64,000 nucleotides of DNA from Amoebophrya sp. A120 (GCA_905178155.1 CAJINV010000003.1:1253560-1317559); one strand, 5' to 3'. Positions 1 through 64,000 are shown, counted from the stretch's first letter. The notes: generated by a model not told the origin, from the letters alone. Translations and numbers: made by a program.

Positions 1-1
1 C

Positions 2-3000
2 CATGCCCACGACGGACATGAACTGCACCGAGCCCAACATCACACTTCCCGTAACGGACAGAGCCGATCCAATGCGCGTGAAGCTGCGCACGGAGATGCT
101 GGAGCCGAGCGAGGCAAAGTTCAACGCCGACATGCACGAACCGAGGCGTAGACTCGAGAACGCGGAGAGCCCGGAACCCAGGCGGGAGACAGCGCGCACG
201 GACAAAGTGCTCCCGGCATTCAAAAAGTCGAACATCGAGCACTGCGAACCGAATCTGGAAAGCGTGCGGATCGACAATCCCGATCCGACCTGACCCGCGT
301 CGAGGAGAGAAATGCTGCAACCGCACCGCGAGTGTCCGAAGAAGCTCATCGAGCTGCCGACCCGGCAGTACGCACGGATAGAGAGCGAGCTCCCGAGCGC
401 CACGTGGGCTAGGACAGACAGCGAACTGCCGAACCGACCGCACGAGAAGGTCGACAACGAGCTTCCCATCCGCATGAACCCGCGAAGACTCAAGGCGCTG
501 CTCAGGTTGAAGAACTCTTTCAGTGAGAACTCGTCGCCAAACCGGATCTGGCCCTTGACGGACAACGCGGATCCCAGTCGAGCGAGCCCGCGGACCGAGA
601 TGGCTGAACCCAAGACCATGAAGTCCATCATCGACAGCCCGCCCAAGCCGGAGCGCACCCGCGACTTGATGGAGAAGGAGCTGCCGATGCGCGCGTAGCT
701 GCGCAGCGACATTGAGCTTCCGACCGTCACCGCCGCGAGGGCGGACATCTGGTTCGACAGCCGGCACCATCCGAAGAAGGAGACGGTCGAGCCAAATCGG
801 GCGAAGGAACGCAGCGACAAACTGGAACCGATCGCCGTGGCCTCCAGCGCAGACAGCGAGCCGCCGAGTTGCGAGTTGGAGAACAGGGACAGTCCGGATC
901 CGAGACGTGTGTACGCACGCAGCGACATGGAGCTGCCAAACTGTGCGCAGTTCAGAATGGACAAAGCGCCGCCTCCGTCCATGTGGGAGAACACGGAGAG
1001 GCAGCTGCCCATACGGGCATACCCTCGGAGAGAGAGGGAGCTGGCCATGCTAGCCAAGCCCAATGCGCTCAAACTGCTTCCCATCCTGACGCGGCCAAAC
1101 AGCGACATCGAGGAGCCGAACGACGCGATGGCGCGACAAGAGAAGGTGGAACCCAGTTGGAAGAAGTCCAGGACGCTCATTTCCGCTCCTGCACGCAGGC
1201 GCTGCGCGATCGAGCAGGCACTGCCGGCACGCAGGAAGGTGCGCAGCGAGATGCCGGATCCGAGGCTGATAGAGTCCAAAACGGACATTTCCGTTCCGAA
1301 CCGCGAGAATGCGCGAATAGATAACGCGGAACTCATGCCGACGAAGCTGAGCAGGGACAGCGAGCCGCCCGCACGCACGCTGCTCAGGCAGGAGACGGAG
1401 GACCCAACGCGCAAGAAGTTCCGGATGCTGTAACTGCTGCCGACCTGCGCGGTGTGCAACAAACTGCAACCGGACCCGCACCGCATGGCACCGTACATCG
1501 AGATGCTGGAGCCGATGCGGATGAACTGCCTCAGCGAGACACTGGACGCCATGGTGCAGAAGTCCAGTACACTGCAGCGAGAACCCATGCGAGACAACGC
1601 CCGGATGCTGAGCGACGACCCGACGTCCAGTTCCCCAAACACGCTGGCTTGCGTGCCGAGGCGCGCCGACGCATCGGGGCCCAAGGAGATCGAGCTGCCT
1701 AACCGCGCGAAGCTGCGGATGGACAAGCTGGAGCCCATGAATCCGAAGGACAGCACGGAGATCTCCGCACCTAGCCGCGAGTAGGCACGCAGCGAGCAGG
1801 AGCTCGCGAGCGCGCAGTAGTCCATGACACTGCAGGAAATGCCGACTTTGGCGTCGCCCAGGATGCTGAAAGAGCTGCTGACGCGCAGGTACGACCGCAA
1901 GGATAGCGAGGATCCGACGTTCAGGTAATCCAGCACGGACAGTTGGCTGCCGAACCGGGCGGTGGTGCGCAGCGAGCAGGAGGAACCGAGGTTCAAGTAA
2001 TCCAAAACGCTCGCACGTCCGCTCATGCGGGCCAGGGATCTAAGGGATAAACTGCTTCCCACCTCCATCTGGTAGAGCACACTCATAGTGCCGCCACACT
2101 GCATGTTCCCGGCCGCAGACAAAGACGACCCGATGCGGCAGAAGTTGCGCAGGGACAGACTGGAGCCGATCTGCACAAAGTCCACGACAGACACGTTGGC
2201 GCCAAACCGCGCGTGGGTCCGGAGAGACATGCTGCTAGACAAAGTCGCGAAGTCCAGCGTGGAGATGCTGCCCTGACTTCTCAAGTGCGAGCGCATCGAG
2301 AGCGTCGACGCCAGGTGGACCGCGTTCATGATGGACAACGCTCCACTGATTCGCGCGAAGCCGGCACCAACGGAGAGGCTGGAACCAACGCGAGCGAAGC
2401 AGCGGAGGGAAAGGGAAGAGCCAACGGTCAAGTACTCCCCAATCGACAAGGAACTGCCGATCTTGCAGAAGCTGCGCAACGACAGCGACGAAGCGAATTC
2501 CGCCTGGTCCAGCACGGAAACCTGCGAGGAGATGCGCACGTGTTTTCCGCTCAGCGACAAACTGCTCCCGATCCGCACGAAGTTCCGCAACGACAGAGAA
2601 CTGCCGCAGCACGCCCGATCTAGCATGGACAAAGTCGAGCCCGTGCGAATCTTGCCGAACAGGGACATGGAAGACCCTAGTCTCGCGGTCGTGCGGATGG
2701 ACACCGTGCTTCCCAACAGGAAGAAGTCCAGCGCGGACAGCGTGGAACCTAACCTGGCGCTTGTTCGCAGCGAGAGACTGGATCCCAAGTTGGCGCAGTT
2801 CAACACGCTGCACTGTCCGCCGCACCGCGCCATGTTGCGCAAGGACACGCTGCTCGACAAACTTGCGAAGTTCAATAAAGAGCACGAGCCCGCCATCTTC
2901 GAAGTCGCGCTCGGTGCGTGCAGGCTGAACGCACTTCCACAACGCGCGAAGGACCGCATCGATAAAGCGGACCCAAGCGTGACGTAGTTCAGCACGGACA

Positions 3001-6000
3001 TGGCGGATCCCGAACGGCCGCAGCTGCGCAGACTAAAGGTAGAGCCCAGTTGCAGCTGATCCAATACCGACATGCTGGCACCTAACCGTGCGCACTGGTT
3101 CAAGCTCATGGCGGAACCAATCCTGGCGTACGCGCGCATGGAAAGCGACGAGCCGCAGTGCGAGAACGCGAGCGTGGAGAGTCCCGATCCAAGCCTCACG
3201 GTGGACCGGACGGATAAAGACGACCCGAGCAGCACCTGGTCCAGGACCGAGAGCTGTCCGTGCAGGCGTCCCTGAGGACCGCAGATGGATAACGAGCTTC
3301 CAAGTCGCGCAAACGCGCGCAGAGACATCGAAGAGCCGAACTGCGAGGTGGTCAACACCGAAATCGAGTCACCGGTGCGGACCACACTGCGGAGCGACAT
3401 GCTGGAACCCAAGTGGACGTTGTTCAGAGCGGACAGCGTCCAGCCCAGCTGCGCTTTCTTCACGACGGAAACCCGCGAGCCGAGACGAGCAAACTCGCGC
3501 ACGCTCAACGCGGAACCGAAGGACGCGAAGTTGAAGCACGAACAGATGCTGCCCAACCGCGCCTGCGACCTCACGGAGATGGACGACCCGAGGCTGACTT
3601 TGTCCAGCACGGAGTAGCTCATACATAAATTCGTCTTCGAAACCACGGAGAGTGCGGAGCCCAGGCGAGTGAAGGCGCGGAGCGACAGACAACTTCCGAA
3701 GTTCGCTTGATCCAAGGTGGACAGCGTGTGACCGAAGACGGTTCTAGCGTTCGCCGACATGGTGGATCCCAGACGGGTAGCGGCGCGCAGGCTGAGCGCC
3801 GAGCCGCACTGCACGTAGTCGAGCACACTCAAGTTACCCGCCAACCGCACCCAGTTTCCGCGGACGGAGAGGCTGCTGCCCAAGTTGATAGACTCCAACA
3901 AGCTCATCTTCGGCTGCAGGTACACCTTGCCCGCGGTGACGGAAATGGAGCTGCCGAGCCGGGCGACGTGACGCAACGACAAACTACTCCCGGCGGATGC
4001 CCAGTTCAGGATGGATAAAGTGCTTCCGCAGGTGATGCGGGACAGCACACTGATGTTGCTCCCGAGGCGCGCCGCGTTGCGCAAGGACAAAGAGCTGCCG
4101 AGGTTCATGAAGTCGTAGATCGACATGCGCGACCCGAAGCTGACTGTTTGTCTGATACTCAAGGTGGACCCCAGGCTGCAGTAATCCAATACAGACAGAC
4201 CGCTTCCGAGGAACATCTTGCTGAAAACGCTGCAGTTCGAGCCCATCCTTCCGACGCTGCGGAGCGAGATCGCGGAGCCGAAGTGCGCAAAATTGTAGGT
4301 CGAGATCGAGCTGCCACACCGGATGAAGGCGCGGATAGATAGCGACGAACTGAGGTGGATGCGACTCAAAATCGAGACTTCCCGCGACACGCGCGTGCGC
4401 CCGCGAACGGACACGCCGGAACCCACGCGCATGAACTGACGGAGGGACAAAACTGAACCCACTGTGCAGAAGTTCAAAACGGAGATGCAGCTGCCGCACC
4501 GCGTGTACTGCCGCACGGAGAGACTGCTTCCGAGGTCCAGTTCGGCGAGGACTGACAAAGAGTCACCCAACCGTACCGCGTTGAAGACGGAGCAACTAGA
4601 CCCCACGCGGAAGAATTCGCGCACGGACAAGCTGGATCCCACCATCGAGAAGCTCAAAACCGAGACCGCGCTCCCGAACCGAGAGGTGCTGCGTAAGCTC
4701 ACCGCAGAACCGCATTCCACGTGCTCCATGACGCTGAGGTCGGAGCCCAGTCGCGTGGACGCCAGAACGGAAAATGCGCTACCCACGCGCACGTAGTTGC
4801 GCACCGACAGGGCACTGCCGAAGCAGGCGAAGTCGATGATCGACGTGCGGCAGCCGAACTGCACGAAGGAACGGATGGACAGGGAACTGCCGAGCGCCAC
4901 CTGATCCAACGCGCTGAACTTGAAGCCCGCGCGGGTCCGCGACGCGATCGACACGCCCGAACCACAGCGCGCGACGGCTCGCATCGAAAGCCCGCTACCC
5001 AGCGACACGGAGTCCAGGATGGAATACTGGTTTCCGAACCGCATGAAGCTGCGGATGGAGAGACTGCTGCCGAGCGACACGGCATCCAGCGTCGAGAGCG
5101 AGGATCCGAAGCGAATCTGGTCGAACACCGAGAGCTGGGAGCCGTACCGTGCGACTGAACGCATGCTCACCGCAGACCCGAGGTTGAAGAAGTCGAACAC
5201 GCTCATGCGCGACCCGAGACTGCCGAAGGCTCGCACCGACATGGAGGAACCAAAGTTGGTGACCGCCAAGACTGAGCAGCTGGAGCCGAACGTGGTTTTT
5301 CCGTAGATCGACATGCGCGAGCCCATGCGGGTGGTGCCGCGCAGCGAAACCGCCGAGCCGAGATGGGCCCAGCCGAGTAAGGATAAGCTGGATCCGAACC
5401 GGCACTGCGAGAAGACGGACAGCGAGCTGCCCATCCGGGCGGTGGCACGCAGGGACAAGACGCTGCCGATGTGCAGGTAGTCGAACATGGAGCACTCGCC
5501 GCCGACGCGCACGAACGACCGCACGCTGATGGAACTGCCCAGGTTGCTGTAGTCCAGGACAGACAGGTTGGAGCCGAACGAGATCTTGTTGTAGATCGAG
5601 ATCGCGCTGCCGAGCCGCGCGTACGCGCGCAAGGATAACGAACTTCCGAAGGCCTGCGAGTCGTACACGGACAGTTGGCCGCCGACCCGGGACAGACCCC
5701 ACACCGAGACCGCGGAGCCAAAGCGTCCGGAGCCACGCAGGGAGAACGACGAGCCCAGCATGACGAAGTCCAAAGCGGACAACGCGGAGCCGAACCGCGC
5801 GAACGACCGCAAACTGACGCTGGAGCCGAGATGGACGCAATCCAGGGTGGACAGACTCATGCCGAACTTGACGCGGTTGAACACGGACATCACCGAGCCG
5901 CAGGCGCCCATGGCACGCAGACTGATGCTGGACCCCAGGTTGCTGAAGTTCAAGATCGACATCGACGAGCCGCAGGACAGACGACCGAACACGCTGGTGC

Positions 6001-9000
6001 CAGAGCCGAGTCGGGCGTACCCTCTTAGCGACAGACTCGACCCGAAGTGGTGTTGCATCAGCATGCTGCAGCTGGATCCGAGGCGAACCTGCGAGAACAG
6101 CGAGAATGAGCTGCCCAAGCGCGCGGTCGCGCGAATGGAGAGCGCCGAACCGAGCGTGCCCCACTGGAGCAGACTCAAGCTGGATCCAGAGATGCATCGT
6201 GAGTACACCGACATGCTGCTTCCCATGGCGGCCAAGGACCGGATACTGAAGGACGAGCCCATGTGGCAGTAGTCGAACACGGAAGCTTGGCAGCCCCAGC
6301 GAACCTTCGAGAACACCGAGAACGCTGAGCCCAATCGTGCGGTGCCGCGGCAGCTGACCGCAGACCCGTAACTGGCAAAGTCCAAAATCGACATGGCGCT
6401 CCCGAAGCGTCCGAAGGTACGCAGGGATAAAGACGAACCCAGGCCCACGTACTTCAGAATCGACACTGAACTGCCCATGCGTGCCTGCGAGTACACGGAG
6501 AAGGTGCTTCCGAACCGGCAGCTCGTACGGAGGGAGAGGTTAGACCCCAGGTGCACAAAGTCGAACACGGAAACTGCGTGGCCCATCTTGCCCATAGACC
6601 GCAACGAGAAGGAACTTCCCAAGTGCAGGTGATCCAACGTGGACATGGTGGACCCCATGCGCAGCTGCGAGAACACACTGACCGCGGACCCGACGCGGCC
6701 GAAGTTCCGGAGCGACACGGAAGAGCCGAGCGTCAGGAAATCAACCGTAGACACGGACGATCCGTAGCGACTCGCCGAGAAGACGGAGCAGACGGACCCG
6801 ATTCTCGCCATGGACCGCAGGGATAACGACGATCCCAAGGTCGCGAAGTTCAACACACTCACCTTCGACGCGAACCGGGCGTAGGCACGGATACTGAAAC
6901 TGGAACCCAGCGTGGTGGAATCCAATGTCGAGAGCTTCAACCCGCACTGCACCTTTCCGAGAACGGAGGCCGTGCTGCCGAGCCGCGCGACCGCGCGCAT
7001 CGACAGCGTCGAACCGAGGGAAGAGAAGTCGAACACGGAGAACAGCGATCCGGCGCGCACGAAGGAACGCACGGACACACTTGATCCGAGCTCGACAAAC
7101 TTCAGGATCGACATCGAGGAGGACAGCGTGACCCGGCTGAAGATCGAGGTGTTGCTGCCCAGCCGCACGAAGGCGCGCACGGAGAGTGTGGATCCGAGGC
7201 GGGTGGCGTCCAGAACGGAGATGCAAGACCCGAATCGCATCTCGCCGTAGGTACTGAACGAACTGCCCAACCGCTTCACGGCGCGCAGGGACAACGAACT
7301 TCCGAACGTGACGTGCTGCAGAATGGACAGGGAAGATCCGAACCTTCCGTAGCTGAACACGCTGCAGGCACTGCCCACCTTCATGATGGTACGCAAAGAG
7401 ACCGTGGACGCTAGACTGGCGAACTTCAGCACGGAGATCGTGCTGCCGAAGCGGCACTGGCTGAAGATCGACCACGAGGAGCCCATGCGAACCTGCGCGC
7501 GGATCGAGAGCATCGACCCGAGGCAAACGCTGTTGAAGGAACTGACCGTGGATCCGCACCGGGTCACGCCGAACAGGGACATGCGACTGCCCGCGCGGAC
7601 GAACCCGCGCATCGAGAGCATAGACCCAAGGTACACGGAGTCTAGTGTCGACAGCGAACTACCAACGCGGAACCGCGAGAACACGGACAAGTTCGAGCCC
7701 ATCATGACGAAGCTACGGATCGACGTGGTCGAACCGAGCGCCACGAAGTCGAAGACGGACAGGTTGCTTCCAAACTTCGTGTAGGACCTGACTGACAGAC
7801 TGCTCCCTAAATTCATGAAGTTCAACGCGGATAAGTTCGAGCCGAGGATAACCCGGTTGAACACGGACACCGCGGAGCCCGACCGCTGGAACTGCCGGAC
7901 GGACAGACTGGAACCGAATACCGCCGCGTCGCAGACGGAGAGCAAAGATCCCATGCACATCCGGCCAAAGATGGACGCGGACGACCCAAATTTGACGTAG
8001 CTACGGATGGAGAGACTGCTCCCTAACGTCAGCGCACCGACGACGGAAAGTTCGGAACCCAGGCGGATCTGTCCAAAGATGGAAAGCGTCGAACCGAACT
8101 TCGCGCGTCCGCGCACGGACAAGGTGGAACCAAGTGTCACAGCATCCAGGACAGAAAGCGCGCCCCCGAAGCGCGCCGCGCACAGCAGGGACAAGGTGCT
8201 TCCGAAGCGGCCCACCCCGCGCAGCGAGATCGAGGACCCAAACGTGCACGCCTCCAGAATGGACATACTGGACCCGAACACCGCACGCGAGAAGATCGAG
8301 AACGAACTTCCAGCCCGGATGTGCGAGCGCACGGAAAGGACGGACCCGAGGTGCAGCTGGTCCAAGCACGACAGATTGGAACCGCATCGGACCTGGGAGA
8401 AGGTCGAAACCGTGGACCCAAACCGCATGTAGCTACGAATCGACATCGCAGATCCGAGCAGAGCGACCTGGAAGGAACTCACGGTGGAACCCAGCCGGAC
8501 GCAGTTGAAGGCGGACAAGGTCGACCCGAAACGGATGAACGACCGAGTCGAGATCGAACTACCGAACTGCGCAAAATCCAAGATCGACGCGTGGTCTCCG
8601 AACCGCATGCAGGCACGTAATGAGACGGAACTTCCGAAGGTCATGAACTTCAACACGGACACCGAACTTCCCAAAAGAACGCGGCCGCCGTAGATGCTCA
8701 TGTTGCTGCCGAACCGGGCCGTGGCGCGGAGAGACAGCGTGGATCCCATGTTCATGAAGTCAATCACACTGCAGCTGCGTCCGCACTTGGTGTGGTGCCG
8801 GACGCTCAACGACGACCCGAAGCAGGTCCAATTCAACGTGGACAAACTGGAGCCCGCCACCATGCGGCCGAAGATGGAGATCGCGCTGCCGAGCCGGAAG
8901 GTGCCGCGGATCGACACCGAGCTGCCGTAGGTGCTGAAGTCCAACAAAGAAACGCTCGAGCCGCACTTCACCTGGCCGTACACGGAGTAGCCGCTACCGA

Positions 9001-12000
9001 AGCGGGCGATGTTCCGGACCGAGATGGTCGAGCCGAGCTCGAAGAAGTCCAGCAACGAGAAGCTGCTCCCCAAAGTCGTCTGCGAGAAGATGCTGAGGTT
9101 GCTGCCGAACCGCTGGAAGGCGCGAATGGAGAATGCCGATCCCATCTGGATGGTGTTCAACACGGACGCGTTGCTTCCCAGCGTCAACTTCGAGAACACG
9201 GACACGTTGCTACCAAACCGCACATAACTGCGGACGGACAGGGAGGAGCCGAGCGCGACGAAGTCGAGGAAGCTCATTTGGTTCCCGAACCGACCGTGCG
9301 AACGGAGAGAGAGACTCGACCCGAGCGCGACGAAGTCCACGACGGACAGGTTGGAACCGCAGCGGAAGAAGTTCCGCAGCGAGGTCGCCGACCCGAGGTG
9401 GAAGAAGTCAATCACGGACGCGCACGCCCCCAGCCGCGCGCCACGGAACACCGACATGGCGGAGCCCAGGCGAATCATCGCGCGGAGCGACACGCTGCTG
9501 CCAACGTTGGTCGAATCCAGCACCGAGAAGCAGCTGGCCAGGCGGCACTGGTTGAACACCGACAGGTTGGAGGCGAGGCGTAAATACGACCTTACGGACA
9601 AGGAGCTACCAAGCGCTGCGAACTGCAGGATGGACGTCGCGTCACCGAAGCGCGCGCAGCTCCGCACAGACAGTGAAGAGGAGCACGAGAAGAAGTTCAA
9701 CACGGAAGTCGCCGAACCGCACCGCAGTTGCGAGATCACGGACACGGAACTGCCAAACCGGATGAACTGCCGCAACGAGATCGAACTACCTAATTGAGTG
9801 AAGTTCATGATCGACATCTGCGACCCGAAGCGGGCGTGCGACCGGACGGAGAGGGAAGACCCAAACGCCGCGTTGTCCAGCAAGGACATGCTGCTGCCCA
9901 GATTAATCCTCTGGTACACGGAGATACCCGACCCGTACCGGATCGCGCCGCGCAGGGACAAAGACGACCCGATTTGCATGTAGTCGAGCACGGACGCGCC
10001 GCTGCCGAACCGCATCATGCTGCGGACGGAGAGCGAAGAAGCTAAGTTCACAAAGTGCAGCACGGAGAAGGTGTCTCCGAGTCGGACCTGCTTCAGCACC
10101 GAGCACGTGGAACCCAACTTCATGGCCCCGCGGAGCGAGCAGCTGGAGCCCGTGGTCAAAGTGTCAATCATGGACAGAGACGAACCTAACCTCGTTGCGC
10201 CGAACACGGAGATGGAGGAGCCCAGCCGCAGGTAGGAACGCATCGACAAGGTGGAGGATAAAAAGGTCAGGTCGCAGACGGACAGGCAGCTGCCGAACCG
10301 GGTTTGCGACATGACGCTGACGCCCGAGCCGAGTCGAATGTAGCTGCGCACCGAGATCGACGAGCCCAAGTGGGTGTAGTCGATCACGGAAATGTCCATG
10401 CCCGTGCGCACCAAACCACGCATCGACAAAGTGCTACCCAAGTTCTGGGATTCCATCACGGACATCGCCGCCCCGCACGTCAAGCTCGACAGCACGGAAA
10501 GGGATGAGCCGAAGCGCACGGCCTGGCGCAGACTCAACGCACTGCCAATCACGATGTGCTCCATGACGGACAGCGCAGAACCCAGCCTCACTTTGGAAAA
10601 GACCGAGCACGCGGAGCCAAGTCTGGCGTACTGCCGCAGCGAAATGGTGGAACCGGTACTCAAGAAGTCCAGCTGGGATAAAGAACTCCCCAACCGCACC
10701 CAGGACATGACCGAGGCCGCGGACCCGCACCGCACGTAACTTCGCAGCGACAGAGTGGAGCCGAGGGAGAGATAGTCCAACACGGACGCACTGGCACCGA
10801 ACTTCGTTCGAGACACGATGGAGAATCCGCTGCCCAGCCGCACGAAGGACCGCAGCGACAGGGACGAACCCACGCTCTCGGCGTCGATCAGCGAGATGGT
10901 GCTGCCGACGCGCACTTGCGAGAACACGGAAAGAGCGGACCCCACGCGTTGGTAGCTACGCAGGGACATGCTGCTCCCGAGCAAGTTGCTCTGCATCACG
11001 GACAAAGAGCTGCCGAACCGCGCGTTGCTGAAGACGGACATGGAGGACCCGATGCGGATGAAATTCCTCAGCGAGATGCTGCTGCCAATCGTGGCGCAGT
11101 CCAGCACCGAGATGGCGCTCCCGTACCGCGCAAAGGACCGCATCGAGACGGAACTGCCGAAGTGGATGAAGTTCAACACCGACAGCGTGGAACCCATGGT
11201 CACCTTCGAGAACACGGACAAATTCGATCCGAGCCGCTGGAAGTTGCGCATCGAGCACGAGGACCCGTGCGTGATGGCGTCCAGCACGGAGAACTGGCAG
11301 CCGAACCGCGCCTGGCTGAAGATCGAGAAGCTGGATCCCAGCCGGGCCATCGCACGCAGCGAGAAGCTGCTTCCCGGGGCCACGAAGGACAACGCGGAGA
11401 GCGTGCTGCCCAGCGCGATGCGCGAGTAGACCGAGAACGAGCTGCCCATGCGGCAGAAGCCGCGAAGGGAGAGAGCAGAACCCACGTTCGCCACGTTCAT
11501 GACGGAGGCGAAGCCGTCCGCGCCGATCTTCACCTTGTTGAACACTGAGATCACCGATCCGAACCGCGTCGCCGCGCGCACGGACAGGGACGAACCGCAG
11601 TGGAAGAAGTTGAACACGGAGCAACCGCCGTTCAGCCGGCCCGTGTTACGGCACGAAAGCGACGACCCGAGCGTGGCGAAGTTGAGTAAAGATAAACTGC
11701 TCCCGCTGCGGAAAGCGTTGTAGACGGACAACTGGCTTCCCATGCGCGCCGTGGACCGCAGCGAGGTTGCGGACCCGATGAACACGTAGTCGAACACGCT
11801 CATGCTGCCGCTTGCCCGCGTGAACGCGCGGATGGAGAGAGAAGAGCCGAAGCTCGAGCAATCCAGCAGCGACAAGTTGGAACCGCACCGGATCGTGTTG
11901 AAGCAACTGACCACGGACCCGAACCGCAGAAAGCTACGGACGGACACCGTGGAACCGAAGGCAGCAAAGTTCAACAGGGACATGCAGGAGCCGAGCATGG

Positions 12001-15000
12001 ACCGGCTGTACACCGAGATCGCGGATCCCAACCGAGCGTACGAGCGCAGAGACAATCCGGAACCAAAGTTACTCAAGTCCAGGATCGAGAACGAACTGCC
12101 CACGGCGACGCGTCCGAAGATCGAGACCGCAGACCCGAACTTGGCGTACGTACGGCAAGACACCGCGCTGCCCAGCATCATGGAATCGAGCACGGACAGG
12201 CTGCTTCCTTGCAGCACCTTGCTGTACACGGAGAAGGCGGAGCCGCACCGGGCGTACTGTCGGAGGGACAGCGAACTGCCGATGCCGACTTGTCCCAGCA
12301 CCGAGAGCGAACTGCCGAATCGCGAGGTGGCCATGACCGACATGCTCGAGCCGATTCGCGCGTAGAACCGGATGGACAGCGAGGAGCCGAACAGGACGGC
12401 GTCTAAGATGGAGAGCTGACTGCCCATCAGCACGCGGCCGAACACGCTCGCCGAACTTCCGGCCCGCCCGACACTTCGCAGAGACAGAGCGGAGCCCAGC
12501 TGCACGAAGCTGAAGATCGACACCTGGCCGCCGGACCGGGCCGAGGCACGCAGGGACATGGAGCTTCCGATGTGGCACATTCCAAGCAGCGAGCACTCCG
12601 CACCCAGTTGCACCTTGCTGTACACAGAGATGGCACTGCCCATGCGTGCGAACGCACGCAGTGACACACCACTACTATGCCAAGCGGCGTCCAGGACAGA
12701 CATCTGCCCGCCGAACTTCAATTGCGAGAAGATACTCAGGGTGCTACCGAACCGAGCGAACGCGCGCAGGGAGATGGCGCTGCCCGTGCAGGCGTAGTCC
12801 GCAACGGACATGCAGGAACCGATTCGGACCTGCCCGAAGCTGCTCCAGCTGGAGCCGAGACGGAACATGGCGCGCACCGACATGGTGCTGGCCATCTGCA
12901 CGGCGTCCAGGATAGACAGGCAGCTACCGGCCCGCACGCGGCTGTACATACTGATGCTGGAACCCATGCGCGCAAACGTGCGAATGGACACGGCCGACGC
13001 AATCGTCACGTAATCCAGCACGGAGCTGCTGGACCCCAGTCGCACCATACCGTACATCGAGAGCGAGCTGCCGAACCGCGCGAAGGTCCGCATCGAGAAC
13101 GAACTGCCGATGGAGATCGTGTCCAGAATCGACAGCGAACTGCCGAAGGCCGTGATGCCGTACACCGACACGGTGCTGCCCAGCCGCTGGAAGGACCGCA
13201 CACTGAAGCTGCTTGCGAAGTTGACGAAATCCAGCACGGAGAGCGAGCTCCCCAACTTCGAGAAGCCGTACACGGAGAGAGCAGACCCGAGGCGCACAAA
13301 GCTGCGCACCGACATGGCGGAGCCAAAGTGCGAGCAGTCCAACAGTGACAGCGTGCTTCCGAGCGACGCGAAGCCGTAGATCGACAGCGCGCTGCCGATG
13401 CGGAAGAAGCTGCGCACGGAGAACGACGACCCCATGGAGGCGAAGTCCAGCACGCTCATCGCGGAGCCGATGTGCGCCACCCCGAAGACCGATAAACTAG
13501 AGCCCATGCGCACCAAATTTCGGACGGAGATGGAGGACCCGAGATTGATGCTGTCCAGCACGGAGAAGGAACTGCCGAGTCTGCTAACGCCAAACACCGA
13601 CAGGCTGCTGCCGAGGCGCGAGAATCCCCGGACGGAGAAGCTCGAGCCGAGGCAGAAGTAATCCAAAATCGACATGGTGGACCCGGACCGCGTGATGCCG
13701 TAGATGCTGACGGCGGATCCCATGCGTGCGTGCGACCGCACGGACAGCGCGGAACCGAAGTTCACGAAGTCCAGCACGGACAGCGCGGAACCGAGCCGGG
13801 CAACGCCGAACAGGGAGAGAGAACTGCCCATCCTCGCGAACGACCGCAGGCTGAAGCTGCTGCCCACCGTGATCACGTCGAGCACGGACAGGGAGCTGCC
13901 GAAGCGGCCCATGCCGTACAGGGACAAAGTCGACCCCCAGCGGGCCCAGCCGCGGACGGACATGGTGCTGCCCATGAAGGTCGCATCCAGCACGGACAAC
14001 GCGGAGCCGAACCGGGAGATGCCGTACACGGATAAAGTGGAGCCCAATTTCACAAAACTTCTCACAGACAGCATGGAACCCATCTGCGTGGCATCCACGA
14101 CGGACAGGTTGAAGCTGGAACGCACTTTGCCGAACACACTCAAACCGGACCCGACGCGGATGAAGTGGCGCGTGGACAACGCGGAACCCACTTTCACCGT
14201 GTCCAGACAAGATAAAAACGACCCCAGACGGATGGTGCCGTACACACTCATGCTGGAGCCCATCCGGATGTAGGAACGCAGCGAGATCGAGGACCCCACG
14301 GAAATCGTGTCTACACAGGAGAACGCGGATCCCAACCGCGCCAGACCGTACAGGGACAAAGTGCTGCCGAACCGCGCGAAGGAACGGGCGGACAGAGAGC
14401 TGCCGAGCCAAACGTGATCCAGTAACGACAGAGTGCTTCCCGCCCGCATGCAGCCAAAGATGGAGATGGCACTGCTAACCCGGGCGTAGTTGCGCAAACT
14501 GAGACTGGACCCGCACAGCGCGTAGTCGAGCACAGACAAACTGCTTCCCAGGCGCACGCGGTCGTAGACGGAGAGCGCTGAGCCTAACCGGCAGAAGTTC
14601 CGGACGGAGAACGAGCTGCCCAGCAGCACGAAGTCCAGCACGGAGAGACTCGATCCCAGTCGCGCCACACCGAAAATCGATGCGGTGGACCCGAACCGGC
14701 ACAGGGACCGCACCGAGAAAGAGCTTCCGAGGTTCACGAAGTCTAGCGTGGAAACGGAACTGCCGAGCTGGTTCAACCCGTACAGACTGCAGCTGCTGCC
14801 AAACCGGTGGTAGCTACGCAGGGAAAACGAACTACCGATCGTGAAGAAGTCCAACACGGAGAAGTTGCTCCCCAAAACCGTGGTCCCGTACACGCTGAAC
14901 GAACTGCCGCACCGCAGCATCGACCGCACGCTCATGTTGCTGCCCAAGCACGCGCAGTCCAGCATGGACAGCTGGGAGGCGATGCGCGCCACGCCGAACA

Positions 15001-18000
15001 TACTGAAGGACGAGCCCAGGCGGGCGAAGGACCGGCAGGAAAACGCGCTCCCGAACTGCACGGTGTCCAAGATCGAGGAGCAGGACCCGGTCCGCAACAT
15101 CGAGAAGACGCTGATCGCGGACCCGCAGCGCGCAAAGTTCCGGAGCGACAGGGCCGACCCCAGTTCCGCCTGGTCCAGCAGCGACATGCTGCTGCCCAGC
15201 CGCCAGAGCCCGTACACGGAAATACTCGACCCGATCCGCGCGAAGGCACGCGAGGATAAGGTGCTACCGAGCATGCAGAAATCAAGCACGGACACCTGGG
15301 AGCCCGCGAAGTGGGTAGCCAGCACGCTGAAGTTGCTCCCGAGCCGGATGAAGCTGCGGATCGACTGAGTGGAGCCGAGAAGGCTGGTGTCGAGTACACT
15401 CAAAGTACTTCCCAGCGCCGACCGGCTGAAGATGGAGAACATCGAACCGAACCGTGAGAAGGCGCGGATCGAGATCGTGGACCCGAAGAACCCGGTGTTC
15501 AACGCACTCAAACAGCTGCCGCTGGTGAACTTGGAGAAGATGCTGTACCCGCTGCCCAACCGCGCGAACCCGCGGATGCTGACAACCGAGCCGAAGAAGG
15601 CTTGATCCAGCATGGACACGCAGGAGCCCTGTCGCAACCGGCTGAACACGGACACGGTGCTGCCGAACCGCGCATACGACCGGAGGGAAAGGCTCGAGCC
15701 GAAGTTGGTGAAGTCCAGCGCGGACACGCTGGACCCGAAGGCCGTGCGCGAGTAGATGCTCATCATGGATCCCAGCCGCGTGTACGACCGGAGCGAGAGC
15801 GTGGAGCCGAGCGCCACGGTGTCCAGACACGACAAAGCGGAGCCGAGTTTGCACATGCCGTAGATGCTCATCGTGCTTCCCGACCGCGCGAACGAACGGA
15901 TGGAGATCGTGCTGCCGAGCTGCAGGTAGTCCAGCACGCTGGTGCCGAATCGACCGACACGCGTCTTGCTGAAGATGCTGACGGTGCTGCCAAAGCGGGC
16001 GTAGGTGCGAATGGACATGGAAGAGCCGATGAGGCCCTTATCCAAAAAGGATAAATTCGACCCCAATCTCACCTTGCTGAACACACTCAACGAGCTGCCC
16101 AACCGACCGAACGAGCGGACGGAGTAGCAGCTGCCGATCGCGGTGGTGTCGAGCACTGACAAGCAGGATCCGAGTCGCACCTGCGAGAAGAGCGAGAAGC
16201 AGGAGCCGAACCGAGCCACGTTGCGCAGCGACATGGCGGAACCGAGTTCGGTTGTATCCAGGGTGGACAAACAACTCCCCAAAGTCACCTTCGAGAAGAT
16301 CGAGAACCCGCTTCCGGCGCGCGCGAAGCCGCGCAGGGACAGTGTGCTGCCAAACGCGACGGTGTTCAAAACACTCATCTGCGACCCGCACCGTAGTTGG
16401 GAAAACACCGACATGCTGGAACCAAACCGTGCGTAGTGCCGCAGGGACATGGAGGATCCGAAGTCGACGATGTCAAGCACGGACAGCGTGCTGCCGAACC
16501 GACTGATGCCGTAGACGGAGATCGCACTGCCGACGCGCGCAAACGAGCGCAGACTCACCATGCTGCCGAACGTGACGAAGTCCAGCACCGACAACGCGCT
16601 GCCGAACCGGGCCACGCCAAACAGGGACATGCTGGACCCGAGCCGGGCGAAGCTGCGGGTGGACATCGAGCTGCCGAGCACGAGCATGTCCAGAATCGAC
16701 GCGCAGCTCGCCATGTATCCGATGCCAAACACGGAGACAGAACTCCCCAGCCGGGAGAAGGACCGCAAGGTGAGCGCAGATCCCACCGTGATGAAGTCCA
16801 ACACGGACAGCGTCGACCCGAGGTGGGCGAACCCGTAGATGCTGTGTGCGCTCCCCATGCGCGAGAAGCTGCGCACGCTCATCGTGGACCCCATTTGCAA
16901 AACGTCGAGCACAGACATTCCGGACCCGAGTAGCTTCATCCCGTATATGGATAAAGAGCTGCCAAACCTTGCGAACGACCGGAAGGACAAAGCGCTGCCG
17001 ACGGAAACTTGATCCAAAATCGACAGACAGGAACCCATGCGCAGGCTGTGCAACACGGAGATGCTGGAGCCGAACCGCACAAAGTTGCGCAGCGACATCG
17101 TGGATCCGAAGTTGGCGAAGTCCAGGAACGACGCGGAACTGCCCAAGCGGACGATGCCGAACACGCTGATGCTGCTGCCGAACCGCGCCATGGAGCGCAG
17201 CGAGTAACTGCTGCCGAGCGTGAGGAAATCCAGGATGCTCACCCCGCTGCCGAACCGCGCGAGGCCGTACGTGCTGAGCGCACTGCCGAACCGCGAGAAG
17301 GACCGAGTGGACAGCGAGCTTCCCATCATAAAGAAATCCAGCGCGGAGAGGGACGATCCGAGGTTCGAAACGCCGAACACGCTGACGGTGGAACCGAACC
17401 GGGTGAACCCGCGCATCGACAGTGTGGATCCGAAGTGCACGTAATCCAAGACGGAAAGCGCCGAGCCGATTCTCGCCATACCGTACACGGACAGCGTGCT
17501 GCCCAGCTTCAACAGACTCCGGACGGACACGGTGCTGCCGAGTTCGAAGAAGTCCAGGATGCTCACCGTCGTCTGCGACCGCATCCAGTTGTAAATGGAC
17601 AGGGTGGAACCAATCTTCATGCACGCGCGGCAGCTCAGGCTGGAACCCATGTTGAGCACGTCCAGAATGGACATGCTGGACCCGAACCGGGTGAGGCCGA
17701 ACACCGACAGGCTGGAGCCCAGGCGGCTGTACGACCGCAAGGAGAGTGAGCTCCCCAGTGCGTTGTGCTGCAGCACGGACAGCGTGCTGCCCGCGCGGTA
17801 CGTGCCGAAGATGCTGATCGCGGACCCCAGGCGCGTGAAGCTGCGGATGCTGAAGCTGGATCCGAGCGTGACGAAGTCCAGCACGCTAATTGCGCTTCCG
17901 AGCCGGGAGATGCCGAACACGGACACCGAGCTTCCGAACCGCACGAAGGAACGAACGCTCAACGCGGATCCGCAGTACACGCTATCCAACACGGACAGTT

Positions 18001-21000
18001 GACTCCCCAAAATCTGCCTCGAGAAGACGGAGAAGCTGGAGCCGAACCGCGCCACGTTGCGCAGCGAGAACATGCTGCCCATGCAGGTTTGCTGCATCAA
18101 CGAGATGCTGCTGCCGCACCGCAAATGCGAAAACACGGACATCGCACTGCCCATGCGCACAAAGCTGCGCAGCGACAACGCACTACCGAGCAGACTCATG
18201 TCGCAAATCGACATGGCGGACCCGAGTTTCGTGATGCCGAAGACGGACAAAGAAGACCCGAGTCGCGCGAAGGACCGGATCGACAGCCCGCTCGCGACGC
18301 GCGCGTTCCCCAGATAGACTTCATCCCGCGCGTCCACGCGTCCGAAGACGGAGATCGTGCTGCCCAGGCGCGCCATGTGACGCAGACTCACGGCGGAACC
18401 GACGGCGACGGCATCAAGGACAGAGAGTTGGCTGCCCAACCGCACCAGTCCGTACACGGACCAGGCCGAGCCGGCGCGGCCGAAGCTGCGGCAACTCAGC
18501 GAGCTCCCGAGCAAGGCCGCGTCGAGCACCGAGAGGCAGCTGCCGGCGAGCTGGCGACTGAAGACGCTGCAGTTGCTTCCCGCTCGGAAGTAGGACCGCA
18601 GGGAGAGGGAGGAGCCGCAGTACAGCATGTCCAGGACGGACATCACGCTGCCGAACCTGGTTGTTCCCAACACGCTAATCGTAGATCCTAAACGTAGACA
18701 CCCCCGCAAGGAGATGGTCGACGCCAAGCTGGTGCTGTCCAAAATGGACAGGGTGGATCCGAACCTCGTCGAGCTGAAAATCGACACAGTCGAGCCCAAT
18801 CTGGTGTGGTGTCGCAGACTGATGCTGGAACCTAGTTCCACAAACTTCAGCACCGACACGTTGCTGCCGCACCGGAGTTGCCCGAACAACGACGCGGAGC
18901 TACCGAGCCGGATGTGACTGCGCAAGGATAAAGAACTTCCCAGAAGCAGGAAGCTCAACACCGAGCAGCGCTCGCCCGTGCGCAAGTCGCCGAACACGGA
19001 CAAAGCGGAACCAAGGCGGGTGTAGGACCGGACGGATAAGGTCGATCCGAGGTCAACCTGCCCGATGATGCTGCAGCCGTCCGACATGCGGACCTGTCCG
19101 TGCGCGGATAATGTGCTTCCCAAGCGCAGGTACGACCGGAGAGACACGGAACTTCCGAAGTTCGCGAAGTCCAGAGTGGACAGGCACTGGCCGAGACGAG
19201 TCTGCTCGGTGATCGACAGTGCCGAGCTGAGCTTCAGGAAGTTCCTTAACGAGACACTGGATCCCAGTTGCAAAAAGTCCAGCACGGAAAGGTGCGCGCC
19301 GAGCCGCGTCTTGTCGATCACGGACACCGTGCTGCCGAACCGCATGTACTGGCGGAGGGACAGACTCGAGCCCAGGCACGTGTGGTCCAGCACCGACAAC
19401 ACGGATCCCAATCTCAGCCGGGAGAACACCGACACCGCACTTCCGGCGCGCAGGTACTGGCGGACGGATAAAGCGCTTCCGAAATGGACGAAGCTGAGCA
19501 CCGACAAGTTCTGACAGATGTCGACGCTGTACGCAACCGACAACGCGCTTCCCACGCGGAGGAATTGACGCAGGGAGAGTGACGATCCCAGCGTGAGGAA
19601 GTCGGACACACTCATGGTCGCGGACAGTCTCGCGCAGCTGATCACGGAAATGGCACTTCCCACCCGGAGGTAGTTGCGCAGCGACAACGAGCTTCCGAGG
19701 TCCGTGAAGTCCAAAACCGACGCTCTCGCGGAGAAGCGCGCGATGTTGCCCTGCATGGACAGCGAGCTTCCCAGGCGCGTGTAGTGACGGAGACTCAGCG
19801 CGGACCCTAATGTTACGCTGTCCAGCACCGAGAGCTGGCTGCCCAACCGGCAGATGCCGAACATGGACACCGAGCTGCCGAACCGGGCGAAGCTGCGCAA
19901 CGAGATCGAGCTGCCCGCCGTGAAGTAGTCCAGAACAGAGAGCGAACTGCCCAAGCGGCTGCAGCCGAACAAGGAGAACGAACTGCCGACGCGCGAGTAG
20001 TTGCGGCAGGACATGGAACTCCCGAACTGGATGTAGTCCAGCACCGACATGCAGGATCCCAGCCGGCTCATCCCGAACACGGAGACCGAGCTGCCGAGTC
20101 TCGCGAAGCCGCGCACCGAGATCGAGCTCCCGAGCCAAACGGCATCCAGCACGGAAATCTGCGAGGCCATGCGCGACAGCCCGAACACGGATAGCGAGCT
20201 ACCCAGGCGGCAGAAGTTCCGCATGGACAAAGCGCTGCCGAGGTGCATGCAGTCCAGCACGGAAACCGCACTGCCGAGCTGCATCACGCCGTACAGCGAC
20301 ATGGCCGACCCGAAGCGGATGAAGGATCGCACACTGATCGCCGAACCGAGGGACAGGAAATCCAGAATGGACATCCTGGAGCCGATCTGCACCGTGCCGT
20401 AGACCGAGAAGCTCGAGCCTAGTCGGGTGAACGTGCGGCAGGAGAGACTGCTGCTCATCCTGGCGCTGTCGAGGCACGATAACACCGACCCCAACCGGCA
20501 CATTCCGTACAGCGAAACGGCCGACCCGAACCGGGCAAACCCGCGCAGCGAGATTGTGCTCCCCAAATGGAAGCAGTCCAGCACGGAGATGCGGCTGCCG
20601 AAGCGGGTCATGCCGTACACGGACATGGAGCTGCCGAACCGCGCGAAGGAGCGCAGCGACATCCCGGAGCCGAAGAAGACGCTGTCGAGGATGGACAACG
20701 AACTTCCCAGCCGGCTCATTCCATAAAGACTCAGGCCGCTCCCGAACCGCGAGTACGCGCGGCACGACATCGCGCTGCCCACCAAAACGAAGTCCAAGAC
20801 GGAGAGAGAGGACCCCAGCCGCGCCAGACCGAAGACGCTCAAGCAGCTCCCGAGCCGGGCGAACCCGCGGAGGGATAAAGTGGATCCCATCGAGATGGCG
20901 TCCAGCACCGACATCGAACTGCCGAGTCTGGACAACCCGAACACGCTGCAGCTGCTGCCGAACCGCGTGTAGGACCGCATGGACAGGCAGCTGCCGAGCT

Positions 21001-24000
21001 CGAACACGTCCAGGACGGAGCAGCACGACCCGCACTGCACGTTGCGGAACACGGAGATGGCCGAGCCGAACCGCACGTAATTGCGCAGCGAGAAGGAGCT
21101 ACCGAACTGCGCAAAATCGAGCAGGGACAGACTGGAGCCGGCCTGCAGCTTGCTGAACACGCTCATCGCGGAGCCCATGCGGCTGAAGTTTCGTAACGAC
21201 AGCGAGCTTCCGACGTGGATGTTGTCCAGGAGCGAGAGCTGCGAACCGAGTTTCAGCATCCCGTACACACTGCACGAACTGCCGAACCGGCTGTAGCTGC
21301 GAAGCGACAGCATCGAGCCGAGTTGCAGGTGGTCTAACACAGAGGTCTCCCGTCCCATGTTGAAGCGCCCGAAGACGGAGAGCCGGGAGCCGACGCGCAG
21401 CACAGCGCGCGTGGACAGACTGGAGCCGATCTGCAGGTGGTCCATCACGGAAAGTCGCGAGCCCATCCGGACCGCGGACACGACAGACAAGGAGCTTCCC
21501 ACCCGCAAGTAGCTGCGCAGGGACAGCGAGCTCCCCAGCGTGGTGTAGTCGAGAATGGAGACCAGCGAGCCAACGCGGAGCTGCGACATCACAGAGACCG
21601 CGGAGCCAAACCTGATCACGTGACGGACGCTGATGGTGCTACCCAAATACAGGAAGTCCAGGCAACTCAGAGACGAACCGAACCTCGTCATGCCGTAAAC
21701 GGAGGCGGTGCTGCCCAACCGGCAGTAGGACCGGACGCTAAGCGCGGAACCGAGGTACACTGCATCCAGAATGGACGCCGAGCTCCCCAAGCGCGCATAG
21801 CTCATCACCGACAGGCACGAGCCGAGGCGCGCATAGTGGCGCAGCGACAGGCAGCTTCCGAGGAACGTGCTGTCCAGAACCGAGAGGCACGAGCCGAGTT
21901 TCGCAATGCCGTACACACTGACGGACGATCCGAGACGCGTGAAGGACCGCACACTCTGACTGGAACCCAGCTGGAGGAAATCCAACTGCGATAACGTGGA
22001 TCCCAGCTTTACGGAGCGGAACACAGAGTAGGACGAACCCAGCCGCAAGTACTGCCGCAGGGATAAACTGCTGCCCTGGTTGACGAAGTCCAACAGGGAC
22101 AGCGTCGACCCCATCCGCACCCACTGCACCACCGACAAATTGCTGCCGAGGCGCGAGTAGTGTCGCAACGACAACGCGCTGCCAAAGTTCGTGAAGTCCA
22201 GCACGGACAAGCACGATCCCGCGCGGAGGTAGCTGATGACGGAGAAGTTGGAGCCCAGCTTCAAAAAGTGTCGGACCGACAGGCTGGAGCCAAACGTGAC
22301 TGAATCCAAAACGCTGCACTGGGACCCCAACCGAGAGAGTCCGTACACGGAAGCGGAAGACCCGAACCTCATGAAACTCCTGACACTCATCGCGGAGCCC
22401 AGCTGCAACATATCCAGCACGGAGCAGCAACTGCCCAGCGTCTGTTTGGAGAACACGCTGAACGCGCTGCCGAACCGCATGTAGTTCCGCAAGGATAATG
22501 TAGTTCCCAGGTGCGTGTGGTCGCAGACGGACAAGTTGCTGCCGTAGGTCATCTTCGACATGATGGACAACGCAGAGCCGAACCGGATGTAGTTCCTCAA
22601 AGAGATGGAGCTACCGAGCAGCAACTGGTCCAGGATGCTCACCCGACTGCCGAACCGCACCGGCGCGTACACCGACATGGCCGAGCCGACGCGGAAGTAG
22701 TTGCGAATCGACAGGGAGGAGCCCAGCTGCACGAAGTCTAGTAGAGACAAGGTGCTGCCGGACGTGATTTTGGAGAACACCGAAACGTTACTCCCGAATC
22801 TCACCACGTGTCGCACGGACAAGCAACTGCCCAGATTCACGAAGTCCAGCGCGGACACCGTGGACCCGCACCGGGACCAGCTGAACACGGACAGAGTCGA
22901 GCCCACGCGGATGTAGTGCCGCATGGAGAGACTGCTCCCGAAGGTGACGAAATCCAACGCGGACAGCGTGCTGCCGATGAAGGTTCGGCCGAACACGGAC
23001 AGACTGCTGCCGGCCCGCATGTACTGGCGGAGGGAAACGCTGCTGCCCAACTGCAAATAGTCCAGGATGGACAAATTGCTCCCCAGCCGAACCCGGTCGA
23101 ACACGCTCACCGTGCTGCCGAACCGCAGGTAGCTGCGGAGAGACAAAGTGCTGCCGAGATGCAGGCAGTCGAGCACGCTGGCGGATGTCCCCAGCCGCGT
23201 CCAGCTGATCACGGAGATGTTGCTGCCCAGCCGGATGTAAGACCGGAGTGAGAGCGACGACCCGCAGTGCACCGCGTCTAACGTGGACAGCGTGCTGCCC
23301 ATGCGCATCCAGTCGAACACGCTGACGGAGGACCCGAACCGGGACATGTGGCGGAAGCTGACCGTGGACCCGAAGTTGACGTAGTCGAGCACCGACAAGG
23401 CGCTGCCGATCCGCACCAGCCCGAACACGGAGAGACTGCTGCCCATCCGCGCAAAGCTGCGCGTGGAGACGCAGCTGCCCAGCTGTAAATAGTCCAGGAT
23501 GGACACCGTGGAGCCCTGGCGGACCCGCCCGATCACGGATAAATTCGACCCGACCCGCAGGTACTGGCGGATCGACAGCGACGTGCCGAGGCTGGTGAAG
23601 TCCAGGATCGAGACGGACGAGCCGAACCGCACCTGGTCCATCACGGACAGAGTCGACCCGAGGCGGCACATCGCACGCAGGCTCATGGTGGACCCGAGCG
23701 AGCAGATGTCCAAGATCGAGATGTTAGAACCAAACCGCATCATGCCGTACACGCTGCAACTACTGCCGAACCGCATGAACTTCCGCAAAGACAGCGCGGA
23801 CCCGAGGTAGCAGGCGTCCAGCGTGCTCAGGGTGGAGCCGAGCGTGATTTTGGAGATCACGGATAAAGAAGAACCCAGCCGGATGTAGGACCGGAGTGAC
23901 AAACTCGTGCCGATGTTGATCACGTCCAAAAGTGACAAATTGCTCCCGAGCTGCACGCAGCCATAGACGGACAGCGTGGAGCCGAACCGGGCGTAGCTCC

Positions 24001-27000
24001 GGACGGAGAGCGCGCTCCCGAGGAAGGTGTTGTCGAGCACGGACAAGGCCGTTCCCAGCCGCATCATGCCGAACACGGACAGGGTGGAGCCGAACCGCAC
24101 CGCGTTGCGCACGGATAAGCTGCTGCCGAGTTGTAAAAAGTCTAAAACCGACAGCGTGTGGCCCATACGCACCTTCTCGATCACGGACAGCGAGGAGCCG
24201 ATCCGCAAGTAATTCCGAATCGACAGCGAGCTGCCGAGTTGCAGGTACTCGAGGACCGACGCGCTGGCGCCATAGTCGACCTTCGCCAGGACGGTCAAGC
24301 TGGATCCGAGCCGCGTGAAGCTGCGGACGGACAGACAGCTGCCCAAGTGGATGGTGTCGAGTAGGGATAAAGTCGATCCAAGCGTCAGGCAGCCGTACAC
24401 GCTTAGCCCGCTGCCGAGCCGCGTCATGGTGCGCACGGAGATGGAGGATCCTAGGGAGAAGTAGTCGAGTAAAGACAAGTTGCTGCCCATCTGCGTCGTG
24501 CCGTACACCGAGAAACTACTCCCCAACCTTGTGTAGTACCGGCAGGACAACGTGCTGCCCAGCTGGCACATGTCTAGCAGGGAGAGATTCGATCCCAACC
24601 TGGTCATGCCGAACACCGAGAGCGAACTGCCGACGCGCAAAAAGTAACGCATGGACAGGGACGATCCCAGCTGCAAGGTGTCTAACAAGCTCAAGTTTGA
24701 GCCCAACCTTGTCATGCCGAACACCGACACGGACGACCCTAACCGGCTGTAGCTGCGGACGGACAGTGAGCTTCCGAGCTGGCACAGGTCCAGAATGGAC
24801 ATGAACGAGCCGAGTTGCGTCATTCCGAACACCGACAGCGAACTGCCCATGCGTGCGAAGCCGCGGACAGAGATCGTGGAGCCGAGGTGCAAAATGTCCA
24901 GCACCGAGCAGTTCGAACCCAGTCTGCACATGCCAAACAGCGACAAGCTGGAGCCCAGCCTGGCAAACGAGCGCACACTGAAACTGCTACCAATCTGGAT
25001 GGTGTCCAGTACGGAGAGCGCGGAGCCGAGTCGGCAGCAGCCAAAAACGGACAACGAACTCCCGAGTCTGCAGTAGCTGCGCACCGACATGGCAGAGCCG
25101 AACATCGCGAAGTCCAGACAACTCATCCCGCTGCCGAACCGGGTCATGCCGTACACCGACAGGGTAGAGCCGACGCGCGCCCAGCTGCGGACCGACACCG
25201 AGGAGCCGAGGTGGAGTAAATCCAGGATGCTGATGCTGCTCCCGACGCGGCTGATCCCGAACACGGAGAGACTGCTGCCCAACCGCAGGTAAGAGCGGAC
25301 GGATAAGTTGGATCCGAGGTGCACGAAGTCGAGGATCGACATGCAACTCCCGAACTGCGCAATCCCGTACACGGACACCGAGCTGCCCATGCGGCAGAAG
25401 GTGCGCACGGACAGGCAACTACCGAGCTGCAGATAGTCGATGACGGACAGATTTGAGGCCAGGTGCGTGATGCCGAACACGGACAGCGACGATCCCAGTC
25501 GCATGTAGCTCCGGAGCGACAGCGAGCTGCCGATGTGCAGGCAGTCCAGCACGCTGAGCCTGCTGGAAAGACGGCACATGCCGTACACGGACAGGGACGA
25601 ACCCAACCGCGCGACCTTGCGGAGCGACACGCTGGAGCCCAGCTGCAAAAAGTCCAGCAAACTCATGTGCGACCCCAGCCTGAGGCAGCCGTACATCGAC
25701 AGCGAGCTTCCGAGCCGCAGGTACGACCGCATGCTGACGCACGAGCCGAGCTGCAGTGTGTCGATCAGGGAACAGCAGCTGGAAAGCCGCGTCATGCCGT
25801 ACACGCTCAACGAGCTCCCCAGTCGGCAGTGGTTACGGACCGAAAGGGAACTGCCGACTAACAGGTAGTCCAAGACGCTCATGTTGCTACCGAATCTCGA
25901 CATGCCGTAAACAGACAAACTCGAACCTAGCCGCGCGAACATGCGCACCGAGATGTTCGACCCGATCTCGCAGCAATCGAGCACCGACAAGTTGGACCCC
26001 AACCGCACCATGCCGAACACGCTCAGCGACGAGCCCAGGCGGGCGAAGCTTCGGACCGAGAAGGCCGAGGCCATCTGCATGGAGTCGAGGATGCTCAAAC
26101 AGCTCCCCAACCGCGCCATCCCGTACACGCTGACGGAGCTTCCGAGGCGCGCGTAGGTGCGGACGGACAGGGAACTGGACAGCGAGATCGCGTCCAGCAG
26201 CGACAAGGCAGAGCCGAGCCGGAACTGGCCGTACACCGACAAGGAGGACCCGAGTCGCGCGTAGCAGCGCAGAGACATGCACGACCCGAGTTGGATGCTG
26301 TCCAGCACACTCAAATTCGAGCCCAACTTGCACAGGCCGAAAACGGACAGCGAACTGCCTAAGCGGGTGTAGCTGCGGAGGGACATCGAGCTGCCCAGGT
26401 TAACGAAATCCAGGGTCGAGAGAGAACTGCCCATCCGGCACATGCCGAACACGGATAACGAGCTTCCCAGCCGCAAGAAGTTCCGCAGCGACAACGAGCT
26501 GCCCAGCGTCAGGAAATCCAGCAACGACGCGTTACTGCTGCATCGGGTCATGCCGTACACCGACAGGGTGGACCCCAGTCGCAGAAACGAGCGCAGCGAA
26601 ATTCCGCTCCCGAAGTGCGCGAAATCCAACAGCGAGATCGCGGAGCCGCAGCGACTCATGCCGTACACCGACAGGGCGCTTCCGAGCCTCCCCATGCTGC
26701 GCAGACTGATGGTCGACCCGAGGTGGAGGAAATCCAAAATCGACAAGTTGCTGCCCACGCGGCAGATGCCGAACACGGACAGACTGGAGCCCATCCGGCA
26801 GAAGTTCCGGCACGACATCGCGCTGCCGATGTGGCACATGTCGATCAAAGACATGGAACTGCCAAACCGCACCATGCCGTACACACTCAAACTCGATCCG
26901 AGCCTCGTGTACGATCTCGTCGACATGCAACTGCCGATTTGCAAATAGTCCAAAACCGACATGGAGGAACTCAAGTGCGTCACGCCGAAGACGGATAGCG

Positions 27001-30000
27001 TTGAGCCGAGCCGGAGGAAGTTCCGCAGACTCAAACTGGACCCGAACTGGATGAAATCCAGCACGGACAAGTTGCTTCCCAATCTGGTCATCCCGAACAG
27101 GGAAAGCGAACTCCCCATCCTGGCAAACGACCGGAGCGACAGACTGCTGCCGAGCGTGATGCGGTCCAGGATCGAGAGGCAGGACCCAAACCTGGACATG
27201 CCGAATACGGACAAGCTGGACCCTAACCGGGCGAAGCCGCGCACCGACAGCCCCGATCCGATGTGGCAGGAGTCGAGGATGGACATGCTAGAACCCAGGC
27301 GGCACACCCCGTACAGCGAGAAGGAGGACCCAAGGCGCGAGAACATCCTTAACGAGAGACAGCTGCCCACGTTGATGAAGTCCAGGATAGAGTTGCTGCT
27401 CCCAAGTTTGCAGAACCCGTACACCGAGCACCCACTCCCCGTGCGGTAGAAGTTACGCAGCGACATCGAGGACCCGAGCACGAAGAAGTCCAGCGCGGAC
27501 AGACTGGATCCGATCTTCGTGGCGCCGAACACGGAAATGGAACTTCCGAGCCGGGAGAAGGAACGAATACTGCAGCCGGACCCGAGCATGATGTAATCCA
27601 GCACCGACAACGCGGAGCCTAACCGCGCCAGCCCGTAGACGGACAGACCGTTGCCAATCCGCGAATACATACGGACGGACAGGGAAGAAGTGAAGAACCC
27701 GTAGTCGAGCACGGACACCATGCTGCCCAGCAGCGCCATGCCGAAGAAGGACACGTTGGACCCGCAGCGGCTGAAGGACCGGAAGGACAGGGACGAGCCG
27801 ACCTGCACGAAGTCCAACACGGACAGGGACGACCCCAGGCGGTGGCAGCCGTACACCGAGATTTTACTGCCGAACCGCGAGTAGGACCTGGTGGAGAAAC
27901 TGGACCCGAGGAAGCTGCTGTCGAGCAGCGAGAACTGGCTCCCCAATCTGACCGTACCATACACGGAGTAACTGCTGCCGAACCGCGCGAAGCTGCACAG
28001 ACTCAAGCTCGACCCGAGGGATGCGAAGTCCAGCAGCGAGTACTGCGACCCGCAGCGGATGGTTCCGTAGGCGGACAACGAACTTCCGACGCGGCAGAAC
28101 GACCGCACGGAAAAGGAACTCCCGCACAGAATGTAGTCCGCGACGGACAGACTGGTGCCGAGCTTCATCACACCATAGAGCGATAAACTGGACCCCATGC
28201 GGCAAAACGACCGGAGGGATAAACTGCTCCCAAAAGTCGACGAGTCCAACACGGAAACGCAGCTGCCTAACCGCGAGATGCCGTACACGGAGTAGCTAGA
28301 CCCCAGCCGCATGAAGGAGCGGACGGACAGGCAAGAACCAATCTGCAGGCAGTCGAGGACAGATAGGCCAGATCCGATCCGCGAGAGACCATAAGTCGAG
28401 ATCGACGAGCCCAATCTTGCGAACGACCGCAGAGAAAGAGAGCTTGCCATGTGCACGAAGTCGAGCGCTGATAAGGAACTTCCGATGCGCGCGAACCCGT
28501 ACATGGAAATACTTGATCCCACCCGCATGAAGCCGCGGAAACTGCAGCTGGACCCGAAGTTGATGAAATCCAGCACGGACAACTGCGAGCCTAACCGGCA
28601 CATGCCGTAGATGGACGCGGAACTTCCCATGCGGCCAAAGCCGCGCATGGACAGGCAGGAGCCCATGCTGACGTAGTCCAGAATCGACACGCTGCTCCCG
28701 AGCTTCGCGATCCCGAACACGGAAATCGAACTCCCGAGGCGCATCATCGTCCGCAGGGAGAACGAAGACCCGAGCGTGACGCGGTCCAGTAGGGAAAGAG
28801 ACGATCCGAACCGGACCAGGCCGTACACGGACACGCTGCTGCCACAACGGGAAAACGAACGCATGGACAACGCGGAACCGAAGTTGGCGTAGTTCAAAAT
28901 CGACAGTTGCGAACCGATGCGGGTCATCCCGTACACGGAGCACCCAGAGCCCAACCGCGAGCACATGCGCATCGAAATCGAACTCCCGAAGTGCGCGAAG
29001 TCGAGCAGCGAGAAGCTGGAGCCGAGCAGGACGGCGCCGAACACACTGTAACTGCTGCCGAACCGGGATAAAGACCGCAAAGACAGCGATGAGCCGATCA
29101 TCGCGAAGTCCAGGATACTCATCGAGGACCCCACCCGCGCGACCCCGTACAAACTGCAGAAGCTGCCCAGGCGCAAAAACGACCTGAGCGAACAAGTCGA
29201 CCCGAAGGAGCCGGCGTCGAGAATCGACATGGAGGACGCGAGTCTGGTGATTCCGTAGATGGAGAGACTGCTCCCCAGCCGTAAAACGTTTCTCACCGAC
29301 AGCACACTGCCTAAATGCACGTAGTCGAGCAGACTGATGTTGGACCCCATGCTCGCGATCCCGTAAAGCGAAATTGCACTGCCGAGCTTGAGGAAGCTGC
29401 GCAGCGAGATCGTGGATCCCAAATGGAACGTGTCCATGATGGACACGCTGCTTCCGAGCAGGGCGAAACCGTAGGTACTGCAGGTCGACCCGAGTCGGAT
29501 GAAGGACCGGAGACTTAGCGTAGAACCGACCGACATCGCGTCGAGCAGGGATAAAGAGGACCCGAGCCTGGTCAACCCGAACACGGACACGCTGCTACCG
29601 AACCGCATCACCGACCGGAGGGACAGCGTCGAACCCAGCGAGATCGCGTCCAAGACGGAGAAACTGGATCCTAGCCTGGTCATCCCGAACACGGACAAAG
29701 AACTACCCAGCCGGATAAACGAGCGGACGGAGATGCTGGACCCGAAGCTGGCCATGTCCAGGATGGACAGCGTGCTGGTAAACGTCGTGAGCCCGTAGAT
29801 CGACAGCGTGCTGCCGAGCCGGAAGAACCTGCGCGTGGAGAACGCCGAACCGAGGGACACGTAGTCGAGGATGGAGAGACTCGATCCCAAGTTGCAGATC
29901 CCCATCACGGACAGACTGGACCCTAATCGAGAAAACGAGCGGACGGACATGTTACTGCCCACCAGCGCGAAATCCAGAATCGACAGCGAACTCCCGCACC

Positions 30001-33000
30001 GCGCCACACCGAACACGGACAGCGAGCTTCCCATCCGGTGGAAGGACCGCACGGAGAGGGAGGAAGCTAACCCGATGAAGTCCAGGATCGACATGGAACT
30101 CCCCAGCCGGCAGATGCCGAAGATCGAGGCGGTGCTGCCGAGTCGCATCATGGTACGCACGGACATCGCGGACCCCATGTGGAAGACATCCAGCACGGAC
30201 ATCTGCGAGCCGAACCGCACCATGCCGTAGAGCGACAAAGTCGACCCAAACCGCATCATGCTGCGCAGCGAAAACGACGACCCGAGGGAGAAGGTGTCCA
30301 GCAGCGAGACGCTGGAGCCGTACCGCATCACCCCGAATACGGAAATGCTGGAGCCCATCCGCGCGAACGATCTTAGCGAGATCGCGGACCCGACGCTGAT
30401 GAAATCGAGCACGGACAGCGCGGACCCGACGAAGCTCAACCCGTACACGGAGTAACTGGACCCTAATCGGCAGGCGGACCGGAGGGACAACGCGGATCCG
30501 ATGGTGAAGAAGTCCAGCAGAGACACCTGCGAGCCGATCTTCGCAACCCCGTAGGTCGAAACCGAGGAGCCAAGCCGGACGAAGCTACGGATACTGAACG
30601 TGGACCCGAGTCCCTGGAAGTCCAGCACGGAAACGCCGCTTCCAAGTTTCAGCATGCAGTACACCGACAGCGCGGACCCGAACCGCGTGAAGCTCCGTAG
30701 ACTCATGGTGCTGCCGACGCTGACGAAATCTAGGATGGAGCAACTGCTCCCCAATTTCGCGATGCCGTACACGGAGAGCGAACTGCCCATGCGGATGAAG
30801 TTCCGCAGCGACAACGCGGAACCAACCTGCACCATGTCGAGAACCGAGATGCTGGAATTCAGGTTCACCATACCGTAAACCGACAACGAACTCCCGATGC
30901 GCAGGTAACTCCGGATGCTCATGCTGCTACCTAGTTGAAAGTAATCCAGCACGGAGCAGCTGCTCCCGAGCGTGAGCAGGCCGTAGGTGCTCATCGCGGA
31001 ACCGAGCCGCGAGAAACCGCGCGTGGACAGACTGGAACCGCAGCTGACGAAGTCCAGAATGGAGAAGCAGGACCCGATCCGGGTCATGCCGTACACGGAG
31101 AAGCCGGAGCCGAACCGGTGGAAGCCGCGGAGGGAGAGAGAACTACCAAAATTCACGTAGTCCAAAATCGACACGTTGGATCCCAACCTTGCCATCCCGT
31201 ACACGGACAACGACGACCCGAGGCGGCACATACTGCGGCAACTCAAACTGGACCCGAAGTTGACAAAGTCGACTAAAGATAAAACCGACCCGAGTCGGCA
31301 CAGTCCCATGGCGGAGATCGTAGATCCTAACCGGAGGAAACTTCGTAACGACAGGTCGGACCCGAAGTGCACGTAGTCCAGAACCGATAAAGCGGACCCG
31401 AGTCTCGTGGTTCCGTACACGGAAATGCTGCTCGACAATCGGCTGTACGACCGGAGGGACAAACTCGATCCTAGAGAAACGTAGTCCAGCACGGACACGG
31501 ACGAGGCCATTCTCGCGATGCCGTAGATACTGCAAGAACTTCCGCACCGCACGAAACTCCGGATGGACAGCGAGGAACACAAATTCAACGCGCCGTAGGC
31601 GGAGAGACTGGATCCGAAGTACACGTAGGAACGCAGGGACAGGGAACTGCCCGCGAACACGTAGTCCAGCACGGAGAGGGAAGAACCTAATTTCACGTAC
31701 CCGTAGACGGAGAACGTCGAGCCTAACCTCGTGTAGCTGCGCATGGACAGGGAGGAACCCAGGTGCAGGAAATCCAAAATCGAGAAGGCGGAACCCATGC
31801 GCGCGGTACCGTACACGGACAGGCCGGAACCCCACCTACAGAATGACTTCACGGAGCACGAAGACCCGAGACTGACGTAGTCGAGACACGACATCGCGGA
31901 CCCGAGCCGCGCGATACCGTAGATCGAGGTCGCCGACCCGGCGCGGCAGAAACTACGGACGGACAGACCAGAACCCATGCTGACAAAGTTCAGCACGGAG
32001 ATGGACGAACCGAGCAGCGTCAAACCGTAGACGGACAGGCTCTTCCCGAGTCTGCTCAACGCGCGCACCGAGGCGCAACTGCCCAGATGTACGAAGTCCA
32101 GGGTGGAGAGACTGGACCCTAATTGGCCAATCCCGTACAGCGAGAAGCTGCTTCCGAACCGCGTGAACGTGCGCATTGACAGCGCGGAGCCGATGCTGGT
32201 GTAGTCGAGGACGGACAGCGAGGACCCGAACCTGGCCAGCCCGTAGATGGACAACCCGGACCCGAGGCGCCCGAAGGAGGTCAGGGAGACCGTGGACCCC
32301 ATGTGCGCGAAGTCGAGCACGGAGAGCGCGGACCCCAGCCGGCTCATGCCGTAGACGGAGAGCGCGGATCCGTACCGGCAGAAACTACGGACGGACATCG
32401 AGGACCCGAGCGTGTAGAAGGCCAGGATCGAGACCGCGGACCCGAGGCGACTCACCCCGTACACGGACAGCTTGTGGCCGAACCGCCCGAAGCTCTTCAG
32501 CGACAGCGAACTCCCAAACATGCACCAGTCGACGATGGAGAAGGCGGAGCCCAAGCGCACGATCCCGAACACGGAGATACTGGACCCGACGCGGGTGAAG
32601 GACCGGATGGACATCGCACTGCCCAGCTCGATGTAATCCAAAACGGAGACGCTGGACCCGCACCGCGTGATCCCGTAAACGGAAAAGGCGCTTCCCATCC
32701 GCGCGAAGGACCGGAACGAGATGGAACTGCCGATGCTCACGTAGTCCAGCACGGACATGGCGGACCCGAGCAGCCCGATTCCGTACAGACTCAGCGCGGA
32801 CCCCGCCCGCACAAAGTTGCGGATACTGATGCTGGACCCGAAGGACGCGTAGTCGAGCAGCGACAACGAACTCCCCAGCATGCCGAACGAGTACAGCGAG
32901 CAGGTCGAGCCGAAACGCGCAAAACTCCGGAGGGAGAACGAACTCCCGACGGAGGCGAAGTCCGTCAGACTGAAGGAACTTCCCAGCCTACTCAGCCCGT

Positions 33001-36000
33001 ACAGCGACAAGCTGCTGCCGAGCCGCCCGTAGCTGCGCAGCGATAAGGCGGACCCGAAGGCGATGTAGTCCAGGGTACTCAAACTACTCCCTAACCGGTG
33101 CACGCCGAAGGTCGAGAGCGAGGACCCCAGCCGGAGGAAACTGCGGCACGAGAACGTGCTCGAGAGGATCACGTAGTCCAGCACCGACATGGCGGATCCT
33201 AATCTTGAAGCGCCGTACACAGACAGGGAGCTGCCCAACCGGCCGCAGTTCCGCACGGAGAGCGAGGAGCCAAAGCTGATGTAGTCCAGCACGGACACGC
33301 TGGACCCGCACTTGGTAAACCCGTACACGGACAGAGAGCTTCCCATGCGACCCAGCGTTCGCACCGACAGGGTGCTGCCCAGACTGATGAAGTCCAGCAT
33401 GGAGAGCGAGCTTCCTAGTCTGGCGAGCCCGAACACGCTCATGGCCGATCCTAGTCGCGCGAACCCGCGGCAGCTCATGCCACTTCCGAGCGAAAACATG
33501 TCCAGCAGGGATAAAGCCGATCCGCATCGCCCCTGCCCAAAAATCGACAACGCGGAACCTACGCGCGCGTAGCACCGGAGCGACAGACTGCTCCCCAAGT
33601 GGTTCGAGTCCAACACGGAGAGCTCGGCGCCTACTCGCGCCAGGTAGAAGGACGAAAAAGCCGACCCGAGCCGCGTGTAGCTCCGGATCGAGAACGCGGA
33701 ACCGAAGTTCACGAAGTCGATCACACTCATCGCGCTACCAAACCTGGCAATGCCGAACAGCGACATGGAGGATCCCAGTCGGAAGAACGACCGCATGGAC
33801 ATCCCGGACCCCAGGTGCACGAAGTCGAGAACACTCATGCTGCCGCCCAACCGGGCGCACCCGTAGAGACTCATGGTGGATCCGAGTCGGGCCAGGGACC
33901 GCAGACTGAAGCTCGACCCGCACGTGGAGAAATCCAACACGGACAGCCCGCTGCCGAACCGGCCCATCCCGTACAGACTCAGGGTACTGCCGAGCCGCAC
34001 GACGCCACGGATGGAGACGCCACTGGACAGCGAGACGAAATCCAGCACGGACAACGCACTGCCCATGCGCGCGATACCGAAGACGGAAAGCGTGCTGCCG
34101 ACCCGCATAAACTTAGACAGGGAAAAGCTCGAACCGATGGATACGCAATCCAACACGCTCATTCCACTGCCGAACCGGGTCAAGCCGTACACGGAGCAAC
34201 TGGAGCCTAATCGCGCGAAGGTGCGGCAGGAGAGCGAGCTGCCGACGGACATGGCGTCCAGCAGCGACAGGTTGGACCCCATCTGCGCCACTCCGTAGAC
34301 CGACAGCGACATGCCGAAGCGCGCGAACGACCGCACACTGCAGCTGGAACTCAGGTGCGCGAAATCCAGCACCGACAGACTGGACCCGATCAAGCCGCAC
34401 CCGTACACGGACATGGAACTGCCGAGGCGCGCGAACGATCGGAGCGACATCGAACTGCCCATGCACGCGAAGTCCAGCACGGAGAGGTTGCTGCCAAGCT
34501 TGGTGATGCCGTAGGCGGACAGACTGGACCCGAAGCGCACGCAGTTTCGCACGGACAGCGAGCTGCCGAACGACAGAAAGTCCAAGCAGGACATGGAACT
34601 GCCGAGCCGGCCAAATCCGTAGACGGACAAGGAGCTTCCCAGCCGCGTGTAGGAGCGCATGGAGCACGAACTGCCGAAGGTGACAAAGTCTAAAACCGAG
34701 ATCGCCGACCCAAGTCTCGCCACCCCGAAGACGGAGATGCTGGACCCCACGCGGCTGAAGGTGCGCACACTCATGCTGGAGCCGAAGTGGATGAAGTCCA
34801 GCACGGACAGGCTGGATCCTAACCTCGCGGCCCCGTACACGGACATGGAACTGCCGTACCGCACCAGCGCGCGCAGCGACATGCTGCTGCCCATGGTCAG
34901 GAAATCCAGCACGGAGAGCGAACTCCCGAGTCTCGACAGCCCGTAGACCGACACGGCGTGCCCGATGCGCCCAAACCGGCGGATTGAGAGCGAACTGCCG
35001 AAGTGCGCGAAGTCGAGCAGGGACACCGCGGACCCGAGCCGCGCGTACCCGTAGATACTGCAGGAGGACCCTAACCGCGCAAACGTTCGCACGGACACGC
35101 CGCTCCCGAAGCCCACGAAATCCAGTACGGAAAGCGAACTCCCGATCCGCGCGGTGCCGTACACGGAGAGCGACGACCCCAACCGCAAAAAGGACCGCAG
35201 CGAGGTGCAACTCCCAAAGTGTCCGCAGTCCAGCACGGACAGCGAGGATCCCAGCCTCGTGAACCCGTAGACGGACAGACTGCTGCCCACGCGCCCGAAC
35301 CCGCGTAAGCTCATGGAACTACCAAAGTGGCCGAAGTCTAAGAGGGACAAAGAACTGCCGATGGAGGTCATGCCGTACACGCTCATTGCACTTCCAATGC
35401 GGTGGAAGGACCGCACCGAGATCGTGCTGCCGATCGACGCGTAGTCCAGGATGGAGAACGCGGACCCGAGCGTGGCCACCCCGTACACGGACAGGGAACT
35501 CCCGATCCGGATGTAGCTCTTCAGGGACATGGAGCTGCCCATGTTGACGAAGTCCAGGATCGACATGTTGGACCCCAGTCTTGTCAGTCCGTACACGGAG
35601 AAGGTGCTGCCTAAGCGGACAAAGGACCGCAGACTCAGACTACTGCCGATGTGGGTGAAGTCCAGGATGGAGCAGGAGCTGCCGAACCGCGCCACCCCGA
35701 AGGTGGACAGCGCGCTGCCCAGGCGGACGAAGCTCGTGGTCGAGACGGACGACCCAAAGTACGCCTGCTGCCCGACGGAGAGAAAGCTCCCGATCCGGGT
35801 GTTCCCGAACACGGACACCGTGCTGCCGACCCGGAGGAAGTTCCGGATGGACACGGAGGACCCAAAATGCGCGTAGTCCAACACCGACATCAGCGACCCG
35901 ATCCGGGTCATCCCGTACACGGATATGATGCTTCCCGCGCGCAGGAACGACCGCAGACTCATGGAGGACCCGAGCAAGGAGCAATCTAGCATGGAGAGCG

Positions 36001-37160
36001 AGGACCCGATCCGGGACAGCCCGTACACGGAGCAAGAACTCGACAGTCGGACGAAACTCCTACTGGACAACGAGCTCCCAATGTTGAAGAAGTCCAGCAC
36101 GGAGAGCGAACTCCCGATCTTGCTGTAGCCGTACACGGAGCAGGTGGATCCGAGGCGCGCGAACGCGCGGCAACTGATGCTGGACCCCAGGGACACGAAG
36201 TCAAGGACGGACAAACTGCTGCCGAGGAAGCCCAGGCCGTACAGACTCATCGCGGACCCGAGCCGCAGAAAGTTCCGCACCGACATGCTGGATGAGAAGT
36301 GCGCGAAGTCCAGGATCGACAGCGTACTGCCCAGCTGGCTCAGTCCGTACACGGACATGGTCAGGCCGATCCGCGCGTAACTCCGGACGCTCAAGGCACT
36401 CCCGATGTGCACAAAGTCCAAAATCGACAGGTTGGACCCCAACCGCCCCATGCCGTAGCAACTGGCGCCGGACCCGATCCGGCAGTAGGCGCGGAGGGAG
36501 AGTGCGGAGCCCATGCTGGCGAAGTCGAGCACGGACAGGGAGGACCCGATTCGCGTCACGCCGTACACCGAGAAGCTGCTGCCCACGCGCCCGAAGGACC
36601 GCAACGAGAGCACGCTGCCGATGTAGCACACGTCCAACAAAGACAGCACGCTTCCCATGCGCAGTAACCCGTACGCGGACAGACTGCTGCCGTACCGGGC
36701 GAAGCCCCGGACGGAGATGCTGGACCCGCAGCTGATGTAGTCCAGGATACTCAGCATCGACCCCATGCGGCTCATGCCGTACATGGAAAGACTGGACCCG
36801 CACCGCTGGTACTGCCGGATGGACAAGGAACTACCCAAAGAGACGAAGTCCAGCACGGAGTGCGAGCTGCCCATGATGGCCTTGCAGAACACACTCAAGT
36901 TCCCGCCCATGCGCGTGAACGCGGTCACGGACAGCGAACTCGCCAGCTGCGTGAACCCGAGCACGGACATGCTGCTGCCGAACCGGGTCCACTGGAACAC
37001 GGACAAGTTGGACCCGCAGCGGGCGAAGTACCGCAGCGAAAAGGAGGAACTGAACGACACGAAGTTGAACACGGATAACCGGTGCCCGAACATCACGAAC
37101 TGTCGCACGCTCATCCCCGCGCCGAAGAACCCGTCGCCGAACACGGACAGGGAACTGCCT
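2..37160 (-). repeat. Coding array of ~1,030 degenerate 36-nt (12-aa) units with 108-nt (36-aa) higher-order periodicity
   Basis: Recurrent plus-strand words such as gtccagcacggac, gctgccgaaccgcgcgaa and ccgtacacggac correspond to minus-strand SVLD, FARFGS and SVYG. Units are conserved at protein level and diverged at DNA level. Confidence 0.95.
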
Positions 37161-37905
37161 AATTTGGTCATCTGCCGCACGGACAAAGCCTCGCCGAAGG
37201 TGGTGTCCTGCGCCACGGAGAGCTTGTTCGCGACCACGGTACCCGCACTGCTGTCGGACGCCAGCTGCTCGCTCGCGATCGACGTGCGGCCCGCTAATCT
37301 CGTGTCGGACACCACGGAAAGCGTCTTCCCGAGGTTCACGGCGTCGGTGACGGACAATTTCGTGTGGAACAAAAGCTCCTCGTCCTGCCGAAGGGTGATG
37401 TAGTCCACCTTCGTTGACTCGCCGCCCACTTCCGTGGCCTGTTGTGGTTGTCGGTTGAGTTCGGATTTTGCATTCAATTGTTCTTAACGCAAAACAAAAG
37501 GTCGTGCTGTAAGCGCTGCGAAGCTCTGAAAAAAAATATTCTGAATTTAGTGCATGACGATACCTATGATATATTTGCAAAAAATTGTAGTTTTTTTTTG
37601 TATACCTCTTCCTCCTTCGCAATGACCAACGCCCCTCGGACCTGATCGTCCTCTGAGACGCCTGGGTTGCGGTATATGCTCCATTTTCGCACACCGTTGT
37701 AACGGAAGGCAATTTGTGGATTCTCGTTGTTTCGCGGATCGATATCGATGGGACCCAACAGCGAGATCTCACCGACCCGCGAAATCAGCACGAAGGCCTC
37801 CGTTTGTAGGAGGAAGGTGCTAAAAAAGAAAAACAGCAAGACCTGCAACAGGTTCGCAAAGAAAGAACCACCGCTGCTGCTGCCCTTCTGGGCACTTCGC
37901 GCCAT
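2..37905 (-). CDS. Giant secreted 12-aa-repeat protein (predicted beta-solenoid or beta-helix fibre), >=12,579 aa, 3'-partial; join(37905..37606, 37438..<2)
   Basis: The minus frame with codons at 2-4, 5-7, ... translates to regular GS[S]LS[VL]xxxxx repeats wherever sampled (pos 2-61 LSVTGSVMLGSVQFMSVVGM; ~36.7 kb GSSHSVLDFVSLGSSLSIRQYQRCGSSLSMYGMSRMGSMLSILDYISC). The ORF track lists no minus ORF ending in this frame between 1 and 37.4 kb, and all plus-strand 'MELPSR..' shadow ORFs share one frame. This implies no stop and no frameshift. The first upstream in-frame stop is TAA at 37484-37486, inside the intron. Exon 1 joins in phase 0 (…IAKEEE|ATEVGGESTKVDYITLRQD…). Confidence 0.93.
37439..37605 (-). 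other. Canonical GT-AG intron (167 nt) of the giant gene
   Basis: Minus strand reads GAG|GTATAC…CAACAG|GCC. It is AT-rich, contains stops in both flanking frames, and gives a phase-0 join. Confidence 0.85.
37795..37905 (-). other. Putative signal peptide of the giant protein (MARSAQKGSSSGGSFFANLLQVLLFFFFSTFLLQTEA)
   Basis: Basic n-region, hydrophobic h-region and a T-E-A cleavage-like site. The frame is open further upstream to ATG 38691, so it could instead be a signal anchor. Confidence 0.65.
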
Positions 37906-38949
37906 GCTGGTCCGCGGAATCCGCCACCTATTCGACGTCGTCGTGATGTCGCAACATCGTTCTATACTCGTGAGAGAATAAGGAGACGACGGCGCACAAC
38001 CTTGGAGTTTTCTGTCTAGATTTTCACGGTCAACAGCTCTGGGCCCGCAAAGTGCCGGCTGCAAAGGTTGTTGTTGATGTTCCGTAGTAGATCTGCTAGT
38101 CTTGGTTTTTCTATGACTATTTTCGGACGAAGATCTGGACCTTCTTCTCCGGGTCTTCTTGTCGAAACGAAGACGAGGGCGATGGTTTTCCTTTCTAACC
38201 CAGCATCCCTCGTGCTGCCACACGGACGGGGATGCTGCTGGAAGAGACGCGGCCGCTGTTGAAAACGCATCGGCTTCCTCGTCAATAAATTGGTTGTTGA
38301 TGCTGCTCTCCTCTGGTTTATAATTTCTTCTGCTACAACTCGTCGTTGACGTCGCCGTCGCAGTAGATATCAATTCGTCCCCGCAACAGCCGAAACTGCC
38401 ATTCCCGCTGGTGCAAGACGAAGACGATTTTCTCCTCCAGAGGCTCTGGTTTGTTTTTACCGTTGATGTTGTCGCGGAAAAAGTGCACGACCCGACGCTC
38501 CCGTGTTGAACGAGATGCCTTTTCCGATATATTTTTTGCACGGAATCATCATGCTCCTGCAGATGATCCGGCACAACTTCTGAAGAAGACTGCTGGTTTA
38601 TTCTGTTCCTCCGAATGGAAAAAGAAGACGAGGAGCTGCCGCCAGCCAGGCTGACGCCCGCGCCGGCTATTCTCCCAGGTTCCGTTTCCATCTAGAACGC
38701 CTGCTGCACCCCGTGTTTGTTCCAAACCAAATTTTTCCGCACCGCCATCGCGAAAACGTAGTTCTGGTGCTCCAACGACGAGGTTCTTTGTGCTTGCTTC
38801 ATCATGACGACCGAAATCTGCGCGGGTAACAAGTTTGGTAAAAATTCCGAAATAATTAGAAATTTTTTGGAACGAGAAGAAAGAAATAGCATGCAAATTA
38901 CATGTTCTGAATCGAATCTCTTGAATCCTCAAAACTCGGAAAAGTAAAA

Positions 38950-39320
38950 AAGATCCAAAAGAATCAACTTGGAACAATAGTAAGAAGAAAAAACTGTTGT
39001 TGAATATAGCAGACTAATAATAAAAGTGAATAGAATAGTGATAATCTTAAGGAAGTAAACTATTGAATATAAGAGTTAAACAACAAGTAAATCGTGATAA
39101 GTTTCAAATGATCAAAGAGTGTGATATCAACCTAGTTAGAATAAAAGCGAATATAAGTAAATTGTGATATTAGAATAATAAATTATCCTAAACCTCGTAT
39201 CAAATTGCGAAAAATGTAAATAAAAGAAAATAGTGAAAAAATAGGAAAAAATAGCAGTAACCTAAGTGCGTAAATAGTGATAAATTATTTTCGAGATATC
39301 CAAACTGTATGGTACCTATT
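38950..39320. promoter_or_regulatory. Very AT-rich, strand-asymmetric region upstream of the giant gene (possible promoter, 5'UTR or intron)
   Basis: A-rich on plus, T-rich on the transcribed minus strand, with no ORF. Role inferred from position only. Confidence 0.3.
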
Positions 39321-42025
39321 AATAATCATACCCGAAAACAACTCTCTCTCTTCGAAAAAACAGAGCTAAAGTTTTTTGGGTGGCAAGAGTTTGGGGTCGT
39401 CACACGGGGTGGGGTCATGGATTTTTTGGAAAAATTTGCAAGAATGAAGATTGGAAGCACACACATGAAACTCAATGCCGTTTCGGTCAAGAAGACGCTG
39501 ATTTTTGAGATAACCGTTCATTGCAGTCTTAGTACCTATCACTTTCTCTCTCACGCAACAATCATAAGATGCACTTTTGGCCAGAAAAAATGCTCGTCTT
39601 GAAACAGAACTGAAGCTGCTCTTCCTCTTCCTGCAGACAAATGGAAAGAAGCCGAATTGTTGTACCAGCTTGAATCGTCTAAAAAACTAGGAAACAGATT
39701 GTTTTGGTCTTTGCTCTTCTTATCTGAATTGCTCATGCTGCGAGTCTCACGGAACACACAAAAAAAACCGACATTTTTCTTGACGGAAAAAATCCTTCAC
39801 TGAAGAATCCTTGCCCAGCTACTACGGCCTACGTGCTCACGGATGCTATGTACGTACGAAATATGCTAAGGACGTTACCACGTATAATTATTTTCTTCTA
39901 GTTTTACTAAGTCGTCAGCATGGTACGAGGGAGTCAATGCTCTGCGACTGTACGTGTTGGAACGATTCTGCCGTTTTTCGTCCTTCTTGCGAGCGTGATG
40001 TGGAACGAGGATGCAAAACTCGCAGTACGGTTTGAACGCTCATCACGATGCAAAAGTTGTATATCAGCCACGTTTGCAATACGAATAGATGAAGATGCAA
40101 TCTTCACGTTTGCCAAAAGCAGAAATTACGTGTCAGTACGCTGGAGCTTCTAGACGCTACGCTGATGATACAAATACGCACGTTCCTTTTTCTTTCTCTG
40201 TAGAATTCTTAGCTTTCCGAGTGGTACAACCACATACCAAGACGTCAACCTCATACTCACGTTTCTTGTTGCAGTTTCTTGTCGCGCTAGAAGCCTATGC
40301 CTTTCAGAAAAGCAGTGTTGGTGTTGCGAGAAGGATCTACAAAACAGATAGCGACAAGCACTTGCTTCTTCGCTACAGAAGCCTTCCTCCAACTATGTAT
40401 TACGTACTATCAATGTTTATATAAATATCTCACTTAAAAACCGCAAATTGATGCGCGGCACTATCGTTCTCGTGTTTGTTTGCTTGTATTCATGCGTTTA
40501 AAACTGGGAAGGCGTTTACTCATGAATCTTTTTCTAGCGCTACTTCAATCAAAGCCGTCTGCTGCGAAACATGTCGAAACAAGACGCTGCTGACTACAGT
40601 CCTAGCCTAAAATTAGGCCTGACGAAAAAATATCTTGAGGAGGATGAAGCTCGCGACTCTTTGATCGTTTTGCTTCTATCTAATTCTTTTAAGCTTTTGT
40701 CGTTTTCTACTTCACTGTAAAAGCTTCAAAGTCTAAAGCGGTTACTTTGTTTCTCTTCTTTTTACTAAATCAATAATTTGAAAAAATATGAAAATTGTAG
40801 TTAGCAAAAGTGGTCAAAGTGCATGAATATGTTGAACAACAACTGGGCCAGCAAAATAATTGCTTTGTAAAATCACTGAAGGAAGTACTTAAAAATTGAG
40901 TACTTGTAGCAGCATGAACTGCTGGCCATCAACGCATAAGATCACACCACCCTTGCGGTAGAAGATTTAACCCTGCTGGTGCCTGCAGTTACGCTTTCGC
41001 TTACGAATACGATGTGAAAATCATATCCATCAAAATTTTCGTACTAGCCTCAAAGAATGCACCTCCGAGGGAAGTGCCTCAATCAAGATCAAGCACACAA
41101 CATAAAGCACTTACTAGGTGGGTGATGGGGGTCATTCTGGATAACTTCTACGCGCAAAAAAAAGAAATATTCCAACTCCATCGCATTTCTTCTGTCTCGA
41201 AGGTCTGAGAGCAAGAATATCGTGCCTCTTGTCTTTCACACTTACGGCATAAAATAAACAGTAGCTCACATAAGCCAAACTTTCTGTCGGATCTTTAAGC
41301 GAGCTCCGTCGTCGTGCAGGTGTCAAGTAGCCTAAGCAAGGAAGATGAGTTCATTTTTGCTGCATCAGTTTTAAAAGCAACCACAGCAAAATTCTACCTT
41401 TCTTAAATTCTTTTTTGGTTTTTGAAATTTGTTAAAGAAGAGTGTCGCAAAATTAGTGAAGATGCCGAAGAGAGTCTACGTACTTCAACGGAAGCCGTGA
41501 GTGTTTCTTGGTGAGCAAAATAAGAGCGAAAGCTGCTATTTGCTCCTATTCATGGATGATTCGTGCGAATCTCCAACAAATAAACCAGCAACAGATGTAT
41601 GTACTCTTACATTGATGCTCATCCGCCTCCTTCTGAGAGGCTAAAGCAGACCACTTGCAAGAGTGTGCATAGAAGGTGTAATCCATTTTTTCATAACTTT
41701 TCTATCATTTTCGAACTCCATTGCTGCTTCCACCGCAGTTGGAATATCTCTGGCTTTTTTTAAAGTCTTTTCTGTATCCTCAACGACGTGGAGCTTTCTC
41801 GAGTTCCATTTATTTTCCATTTCCCCGGGCCCGGACAGAAAACAAAAATAAAAATTCTGCAGACACAAAATGGAAACTCAAGTGTGAAGTTTCTATTTTT
41901 CGCACTACGAAACAGTAGAGCATAATCTAGGGATTTCCATTCTCATCAACAGCTGGCGGCCTTAGGGGCGTTACTGTTCTTCTTGACATCAATTGCATTT
42001 GCAATCTGTTGATAAACCCTGGTCG

Positions 42026-44007
42026 TTAGTTACTGCCCGGGAGAAACGCGTCCGTGCGACCAAGAGAAATCAAAGGGTGATGGCCGTACCCGAGAGGACA
42101 GGGGCGCGTGGCGATTTCGCACACCGAGATGATATTTTGCATGTCCACGTCGCCGATTCTGTTGATGCAAGTGCCAAAGAGCCGGAGGCGGTCTTGCAAA
42201 TTCTCCACGTCCCACTTATTGTCGCGCTGCTGCAACGGCGTGCGAACGAGCGGCAGTGCGGACCCGCAGGGACAGCGTGTACTTTCTTATGAATTGCAAA
42301 TTAATATGTCTGGGTCTGGAAGATTGCGAGATTTGTATTACTGAACTGGCATACCCCTGAACTCTGTGATGCATGTTGTGGTATAGCGCCAAAACTCTTT
42401 CATGCAAAAACGCGATTTCTCATGCGTGGCTGCGTATCAGAATCAGTTTGTGATGCATGTATTAGCATCACAAGTTTCCAGACCCAGACATATTTGCATT
42501 TGATAGTAGTAAAGGAGCGACGAAGATTTATTTTGGTGTGTTGGCTGTCGGTAGTTGATGTTGTCCAGCTCGGGGCATCGTGGCTAATAGACGTCGACAA
42601 ATTGGGCGTACTTGTCGTGTTAGAACCATCAACGACAGCACACGGCTCGCACGAGATGACGTCGACCTGGGAAGAACAATCTTTCTCTACTTCCTGGCGT
42701 TGGAGATCATCTTCAAGGTCCTCGATGATCGGCGGCCGATTCTTTGCCTTTTTGGTAGTAGTTTCCTTGCTCCTGCTCGCAGTCCCCATCTCGTGGTCGT
42801 CCTCCTGCTTTTTCATTTCGCGGCCCGCCCCAAATGCGCCAACCACGTGGTCAGACATTGTCATGGTGGAGAGTTCATCTCCGCTTCTACGTCTATTCAG
42901 CACGCTATTGCTGCTCGCATAAAATTCCTCTACGAGAGGTGAACCCTGAGAGGTGCGAGGATCTTGCTCCTGGTTCTTCTTGCGCGGCAAGGTGGACGGC
43001 AAGCGAGGCAGCAGCTCCTGCTGCTCTCGCTTATCATCTTCGTGGAAGGCCCGCTGGTCCTGCACCAGCTCGGTTTTGATTCCCTTTGCTTCCTCTTCAC
43101 TGCCGTTGTCGGAATAGATCTCGCATCCGCCCAGGCCCGGGGGAAATGACCCAGAAGCACAACCGCCCCGCGTGGCGTAGCTGATGCGGGAAGCACGAGG
43201 AAGGCCCCCTTGATGATCCTCGTCTTCAAATGTTGAGAAGTCGCACTTTATTCCTGGTCTGTCGTGGTTCCAAGCACTTGCTCCACTCAAGACGGGCACG
43301 TAGTTGCTGCGCAGGAGCTGTTCTTCTTCTTTGGAGCTGGTGCCAAATCCACCAGGAAAAATATCAACGCTCTCCAATCGTTTTGGATTTGGCTCTCCTG
43401 GTTCTATCAGGGTCAAGAGCTCGTCGCCCATGAGTCTCCGATTCGTATTCGCAGATGCTGCATGGATTTTCTTCGACGTCGTCTCCCGGCGCGACCTCTT
43501 CGCAGATGCTGCACGGGATTTCTTCAACGTCGTCTCCCGGCACGAAGGATCTACTTCGTCACCAGAACTCTCAATCGAGAAGCAAGGCAGGTCCAGCGCC
43601 TCTTCGTTTTTTTTCGCTTCCTCATAGGCCGTGTCGGGGTCGTAGTGGCACACCAAGTTTGAGTCGCACCGCTGAACTCCCGCGACGTCCTTGCGTATTT
43701 TCATCTGCCGTAGGTCACCGAAGTCATCGTCCTCACTGCTGTCGGAGAGGGGACAGGGAGGCAGAGGCAGCGCAGGCTCAGCTTCATCTTGCTTGTCCTC
43801 CTGCAGGTTGAGTTCCTTTGTAGACGTGGTCTTTTTATTGCCCAGAAAGAACGACGGTCGACGGCTGTAAGTAGTAGTTCCCGTACACGCGACGCCTTCC
43901 GTCGTAGCTTCCATTTTCTTCGGCCTGTTTCTCAAACTCGTCATCTGTCGACAGTTTTCTATTGAACAGGTTCTTTGAACTCCACCGTGGCTCGTCCTTG
44001 TTCGCAT
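42026..44007 (-). CDS. Hypothetical low-complexity acidic protein, or the 3' part of the 43835-46539 gene; interrupted by element 42288-42505
   Basis: The 535-aa ORF 42400..44007 runs into the element. Removing 42288-42505 joins …NLRRSFTT to ESTRCPCGSALPLVRTPLQQRDNKWDVEN… in frame. The true 3' end is uncertain (possible further exon near 41641-41850). Confidence 0.55.
42288..42505. mobile_element. MITE-like introner copy 1 (218 bp, degenerate left TIR, no intact TSD)
   Basis: Left TATGAATTGCAAATTAATATGTCTGGGTCTGGAAG, right TTCCAGACCCAGACATATTTGCATTTGATA. Same TIR family as the copies at 45106, 45522 and 48516. Confidence 0.8.
43448..43545. repeat. 51-bp in-frame tandem duplication
   Basis: TTCGCAGATGCTGCA…CGTCGTCTCCCGGC starts at 43448 and again at 43499 (RETTLKKSRAASAK / RETTSKKIHAASAN). 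Confidence 0.85.
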
Positions 44008-46539
44008 CTTGTTCGCCCAACTGGAAGATATTCATCGGGTTGGTCGTGTTGCTGTTCGTGCGGGTCGTGCTAGTGGTAGCGCTCCTCTTCTTGTTCTCTA
44101 AAAATGCTTGCTCATCTCCCAGCGGAGCTATGTCTCCTCCGCTTGAAGATACTACTTCGTCCCCCGCAAAATTGACCCGGTGCTTCTTGAGCCGATCTGC
44201 GTTCATGAGGTTCTGCAACGCCCCACTCCCCTCGGAATCCGCTAGCGAGGGGAGGGACAGACCGCGAGACCGGCACGACGGTTCATCAGGTCGCCGCCCA
44301 AGGGAAGTGGTAATCATGCTACCGTCCACGTGGAGGCTGGCAAGGGCACTGCTGCCGCCGGTTTTCAAAATGCCTCGACGGGGGCTGCACGGAGCATTAT
44401 TATAACCCGCAGCACTTGCATCATGTAGAGGAGTAGTAGGCGCCATTGGCATTGCAGGAGCAGCTGCGCCAATGACAGTTTCTGAAGACGGCGCGACCGA
44501 AACTGCCCCAGCCGGGAAGAACGATGGATAATTCTCATCGGATTTGTTCACATCGACGCACAGCTGTGCCGACTGCTGCTCTTCCGGCGGAGCCGTTTGG
44601 TCGTTTTGCTGCTCTTGTTCTTCGTCCCTAGAAGTACTTCTCAAGTGCTCGTTCAACATTTTCTCGCGCCCCTGCCCGCTCGGGCGGTCCAGCATGGTAA
44701 AGGTTCCAGGTTTTTGGACCAACGCCCAGGCGATGTCGCAGCCCTGTTTCGTCTCCAGCTCGACAGCCGCTCTCAGGTCGGAAGGAGTGGCCCTCGAACA
44801 ACGACGCTCCTGCTGCGCCCGCCTCTTGACCTCCTTCTCGGCCCGCGTACGCAAGATGTCTCGGTTCACCCCACACGTTTTCGCGAAGGATTCCCCGAAG
44901 CAACAAAGCCGGTTCTTGACTCCTGCAGGTTGTTGTTTCTTGTTGATCAGCTTTTTGGTCCACGCTCGCTTTATGTCTCCCGCCCATTCTAACTCCGGTG
45001 TAGTCCGCGACGTCTCCCTCGCAGCCTTCTCGCACATCGCCCGCAACCGCAGGTATTCGAGACCCTCCGCCGCGCCCTCGGGGTCCATTGTGAGAAACAC
45101 GGGAGTATCAAATGCAAAAATGTTTGGGTCTGGAAGAATGCAAGATTTGTCATGCATATTTCTCATGGCCCGTGATGCCTGTAATGCATGACTTAGCATC
45201 GCAGACTTTTAGAGGGCTTCCTGATGCACCTTCCGCATGAGAAATGCCCTGTCCGTGTAGCGCAAATCATACCCCTCTTGCTGGTCATGCAATACAAATT
45301 TTTTTAGAGTCCAAAAACAGCATGACAAGTTGCAATCTCCCAGACCCAGACATTTTTACATTTGATAGGGAGCCACGACGGAGAGCTTCGCGAACGCCTC
45401 CAGTAAGGCCAGACAGTGCCGCTGGGCCCGCACGTCTGTGCCCATCATGGTGCTGACCAAACCGGCCAGAACTCGCAGGCTGTCGATCCCAACACAGGTG
45501 ACGTTGTACACCTGAAACAGGTATCAAATGCAAAAGTGTCTGGGTCTAGAAGGATGCAAACTTGTCATGCTTAGTCTGGATCATGCAAAAATCTGTGTTG
45601 CGTGATTACCAAAGGATGGCCATTTTTGACCAAGTTTGGAGTGAGTTTCTCATGCAGAGTGGGCATGATACAGACCTCACAGGATCTGTTATGCTAGATC
45701 CTGCATTCCAGACCTCATTTGCATTTGATAACAGGCCCCCAAGGTAGACGAACACTTCAAACGTGGTCCACAGAGGTTGGTCCTTCCTGGTGAAAAACTC
45801 CCCGAGCGGATTTGTTCCGTCGTTCTCGTTCAACGAATCAAAGTGCCCAAGTGGTCGACGAGGGCCAGTCGCCTATCCTGTGTAAAAATGCGGCCCACAC
45901 CCCATAGTCAAGATGGGGAATCGGCTAGACAAATCGAAATCCACAAGCTTTGGCTGTCTTGCATGACATACACAGACTGTGCAACTGCGGGAATGGCATT
46001 GTGTATCAGGCTGTCTTGCGATCTAGTGCATCATGCTGATTGCAGCATGACAAATTGCAAAACACGACTAGAAAATGCTTCTCATGGGGCTCCGCACGAG
46101 AAACATTTTCAGCAGGCAGATTCGCATTACAACTATGGGATCGTGGGGACATTTTTCAATACGATATCGCCTCCATCTTCATCTGAAGGAGCCACGCGTT
46201 CTTGTTCATCTTCTTGCTCCGCTTGTGGCGCGCCGCGGCCGGACCAATGGCAGCACACGGCTCGCACGACACGACGACCTGGGCGGAACAATCTTCCTCT
46301 ACTTCCCGGCGTTGGAGATCATCTTTAAGGCCCTCCATGATCGGCGGAGAAGGTACCTCGTCGTCAGATGTTAAGAAGTCGCACTTCATTCCTGCTGTGT
46401 CGTGGTTCCAAGCACTTGCTGCACTCAAGGAGGACCTGCTCCCTTGGTCAATCGCAGCACGAGCCAAAACCCTACAGATTTCGGCTCGGCTCGGCTGCGT
46501 GGCGGCGTTCCAGAACTTTAAGAGTGCAGCTGGAGCTAA
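43835..46539 (-). CDS. Hypothetical protein split by three introner-type introns; start not determined
   Basis: Excising each element plus one TSD gives a continuous frame: …WLLQMKMEA|TGPRRPLGHFDSLNENDGTNPLGEFFTRKDQPLWTTFEVFVYLGGL|FQVYNVTCVGIDSLRVLAGLVSTMMGTDVRAQRHCLALLEAFAKLSVVA|PVFLTMDPEGAAEGLEYLRLRAMCEK… No family recognised. Confidence 0.75.
45106..45367. mobile_element. MITE-like introner copy 2 (262 bp, TSD GGGAG)
   Basis: GGGAG|TATCAAATGCAAAAATGTTTGGGTCTGGAAGA…TCTCCCAGACCCAGACATTTTTACATTTGATA|GGGAG. Excising 267 nt keeps the host frame. Confidence 0.93.
45522..45730. mobile_element. MITE-like introner copy 3 (209 bp, TSD ACAGG)
   Basis: ACAGG|TATCAAATGCAAAAGTGTCTGGGTCTAGAA…TTCCAGACCTCATTTGCATTTGATA|ACAGG. 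Excising 214 nt joins the flanking frames correctly. Confidence 0.92.
45874..46166. mobile_element. MITE-like introner copy 4, second TIR subfamily (293 bp, TSD TCGCC)
   Basis: TCGCC|TATCCTGTGTAAAAATGCGGCCCACACCCCATAGT…ACTATGGGATCGTGGGGACATTTTTCAATACGATA|TCGCC. Excising 298 nt restores the frame. It can be read as a GC-AG intron on the minus strand. Confidence 0.88.
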
Positions 46540-47278
46540 TCATGAGCTAATTCTTGACCACGCTTAATACTAGCTTCGGCTGCAGAGCGCGGATCCACCG
46601 TCGGAGCGGCCTGGTCGCGAGTTCAGCGATGGCAATAGTGAAAACCGCAATTGTGACAATGAAGGGAGGAAAAAAAATAGCACTGGCCTACAACTACCAA
46701 AACGACAAAGAGTAAGACAAGGAAAAGAAGTTGTAACAGAAATATTGACTATCTGATGAAACTAATTAAGAGCCTTAAAGTCTTTTTTGTACAGTTCTCA
46801 CATGCCTAAATTTGCGAGAGCAAGAAAACTGGAGATCGCTGTAAAATAGGAAAAGCGACAAACTTGAGAACTTTAAGCACGTATCGCAAAATTGAAAACT
46901 TGGAGGTCGCTGCAAGTTTAACTGTTTCCTCTGAGGATCGGAAAGCCTGAAAAATTATTATTTTTAAATGTAGTGTTTTGCTTATCGGCGGTTTGTATTC
47001 GGCAGAACTCGCCTTTTGCAGGATTATTTTGGACGTAAATCATAACTTAGCACGTTTTCCCCCGTGAGAAATGTGACTCGCGGCAAGGGCATCAACTCAA
47101 AAAATCTATAAGATGTCACAACTTGCCTGTTTTTCTAGGTCCGTGGAGTAAGCTGTTCTCAAAAAAGACAAACGCCTCATAAGTACTTCAGCGTCCGCCT
47201 TGTGGTGGTCTAACTAGCGGTAGGGTAGGAGTCCTACCCAGCTCCAAACTACCCGGTCTGGTTACCATGAGAGGCTGC

Positions 47279-47797
47279 TCACGGTGTGAAGACAGGTCGT
47301 GCAGTTGCATGTCTTGCAGCTCCTGGTTGGACGAGAGATAGAAAGACAACAAGGTCAAGCTTGAGCGGCTTCAACAGGTCGTGAAAAGACGAGATGTACT
47401 TGCTCACGCATACTCCTGCAGCCGCACGTGAGCGTGACGTCCAACCGCGGCATTTTCTCTCTCTCGAAAAAACACAACGGACACACGCACTCCCTTCTTG
47501 ATGAAAGAAGCGGGAAAAACAAAAACTCATGTCGTGTTTGTGCGCGACAAGCTTGAGAAAAATCACGACGGAGTCTGTCTCGAACACGATGCATTTTTCA
47601 CACAAACCCAATTCAAAACGCCGCACACCTGGTAGAGATGGGCGGTGGTGGTGGAGGTCCCACGCTATCTTATTGTGTAGTACAACACAGCAGGCACAGA
47701 AATCATACAGACGCGCCCCGTATGATTTTTTGCTTCGGAAACTGTACCGCGATTGATCCACTTTACAATATTTCTTACAACTCACGCAGTACCCCAT
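47279..47797 (-). CDS. Possible small Cys-rich hypothetical protein (172 aa)
   Basis: ATG-initiated ORF with several CxxC pairs (CVSCKKYC, CACC, CEKC, CVRC), in the same orientation as its neighbours. No other support. Confidence 0.3.
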   Translation of the reverse strand: MGYCVSCKKYCKVDQSRYSFRSKKSYGARLYDFCACCVVLHNKIAWDLHHHRPSLPGVRRFELGLCEKCIVFETDSVVIFLKLVAHKHDMSFCFSRFFHQEGSACVRCVFSRERKCRGWTSRSRAAAGVCVSKYISSFHDLLKPLKLDLVVFLSLVQPGAARHATARPVFTP

Positions 47798-48367
47798 ATT
47801 TTGGACAAGGCAGCAGATACAAGAACTGCAGTCAGTCCGGCGCAGGGCCGTAGGTGTTAATTTCGGTAGTGGAGGTACTAGGTAAGGAACTTTAATTTGA
47901 AAATTTCACAAAAACAACTGTGAGATAATATGAATTGCTGTTCTATCTTCTTGGGAAAAAAACGCTGACGCGCGCTCGTTAACTATGCAGGAGAACCGTG
48001 TGAAAGTACAAAATGACGAAAACTGTGAATAATACAATGAATTAGGTACAAATAAAGAGAAAACCGGGAAAAATAGGAAACGCGAGACGAAAAGCCATGC
48101 TGTTGAGACACGGCCATCGGCGATAGCGATGCGAATCGGGGAAGTTGTGCAGTTGCTAGTTGTCCCGGTTTGATTTTTTTGATAGCCCAAAGCCAAACAT
48201 TATCAAACACTCTGGACAATAAAAAAGCGAAAGCGCCGCGCACTTTCACCTCCTTTTCCTCTTCCTCCGATAATTCCACTACTGTATTTCGCCACAAGAA
48301 CGACCACTGCAATAAAGCCGCTTCGTCGGTAGAGACCTATCGGTCGCGGGACAGGACCACTTCCTCC

Positions 48368-50532
48368 CTAGGCCTGCGAGAAGCGGTCAAACAACATCGC
48401 CCGGGAGATCACGGTGATGTAGATTCCCAGGGCGATGGTGATCGTGCAGAAGACGATTTTGGTCATGAAGTTGTGGTTGTACCGGTGGTAGATCGTGTCC
48501 GACACGGCCCAGTCGTATCAAATGCAAATATGTCTGGGTCTGGAAACTTCAACTTGTGATGCTAAAACGTGCACGATGAAAACACTTCCGAATGCAGCCC
48601 AGCGTGACAACTTCCCAAAACGCTTTCTCATACGCAATCCGCATGAGAAACTACGTTTTTGCATGACAAAAGAGGTTGCGACTTTTGCTGCTTATGCAAT
48701 ACAGATTTCCCAGGAGTGTACAGCTAGCATTACAAGTTCCAACCTTCCAGACCCAGACATTTTTGCAGTGCATAAGTCGCCACCGATGTCCGCGCTCTCC
48801 TCCGCGTCGCCCTGGTCCATCATCTCAAAATTCAAATCGTCGTCGTCCTCGTCATCCAGTGCGTCCTGTGCGCGAACCACGCGCAAGGGCTTGTGGTGGA
48901 AGTTTTTCTGCTGGATCCAGGGAATCATCATGATCACCATACCCAGCGCCGCGCCAATTAGTCCGAGAACCTATTATTTTTCGATCGAATAAATTTGAGG
49001 ATGTTAAATGTTTATTTTATTGGATGCAGCTTCCCGGAAAAACAAAATCTAGCTGTTGATACTGTTGCAGCAAAAAAATATAAGGAGAACCAGCTTGACA
49101 GTCCGTCCAGACGAGTGCTCAAAAGCAAGTCGCAACTACCAAAACTACAACCATGACTTAGACCAAAGGCAGTGACGCGGGAAACTACTTAAAAGTGTGT
49201 TGAAAAGGACGAGTTATACGATGACAATGACGGAGTTGAAGCCTTTGAGCATGCCGTCCTGCAACAGGAACACGCTTCCAATCGCGAGGGATGGGATGCC
49301 AATCGTGAGTCCCAAAAACCATATAGCCGGGAAGGGGCACGTCGCAAGGAGGCGATCTCGCTCGGTCAAAGACTCGTCGCGATACTTCAGTCGGTACTCC
49401 TCCATCTTCGTTCGCCGCGCGTAAATCTCCTGAGTCACCACATTTTCGTTCGGCAGGCCCATCTCGTGCAACAGGTCACGGGTCACCTGATTTTCATTTT
49501 CGTAGTGAGGTCCAGGTCACGAAACTGGACCAAGTGCGCAGCAGCGAAGACGTTGTATACTTTCGCGGTGGTTTTTATGCAGTTGCAATGTTCATATTAG
49601 GAAAAATAGAAATGATCCCCCCTTGTGATAGACGTAGATATGTTTTATGTCAAGAAATAAGGAAAAAACAAGTACCCCCATCTGTGCTGCTTCGGCACTT
49701 ATTTTTGCGGCCTCGTCCTTCTTGTCGACCTCGTTTGGGTACAAGATGGAGTGGATCTCGGCGTATCGCTGCCAGGGTAGCCAAATCATGAGCTGCAGCA
49801 GGAACGACGGCAGGCCGGAACTGGGGTGGTGGTTTCTGCCCCTCCCCCCGGTCATCTGGATCAGAATACCCTGCAGGATCGTGATCACGTACCAAAGCGC
49901 GAACAGGATACCCGTCGCCTTCGCCTCGTACCGAAACTCCACCCACAACCCAAAAAAGATACACAGCATCCCACCAATCAGGTAGCACACCGTGTTTGGG
50001 ACCACCAGTGCGTGTCTGTGATGTAAAACGTAGTTTTTTCCTTTTTGATATCATGCTATTTGTTGAGACCACGCGCTCTATCTTGATGATAAATATGGCA
50101 AGAACTACGGGAAGTAGACTGCAGTTGCAACGATGTGCGAATGAAAAGAAAAAGCAAAAATGTGAAGAAAAAAAATTATCCGTACGCCAGCTCCTGCGAG
50201 TAGAGCGTGAAGGAGAGCTCGCGACAGCCTCCGCCGTACTTGCCGAGGATCCCTGGCCCCAGCTTCTGGTAGTCGTCGTCACCCAGCTTGTTCGTGGTAA
50301 TGGTCAGAAACCAAAGGTAGGTGATCAATCCGAGGCACATCGCGGTGATAGCCGGGAAGTCGCGCGCCGTCGTGCCCGGGGGCGGGCCCGTGTCCTCCGG
50401 GCTTTTGTGCTGCAACAGCGTTTTGTCCGCCACCGGCCGGCCGAGTTTCGCGTAGGATTGGCGGCTGAGGCCATCCATCGGCGCCGTGGAGCCCATGCCG
50501 CTCTCCAGCATCCTGTCGTCCTTCTTCCCCAT
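48368..50532 (-). CDS. Multi-pass (~7 TM) membrane protein, ~430 aa; join(50532..50186, 50015..49676, 49486..49220, 48970..48775, 48510..48368)
   Basis: Three phase-consistent GT-AG introns plus one introner. Hydrophobic segments include AITAMCLGLITYLWFLTI, VCYLIGGMLCIFFGLWV, GILFALWYVITILQGILI, AIWFLGLTIGIPSLAIGSVFLL, VIVIVLGLIGAALGMVIMMIPW and IVFCTITIALGIYITVI. Ends at TAG 48368-48370. Confidence 0.85.
48516..48774. mobile_element. MITE-like introner copy 5 (259 bp, TSD AGTCG)
   Basis: AGTCG|TATCAAATGCAAATATGTCTGGGTCTGGAA…TTCCAGACCCAGACATTTTTGCAGTGCATA|AGTCG. Excising 264 nt gives …ADIGGD|WAVSDTIYHRY…. Confidence 0.93.
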
Positions 50533-51630
50533 AGTAGCTGCTGCCACCGCTGCTGCTGGCAAGCGCGGTCGTGAGAAGCCAAAGTGCAGAAGGTGGAAGA
50601 ATTGTTTTTATTAAACTGTAGGTTTGATATTCTCGCTGTGGTGGCTTTTCAACACAAAATCAGATCGCCCGACGTCACCACCAAACGCCGGGCTCTACAA
50701 AAAAGATGCGGTAAGGGGGGAAATCAAATAACAAATAAAAATAAAACGGTGCTATAGCAAATGTTAAATTGAATCGCAGATCATTGCCCTTTGCCTCCGA
50801 AACGGGGGTACCGTCAAAGAGCCTGCAGTCGATGAATTTGAAGTTGATAAAATTGAGCAGTTTCGACGTAATGCAATCGTGACAAAGAACGAAAAGTTTT
50901 GAATCTGAATCCCGAGCGGACGCACCGACACGGACGAATCTGGTGCCCAACGAGGTTTTTTCCACAATTGTTTGTGCACGAAACCGACTTTTTGATATGG
51001 CTGTGCAGAACGAAGCCCGATTCTTCGAATGGCGTCCACGAGACAACTACAGTGACCGAATGAATCGCACGAGTAGTATTTTTTTCTCTACGTCGAGACC
51101 GAAAGGATGCTGATTTATTCTTTGACGACTTTGCAACGTCACCGACGACCAGCGAAGAGACAGACCGAGCAGAAGCTTCGAGTCGCATAAAAGTGCCCGT
51201 TGTTGCAATGAGCGCCCACACTGTAACCGAGCACCTGTTGATCATGAAACCGATCGGCGAAGACGAAGAGTATTGCTACTGCGTAAGGGCCGAAGGGGCG
51301 GAGAGCGACAGAGATTGATCGGTTAAGGTCCATTCCTAGTCTTTGGAAAGTAATTCTTTCGATAGTATCATCTTTTTCGCCATCCGTCAAAATTTGTTTG
51401 CAATTTCGATGTCCTCTGGAATTGACGACCGCGAAGGTGCCGACTACGCTTTTTCCAGTACAACTGAACCGAGGAGTTAGTGTAGTCTCATTCTCTGTCT
51501 AAGAACATGGAATCGGAATGAAGTAAACTGCAAGAAGAAGAACTAAAAGTAAAGTAGTACAAAAAGAAAAACAAAGCTCACGACGTGTTTTTGAAAAAAA
51601 AACTCATTTCTGACCTATCCAAAAAGTCAA

Positions 51631-53322
51631 TCACCACTTGCGGTACTTCTTTTCTTCGAGCAGCGTTTGCTTAGCCTGCGCCTGACTGATGAAAAACAAC
51701 TGCGGCTCGATTTTTAGCATCACACGCAGTCTTTCAGGGGGGGAAGCAGACACCGCACCGGACCCTTCCCCGCCGCCGCAAGTCCTACCCACGCTGTCCT
51801 TCTTGGAAGCATCAACGTAAAATTCACTCATCACACCCGAGTCGGTTTCGCGCCACGATAGTTCGGGGTGAATCGCCTTCAGAATCAGTTTGTAGATGTC
51901 GCAAACCGACCTCTTATCGGCGGAACAAAACTGTTTCAGGCGAATGCACTTCGGGCAGCCTTCCGGTTTGTGCCGACCGTGCGGATGGTGGTCCCACAGC
52001 ATCTCGAGAAAATGCGCTTCGACGAATGCTCCGCAACCGGTACAGGCTTGTTTCGGCTTCTCGTTCTTGGCATTGCGCCACTGGTTGAATCGCGCGTCGC
52101 GGTTCTCCTCGTAGTCCCAAAACACGCAGGTGCAACCGACCATGGCTTTGCGCTCCAGATCGACACCGCAGCCGAAGCAGGTCGTGTCATCGCTGTTCAA
52201 GGTGGCAGTCGAATCGCGGCGCGTCACCTGCAAACCGCGACTACGCTCGCCGTCATCAAGACGCAAACTCGCGAAGCGCTCGAAGAGAGCTCGGTCCGCG
52301 TCATCCTCGCGGTAGTTGGTTGCGAGACCCGTTCTTGCACTCTGCGCCCTTGGGTCCTGATCCGGGGGCTGGTCGAGGTAAATACCCCAAGCCTTGATGG
52401 AACTCCAGTTTTTTTTCCGCATTCGTTCAAAGGGTTGCGGGTCGTCTCTTTGCGATTCGCGATCCCGCAGGCCGCAATCGCAAGAAAACTGGGCGTACAA
52501 CTGGTATTCCTCAAAGTTGACAAGCTCCCGGAGTTTCGCCGGTTTGGTCAATCGTGCCAGCAAATCTGCTGGAATGCCGGCGCAAGCAACACCGTCTACC
52601 GGAGAAAACCGCCGCTGTCCGCTACCGCCGGCGGAACCACCGGCCTCCTCGGTCGAGGAGCGTTGCGAGTCCAACAGATTCTTCACTTCCTTGTTCTGCA
52701 GGCCCTTTCCGAAGAGCTTCGAGATCGCCAGCTTGTGCTTGATGTGCATTTCGGGCATATCGCGGCCGTCGAATTCATGCTGTGGGATGAGCGACAACAC
52801 GGCTTCGAGCTGCTTCAAATCTGCTACTGGGGTACTCGCTGCAGCCGCATTCGGAAAGTGTAAGCTGTTCTCGTTGAAAACATGCACGTCGACAATCAGC
52901 TTGGACTTGCCGGTGATGAAACCCTCAAACTGCGGCAGCTCCTGTTCGACGTCGCTCGCGTTGCGGCCTCCGCGCATCTTGTCTTTGAGGCGCCTGACCT
53001 CTACGCGCCGGAGTGCCCGTTCATTCTCCTCCGCCCTGCGATCGCTTCCGACTTCTCGGCGGATGTCGTGGACGGGGTCTCGGGAGTAAACGGCGCCGCC
53101 TTTTTCGGGTCGCACAAGGACCATGCGGCCACCATCGATGATCAGATTGGCGACGTAGTCATTCTTGCCGCACTTCTCTAGGAGAACACGCGTGTCCTCG
53201 CCCCGTCCGTCGCCATGAACGCAGCGTATCACATCAAGAACCGAGTAAGTCACGCCGTACTTCGTTCTTTCGTTCCAGTACAACTGGATCTTTTCCCCCC
53301 TGGTCGGTGTGAAGACGACCAT
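51631..53322 (-). CDS. Hypothetical 563-aa protein with a C-terminal Cys/His cluster (RING/PHD-like zinc finger)
   Basis: Intronless ORF with CFGC…CTC…CTGC…H…CPKC spacing, flanked by AT-rich intergenic DNA. Confidence 0.75.
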   Translation of the reverse strand: MVVFTPTRGEKIQLYWNERTKYGVTYSVLDVIRCVHGDGRGEDTRVLLEKCGKNDYVANLIIDGGRMVLVRPEKGGAVYSRDPVHDIRREVGSDRRAEENERALRRVEVRRLKDKMRGGRNASDVEQELPQFEGFITGKSKLIVDVHVFNENSLHFPNAAAASTPVADLKQLEAVLSLIPQHEFDGRDMPEMHIKHKLAISKLFGKGLQNKEVKNLLDSQRSSTEEAGGSAGGSGQRRFSPVDGVACAGIPADLLARLTKPAKLRELVNFEEYQLYAQFSCDCGLRDRESQRDDPQPFERMRKKNWSSIKAWGIYLDQPPDQDPRAQSARTGLATNYREDDADRALFERFASLRLDDGERSRGLQVTRRDSTATLNSDDTTCFGCGVDLERKAMVGCTCVFWDYEENRDARFNQWRNAKNEKPKQACTGCGAFVEAHFLEMLWDHHPHGRHKPEGCPKCIRLKQFCSADKRSVCDIYKLILKAIHPELSWRETDSGVMSEFYVDASKKDSVGRTCGGGEGSGAVSASPPERLRVMLKIEPQLFFISQAQAKQTLLEEKKYRKW

Positions 53323-54206
53323 CTTTGGCTATCAGCTGCGCGCCCGAAATTTTCGGTGCAATCAAGCCTGCAACGAATCGCCCCCCTGAACGACGAGCTC
53401 CTATAGAACGAAATTATCCGCTGATGATGATGATGATTAGTTCGAGCGAAATTATCCGCTGGAAGATGTCACAAAAACAAGATTACCCTCACAAATTCAA
53501 ATTCTGGTCGGGGTGAACTTCTCTCAGATAAATTTTGTGATTACACGGGCCGCAAGCTCAGGCTAGTCTCTCTCTGGCGTTGGAAACGAATGTCCATGCA
53601 TCCTCGGGCGCGGACCTCTCATGCCTGCAGCTGCCAGCGGGACACACTTCACCAAATCTTCTTCTCGAACACGTGGCTTGTTTCAGCCTTTTCAAAATTC
53701 GCATTACATTTATTGTGCCCGTGAATACAACAGATCGATTGTGGATAGCCATATCATGATTGCAACCAGGATGGACTTGCGTATGCGTTCGAGCTCATAC
53801 TACAACATAGGTATTACCACCTTGCGCAACAATCCAAAATGATTTTCTATACTACACTTGTGGTCGGTTCAGGAAGATCGGTGCTACACCGTACTGAATT
53901 TTCCTTGGTTCTTCATCCAAGGTGGGTCTTTTATCCAACATACTTTTGCAGTAAGTACTTCGATCATGTGTTTCCTGCGATGATAGGTCCTTATTTTCAG
54001 GGAACTCCCTCACCTGTTATTGTAGATATCTCACTTTAGAAAGTAGAAATTGGGTCGAAGCCGCGTTGTTTCATAATACCGCGCTTTTCCTTTTTGCAAA
54101 TTCATCTGACAAGAAAATAAGTTGCAGAATTTTTTTTTTCACTCCATGTCACCCAGGTAAATAGCGTTTATGACTTCATCTTTTTTCGAACGCATTTCGA
54201 AGAATA

Positions 54207-57200
54207 TCACTGCTCTTCGGCCCACCACTCTTGTTCACCCGCCGCGTCCTCCGCTTGACCGCCCTCCGCCCACTCCGCTTCCTCACCCGCCCACTCTTCA
54301 CCCCACACGCCTTCCGCGCCCCAGGCGGTTTCCGCAGCACCCTCTTGCCAGTACTCGGCGGCGTTTTCGTCCCAGTTTGTTTCGGCCGCACCACCCCACT
54401 CCGCGTTCCAGTCCTCCGCACCTGCTCCCTCCCAGTTACCCTCCGCGTTTTCTTCGTCCCAGTGCTCCGTAGCGTCCCATTCTTGTCCGCCCGCCGCCGC
54501 GGCTACCGCTCCGTACTGCTCCCACTCCCACGCAGCCCACTCTTCGGCGGTGTACTCCACCTCTTCCGCGAGAGCTCCTGCAGTGGTTCCACCTTCGCCT
54601 TCTACCAACGCCGTGTCGGGGGCGCTCGCGGTTTTGCTTTTTCTACTGCTGTATCCCTCGGGGTGGACAGCTCCCGCCGTTGTTGCGCTGCGCGTCGGAA
54701 GATCCGCCTTGCTAGCCGCAGCCGCTCCGGGCCGCACATTTCCCAGACCGGTGCTTGCTGTGGCCGCACTGCGACTTTGTCTTGTAACTGCAGCAGCACT
54801 ACTTCTCGGGCTAATCACAACCGCAGGTCTGGCCGTCGCGCTTTGCTTCCGCAAGGATGGCAGCTTTGACGTCGCGAAGGAGCCGCGCTGCGATTGTGCT
54901 TGCTCGAAAGCGCCGGTGATTGCCGGTTTCTGCTGCTTCAGCGACAGACTGCCGGTCGGCACCTGCGCCCCAGATTGCGCCTCCTGCAAAGCAGACGCAC
55001 CGAGTACTGGTGGATTGGCCTGCAGCAGCTGCTGGTAGTACTGGTGATCTTTCAGCAAACTCGCCTCGCGCTTAAACGCGTCCTCCCGTTCTTGCAGCAG
55101 TGTTTTGATCACAGTGGAATGGTCGAAGGTGGCTTGAGGCACATCCTGCTCCGCGACAAACTTGTTTTCCATCAAAGGGTGAAACATGGGCTGCGACTGC
55201 ACGCTCCTCGCGTTCGGACTCAGCATGCTGCGCGCGGACCGCTGCGCCGCGGGCCGGGTGGGTTGCTTCCCGCTCAGCAGTCGGACCCTAGAAAAGTTGC
55301 GTGTATGATGAAAATCAAGATCGACGTCTAGGATGTGTTTCGCAAACAGAAACCTGTCCTGTCCATCGTGCATCGTGAGCACAACCTCCTGCGAAATAAA
55401 ATCCACATCAATTCGTACCTGCTTGGGGACAGCGCTTGGGATTGGAGCCTTGCTTGCGTTGGTGACACGACCACCATCGTTGGCGACCGGGCGCCGGTGG
55501 GGCTGCGGAGGCGAATCCGCTCCCGCCCACGGAGAAATTTTCTCCAGTCGAGGTCCCCGTCCTTCTGCAGACCCCAGACTTCGCAGAACCGGTACAGTGC
55601 CGCCACCCGATCCGCGTGGTCTTGGCCAATGTTGAGCTGCGCGATGGTGAGGGGGTAGTTCACCTTTTCGAGAAACGCGATAGCCACCTCGGACAGGAGC
55701 TCCGTGAAGTAGAGGAAGTCAATGGGCTCCTTTCTCGGCCCAAACTTTTCGTGGAAATTATCCGCGGGCTCCTGAGTGACCTCGAGCAAACCAAAACTCT
55801 GCACGAACAGATGCCACTGGTACACGGAAACCCACTGTATTTTCCCACTAGTACTCGTCGTGCTCTCTGCGTCCGCGCGCGCGAAATAGCTAGGTTTTTT
55901 GTTCGCATTTAAAATGACGAGAACCTAGAAAGTAAAAGAGCAACAGCAAACACCATTTACTAACTACCTTTCCTAACAAGCGCATTCTGAAAAAGGTAAA
56001 GTTGGAAACAGATCAAAAAGCTGCGGCGCTCATGTAAAACTAACTGTTTACTGAAAAATTTCCTGCAACGCCCGGCGCACCGCGTGACTGGCTCTGGCAT
56101 CCACTTTTTTGATCGCGCGGCGCACCACCGCAGTTGCGAATTCCGGCGTCGGAAAAACGATGTCCTTGTCCACGGGCAGTGGGGGCATTGTCCGCGACAC
56201 CGAGGCCGGAACGACTTTGTACTCCCGGCTTGCGGTGGCGGCTCGCGGACTGATGCAGCTCTCCTTGTCCACGCTGGCAAACGTCAGCTGCAGCAGCCTG
56301 CGGGACAGCGTCTGCTGAATCTGCTGGACCGCCGTCAGGTCTGTCTGGGACACCCCGTCGCGGTCCGCGGCGGCGGCGCTGAAGGCACTGTTCAGCGTCG
56401 CTTTTGTCGACGTGGAAGCCGTGCTGGTGGTCGTCGTGTCCGGGGCGTGGATCTGCTGCCACTCCTTGCAGATCTTGATCAGGCCGTCGAGGAAGCCCTG
56501 CGCGGAGAGATAAGCCGGGTTGCGCACATACCGGTCCGGCGCCGCGTGGGTCGCGGGCGCGTTGGAGGGGTAGCGTGCGGGGCCGTAGCGTAGACTCGGG
56601 CTCGTCACGGCGGGCGGGGCGATCTCTATTCCGAGGAGGTCCGGATGGTCGATTTGCAGCGAGGACATCGGGAGAGCCGTCTGCTGTTGTTCGACCGGCG
56701 TTTTCTTCCCGGTGCTTGACCCGGCGTCGGGCTGCCTGTTTCGGTTTCGGGTGGGGAGATAATTTGTGATAAAGCTTGCCAGCTAGCTTTATCTCATGTA
56801 CGAAAAAATCTCTCCTGGTGGTAAAAATCATATCTTTATATGCGAATACTTCGCCTGCGGGCTGCTCCCCAGCGTGCCCGCTTCTCGTGCGCGCCAGAAC
56901 GCAAGAAACTCTGCTTCGATATCTGCCGGCGATAATCCATTGATTTTCTTGGGGGTTGCGTCCGTGGCTGTGTCGCCAACATCCGCGCGCTCTCCGTCTG
57001 CTCCCAGCACACTCGCATTCTCACTGCTCGCCTTCGGGTCCGCATTGTTGCCAGCCTCTTCTTCTACCTGCTCTCCCTGCGCAACGGCGTCTCGAAGAAT
57101 GATGTCGATCACCTGAAAAGAGAGCGTCGAAAGCGGATCTGCTTTTTTTGACGGAAGCTGCAATGGAATGAATCGCTATGCGATCTTCAGAAAAATTAAT

Positions 57201-57350
57201 CATGCAATCACTATTTCTACGAAAATCCAATACTCTTCGGACGGCTGCCGATGTGACCGACCCTGCGTCTACAGATTCCGTCGATCCACGCCGCGTTTGC
57301 GGCGCATCCGCCTCGGGGTCTGCTTTCTCGACGGGATCTTCCTCGGCCAT
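54207..57350 (-). CDS. Five-exon hypothetical protein with a possible degenerate EF-hand-like segment and an acidic Trp-rich C-terminal tail
   Basis: ORF segments 57350-57234, 57112-~56850, ~56735-56052, ~55847-55419 and ~55287-54207 are joined by phase-consistent GT-AG introns (AGA|GTATTG…TTTCAG|GTG; AG|GTACGA…TTCTAG|G). Confidence 0.8.
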
Positions 57351-57861
57351 TTGCTATTTAAAACTGCTCAGCAAGTTTCTTATCATCTATTCTGCATGAA
57401 CACCTTGCTCCGTCTCGCTAAAAAAAAATGTCCACTTCTCGCCCGCTCCCGCGCTCAAAAGAAAAGCTCTCTAATAGTTTCGCGAGTAATGCCACCGTCT
57501 CGCATTTTCTCTCTCACGATGTTCAACAACCTGAAAGAACCAACACACGGCAGCAGCAAAAACAAAAAAAGTTTTCTGCTCTCTTGTAGTCCTAGCATGA
57601 GCAGCACCAAATTGAAAGAGCTTCATGTGATAAATGCAAAACTTTTGCGTTGGAAACAACTTCGACAAAAATCCCGCCATCGTAGTCTCTTCGCTTTATG
57701 TACCAGTGCTACAACATTTCGAACAAGAATCGTACTTGCGTTCTTTCATTTTCGGGCATCGAAAATAATTCGTGTGTTTTCAGAATTGGCACGGACGCAA
57801 GGCCAGCAAAAAACTTCCTCGACGGTGGCGCGTCTGGACCCGAGGCAATCAACTGGCGATT

Positions 57862-60800
57862 TCACCATCCACACGGCGGCTGCAACCTGCGGCCGCTTGT
57901 GTGTGTGGTTCCGCACGAGGTGTCGTTCAGAATCTTCACCTCTGCCCGAAGCTCCGCGACGTCTTTGAAATCGGTAAAAATTAGAGGTCGACTCTGCGAC
58001 GGTAGAGGAACGTGACTTTCCGCCTCGTCGCATTTGCGACTCTCGAACGCTGCGGCCCCTATCCTTGCTTCCTCGTGCAGAGATCGTCGCTTCTGGTGCG
58101 CCTTTATAGCAGAAAGCCGCGCCAAATATGACGCAGCTTCAGCTACCACATTCGGCGAAACAGAAAAAAGTATACTAGCATTTTTCCCACGACCCGTGGC
58201 CTCCCCACTCACTTCCGGAGCAAGCAACTTCTCATATTTCTGGCGCAGCTGTTTTCTGCATTGGTCCAAATTGTTAAACTGAAACGTTGCTTTCCCGCTT
58301 ACGGAACCGCTTCCGGGAGAAAGTACTTTCTTGATGAATCGGCAGAAGTAATCCTTTTCGTCCTGGGACAAGGTCGCAGCAGCCACGATTCTTTCGCGAA
58401 ACCCAGACGTCGGATCCGGCAGCGCCGCCGGCTCGCTTCCAGGATCAGACCAAAATGTCCGTGCCGCCAGACTCAAGACGTGGGCGACGCACTGCTGTGA
58501 ATTCGCAGGAACAGCCTTGAAAACCTGCGCAAGTTGCCCAACCGCTCGGATCAGTGTGAGTTTCGTATCCGTAGTACCAGTCTCTGTGCGTCCAGAGAAG
58601 AACAACCCTTGAAATCTTTGCAGAACCTCAGGGCTTCCACTCTCTACCGCGACGAGCCACAAATTCGCGATTGTAGCACGGCGGAGGCTAGCATCCGGAA
58701 TGTCGGCACGTAAAGTACGGATAACCGCCAGTATGCCGAGCTGCGTGATGTCGTTTGATAATATCGCCTTCCTCTCCGTTTCACTTTTGGTACTCCGCAG
58801 TGCAACAAGCAAATCACGCTGAACGAATGCTCGAGCGAAGGCGTCGTGCCGCTCTTCGTTTAGAAGACGACACACTGTACCAGTTTCCGTGGCAGAGTCC
58901 CGAACGTCGCCCGTCGTGCTGTTTTCCGTTAGCTCAGTCGGCGCAGGGAGACAGGCCCGCAGGAGTGCAGGCAGTTCCATCATGAACCTCGGAACAGCCC
59001 ACTGATCACGCAGAGACGAGTTTAGCGTCCCTTCACGCTCAGACGCAGCCTGCGCGCGCAACTGCACGTCCATGTTTTGCGTCGGAAAAGAACCATCGGA
59101 AGCCGTGGGACTCTGCGTGTTTTTGACACGCTCAAGAAAATTCGACGTGTATTCTTCACAGTAGCAGATTACAAAATGCTGGACCACTGCGGCGTGCTGT
59201 GTGCCCGTAGGAGTCGTGGTCTTCCCATTTTCAGTGCCCATATTAACGCGCATCACTTTACGCAGCTCCTCTTCGGAGACATTGCGACTCTCCAGCGCGT
59301 TTGCCACTGCTTTCACAAAATCGAAGACGTCACCAGCTCTAGCATCGCACCTCGCTACATTTCCCGAGGTGATGAGATCGCTCGATTTTCGAATCGGTTC
59401 CGGACCCTCGGGAAAAGCATTACTGTCTCCAACGACCAAGGCCACCACGGAGCAGAGTTTCTGCAACGATGCAAACTGCACGTCAACGCTGGACCCAAGC
59501 ACCACTTCAACCAAGGCCTGCCCGAAGCCCTCTGCATCGAACTCGCCAAGGCCAGCTTCAGATTGACACTGAAGCAAAGTCTCCAGACTCAGATGGCGTG
59601 TGGCGTTCGTCTCGACAATAATTCCAAACGCGGCATAGCTTAACTTGAACTGTCGAACGTCCCGGTTTTGTGCCTCGTCCGGAATTTCCAAGATTCGAAG
59701 TAAAGTACTTCGCAGTAGCTCCGGATCCCCCACTTTGCATATTGCTCTGAAGACAGGCTCGCTGTCCAGATCCATATACGGCAACATCTGCGGCAGCATT
59801 GGAGTCATGTCGTTGTCGGCCTGCCAAATGAAAAACTTCACTGCAGACGACGCGAACCCGGGCATGGGAATGGTTTCGAAGAGCGCATGCTTCATTCTGG
59901 TTTGCCAACTATCAGAAGCAGTCGCTGCCTTCGCCTGGCTGGGACCACTTGCGTCGCCTTCGGAATTCCCCAGTTGCTGCATTCGCGCCGGGGTTGCTTG
60001 AAACAGCATCTGCAACGCCCTGTGCAAAGATAGCTGTGGCAGGTGCAGCGCGTCTGCGGTGTCTTCGTCTGCTGGTGACTCCCCGGGGGCGGCGACGGAC
60101 TCGTCCTCGTCGTTGTAATCTTCGTAACTAAACTCTTGGAGTAAAAACGGAAGGGCCCGCGATATTAACTGGATCCTGTTCGACCCACAAATGAGACGCT
60201 GCACGAACCCACTCCCGAAATTCAAGTAAGGCAAAATCTTCGGAAAGAATTCTAGTGCCCTTTCGTGATTGAGAAAAGCTTCGATAACTCCGCGACGGAA
60301 GATGCTGCCACATATCCTCGCCGCCCGCCCGGGATAATCATGACTAGGCTCTGGAACCATTCCAAGCAGCGTTGGGTTGCCATGCCCGTCTGCGTCCACT
60401 CTGCGCCGCTTCGAGGGAGGTGCCTCAGCGTCGGAATTGTCCTCGGGTTCCTCTGACAACTCAACTTTCGCGTCGTGGCTTTTCGCGCTTCCGAAAAAGC
60501 GATCGACCACGAGCTCCGGCGCGGTGTGATTGACTTTCGGTAGATCCTTTTGGGCCAGTCGAACCAAGCGCCGCAGTGCTTCCGTGTCACCAGATGGGCC
60601 TTTCTTCGCAGCGGTGACAGGACGTTGTTCCTCAGTCCCTCGAGAATCCTCGGCCCGAGTCTGTCCATGATCTGCGGAAATGGGCCCTCCCGCGACCGCC
60701 GGCTCCTCGCAGACGAATGGCGTGAGGTCCTTCCTTCTGTGGAAGGCGTTGTCCAAGTTGTGCAGTCGCGCGAGCAAAATTGTGGTACGGTACCAATACT

Positions 60801-62736
60801 TCTCGTGCGCGCCCTCGTTTCCATAATCTTCTTGGACATTTTTGCTCATTTTCCCCCACACGTCCTGCATCGTGGCACCCTCCTGCCAGTAGTTTACCAC
60901 GTCGGGCTCGCGGTCGTCTTCGTCGCGCGACGCCAAGCTTCTTCGGTAACTGAATTCGAAGCTTCCACTGTGGCGGTTGCTTGGGGACAAGGGGCAGAGG
61001 GTTTCCAACAGATCAGAATTTGGAAGCAGCTTCGGGTGAAAAAACCGGTGGTTCGCCGGATCGCAGTCAGTCTCATCGCCGGACTTTTCGGATGGCGGGA
61101 ACGAATATTCGGCGTAGTTCGCCGGATCGTAGTCAGTCTCATCTCTGGATTCTTCGGACGGCGGGAACGAATATTGGGCATTGTCGTAGACGTCGCAGTC
61201 GGCCGTTCCAGGCGTATTCGATTCCTCAGGAGTGCTGCCGGCATCCTGGTTGTAGCTTGAAGAAGACGGATCGGCCAACGTGTTGACTTCCTCGATTCGG
61301 CAGTACGATTCGCCACTCAAGTGCTCCGTGCCGATTTTGACCTGGGCAAGCTGGAATCTGAACCTCGCATACCCCGGAAGACGCGCGTTAGCCGCCTGTA
61401 GAAGTCTGATCAGCACTCTGTCCTTTCCGCGCATGCCGCGCGGATGGAGGTCCATCAAAGAATACCTACCCGAAAGTGCCCAGCAAAACTTCGGGAGAGG
61501 AGACTCGGAGTCTTTCAAAACGCGCACGTCGGAGGTGCCCGTCTCTTCACAATCTAAACCAGCACACCGTCTGAGCAGAGCGACCATCTTTTCTTCTGCC
61601 GAGGCAGCAAAGGGCGACGTCGCTCGGAGGTGGACGCTCTCTTCTCCCGACCAACACAGTCCATACACTAGGACGCATCGGCATCCTGCAGTAATCGGCG
61701 AAACCTCGTGCTCTACGTCGCAGTAGAAGCTGTAAAACTTCGGAATCGCACCACAGTCCACCACGGGAACCGGCCTTGCATCCAAGCTTGCACTGCGTTC
61801 AGAAGAGCCGAGGTCTATCGTAACCTCCTGGTTGCCGTTGCTGCTTTGGCAGGTGACACCGCCCCCGGTAAACTCCGACGGAAGCTGAATTATCAGGGTC
61901 GCGAACATCCCAGGAAACTTTTGTGTATCGCGGTGCTTCTTGAAGTGGCCTCCCGGGGGATAGAGGAGCAGCTTGTAGAGTTTGGCCTCGACCTTCTCGC
62001 CGAAGGAGCAGCACCCGAGTGCCGGGGCGATCTGGTGCTTCACTAACTGCGATACCCCCTCTGCAAACGCCTCTTCGTTTACGAGAAAAAATCCCTTCTG
62101 CGAAGTGTCTTGAGGCCGCCCAGTGTCCGCCGCCGAAGTTTTCCTTTCCTTACTGGGTGGCACTGGCGAGAGTTGGTAGGTCAGTCGAAAGCTCGTATCG
62201 ACGACGGTAGTAGCTCCGTGCCCGTACGGGGCTACTTCGAAGTGCTCGACGAGTTCGGCTAAATGCGCGGGGTAGTCCTTTGGGCTCGGTGTCGTTAGGT
62301 GCTTCCCTCTGATTGGCAGTGGCAGCATACCGTAGTTTGAGATGTACACGCCCGGATTCGGAAGCTTAGCGGCGCTGCCCGAACATGCAATGCTCGAGGA
62401 GGGAAAGCTGTCCGAATTTCTTTTTGGCTTTGCTTCCTGCGCCAAATTCAGCCGACTGGCGCCGCTATCGCGAGGCCCGGGGTTGTCCTCGCCGTTTCTT
62501 ACTGCGGCAGGCGAGATAGCAGAAAAGCACTGCGCCACCATCCTCTTCAAACGATTCGGCTTGACATCGGCGAGGCATATCGTCTTATTCCTGCACGACG
62601 TGTCAAAAATCCGGGAGGGAACGTTTTCCTCCAGTCGCTCATGCGCTTCGCTAGCCTTGCTTCCGTCGTCGCGGCTGTTCGAATCCTCGCGACGATCGGA
62701 GGCGGTGTGCCGATCCCGGCGTCCCCGGCTGCTCAT
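57862..62736 (-). CDS. 2OG-Fe(II) oxygenase superfamily protein (2OG-FeII_Oxy_3-like N-terminal domain), 1624 aa
   Basis: Motifs APYGHGATTVVDTSFRLTYQL, LYKLLLYPPGGHFKKHRDTQKFPGMFATLIIQLPSEFTGG and FYCDVEHEVSPITAGCRCVLVYGL give the HxD…H facial triad and the 2OG-binding R. The downstream DYGNEGAHEKYWYRTTILL motif is typical of this subfamily. Confidence 0.9.
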   Translation of the reverse strand: MSSRGRRDRHTASDRREDSNSRDDGSKASEAHERLEENVPSRIFDTSCRNKTICLADVKPNRLKRMVAQCFSAISPAAVRNGEDNPGPRDSGASRLNLAQEAKPKRNSDSFPSSSIACSGSAAKLPNPGVYISNYGMLPLPIRGKHLTTPSPKDYPAHLAELVEHFEVAPYGHGATTVVDTSFRLTYQLSPVPPSKERKTSAADTGRPQDTSQKGFFLVNEEAFAEGVSQLVKHQIAPALGCCSFGEKVEAKLYKLLLYPPGGHFKKHRDTQKFPGMFATLIIQLPSEFTGGGVTCQSSNGNQEVTIDLGSSERSASLDARPVPVVDCGAIPKFYSFYCDVEHEVSPITAGCRCVLVYGLCWSGEESVHLRATSPFAASAEEKMVALLRRCAGLDCEETGTSDVRVLKDSESPLPKFCWALSGRYSLMDLHPRGMRGKDRVLIRLLQAANARLPGYARFRFQLAQVKIGTEHLSGESYCRIEEVNTLADPSSSSYNQDAGSTPEESNTPGTADCDVYDNAQYSFPPSEESRDETDYDPANYAEYSFPPSEKSGDETDCDPANHRFFHPKLLPNSDLLETLCPLSPSNRHSGSFEFSYRRSLASRDEDDREPDVVNYWQEGATMQDVWGKMSKNVQEDYGNEGAHEKYWYRTTILLARLHNLDNAFHRRKDLTPFVCEEPAVAGGPISADHGQTRAEDSRGTEEQRPVTAAKKGPSGDTEALRRLVRLAQKDLPKVNHTAPELVVDRFFGSAKSHDAKVELSEEPEDNSDAEAPPSKRRRVDADGHGNPTLLGMVPEPSHDYPGRAARICGSIFRRGVIEAFLNHERALEFFPKILPYLNFGSGFVQRLICGSNRIQLISRALPFLLQEFSYEDYNDEDESVAAPGESPADEDTADALHLPQLSLHRALQMLFQATPARMQQLGNSEGDASGPSQAKAATASDSWQTRMKHALFETIPMPGFASSAVKFFIWQADNDMTPMLPQMLPYMDLDSEPVFRAICKVGDPELLRSTLLRILEIPDEAQNRDVRQFKLSYAAFGIIVETNATRHLSLETLLQCQSEAGLGEFDAEGFGQALVEVVLGSSVDVQFASLQKLCSVVALVVGDSNAFPEGPEPIRKSSDLITSGNVARCDARAGDVFDFVKAVANALESRNVSEEELRKVMRVNMGTENGKTTTPTGTQHAAVVQHFVICYCEEYTSNFLERVKNTQSPTASDGSFPTQNMDVQLRAQAASEREGTLNSSLRDQWAVPRFMMELPALLRACLPAPTELTENSTTGDVRDSATETGTVCRLLNEERHDAFARAFVQRDLLVALRSTKSETERKAILSNDITQLGILAVIRTLRADIPDASLRRATIANLWLVAVESGSPEVLQRFQGLFFSGRTETGTTDTKLTLIRAVGQLAQVFKAVPANSQQCVAHVLSLAARTFWSDPGSEPAALPDPTSGFRERIVAAATLSQDEKDYFCRFIKKVLSPGSGSVSGKATFQFNNLDQCRKQLRQKYEKLLAPEVSGEATGRGKNASILFSVSPNVVAEAASYLARLSAIKAHQKRRSLHEEARIGAAAFESRKCDEAESHVPLPSQSRPLIFTDFKDVAELRAEVKILNDTSCGTTHTSGRRLQPPCGW
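61051..61182. repeat. 66-bp in-frame tandem duplication (22 aa)
   Basis: AQYSFPPSEESRDETDYDPANY / AEYSFPPSEKSGDETDCDPANH in the oxygenase ORF. Confidence 0.9.
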
Positions 62737-63262
62737 TGTGCGAGAGCGAAATATTTTCTATCTGAGTGATAAAACGCAAGCGCGGGTCCGCTTGTCTACG
62801 CGAGGACAACAGTCGCTAGATGCGCTTGGGCATCGAAAAATTTCATAGAGGACCTCGTCAGGCAGAATAGAAACATTGAAACGAAATCGTGAATTGCATT
62901 CAGTCTGGTAGACGGACTGGAATTTGGACTTGTTCGCAACAATGGGCTTGCACGCAGGTCGTAGCACGCGTCTTTGCTTAGTCGTGCTGATCACGCGCAA
63001 CTTGGGACAGGGATTATTTCTTCATCTTCAGCAATTTCGCGTGTGCCATTGGCAGATGATTCTCTCTCACGAAAAAGTGGTACCCGTTTGGACGGACCGC
63101 TGCCGTCCTCATAATTTTGATCATCATTGACTCGTCGCAAGGGCATTCCTGATACTTTTGCGAAGAATGACAGCCGAGCTTTCTCATCAATATCTTTCTC
63201 CGCCGCTTGCGTTGTGTATATGCATATCGCGCTGCGCCAACATTTGATCCTTGTGGAGCCCC

Positions 63263-63880
63263 TTACCGGGCCGGCAATATGACCCGCATGGGGCACCCGC
63301 GAGGAGCGAGAATTCGAATCCGCTCCCCACAAAAGCAGGAATCTGACCCGCCGCGGCAGCGAAACCGCGCCGGTACAAGGCCGCGGCCGTTGGCGGGGGC
63401 GATGAAAGGGCCACGGCATCCTGGCACTTTTGGTGGGATTCCGGAGTCTGACCATCCGGGCTCGCATGAGCTACCTTGGCCGATTTTTCTTGGTCTTTCC
63501 GATATAACCTCGACCCTCTGGAAGCGGATCTGAGGCACGCGCGTGAGCCTGCCGAATATGCGGGGTTTGATTGGCCCAGGCGACAAAGGTCGTGGTGGTC
63601 TGGTGTGCGGGGTGGGGCTGCGGGTGCGCAGGGGCGGGCACCCCTGCCCGGGGCGGATGGGCTCCACTAAAGAGGTCCGCGGAAGGCGTCCGGAGGGCGC
63701 CGCCCCTCGCGTTCCGCATGCAGGTGCCCCGATCTGCCTGCCGGTGCCTGCTAGGGCCCTTCTCGGGTTGCGGCCTTGGATCCAGTGCAGAATAGGATAT
63801 GCAGAGTGCCCAAGGCGGACGCCCTCCTCCAGATTCTGGAGCACATCCACTAGTTGGGTGATTTTTGCGATTTTGTAAAT
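63263..63880 (-). CDS. Possible last exon of a gene beginning beyond the window (Pro/Arg/Gly-rich)
   Basis: GC-rich island preceded on minus by TGTTTTTCCAG (acceptor-like, ~63881). The frame is ambiguous. Confidence 0.3.
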   Translation of the reverse strand: MYKIAKITQLVDVLQNLEEGVRLGHSAYPILHWIQGRNPRRALAGTGRQIGAPACGTRGAAPSGRLPRTSLVEPIRPGQGCPPLRTRSPTPHTRPPRPLSPGPIKPRIFGRLTRVPQIRFQRVEVISERPRKIGQGSSCEPGWSDSGIPPKVPGCRGPFIAPANGRGLVPARFRCRGGSDSCFCGERIRILAPRGCPMRVILPAR

Positions 63881-64000
63881 CTGGAAAAACAACAGAAATA
63901 TTACAATGGTCGGTCTAATTGAGATCTATAAGCCGCATGGGCAGAAATAAGTAGCTCGTATATCCTTCTAGGTAGTGGCTTTGATCAAATAATTGAGCCC

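Follow-up and report, generated by a model that had tools for sequence, protein, structure and literature searches.

The giant open frame and its exons

The window (the whole stretch of DNA analysed, 64,000 nucleotides of the Amoebophrya sp. A120 genome) carries on its minus strand a single frame without stops from position 37483 to position 2, i.e. 12,494 codons. The frame runs on past the window edge, reaches a total of 18,586 codons and contains no N. Its base composition predicts 454 stops over this length (P(no stop) ~1e-199), and the other five frames of the giant exon contain 146–579 stops, with open stretches of 300–500 codons also found in some of them. The giant exon (exon 2) is 55,684 nt long as modelled. 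Its start is fixed by an RNA contig of 1,843 nt (run X1), which joins 37606 to 37438, and the exons on both sides of intron 1 are in phase 0. Transcript evidence consists of this one run, labelled 'RNA?', and covers the 5′ 5 kb only; in the raw-read RNA runs X12–X14 not a single read falls on the window, a result that carries no weight either way. All sampled words of the locus are present in two DNA-type runs.

Approximately 11 small exons are found 3′ of the giant exon, outside the window. Nine of these carry further repeats and the last two form the region of the S74 domain described below. These exons, including the S74 domain split over two of them, are modelled from frames and repeat register and not from RNA, with frame continuity over candidate introns tested on windows of ~26 aa. 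The partly modelled gene spans ~61.4 kb (C3:~1230845-1292250, minus strand) with ~13 exons, and nearly the whole protein is encoded by one of them. The nuclear gene at C3 is real. Its full product is predicted at ~19,500–19,800 aa and ~2 MDa; the giant exon alone encodes ~1.95 MDa. An earlier note, made on this DNA, had described the open frame up to the window edge, its splicing to a 100-aa exon and a single polypeptide of >1.3 MDa. Translation without stops and the exact GT..AG junction bear out the first two, and the extension beyond the window, which the note had proposed as a check, makes the polypeptide larger. The giant open reading frame was also rightly said to be absent from the ORF track, because the frame runs off the window. 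The gene runs on beyond the giant exon, into the modelled 3′ exons.

Table 1. Features of the 5′ part of the C3 gene (window coordinates)
Feature	Position	Strand	Basis or remark
In-frame open extension, 262 codons, Ser/Arg-rich, low complexity	37906..38691	-	ORF 37564..38691; in X1 contigs
Exon 1 from ATG 37905, exactly 100 codons, hydrophobic leader and conserved head motif	37606..37905	-	within transcript contig
Hydrophobic stretch FFANLLQVLLFFFFSTFLL, then TEA/FVL (AxA-like cleavage context)	37807..37863	-	translation
Head or cap motif FVLISRVGEISLLGPIDIDP...IAFRYNGVRKW, precedes stalk	37606..37794	-	conserved in C13 and C11 paralogues
Intron 1, 167 nt, GT..AG	37439..37605	-	skipped exactly by run X1 contig
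Start of exon 2, less regular transitional 12-mers (LSVTD / LSVVSD type)	37052..37438	-	translation
Exon 2, giant repeat exon, window part	2..37438	-	no stops; continues below window to ~C3:1235314

The exon 1 frame is open upstream to an ATG at 38691 (362 codons), thus the true start is probably there, upstream of ATG 37905. An equivalent upstream frame is open for 260–370 codons in the paralogues at C13 and C11, with M(L)ETEP and an RRRRSR cluster in common. The resulting 262-residue basic N-terminal region would probably be cytosolic. The leader layout is the same in these paralogues, reading ADA/FVL in C13 and AQA/FVL in C11. The hydrophobic stretch may act as the signal peptide proposed earlier; placed behind the 262-residue basic extension, it may instead be an internal signal or anchor. 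Putative entry of the protein into the secretory pathway is supported, and extracellular-type features are the AxA/FVL leader context, 2.5% Cys and the fusion of relatives to TSP1-like and VWA/VIT modules. The head motif matches residues 493–525 of the Vitrella protein P0170 (E-value = 5e-7), and the head and stalk of the C13 paralogue are colinear with P0170 residues 491–922 (E-value = 8e-51).

The repeat array

The window part of the giant exon is composed of 23.5% S, 13.6% L, 10.8% G, 7.7% R, 7.7% V and 6.7% F, with 7 Pro in 12,494 residues, and in 769 cases one GS dipeptide follows another at a distance of 12 residues. This is the array of 12-aa, almost Pro-free units with a regular Gly-Ser that the earlier note had reported. 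The autocorrelation identity is 0.48 at lag 36 versus 0.35 at lags 12 and 24, and the 36-aa consensus reads GSSLSLRSFARL-GSSLSVFGFARL-GSSLSVLDFVxL. There are 467 units of 36 aa, which span 90% of the giant exon; the longest indel-free run is 109 units, and a strict repeat register is kept over ~8,000 aa. The stalk of the whole protein, modelled exons included, consists of ~520 such units. The first long in-register run begins at aa 144 of the open frame (window 37051); the transitional 12-mers that precede it are also found in the viral-type homologues P0003 and P0079. The predicted protein is strongly cationic (pI ~10.9, net charge ~+1,100 per chain).

The repeat units share ~48% identity in nucleotides and ~42% in amino acids, with no unit pair above 75% nt identity. 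Synonymous divergence between units (pS) is 0.61, near saturation. Since pN/pS between units is ~0.8, selection is visible in the motif columns and not in the average. The Ser at position 5 of each 12-mer is invariant (0.96–1.00), and its codons come from both the TCN and the AGY family. The low nt identity together with the Ser preserved through two codon families shows an old, protein-selected sequence and no assembly artefact. Recent expansion of the repeat was rejected, no pair of 324-nt blocks being more than 67% identical. Tandem Repeats Finder yields just three short arrays because the units are too diverged at the DNA level.

The S74 domain, homologues and predicted fold

At the 3′ end of the gene, the exon piece L007:7292-7993:- matches Pfam PF13884 (Peptidase_S74) at profile positions 18–57 (30.7 bits, E-value = 3.9e-7; curated cut-off 22 bits), and a genome-wide scan places the domain at C3:1231091-1231207 with 32.9 bits. 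The preceding exon piece, L007:7843-8148:-, carries TSDVRLKKNIRPL with the Ser-x4-Lys motif SDVRLK; its join to the next S74 exon is modelled, the domain being split over the two. The same split domain is found in the C13 and C11 paralogues, where the motif reads SDKRRK and SDQRLK, respectively. A short neck lies between stalk and S74 domain, and the tail that follows the domain reads VESRVAVVESVAEEHAEVLEESGDKIKLLEEELLRLKK and may form a coiled coil. In characterised S74/ICA domains the cleavage site holds a catalytic Ser with the catalytic Lys five residues further on (endoNF S911/K916, MyRF S587/K592), and a coiled-coil-driven trimer with release of the ICA domain has been described (PMC8326128). 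Here the PF13884 match above cut-off, the Ser-Lys spacing and a predicted beta-helical stalk upstream are all found. A phmmer search of the S74 exon against the PDB gave sub-threshold rows only, among them the T4 long-tail-fibre tip 6f45 at an E-value of 0.21.

The 115.5-Mb genome contains four copies of PF13884 in all, and each lies immediately 3′ of a giant repeat locus. These four loci, with one S74 domain each, are C3, C13, C11 and C2. The C13 locus has a single exon of 26,593 codons (79.8 kb) and a modelled product of ~29,000 aa, and the modelled C11 product has ~19,500 aa. As far as the sequence goes, the three paralogues are built like the C3 gene, C13 and C11 having been examined in sequence and C2 being known from the genome scan.

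A profile search returned 1,915 cluster representatives. The nine closer homologues scanned all carry PF13884 behind the same repeats, and complete transcriptome open reading frames contain repeat and S74 in one polypeptide. Short relatives (450–3,200 aa) with the same repeat and S74 are present in dinoflagellate and chromerid data. The earlier note could assign no characterised family, a view that no longer stands: besides having many smaller relatives, the C3 gene is laid out like S74-chaperoned tail-fibre or tailspike-like proteins. In Pfam, no family scored above cut-off for exon 1 or for three slices of 1,000 aa. A tblastn search with a slice of 288 aa found nothing in 50,697 phage records, and a 10,000-aa query (region 1-5000) against the protein collection gave no family member of 5,500–17,500 aa.

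Phage S74 fibre and spike proteins are virion components of ~1,000–1,400 aa. In the endosialidase endoNF, the T5 L-shaped tail fibre pb1, the K5 lyase and GA-1 gp12, a beta-helical stalk is followed by Peptidase_S74 with Ser-x4-Lys and a trimerising helix; the chaperone is cut off after assembly (PMC8326128). The predicted C3 architecture has the same order of stalk and S74 domain, with a putative coiled coil behind them. In contrast to these proteins, the C3 product is predicted at ~19,600 aa and comes from a spliced cellular gene; it has a secretory leader and a 12/36-aa repeat of its own, and no head with a catalytic or receptor-binding function is recognised in it. The ICA domain of MYRF and MrfA, eukaryotic membrane-bound transcription factors, is likewise a cellular S74/ICA domain next to a beta-helical stalk. 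However, in MYRF the stalk has few rungs and the released part is the DNA-binding domain, whereas in the predicted C3 protein the stalk, of thousands of rungs, is the product; orientation relative to the membrane differs as well.

Among the relatives, P0079 and P0121 (3.4–4.2 kaa) display 12-aa LSVxG-type repeats (profile match E-value = 8e-37), which the first repeats of the C3 gene resemble, and a C-terminus, SDYRIKENV...GLIAHE, that by eye is typical of S74. P0079, a more distant relative, lies on the IMG/VR contig GVMAG-M-3300024261-61, named as a giant-virus MAG. Both differ from the C3 product in lacking the 36-aa A-B-C super-repeat, in being Asn/Thr-rich instead of Ser/Arg-rich and in being 5–7 times shorter. 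The short myzozoan homologues comprise MMETSP and EukProt open reading frames of 450–860 aa, metagenome proteins of up to 3,172 aa and P0170 of Vitrella brassicaformis CCMP3155. They share the GSSLSxRSFxR / GSxLSVLDF repeat, the neck (LHGxW...SDxRxK) and S74 with coiled coil, and the Vitrella protein has the head motif as well, but their stalks are 10–40 times shorter, and in many of them just two kinds of unit alternate, so that the period is 24 aa. Several carry additional modules, TSP1-like in Vitrella and VWA/VIT in Durusdinium.

The AF2 prediction for a 288-aa slice of the C3 gene is all-beta, with a pLDDT of 61.9 and one of five models above 45. Its best VIA match is the helix of the EtpA adhesin (Z 17.0, rmsd 2.6 Å over 192 residues). 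For the homologue P0155, AF2 predicts a stalk (pLDDT ~80) in which every 24 aa form four strands, and at the C-terminus of this homologue a long helix, residues 519–588 (pLDDT ~90). The P0155 stalk matches right-handed beta-helices in VIA-align (pentapeptide-repeat protein, EtpA, VacA p55, tailspikes; Z 12–13.5), and all VIA neighbours of the AF2 models are beta-helices. The best Foldseek rows for P0155 are to the MyRF ICA domain 7dc3 (prob 1.00, E 0.06, 22–23% identity over 115 columns); neither model has a significant Foldseek match in the PDB. The repeats are thus predicted to be all-beta and solenoid-like, in line with the beta-solenoid of the earlier note. In structure the predicted stalk comes closest to the bacterial TPS and autotransporter adhesin helices (EtpA, FHA, HMW1, VacA p55; Z 12–17). 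These are likewise long, secreted and beta-helical, but they have no sequence relation to C3 and are monomeric with ~19–20 aa per coil, and C3 lacks a TPS domain.

Alignment of 228 residues of the P0155 model onto 196 of 6fls suggests ~24 aa per coil with four faces. Candidate geometries are 12, 18, 24 or 36 aa per rung, and the stalk may be a single-chain or an interwoven triple helix. Depending on coil geometry the predicted fibre would be ~0.25–0.8 µm long, or ~0.38 µm at the ~24 aa per coil of AF2. The rod of ~0.5 or ~1 µm put forward earlier becomes one of 0.25–0.76 µm, depending on coil geometry; the roles listed with it (extrusome, invasion apparatus, surface fibre or molecular ruler) are candidates, and the trimer offered there as an option is backed by the C-terminal Peptidase_S74 chaperone domain.

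Several other folds and families were rejected. A left-handed hexapeptide helix (Hexapep PF00132, LpxA-like) scores 17.4 bits against a cut-off of 27, the best PDB profile match being LpxA at just E 0.04 and LbH superposition giving an rmsd of 11–12 Å. An 18-residue coil period is not favoured, lags 6 and 18 not rising above the 0.16 reporting floor of the autocorrelation. Bactofilin (PF04519) matches none of the three slices of 1,000 aa and is hit by a single, more distant homologue, P0018. Likeness to two-partner-secretion adhesins (FHA/EtpA type) is structural only, with no Pfam match in the slices. The pentapeptide-repeat quadrilateral beta-helix has a 5-residue repeat and 20 aa per coil, versus a period of 12/36 aa here and no Pfam match. 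By size the C3 product falls in a class with titin and PKZILLA-1, the C13 paralogue (~29,000 aa) being in the range of titin. The ice-nucleation protein InaZ also nests its unit in a three-unit super-repeat (16/48-aa periodicity) and is a beta-solenoid. Folds and functions of these three proteins are unrelated to those of the C3 product.

A proposed fibre and its alternatives

Amoebophrya is a syndinian parasite of dinoflagellates. We consider it likely that the C3 gene encodes a homotrimeric beta-helical fibre of the secretory pathway, assembled and clipped through a C-terminal chaperone and probably used for host contact. We infer trimerisation, self-cleavage, location and function, the mechanism being patterned on what the ICA domains of endosialidase, phage tail fibres and MYRF do. 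The chain would enter the secretory pathway and its repeats would fold as a parallel beta-helix; three chains would be joined via their S74 domains and coiled coils, after which the Ser-Lys dyad would remove the chaperone. What remains would be a stable, strongly cationic trimeric beta-helical fibre of a quarter to three quarters of a micrometre. Most likely the infective dinospore would use it to contact its host or attach to it, with the fibre exposed on the cell surface or packed into trichocysts. Folding of a 2-MDa chain nucleated at its C-terminus is mechanistically awkward and counts against the model.

The same molecule may instead of an adhesin be a structural element, in the shaft of an extrusome, in the wall of a cyst or spore, or as an internal ruler, and this is the alternative we take most seriously, while holding it to be less probable than the reading above. 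A120 sporonts make trichocysts, to which a role in attachment is ascribed (PMC9478091), and this speaks for it, as do the small relatives in free-living and photosynthetic myzozoans, by which the family is not specific to parasitism, and a strict register over ~8,000 aa would fit a ruler or paracrystal; the TSP1-like and VWA fusions of relatives, however, point to adhesion. That the product is a monomeric single-chain beta-solenoid rod, the first option of the earlier note, with the S74-like domain a relic or in some other role, we regard as unlikely. The AF2 stalk is a self-contained single-chain right-handed beta-helix in both models, with the monomeric helices of EtpA, FHA, HMW1 and VacA p55 among its structural neighbours, but the S74 domain is kept in all four giant genes and all nine closer homologues scanned, Ser-x4-Lys is intact in the three genes examined in sequence with a putative coiled coil after the domain, and in every characterised case the S74 domain works only as a trimer (PMC8326128).

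It is more doubtful still that the four loci are endogenised giant-virus fibre genes, as viral cargo or fossils. The 12-mer relative P0079 on a contig named as a giant-virus MAG, nearest ESM-Atlas clusters that are mostly viral and the typically viral nature of S74 would agree with such an origin. Against it, the genes are interrupted by spliceosomal introns, of which one is borne out by RNA, and lie on four different contigs with cellular-type neighbours (PPR protein, methyltransferase), none of the nine flanking open reading frames scanned belonging to a viral family. Their frames are intact up to 26,593 codons, the head and stalk module recurs in the chromerid Vitrella and in dinoflagellate transcriptomes, and the viral relatives show no 36-aa super-repeat. 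An untranslated open frame, as a by-product of a periodic satellite or of assembly, is refuted in practice. Skewed composition, a strict period and the open stretches in some other frames are what such an origin would give, yet the probability of a stop-free frame set against the stops in the other frames, the near-failure of Tandem Repeats Finder to detect a DNA repeat, the invariant Ser in units of ~48% DNA identity, the splicing of the region in an RNA contig, the presence of all sampled words in two DNA-type runs and homologous proteins in independent transcriptomes all contradict it.

The fullest form of the trimeric fibre reading is put forward tentatively, and we would not expect every part of it to hold. 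A tail-fibre-type module (beta-helix and self-cleaving S74), shared with giant viruses, would have been stretched into four proteins of ~19,000–29,000 residues, which would make up sub-micrometre, highly cationic trimeric filaments. Dinospores would display these or shoot them out, perhaps from trichocysts, and so capture their dinoflagellate hosts; the proteins would be among the largest polypeptides known and by far the longest beta-helical fibres.

In the published A120 annotation the longest exon is 44,016 bp, below the 55.7- and 79.8-kb frames found here. Since no family member of 5,500–17,500 aa was found in the protein collection either, the giant genes are probably truncated or split in public annotation. 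If made as modelled, the proteins are among the largest known, one paralogue having a 79.8-kb single exon and ~29,000 residues, and the principle of the S74-chaperoned fibre would reach beyond virions and a single family of transcription factors, to a cellular structure of organelle scale. How a 2-MDa chain whose assembly domain is synthesised last is folded and trimerised becomes a question in itself, and the family is a natural system in which to study length control of beta-helices. Through the kinship with P0079, whose contig is named as a giant-virus MAG, it also becomes testable whether giant viruses and alveolates have exchanged genes. In the Syndiniales, a group that controls blooms of dinoflagellates, no molecules of the attachment machinery are known, and the predicted fibre is a concrete candidate for host attachment.

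The giant gene and its exons

The minus-strand frame claimed in the earlier note to be free of stops up to the window edge (37483 to 2) translates as 12,494 codons with zero stops. It is absent from the ORF listing, as was also claimed, solely because it runs off the window. The assembly containing the window is 115.5 Mb, and 80 kb beyond the window on the low-coordinate side of contig C3 were examined for continuation. Extended into this adjacent DNA the frame reaches 18,586 codons in total, has no N inside and stops at C3:1235282-1235284. From strand base composition 454 stops are expected and none is present, thus the probability of no stop is ~1e-199. The other five frames of the giant-exon stretch show 146-579 stops each. 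GC content is 0.59-0.63 in the giant exon, 0.41-0.42 in the ~4 kb upstream of the gene and 0.48-0.57 in the remainder of the window. The giant exon alone encodes 1.95 MDa (pI 10.9, net charge +1,107, 13 Pro, 465 Cys). Its window part consists largely of S (23.5%), L (13.6%), G (10.8%), R (7.7%), V (7.7%) and F (6.7%), and Pro is nearly absent (0.06%), as had been noted from the stretches first translated.

A 1,843-nt contig from X1, a sequencing run labelled 'RNA?', aligns in two blocks, 36669-37437 and 37605-38678, and leaves out 167 nt between them. Read on the plus strand, the skipped segment has CT..AC ends, hence GT..AG on the minus strand; moving the cut by one position places the intron at 37439-37605. 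The contig is spliced, therefore the library contains cDNA. Because of this splice, and because exon 1 and exon 2 are both in phase 0, the 100-codon exon proposed earlier (ATG 37905 to 37606) is correctly joined to the giant exon. The exon-1 frame is also open upstream to ATG 38691 (362 codons), and this stretch is covered by X1 contigs. The paralogues on contigs C13 and C11 likewise have 260-370 open codons in the corresponding frame ahead of a hydrophobic stretch, and the paralogue N-terminal regions have in common an M(L)ETEP start, an RRRRSR cluster and a Ser/Arg-rich composition. Judged from these frames, ATG 38691 is a likelier start than ATG 37905. All three genes share the hydrophobic stretch and an AxA-like site ahead of FVL, followed by the motif FVL(I/V)S..G.I(S/T)LLGP(I/V)DIDP. 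The elements of the signal peptide proposed earlier are thus present; given the upstream extension, the hydrophobic stretch may instead act as an internal signal that is cleaved, or as a type-II anchor. The TAG of a small upstream open reading frame (uORF) directly abuts ATG 38691, and X1 contigs extend to 39361. The uORF could be regulatory if the transcript starts further upstream.

The gene continues past the stop of the giant exon, which follows ...GITLFVFLVM. Nine more repeat-bearing open pieces, summing to at least 514 aa, are found downstream on the same strand in changing frames (C3:1232072-1235142). The first 3′ intron is predicted at 172 nt, from the sole canonical GT..AG pair that preserves reading frame and 12-aa register alike; the predicted junction joins ...SLRSMGRM to GAVASVLDFVHC.... 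In a Pfam search the last 3′ piece matches positions 18-57 of the Peptidase_S74 profile PF13884, an intramolecular-chaperone (ICA) domain, with 30.7 bits (cut-off 22 bits) and an E-value of 3.9e-7. In this piece LNPVSFQLKQSGESKQLYFGFIAQELEQLYPSLVVESNRADYKAVNYQDIIAIVTL is followed by an acidic tail of heptad-like pattern and, near C3:1230845, by a stop. The first part of the profile, absent from the last piece and containing the SDxRxK site, corresponds to the preceding piece. This 3′ exon model, including an S74 domain split over two exons, is a prediction; each exon was searched separately. The ICA domain of endoNF and MyRF acts through a dyad of Ser and Lys five positions apart (S911/K916 and S587/K592, respectively). 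Its activity requires a trimer, which a coiled coil at the C-terminus holds together, and the domain is released once the beta-helical stalk has assembled (PMC8326128). SDVRLK of the C3 gene agrees with this dyad in spacing. By profile match and spacing, the predicted product has an S74 domain at its C-terminus, dyad motif included.

The giant gene is real and partly supported by RNA. Parts of the stretch are found in estuary metatranscriptomes.

Features in and around the giant loci (plain coordinates are window positions; C, contig; L, locus on C3 outside the window)
Feature	Position	Strand	Remark
uORF, 37 codons (ATGATG...)	38692-38805	minus	same frame as main ORF
Five long ORFs, 399-1,624 aa	42400-45199, 51631-53322, 54207-55406, 57862-62736	minus	upstream of giant gene
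Penultimate 3′ piece	L007:7843-8148	minus	reads ...LHGSWASDSSIPATSDVRLKKNIRPLYESL
Last 3′ piece	L007:7292-7993	minus	reads ...LNPVSFQLKQSGESKQLYFGFIAQELEQLYPSLVVESNRADYKAVNYQDIIAIVTL...; PF13884 match
PPR/TPR-repeat protein and class-I methyltransferase	L008:4309-7413, L008:9359-10000 (C3:~1217868-1223559)	minus	3′ of giant gene
GC-rich tandem array, unit ~0.6-1.3 kb	C3:~1191700-1203100 (L010-L011)		62-50 kb below window
Copia-type retrotransposon, 1,402-aa ORF	L012:3893-8098 (C3:1177452-1181657)	minus	RVT_2 and retroviral SH3-like
Giant locus C13			open frame 26,593 codons
Giant locus C11			open frames 7,502 and 11,458 codons
Giant locus C2			open frames 4,334 and 1,988 codons and more; spans ~97 kb
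PF13884 occurrences	C3:1231091, C13:1874126, C11:3083062, C2:13002179		

The repeat array

Within the frame 'GS' recurs at 12-residue spacing in 769 cases, and self-identity of the array is 0.48 at lag 36 and 0.35 at lags 12 and 24. An iterated 36-column profile finds 467 units covering 90% of the frame, with the consensus GSSLSLRSFARL / GSSLSVFGFARL / GSSLSVLDFVxL. Conservation is 0.96-1.00 for Ser at position 5 of each 12-mer and ~0.9 for Gly1 and Ser2; the first 12-mer also conserves Arg7 (0.85) and Arg11 (0.81). The longest indel-free run is 109 units (3,924 aa). The first ~8,000 aa display near-perfect register; further on, over the last ~10,000 aa, roughly one super-unit in two contains an irregular unit, often of +2 or +12 aa.

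A 14-residue variant recurs in the C-terminal 10,000 aa of the giant exon (window ~13500 down to C3:1235314). It carries a 2-aa insertion ahead of LSV, e.g. GSVSKVSVL or SSVTQVSII, and the small 3′ exons have it too, as do homologues (GSVFSLSVL in the homologous protein P0004). Possibly this variant is a conserved element that forms a bulge or kink.

In the repeat DNA, Tandem Repeats Finder detects just three short arrays. Units share ~48% DNA and ~42% protein identity, with a pS of 0.61, near saturation; even the closest unit pairs do not exceed 75% identity in nucleotides, nor pairs of 324-nt blocks 67%. Thus the array is old and its copies are not confusable by an assembler. Both codon families, TCN and AGY, are abundant in the invariant Ser columns, a pattern expected only if the amino acid and not the DNA is conserved. 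Mean pN/pS between units is ~0.8, which places the constraint in the motif columns. The 12/36-aa beta-repeat is under selection as protein.

Giant loci, neighbours and relatives

A genome search with a 1,000-aa repeat slice matches three further loci, on C13, C11 and C2. PF13884 occurs exactly four times genome-wide, each time just 3′ of a giant locus on the same strand; the linkage is strict (4/4). The C13 gene consists of a 744-aa first piece, a 79,779-nt exon (C13:1788264-1868042) and about ten small pieces, and summed pieces give ~28,900 aa for C13 and ~19,500 aa for C11. S74 is split likewise in C13 (SDKRRK) and C11 (SDQRLK).

The longest exons of strains A25 (79,744 bp) and A120 (44,016 bp) are given without comment in Table 1 of PMC7789003, thus giant exons were already in gene models. 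The A25 value is nearly that of the C13 exon here. The A120 value is below two frames in the 115.5-Mb assembly; either the published models are truncated or the assembly differs in identity or version. No account of an Amoebophrya giant repeat family or of a dinoflagellate Peptidase_S74 was found in the literature, and the giant family itself has not been described.

The scanned flanking ORFs are of cellular type (PPR protein, methyltransferase, Copia-type element) or without Pfam match, and none matched viral families. The PPR/TPR protein and methyltransferase are ordinary cellular neighbours. The five upstream ORFs show no Pfam match at E<=1e-3 and may be lineage-specific genes. The GC-rich tandem array is preceded by a 5,356-N stretch (C3:1186204-1191559) and carries several open frames on both strands, with PRFGDAAASRGGPKFPDSAMPQQAGAGQSCP... 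on the plus strand; the array has the look of a satellite rather than of a gene.

A 108-column repeat profile (A1), searched against 1.84 billion cluster representatives, gives 1,915 matches at E<=1e-3, of which 742 reach E<=1e-10. The matches listed are up to 4,226 aa long, and a search for relatives of 5,500-17,500 aa matched none. PF13884 lies behind the repeats in 9/9 closer homologues scanned with Pfam, in the order repeats, LHGxW...SDxRxK, ...LRPVS(F/Y)...(Y/F)GFIA(Q/D)E, coiled coil. Sources include EukProt and MMETSP transcriptomes and, at NCBI, Vitrella brassicaformis CCMP3155, Durusdinium trenchii and Polarella glacialis. Thus a wider family has the same repeat and S74 architecture.

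The Vitrella protein P0170 (1,205 aa) displays a Cys-rich TSP1-like N-terminus marginally below Pfam cut-offs, then the head motif that precedes the stalk (E 5e-7), then a GSSLSV stalk. Head and stalk of C13 are colinear with P0170 residues 491-922 (E 8e-51), and no S74 was detected at the P0170 C-terminus. The stalk is put to a different use there, and the features hint at extracellular adhesion. One Durusdinium relative carries VIT and VWA domains. The distant members P0079, P0121 and P0003 show LSVTG-type 12-mers, and two of them a C-terminal SDYRIKENV motif, S74-typical by eye. P0079 is located on IMG/VR contig GVMAG-M-3300024261-61, by name a giant-virus MAG. The nearest ESM-Atlas clusters are mostly viral, at low recognition, hence a weak lead.

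Predicted fold and assembly

A 288-aa slice of this gene, modelled by AF2 with an alignment of 98 in-register slices, is all-beta as the earlier note expected, but at low confidence (pLDDT 61.9, pTM 0.58, one of five models >45). It shows short strands with breaks at GS, RS and LD. Foldseek gives no significant match for this model; its weak rows are all beta-solenoids. In VIA-align right-handed beta-helices rank top (EtpA 8vba, Z 17.0, rmsd 2.6 Å, 192 residues), followed at Z 10-13 by SufBD, the FHA, HMW1 and HxuA secretion domains, K5 lyase, phi29 gp12 and tailspikes. A left-handed helix superposes poorly (rmsd 11-12 Å).

The AF2 model of the complete homologue P0155 (alignment of 59 family members) is better, with a stalk pLDDT of ~80 and four strands per 24 residues, an S74 region at 70-87, and a helix at 519-588 at ~90. 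In Foldseek the best-ranked rows for this model are the MyRF ICA 7dc3 in its three chains (prob 1.00, E 0.06, target TM 0.40-0.43), and the T5 tail fibre together with its chaperone ranks 12th. When the stalk is aligned with a pentapeptide-repeat protein, 228 stalk residues fall on 196 of that protein, which suggests a four-faced right-handed helix of ~24 aa per coil. The stalk is thus predicted by modelling to be a right-handed beta-helix. The models are single-chain and compatible with three chains side by side or interwoven. At 0.48 nm per rung, a stalk of ~19,100 aa would measure ~0.25 µm or ~0.38 µm with coils of 36 or 24 aa, respectively, and ~0.76 µm if each chain contributes 12 aa per rung; in each geometry the product of C13 would have ~1.5x this length.

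By analogy with the characterised S74 systems, the C-terminus would drive formation of a trimeric fibre, S74 would cleave itself from the giant protein, and a stable fibre would result. Translation of a chain would take on the order of an hour, and the chain must stay competent until the assembly domain is made. The simplest model, which agrees with the single-chain predictions, is that each chain's own helix would fold co-translationally and trimerisation would come late. Trichocysts of A120 are made at the sporont stage and are thought to serve host attachment (PMC9478091). An extracellular or extrusome location of the fibre, and host attachment as its function, are conjectures.
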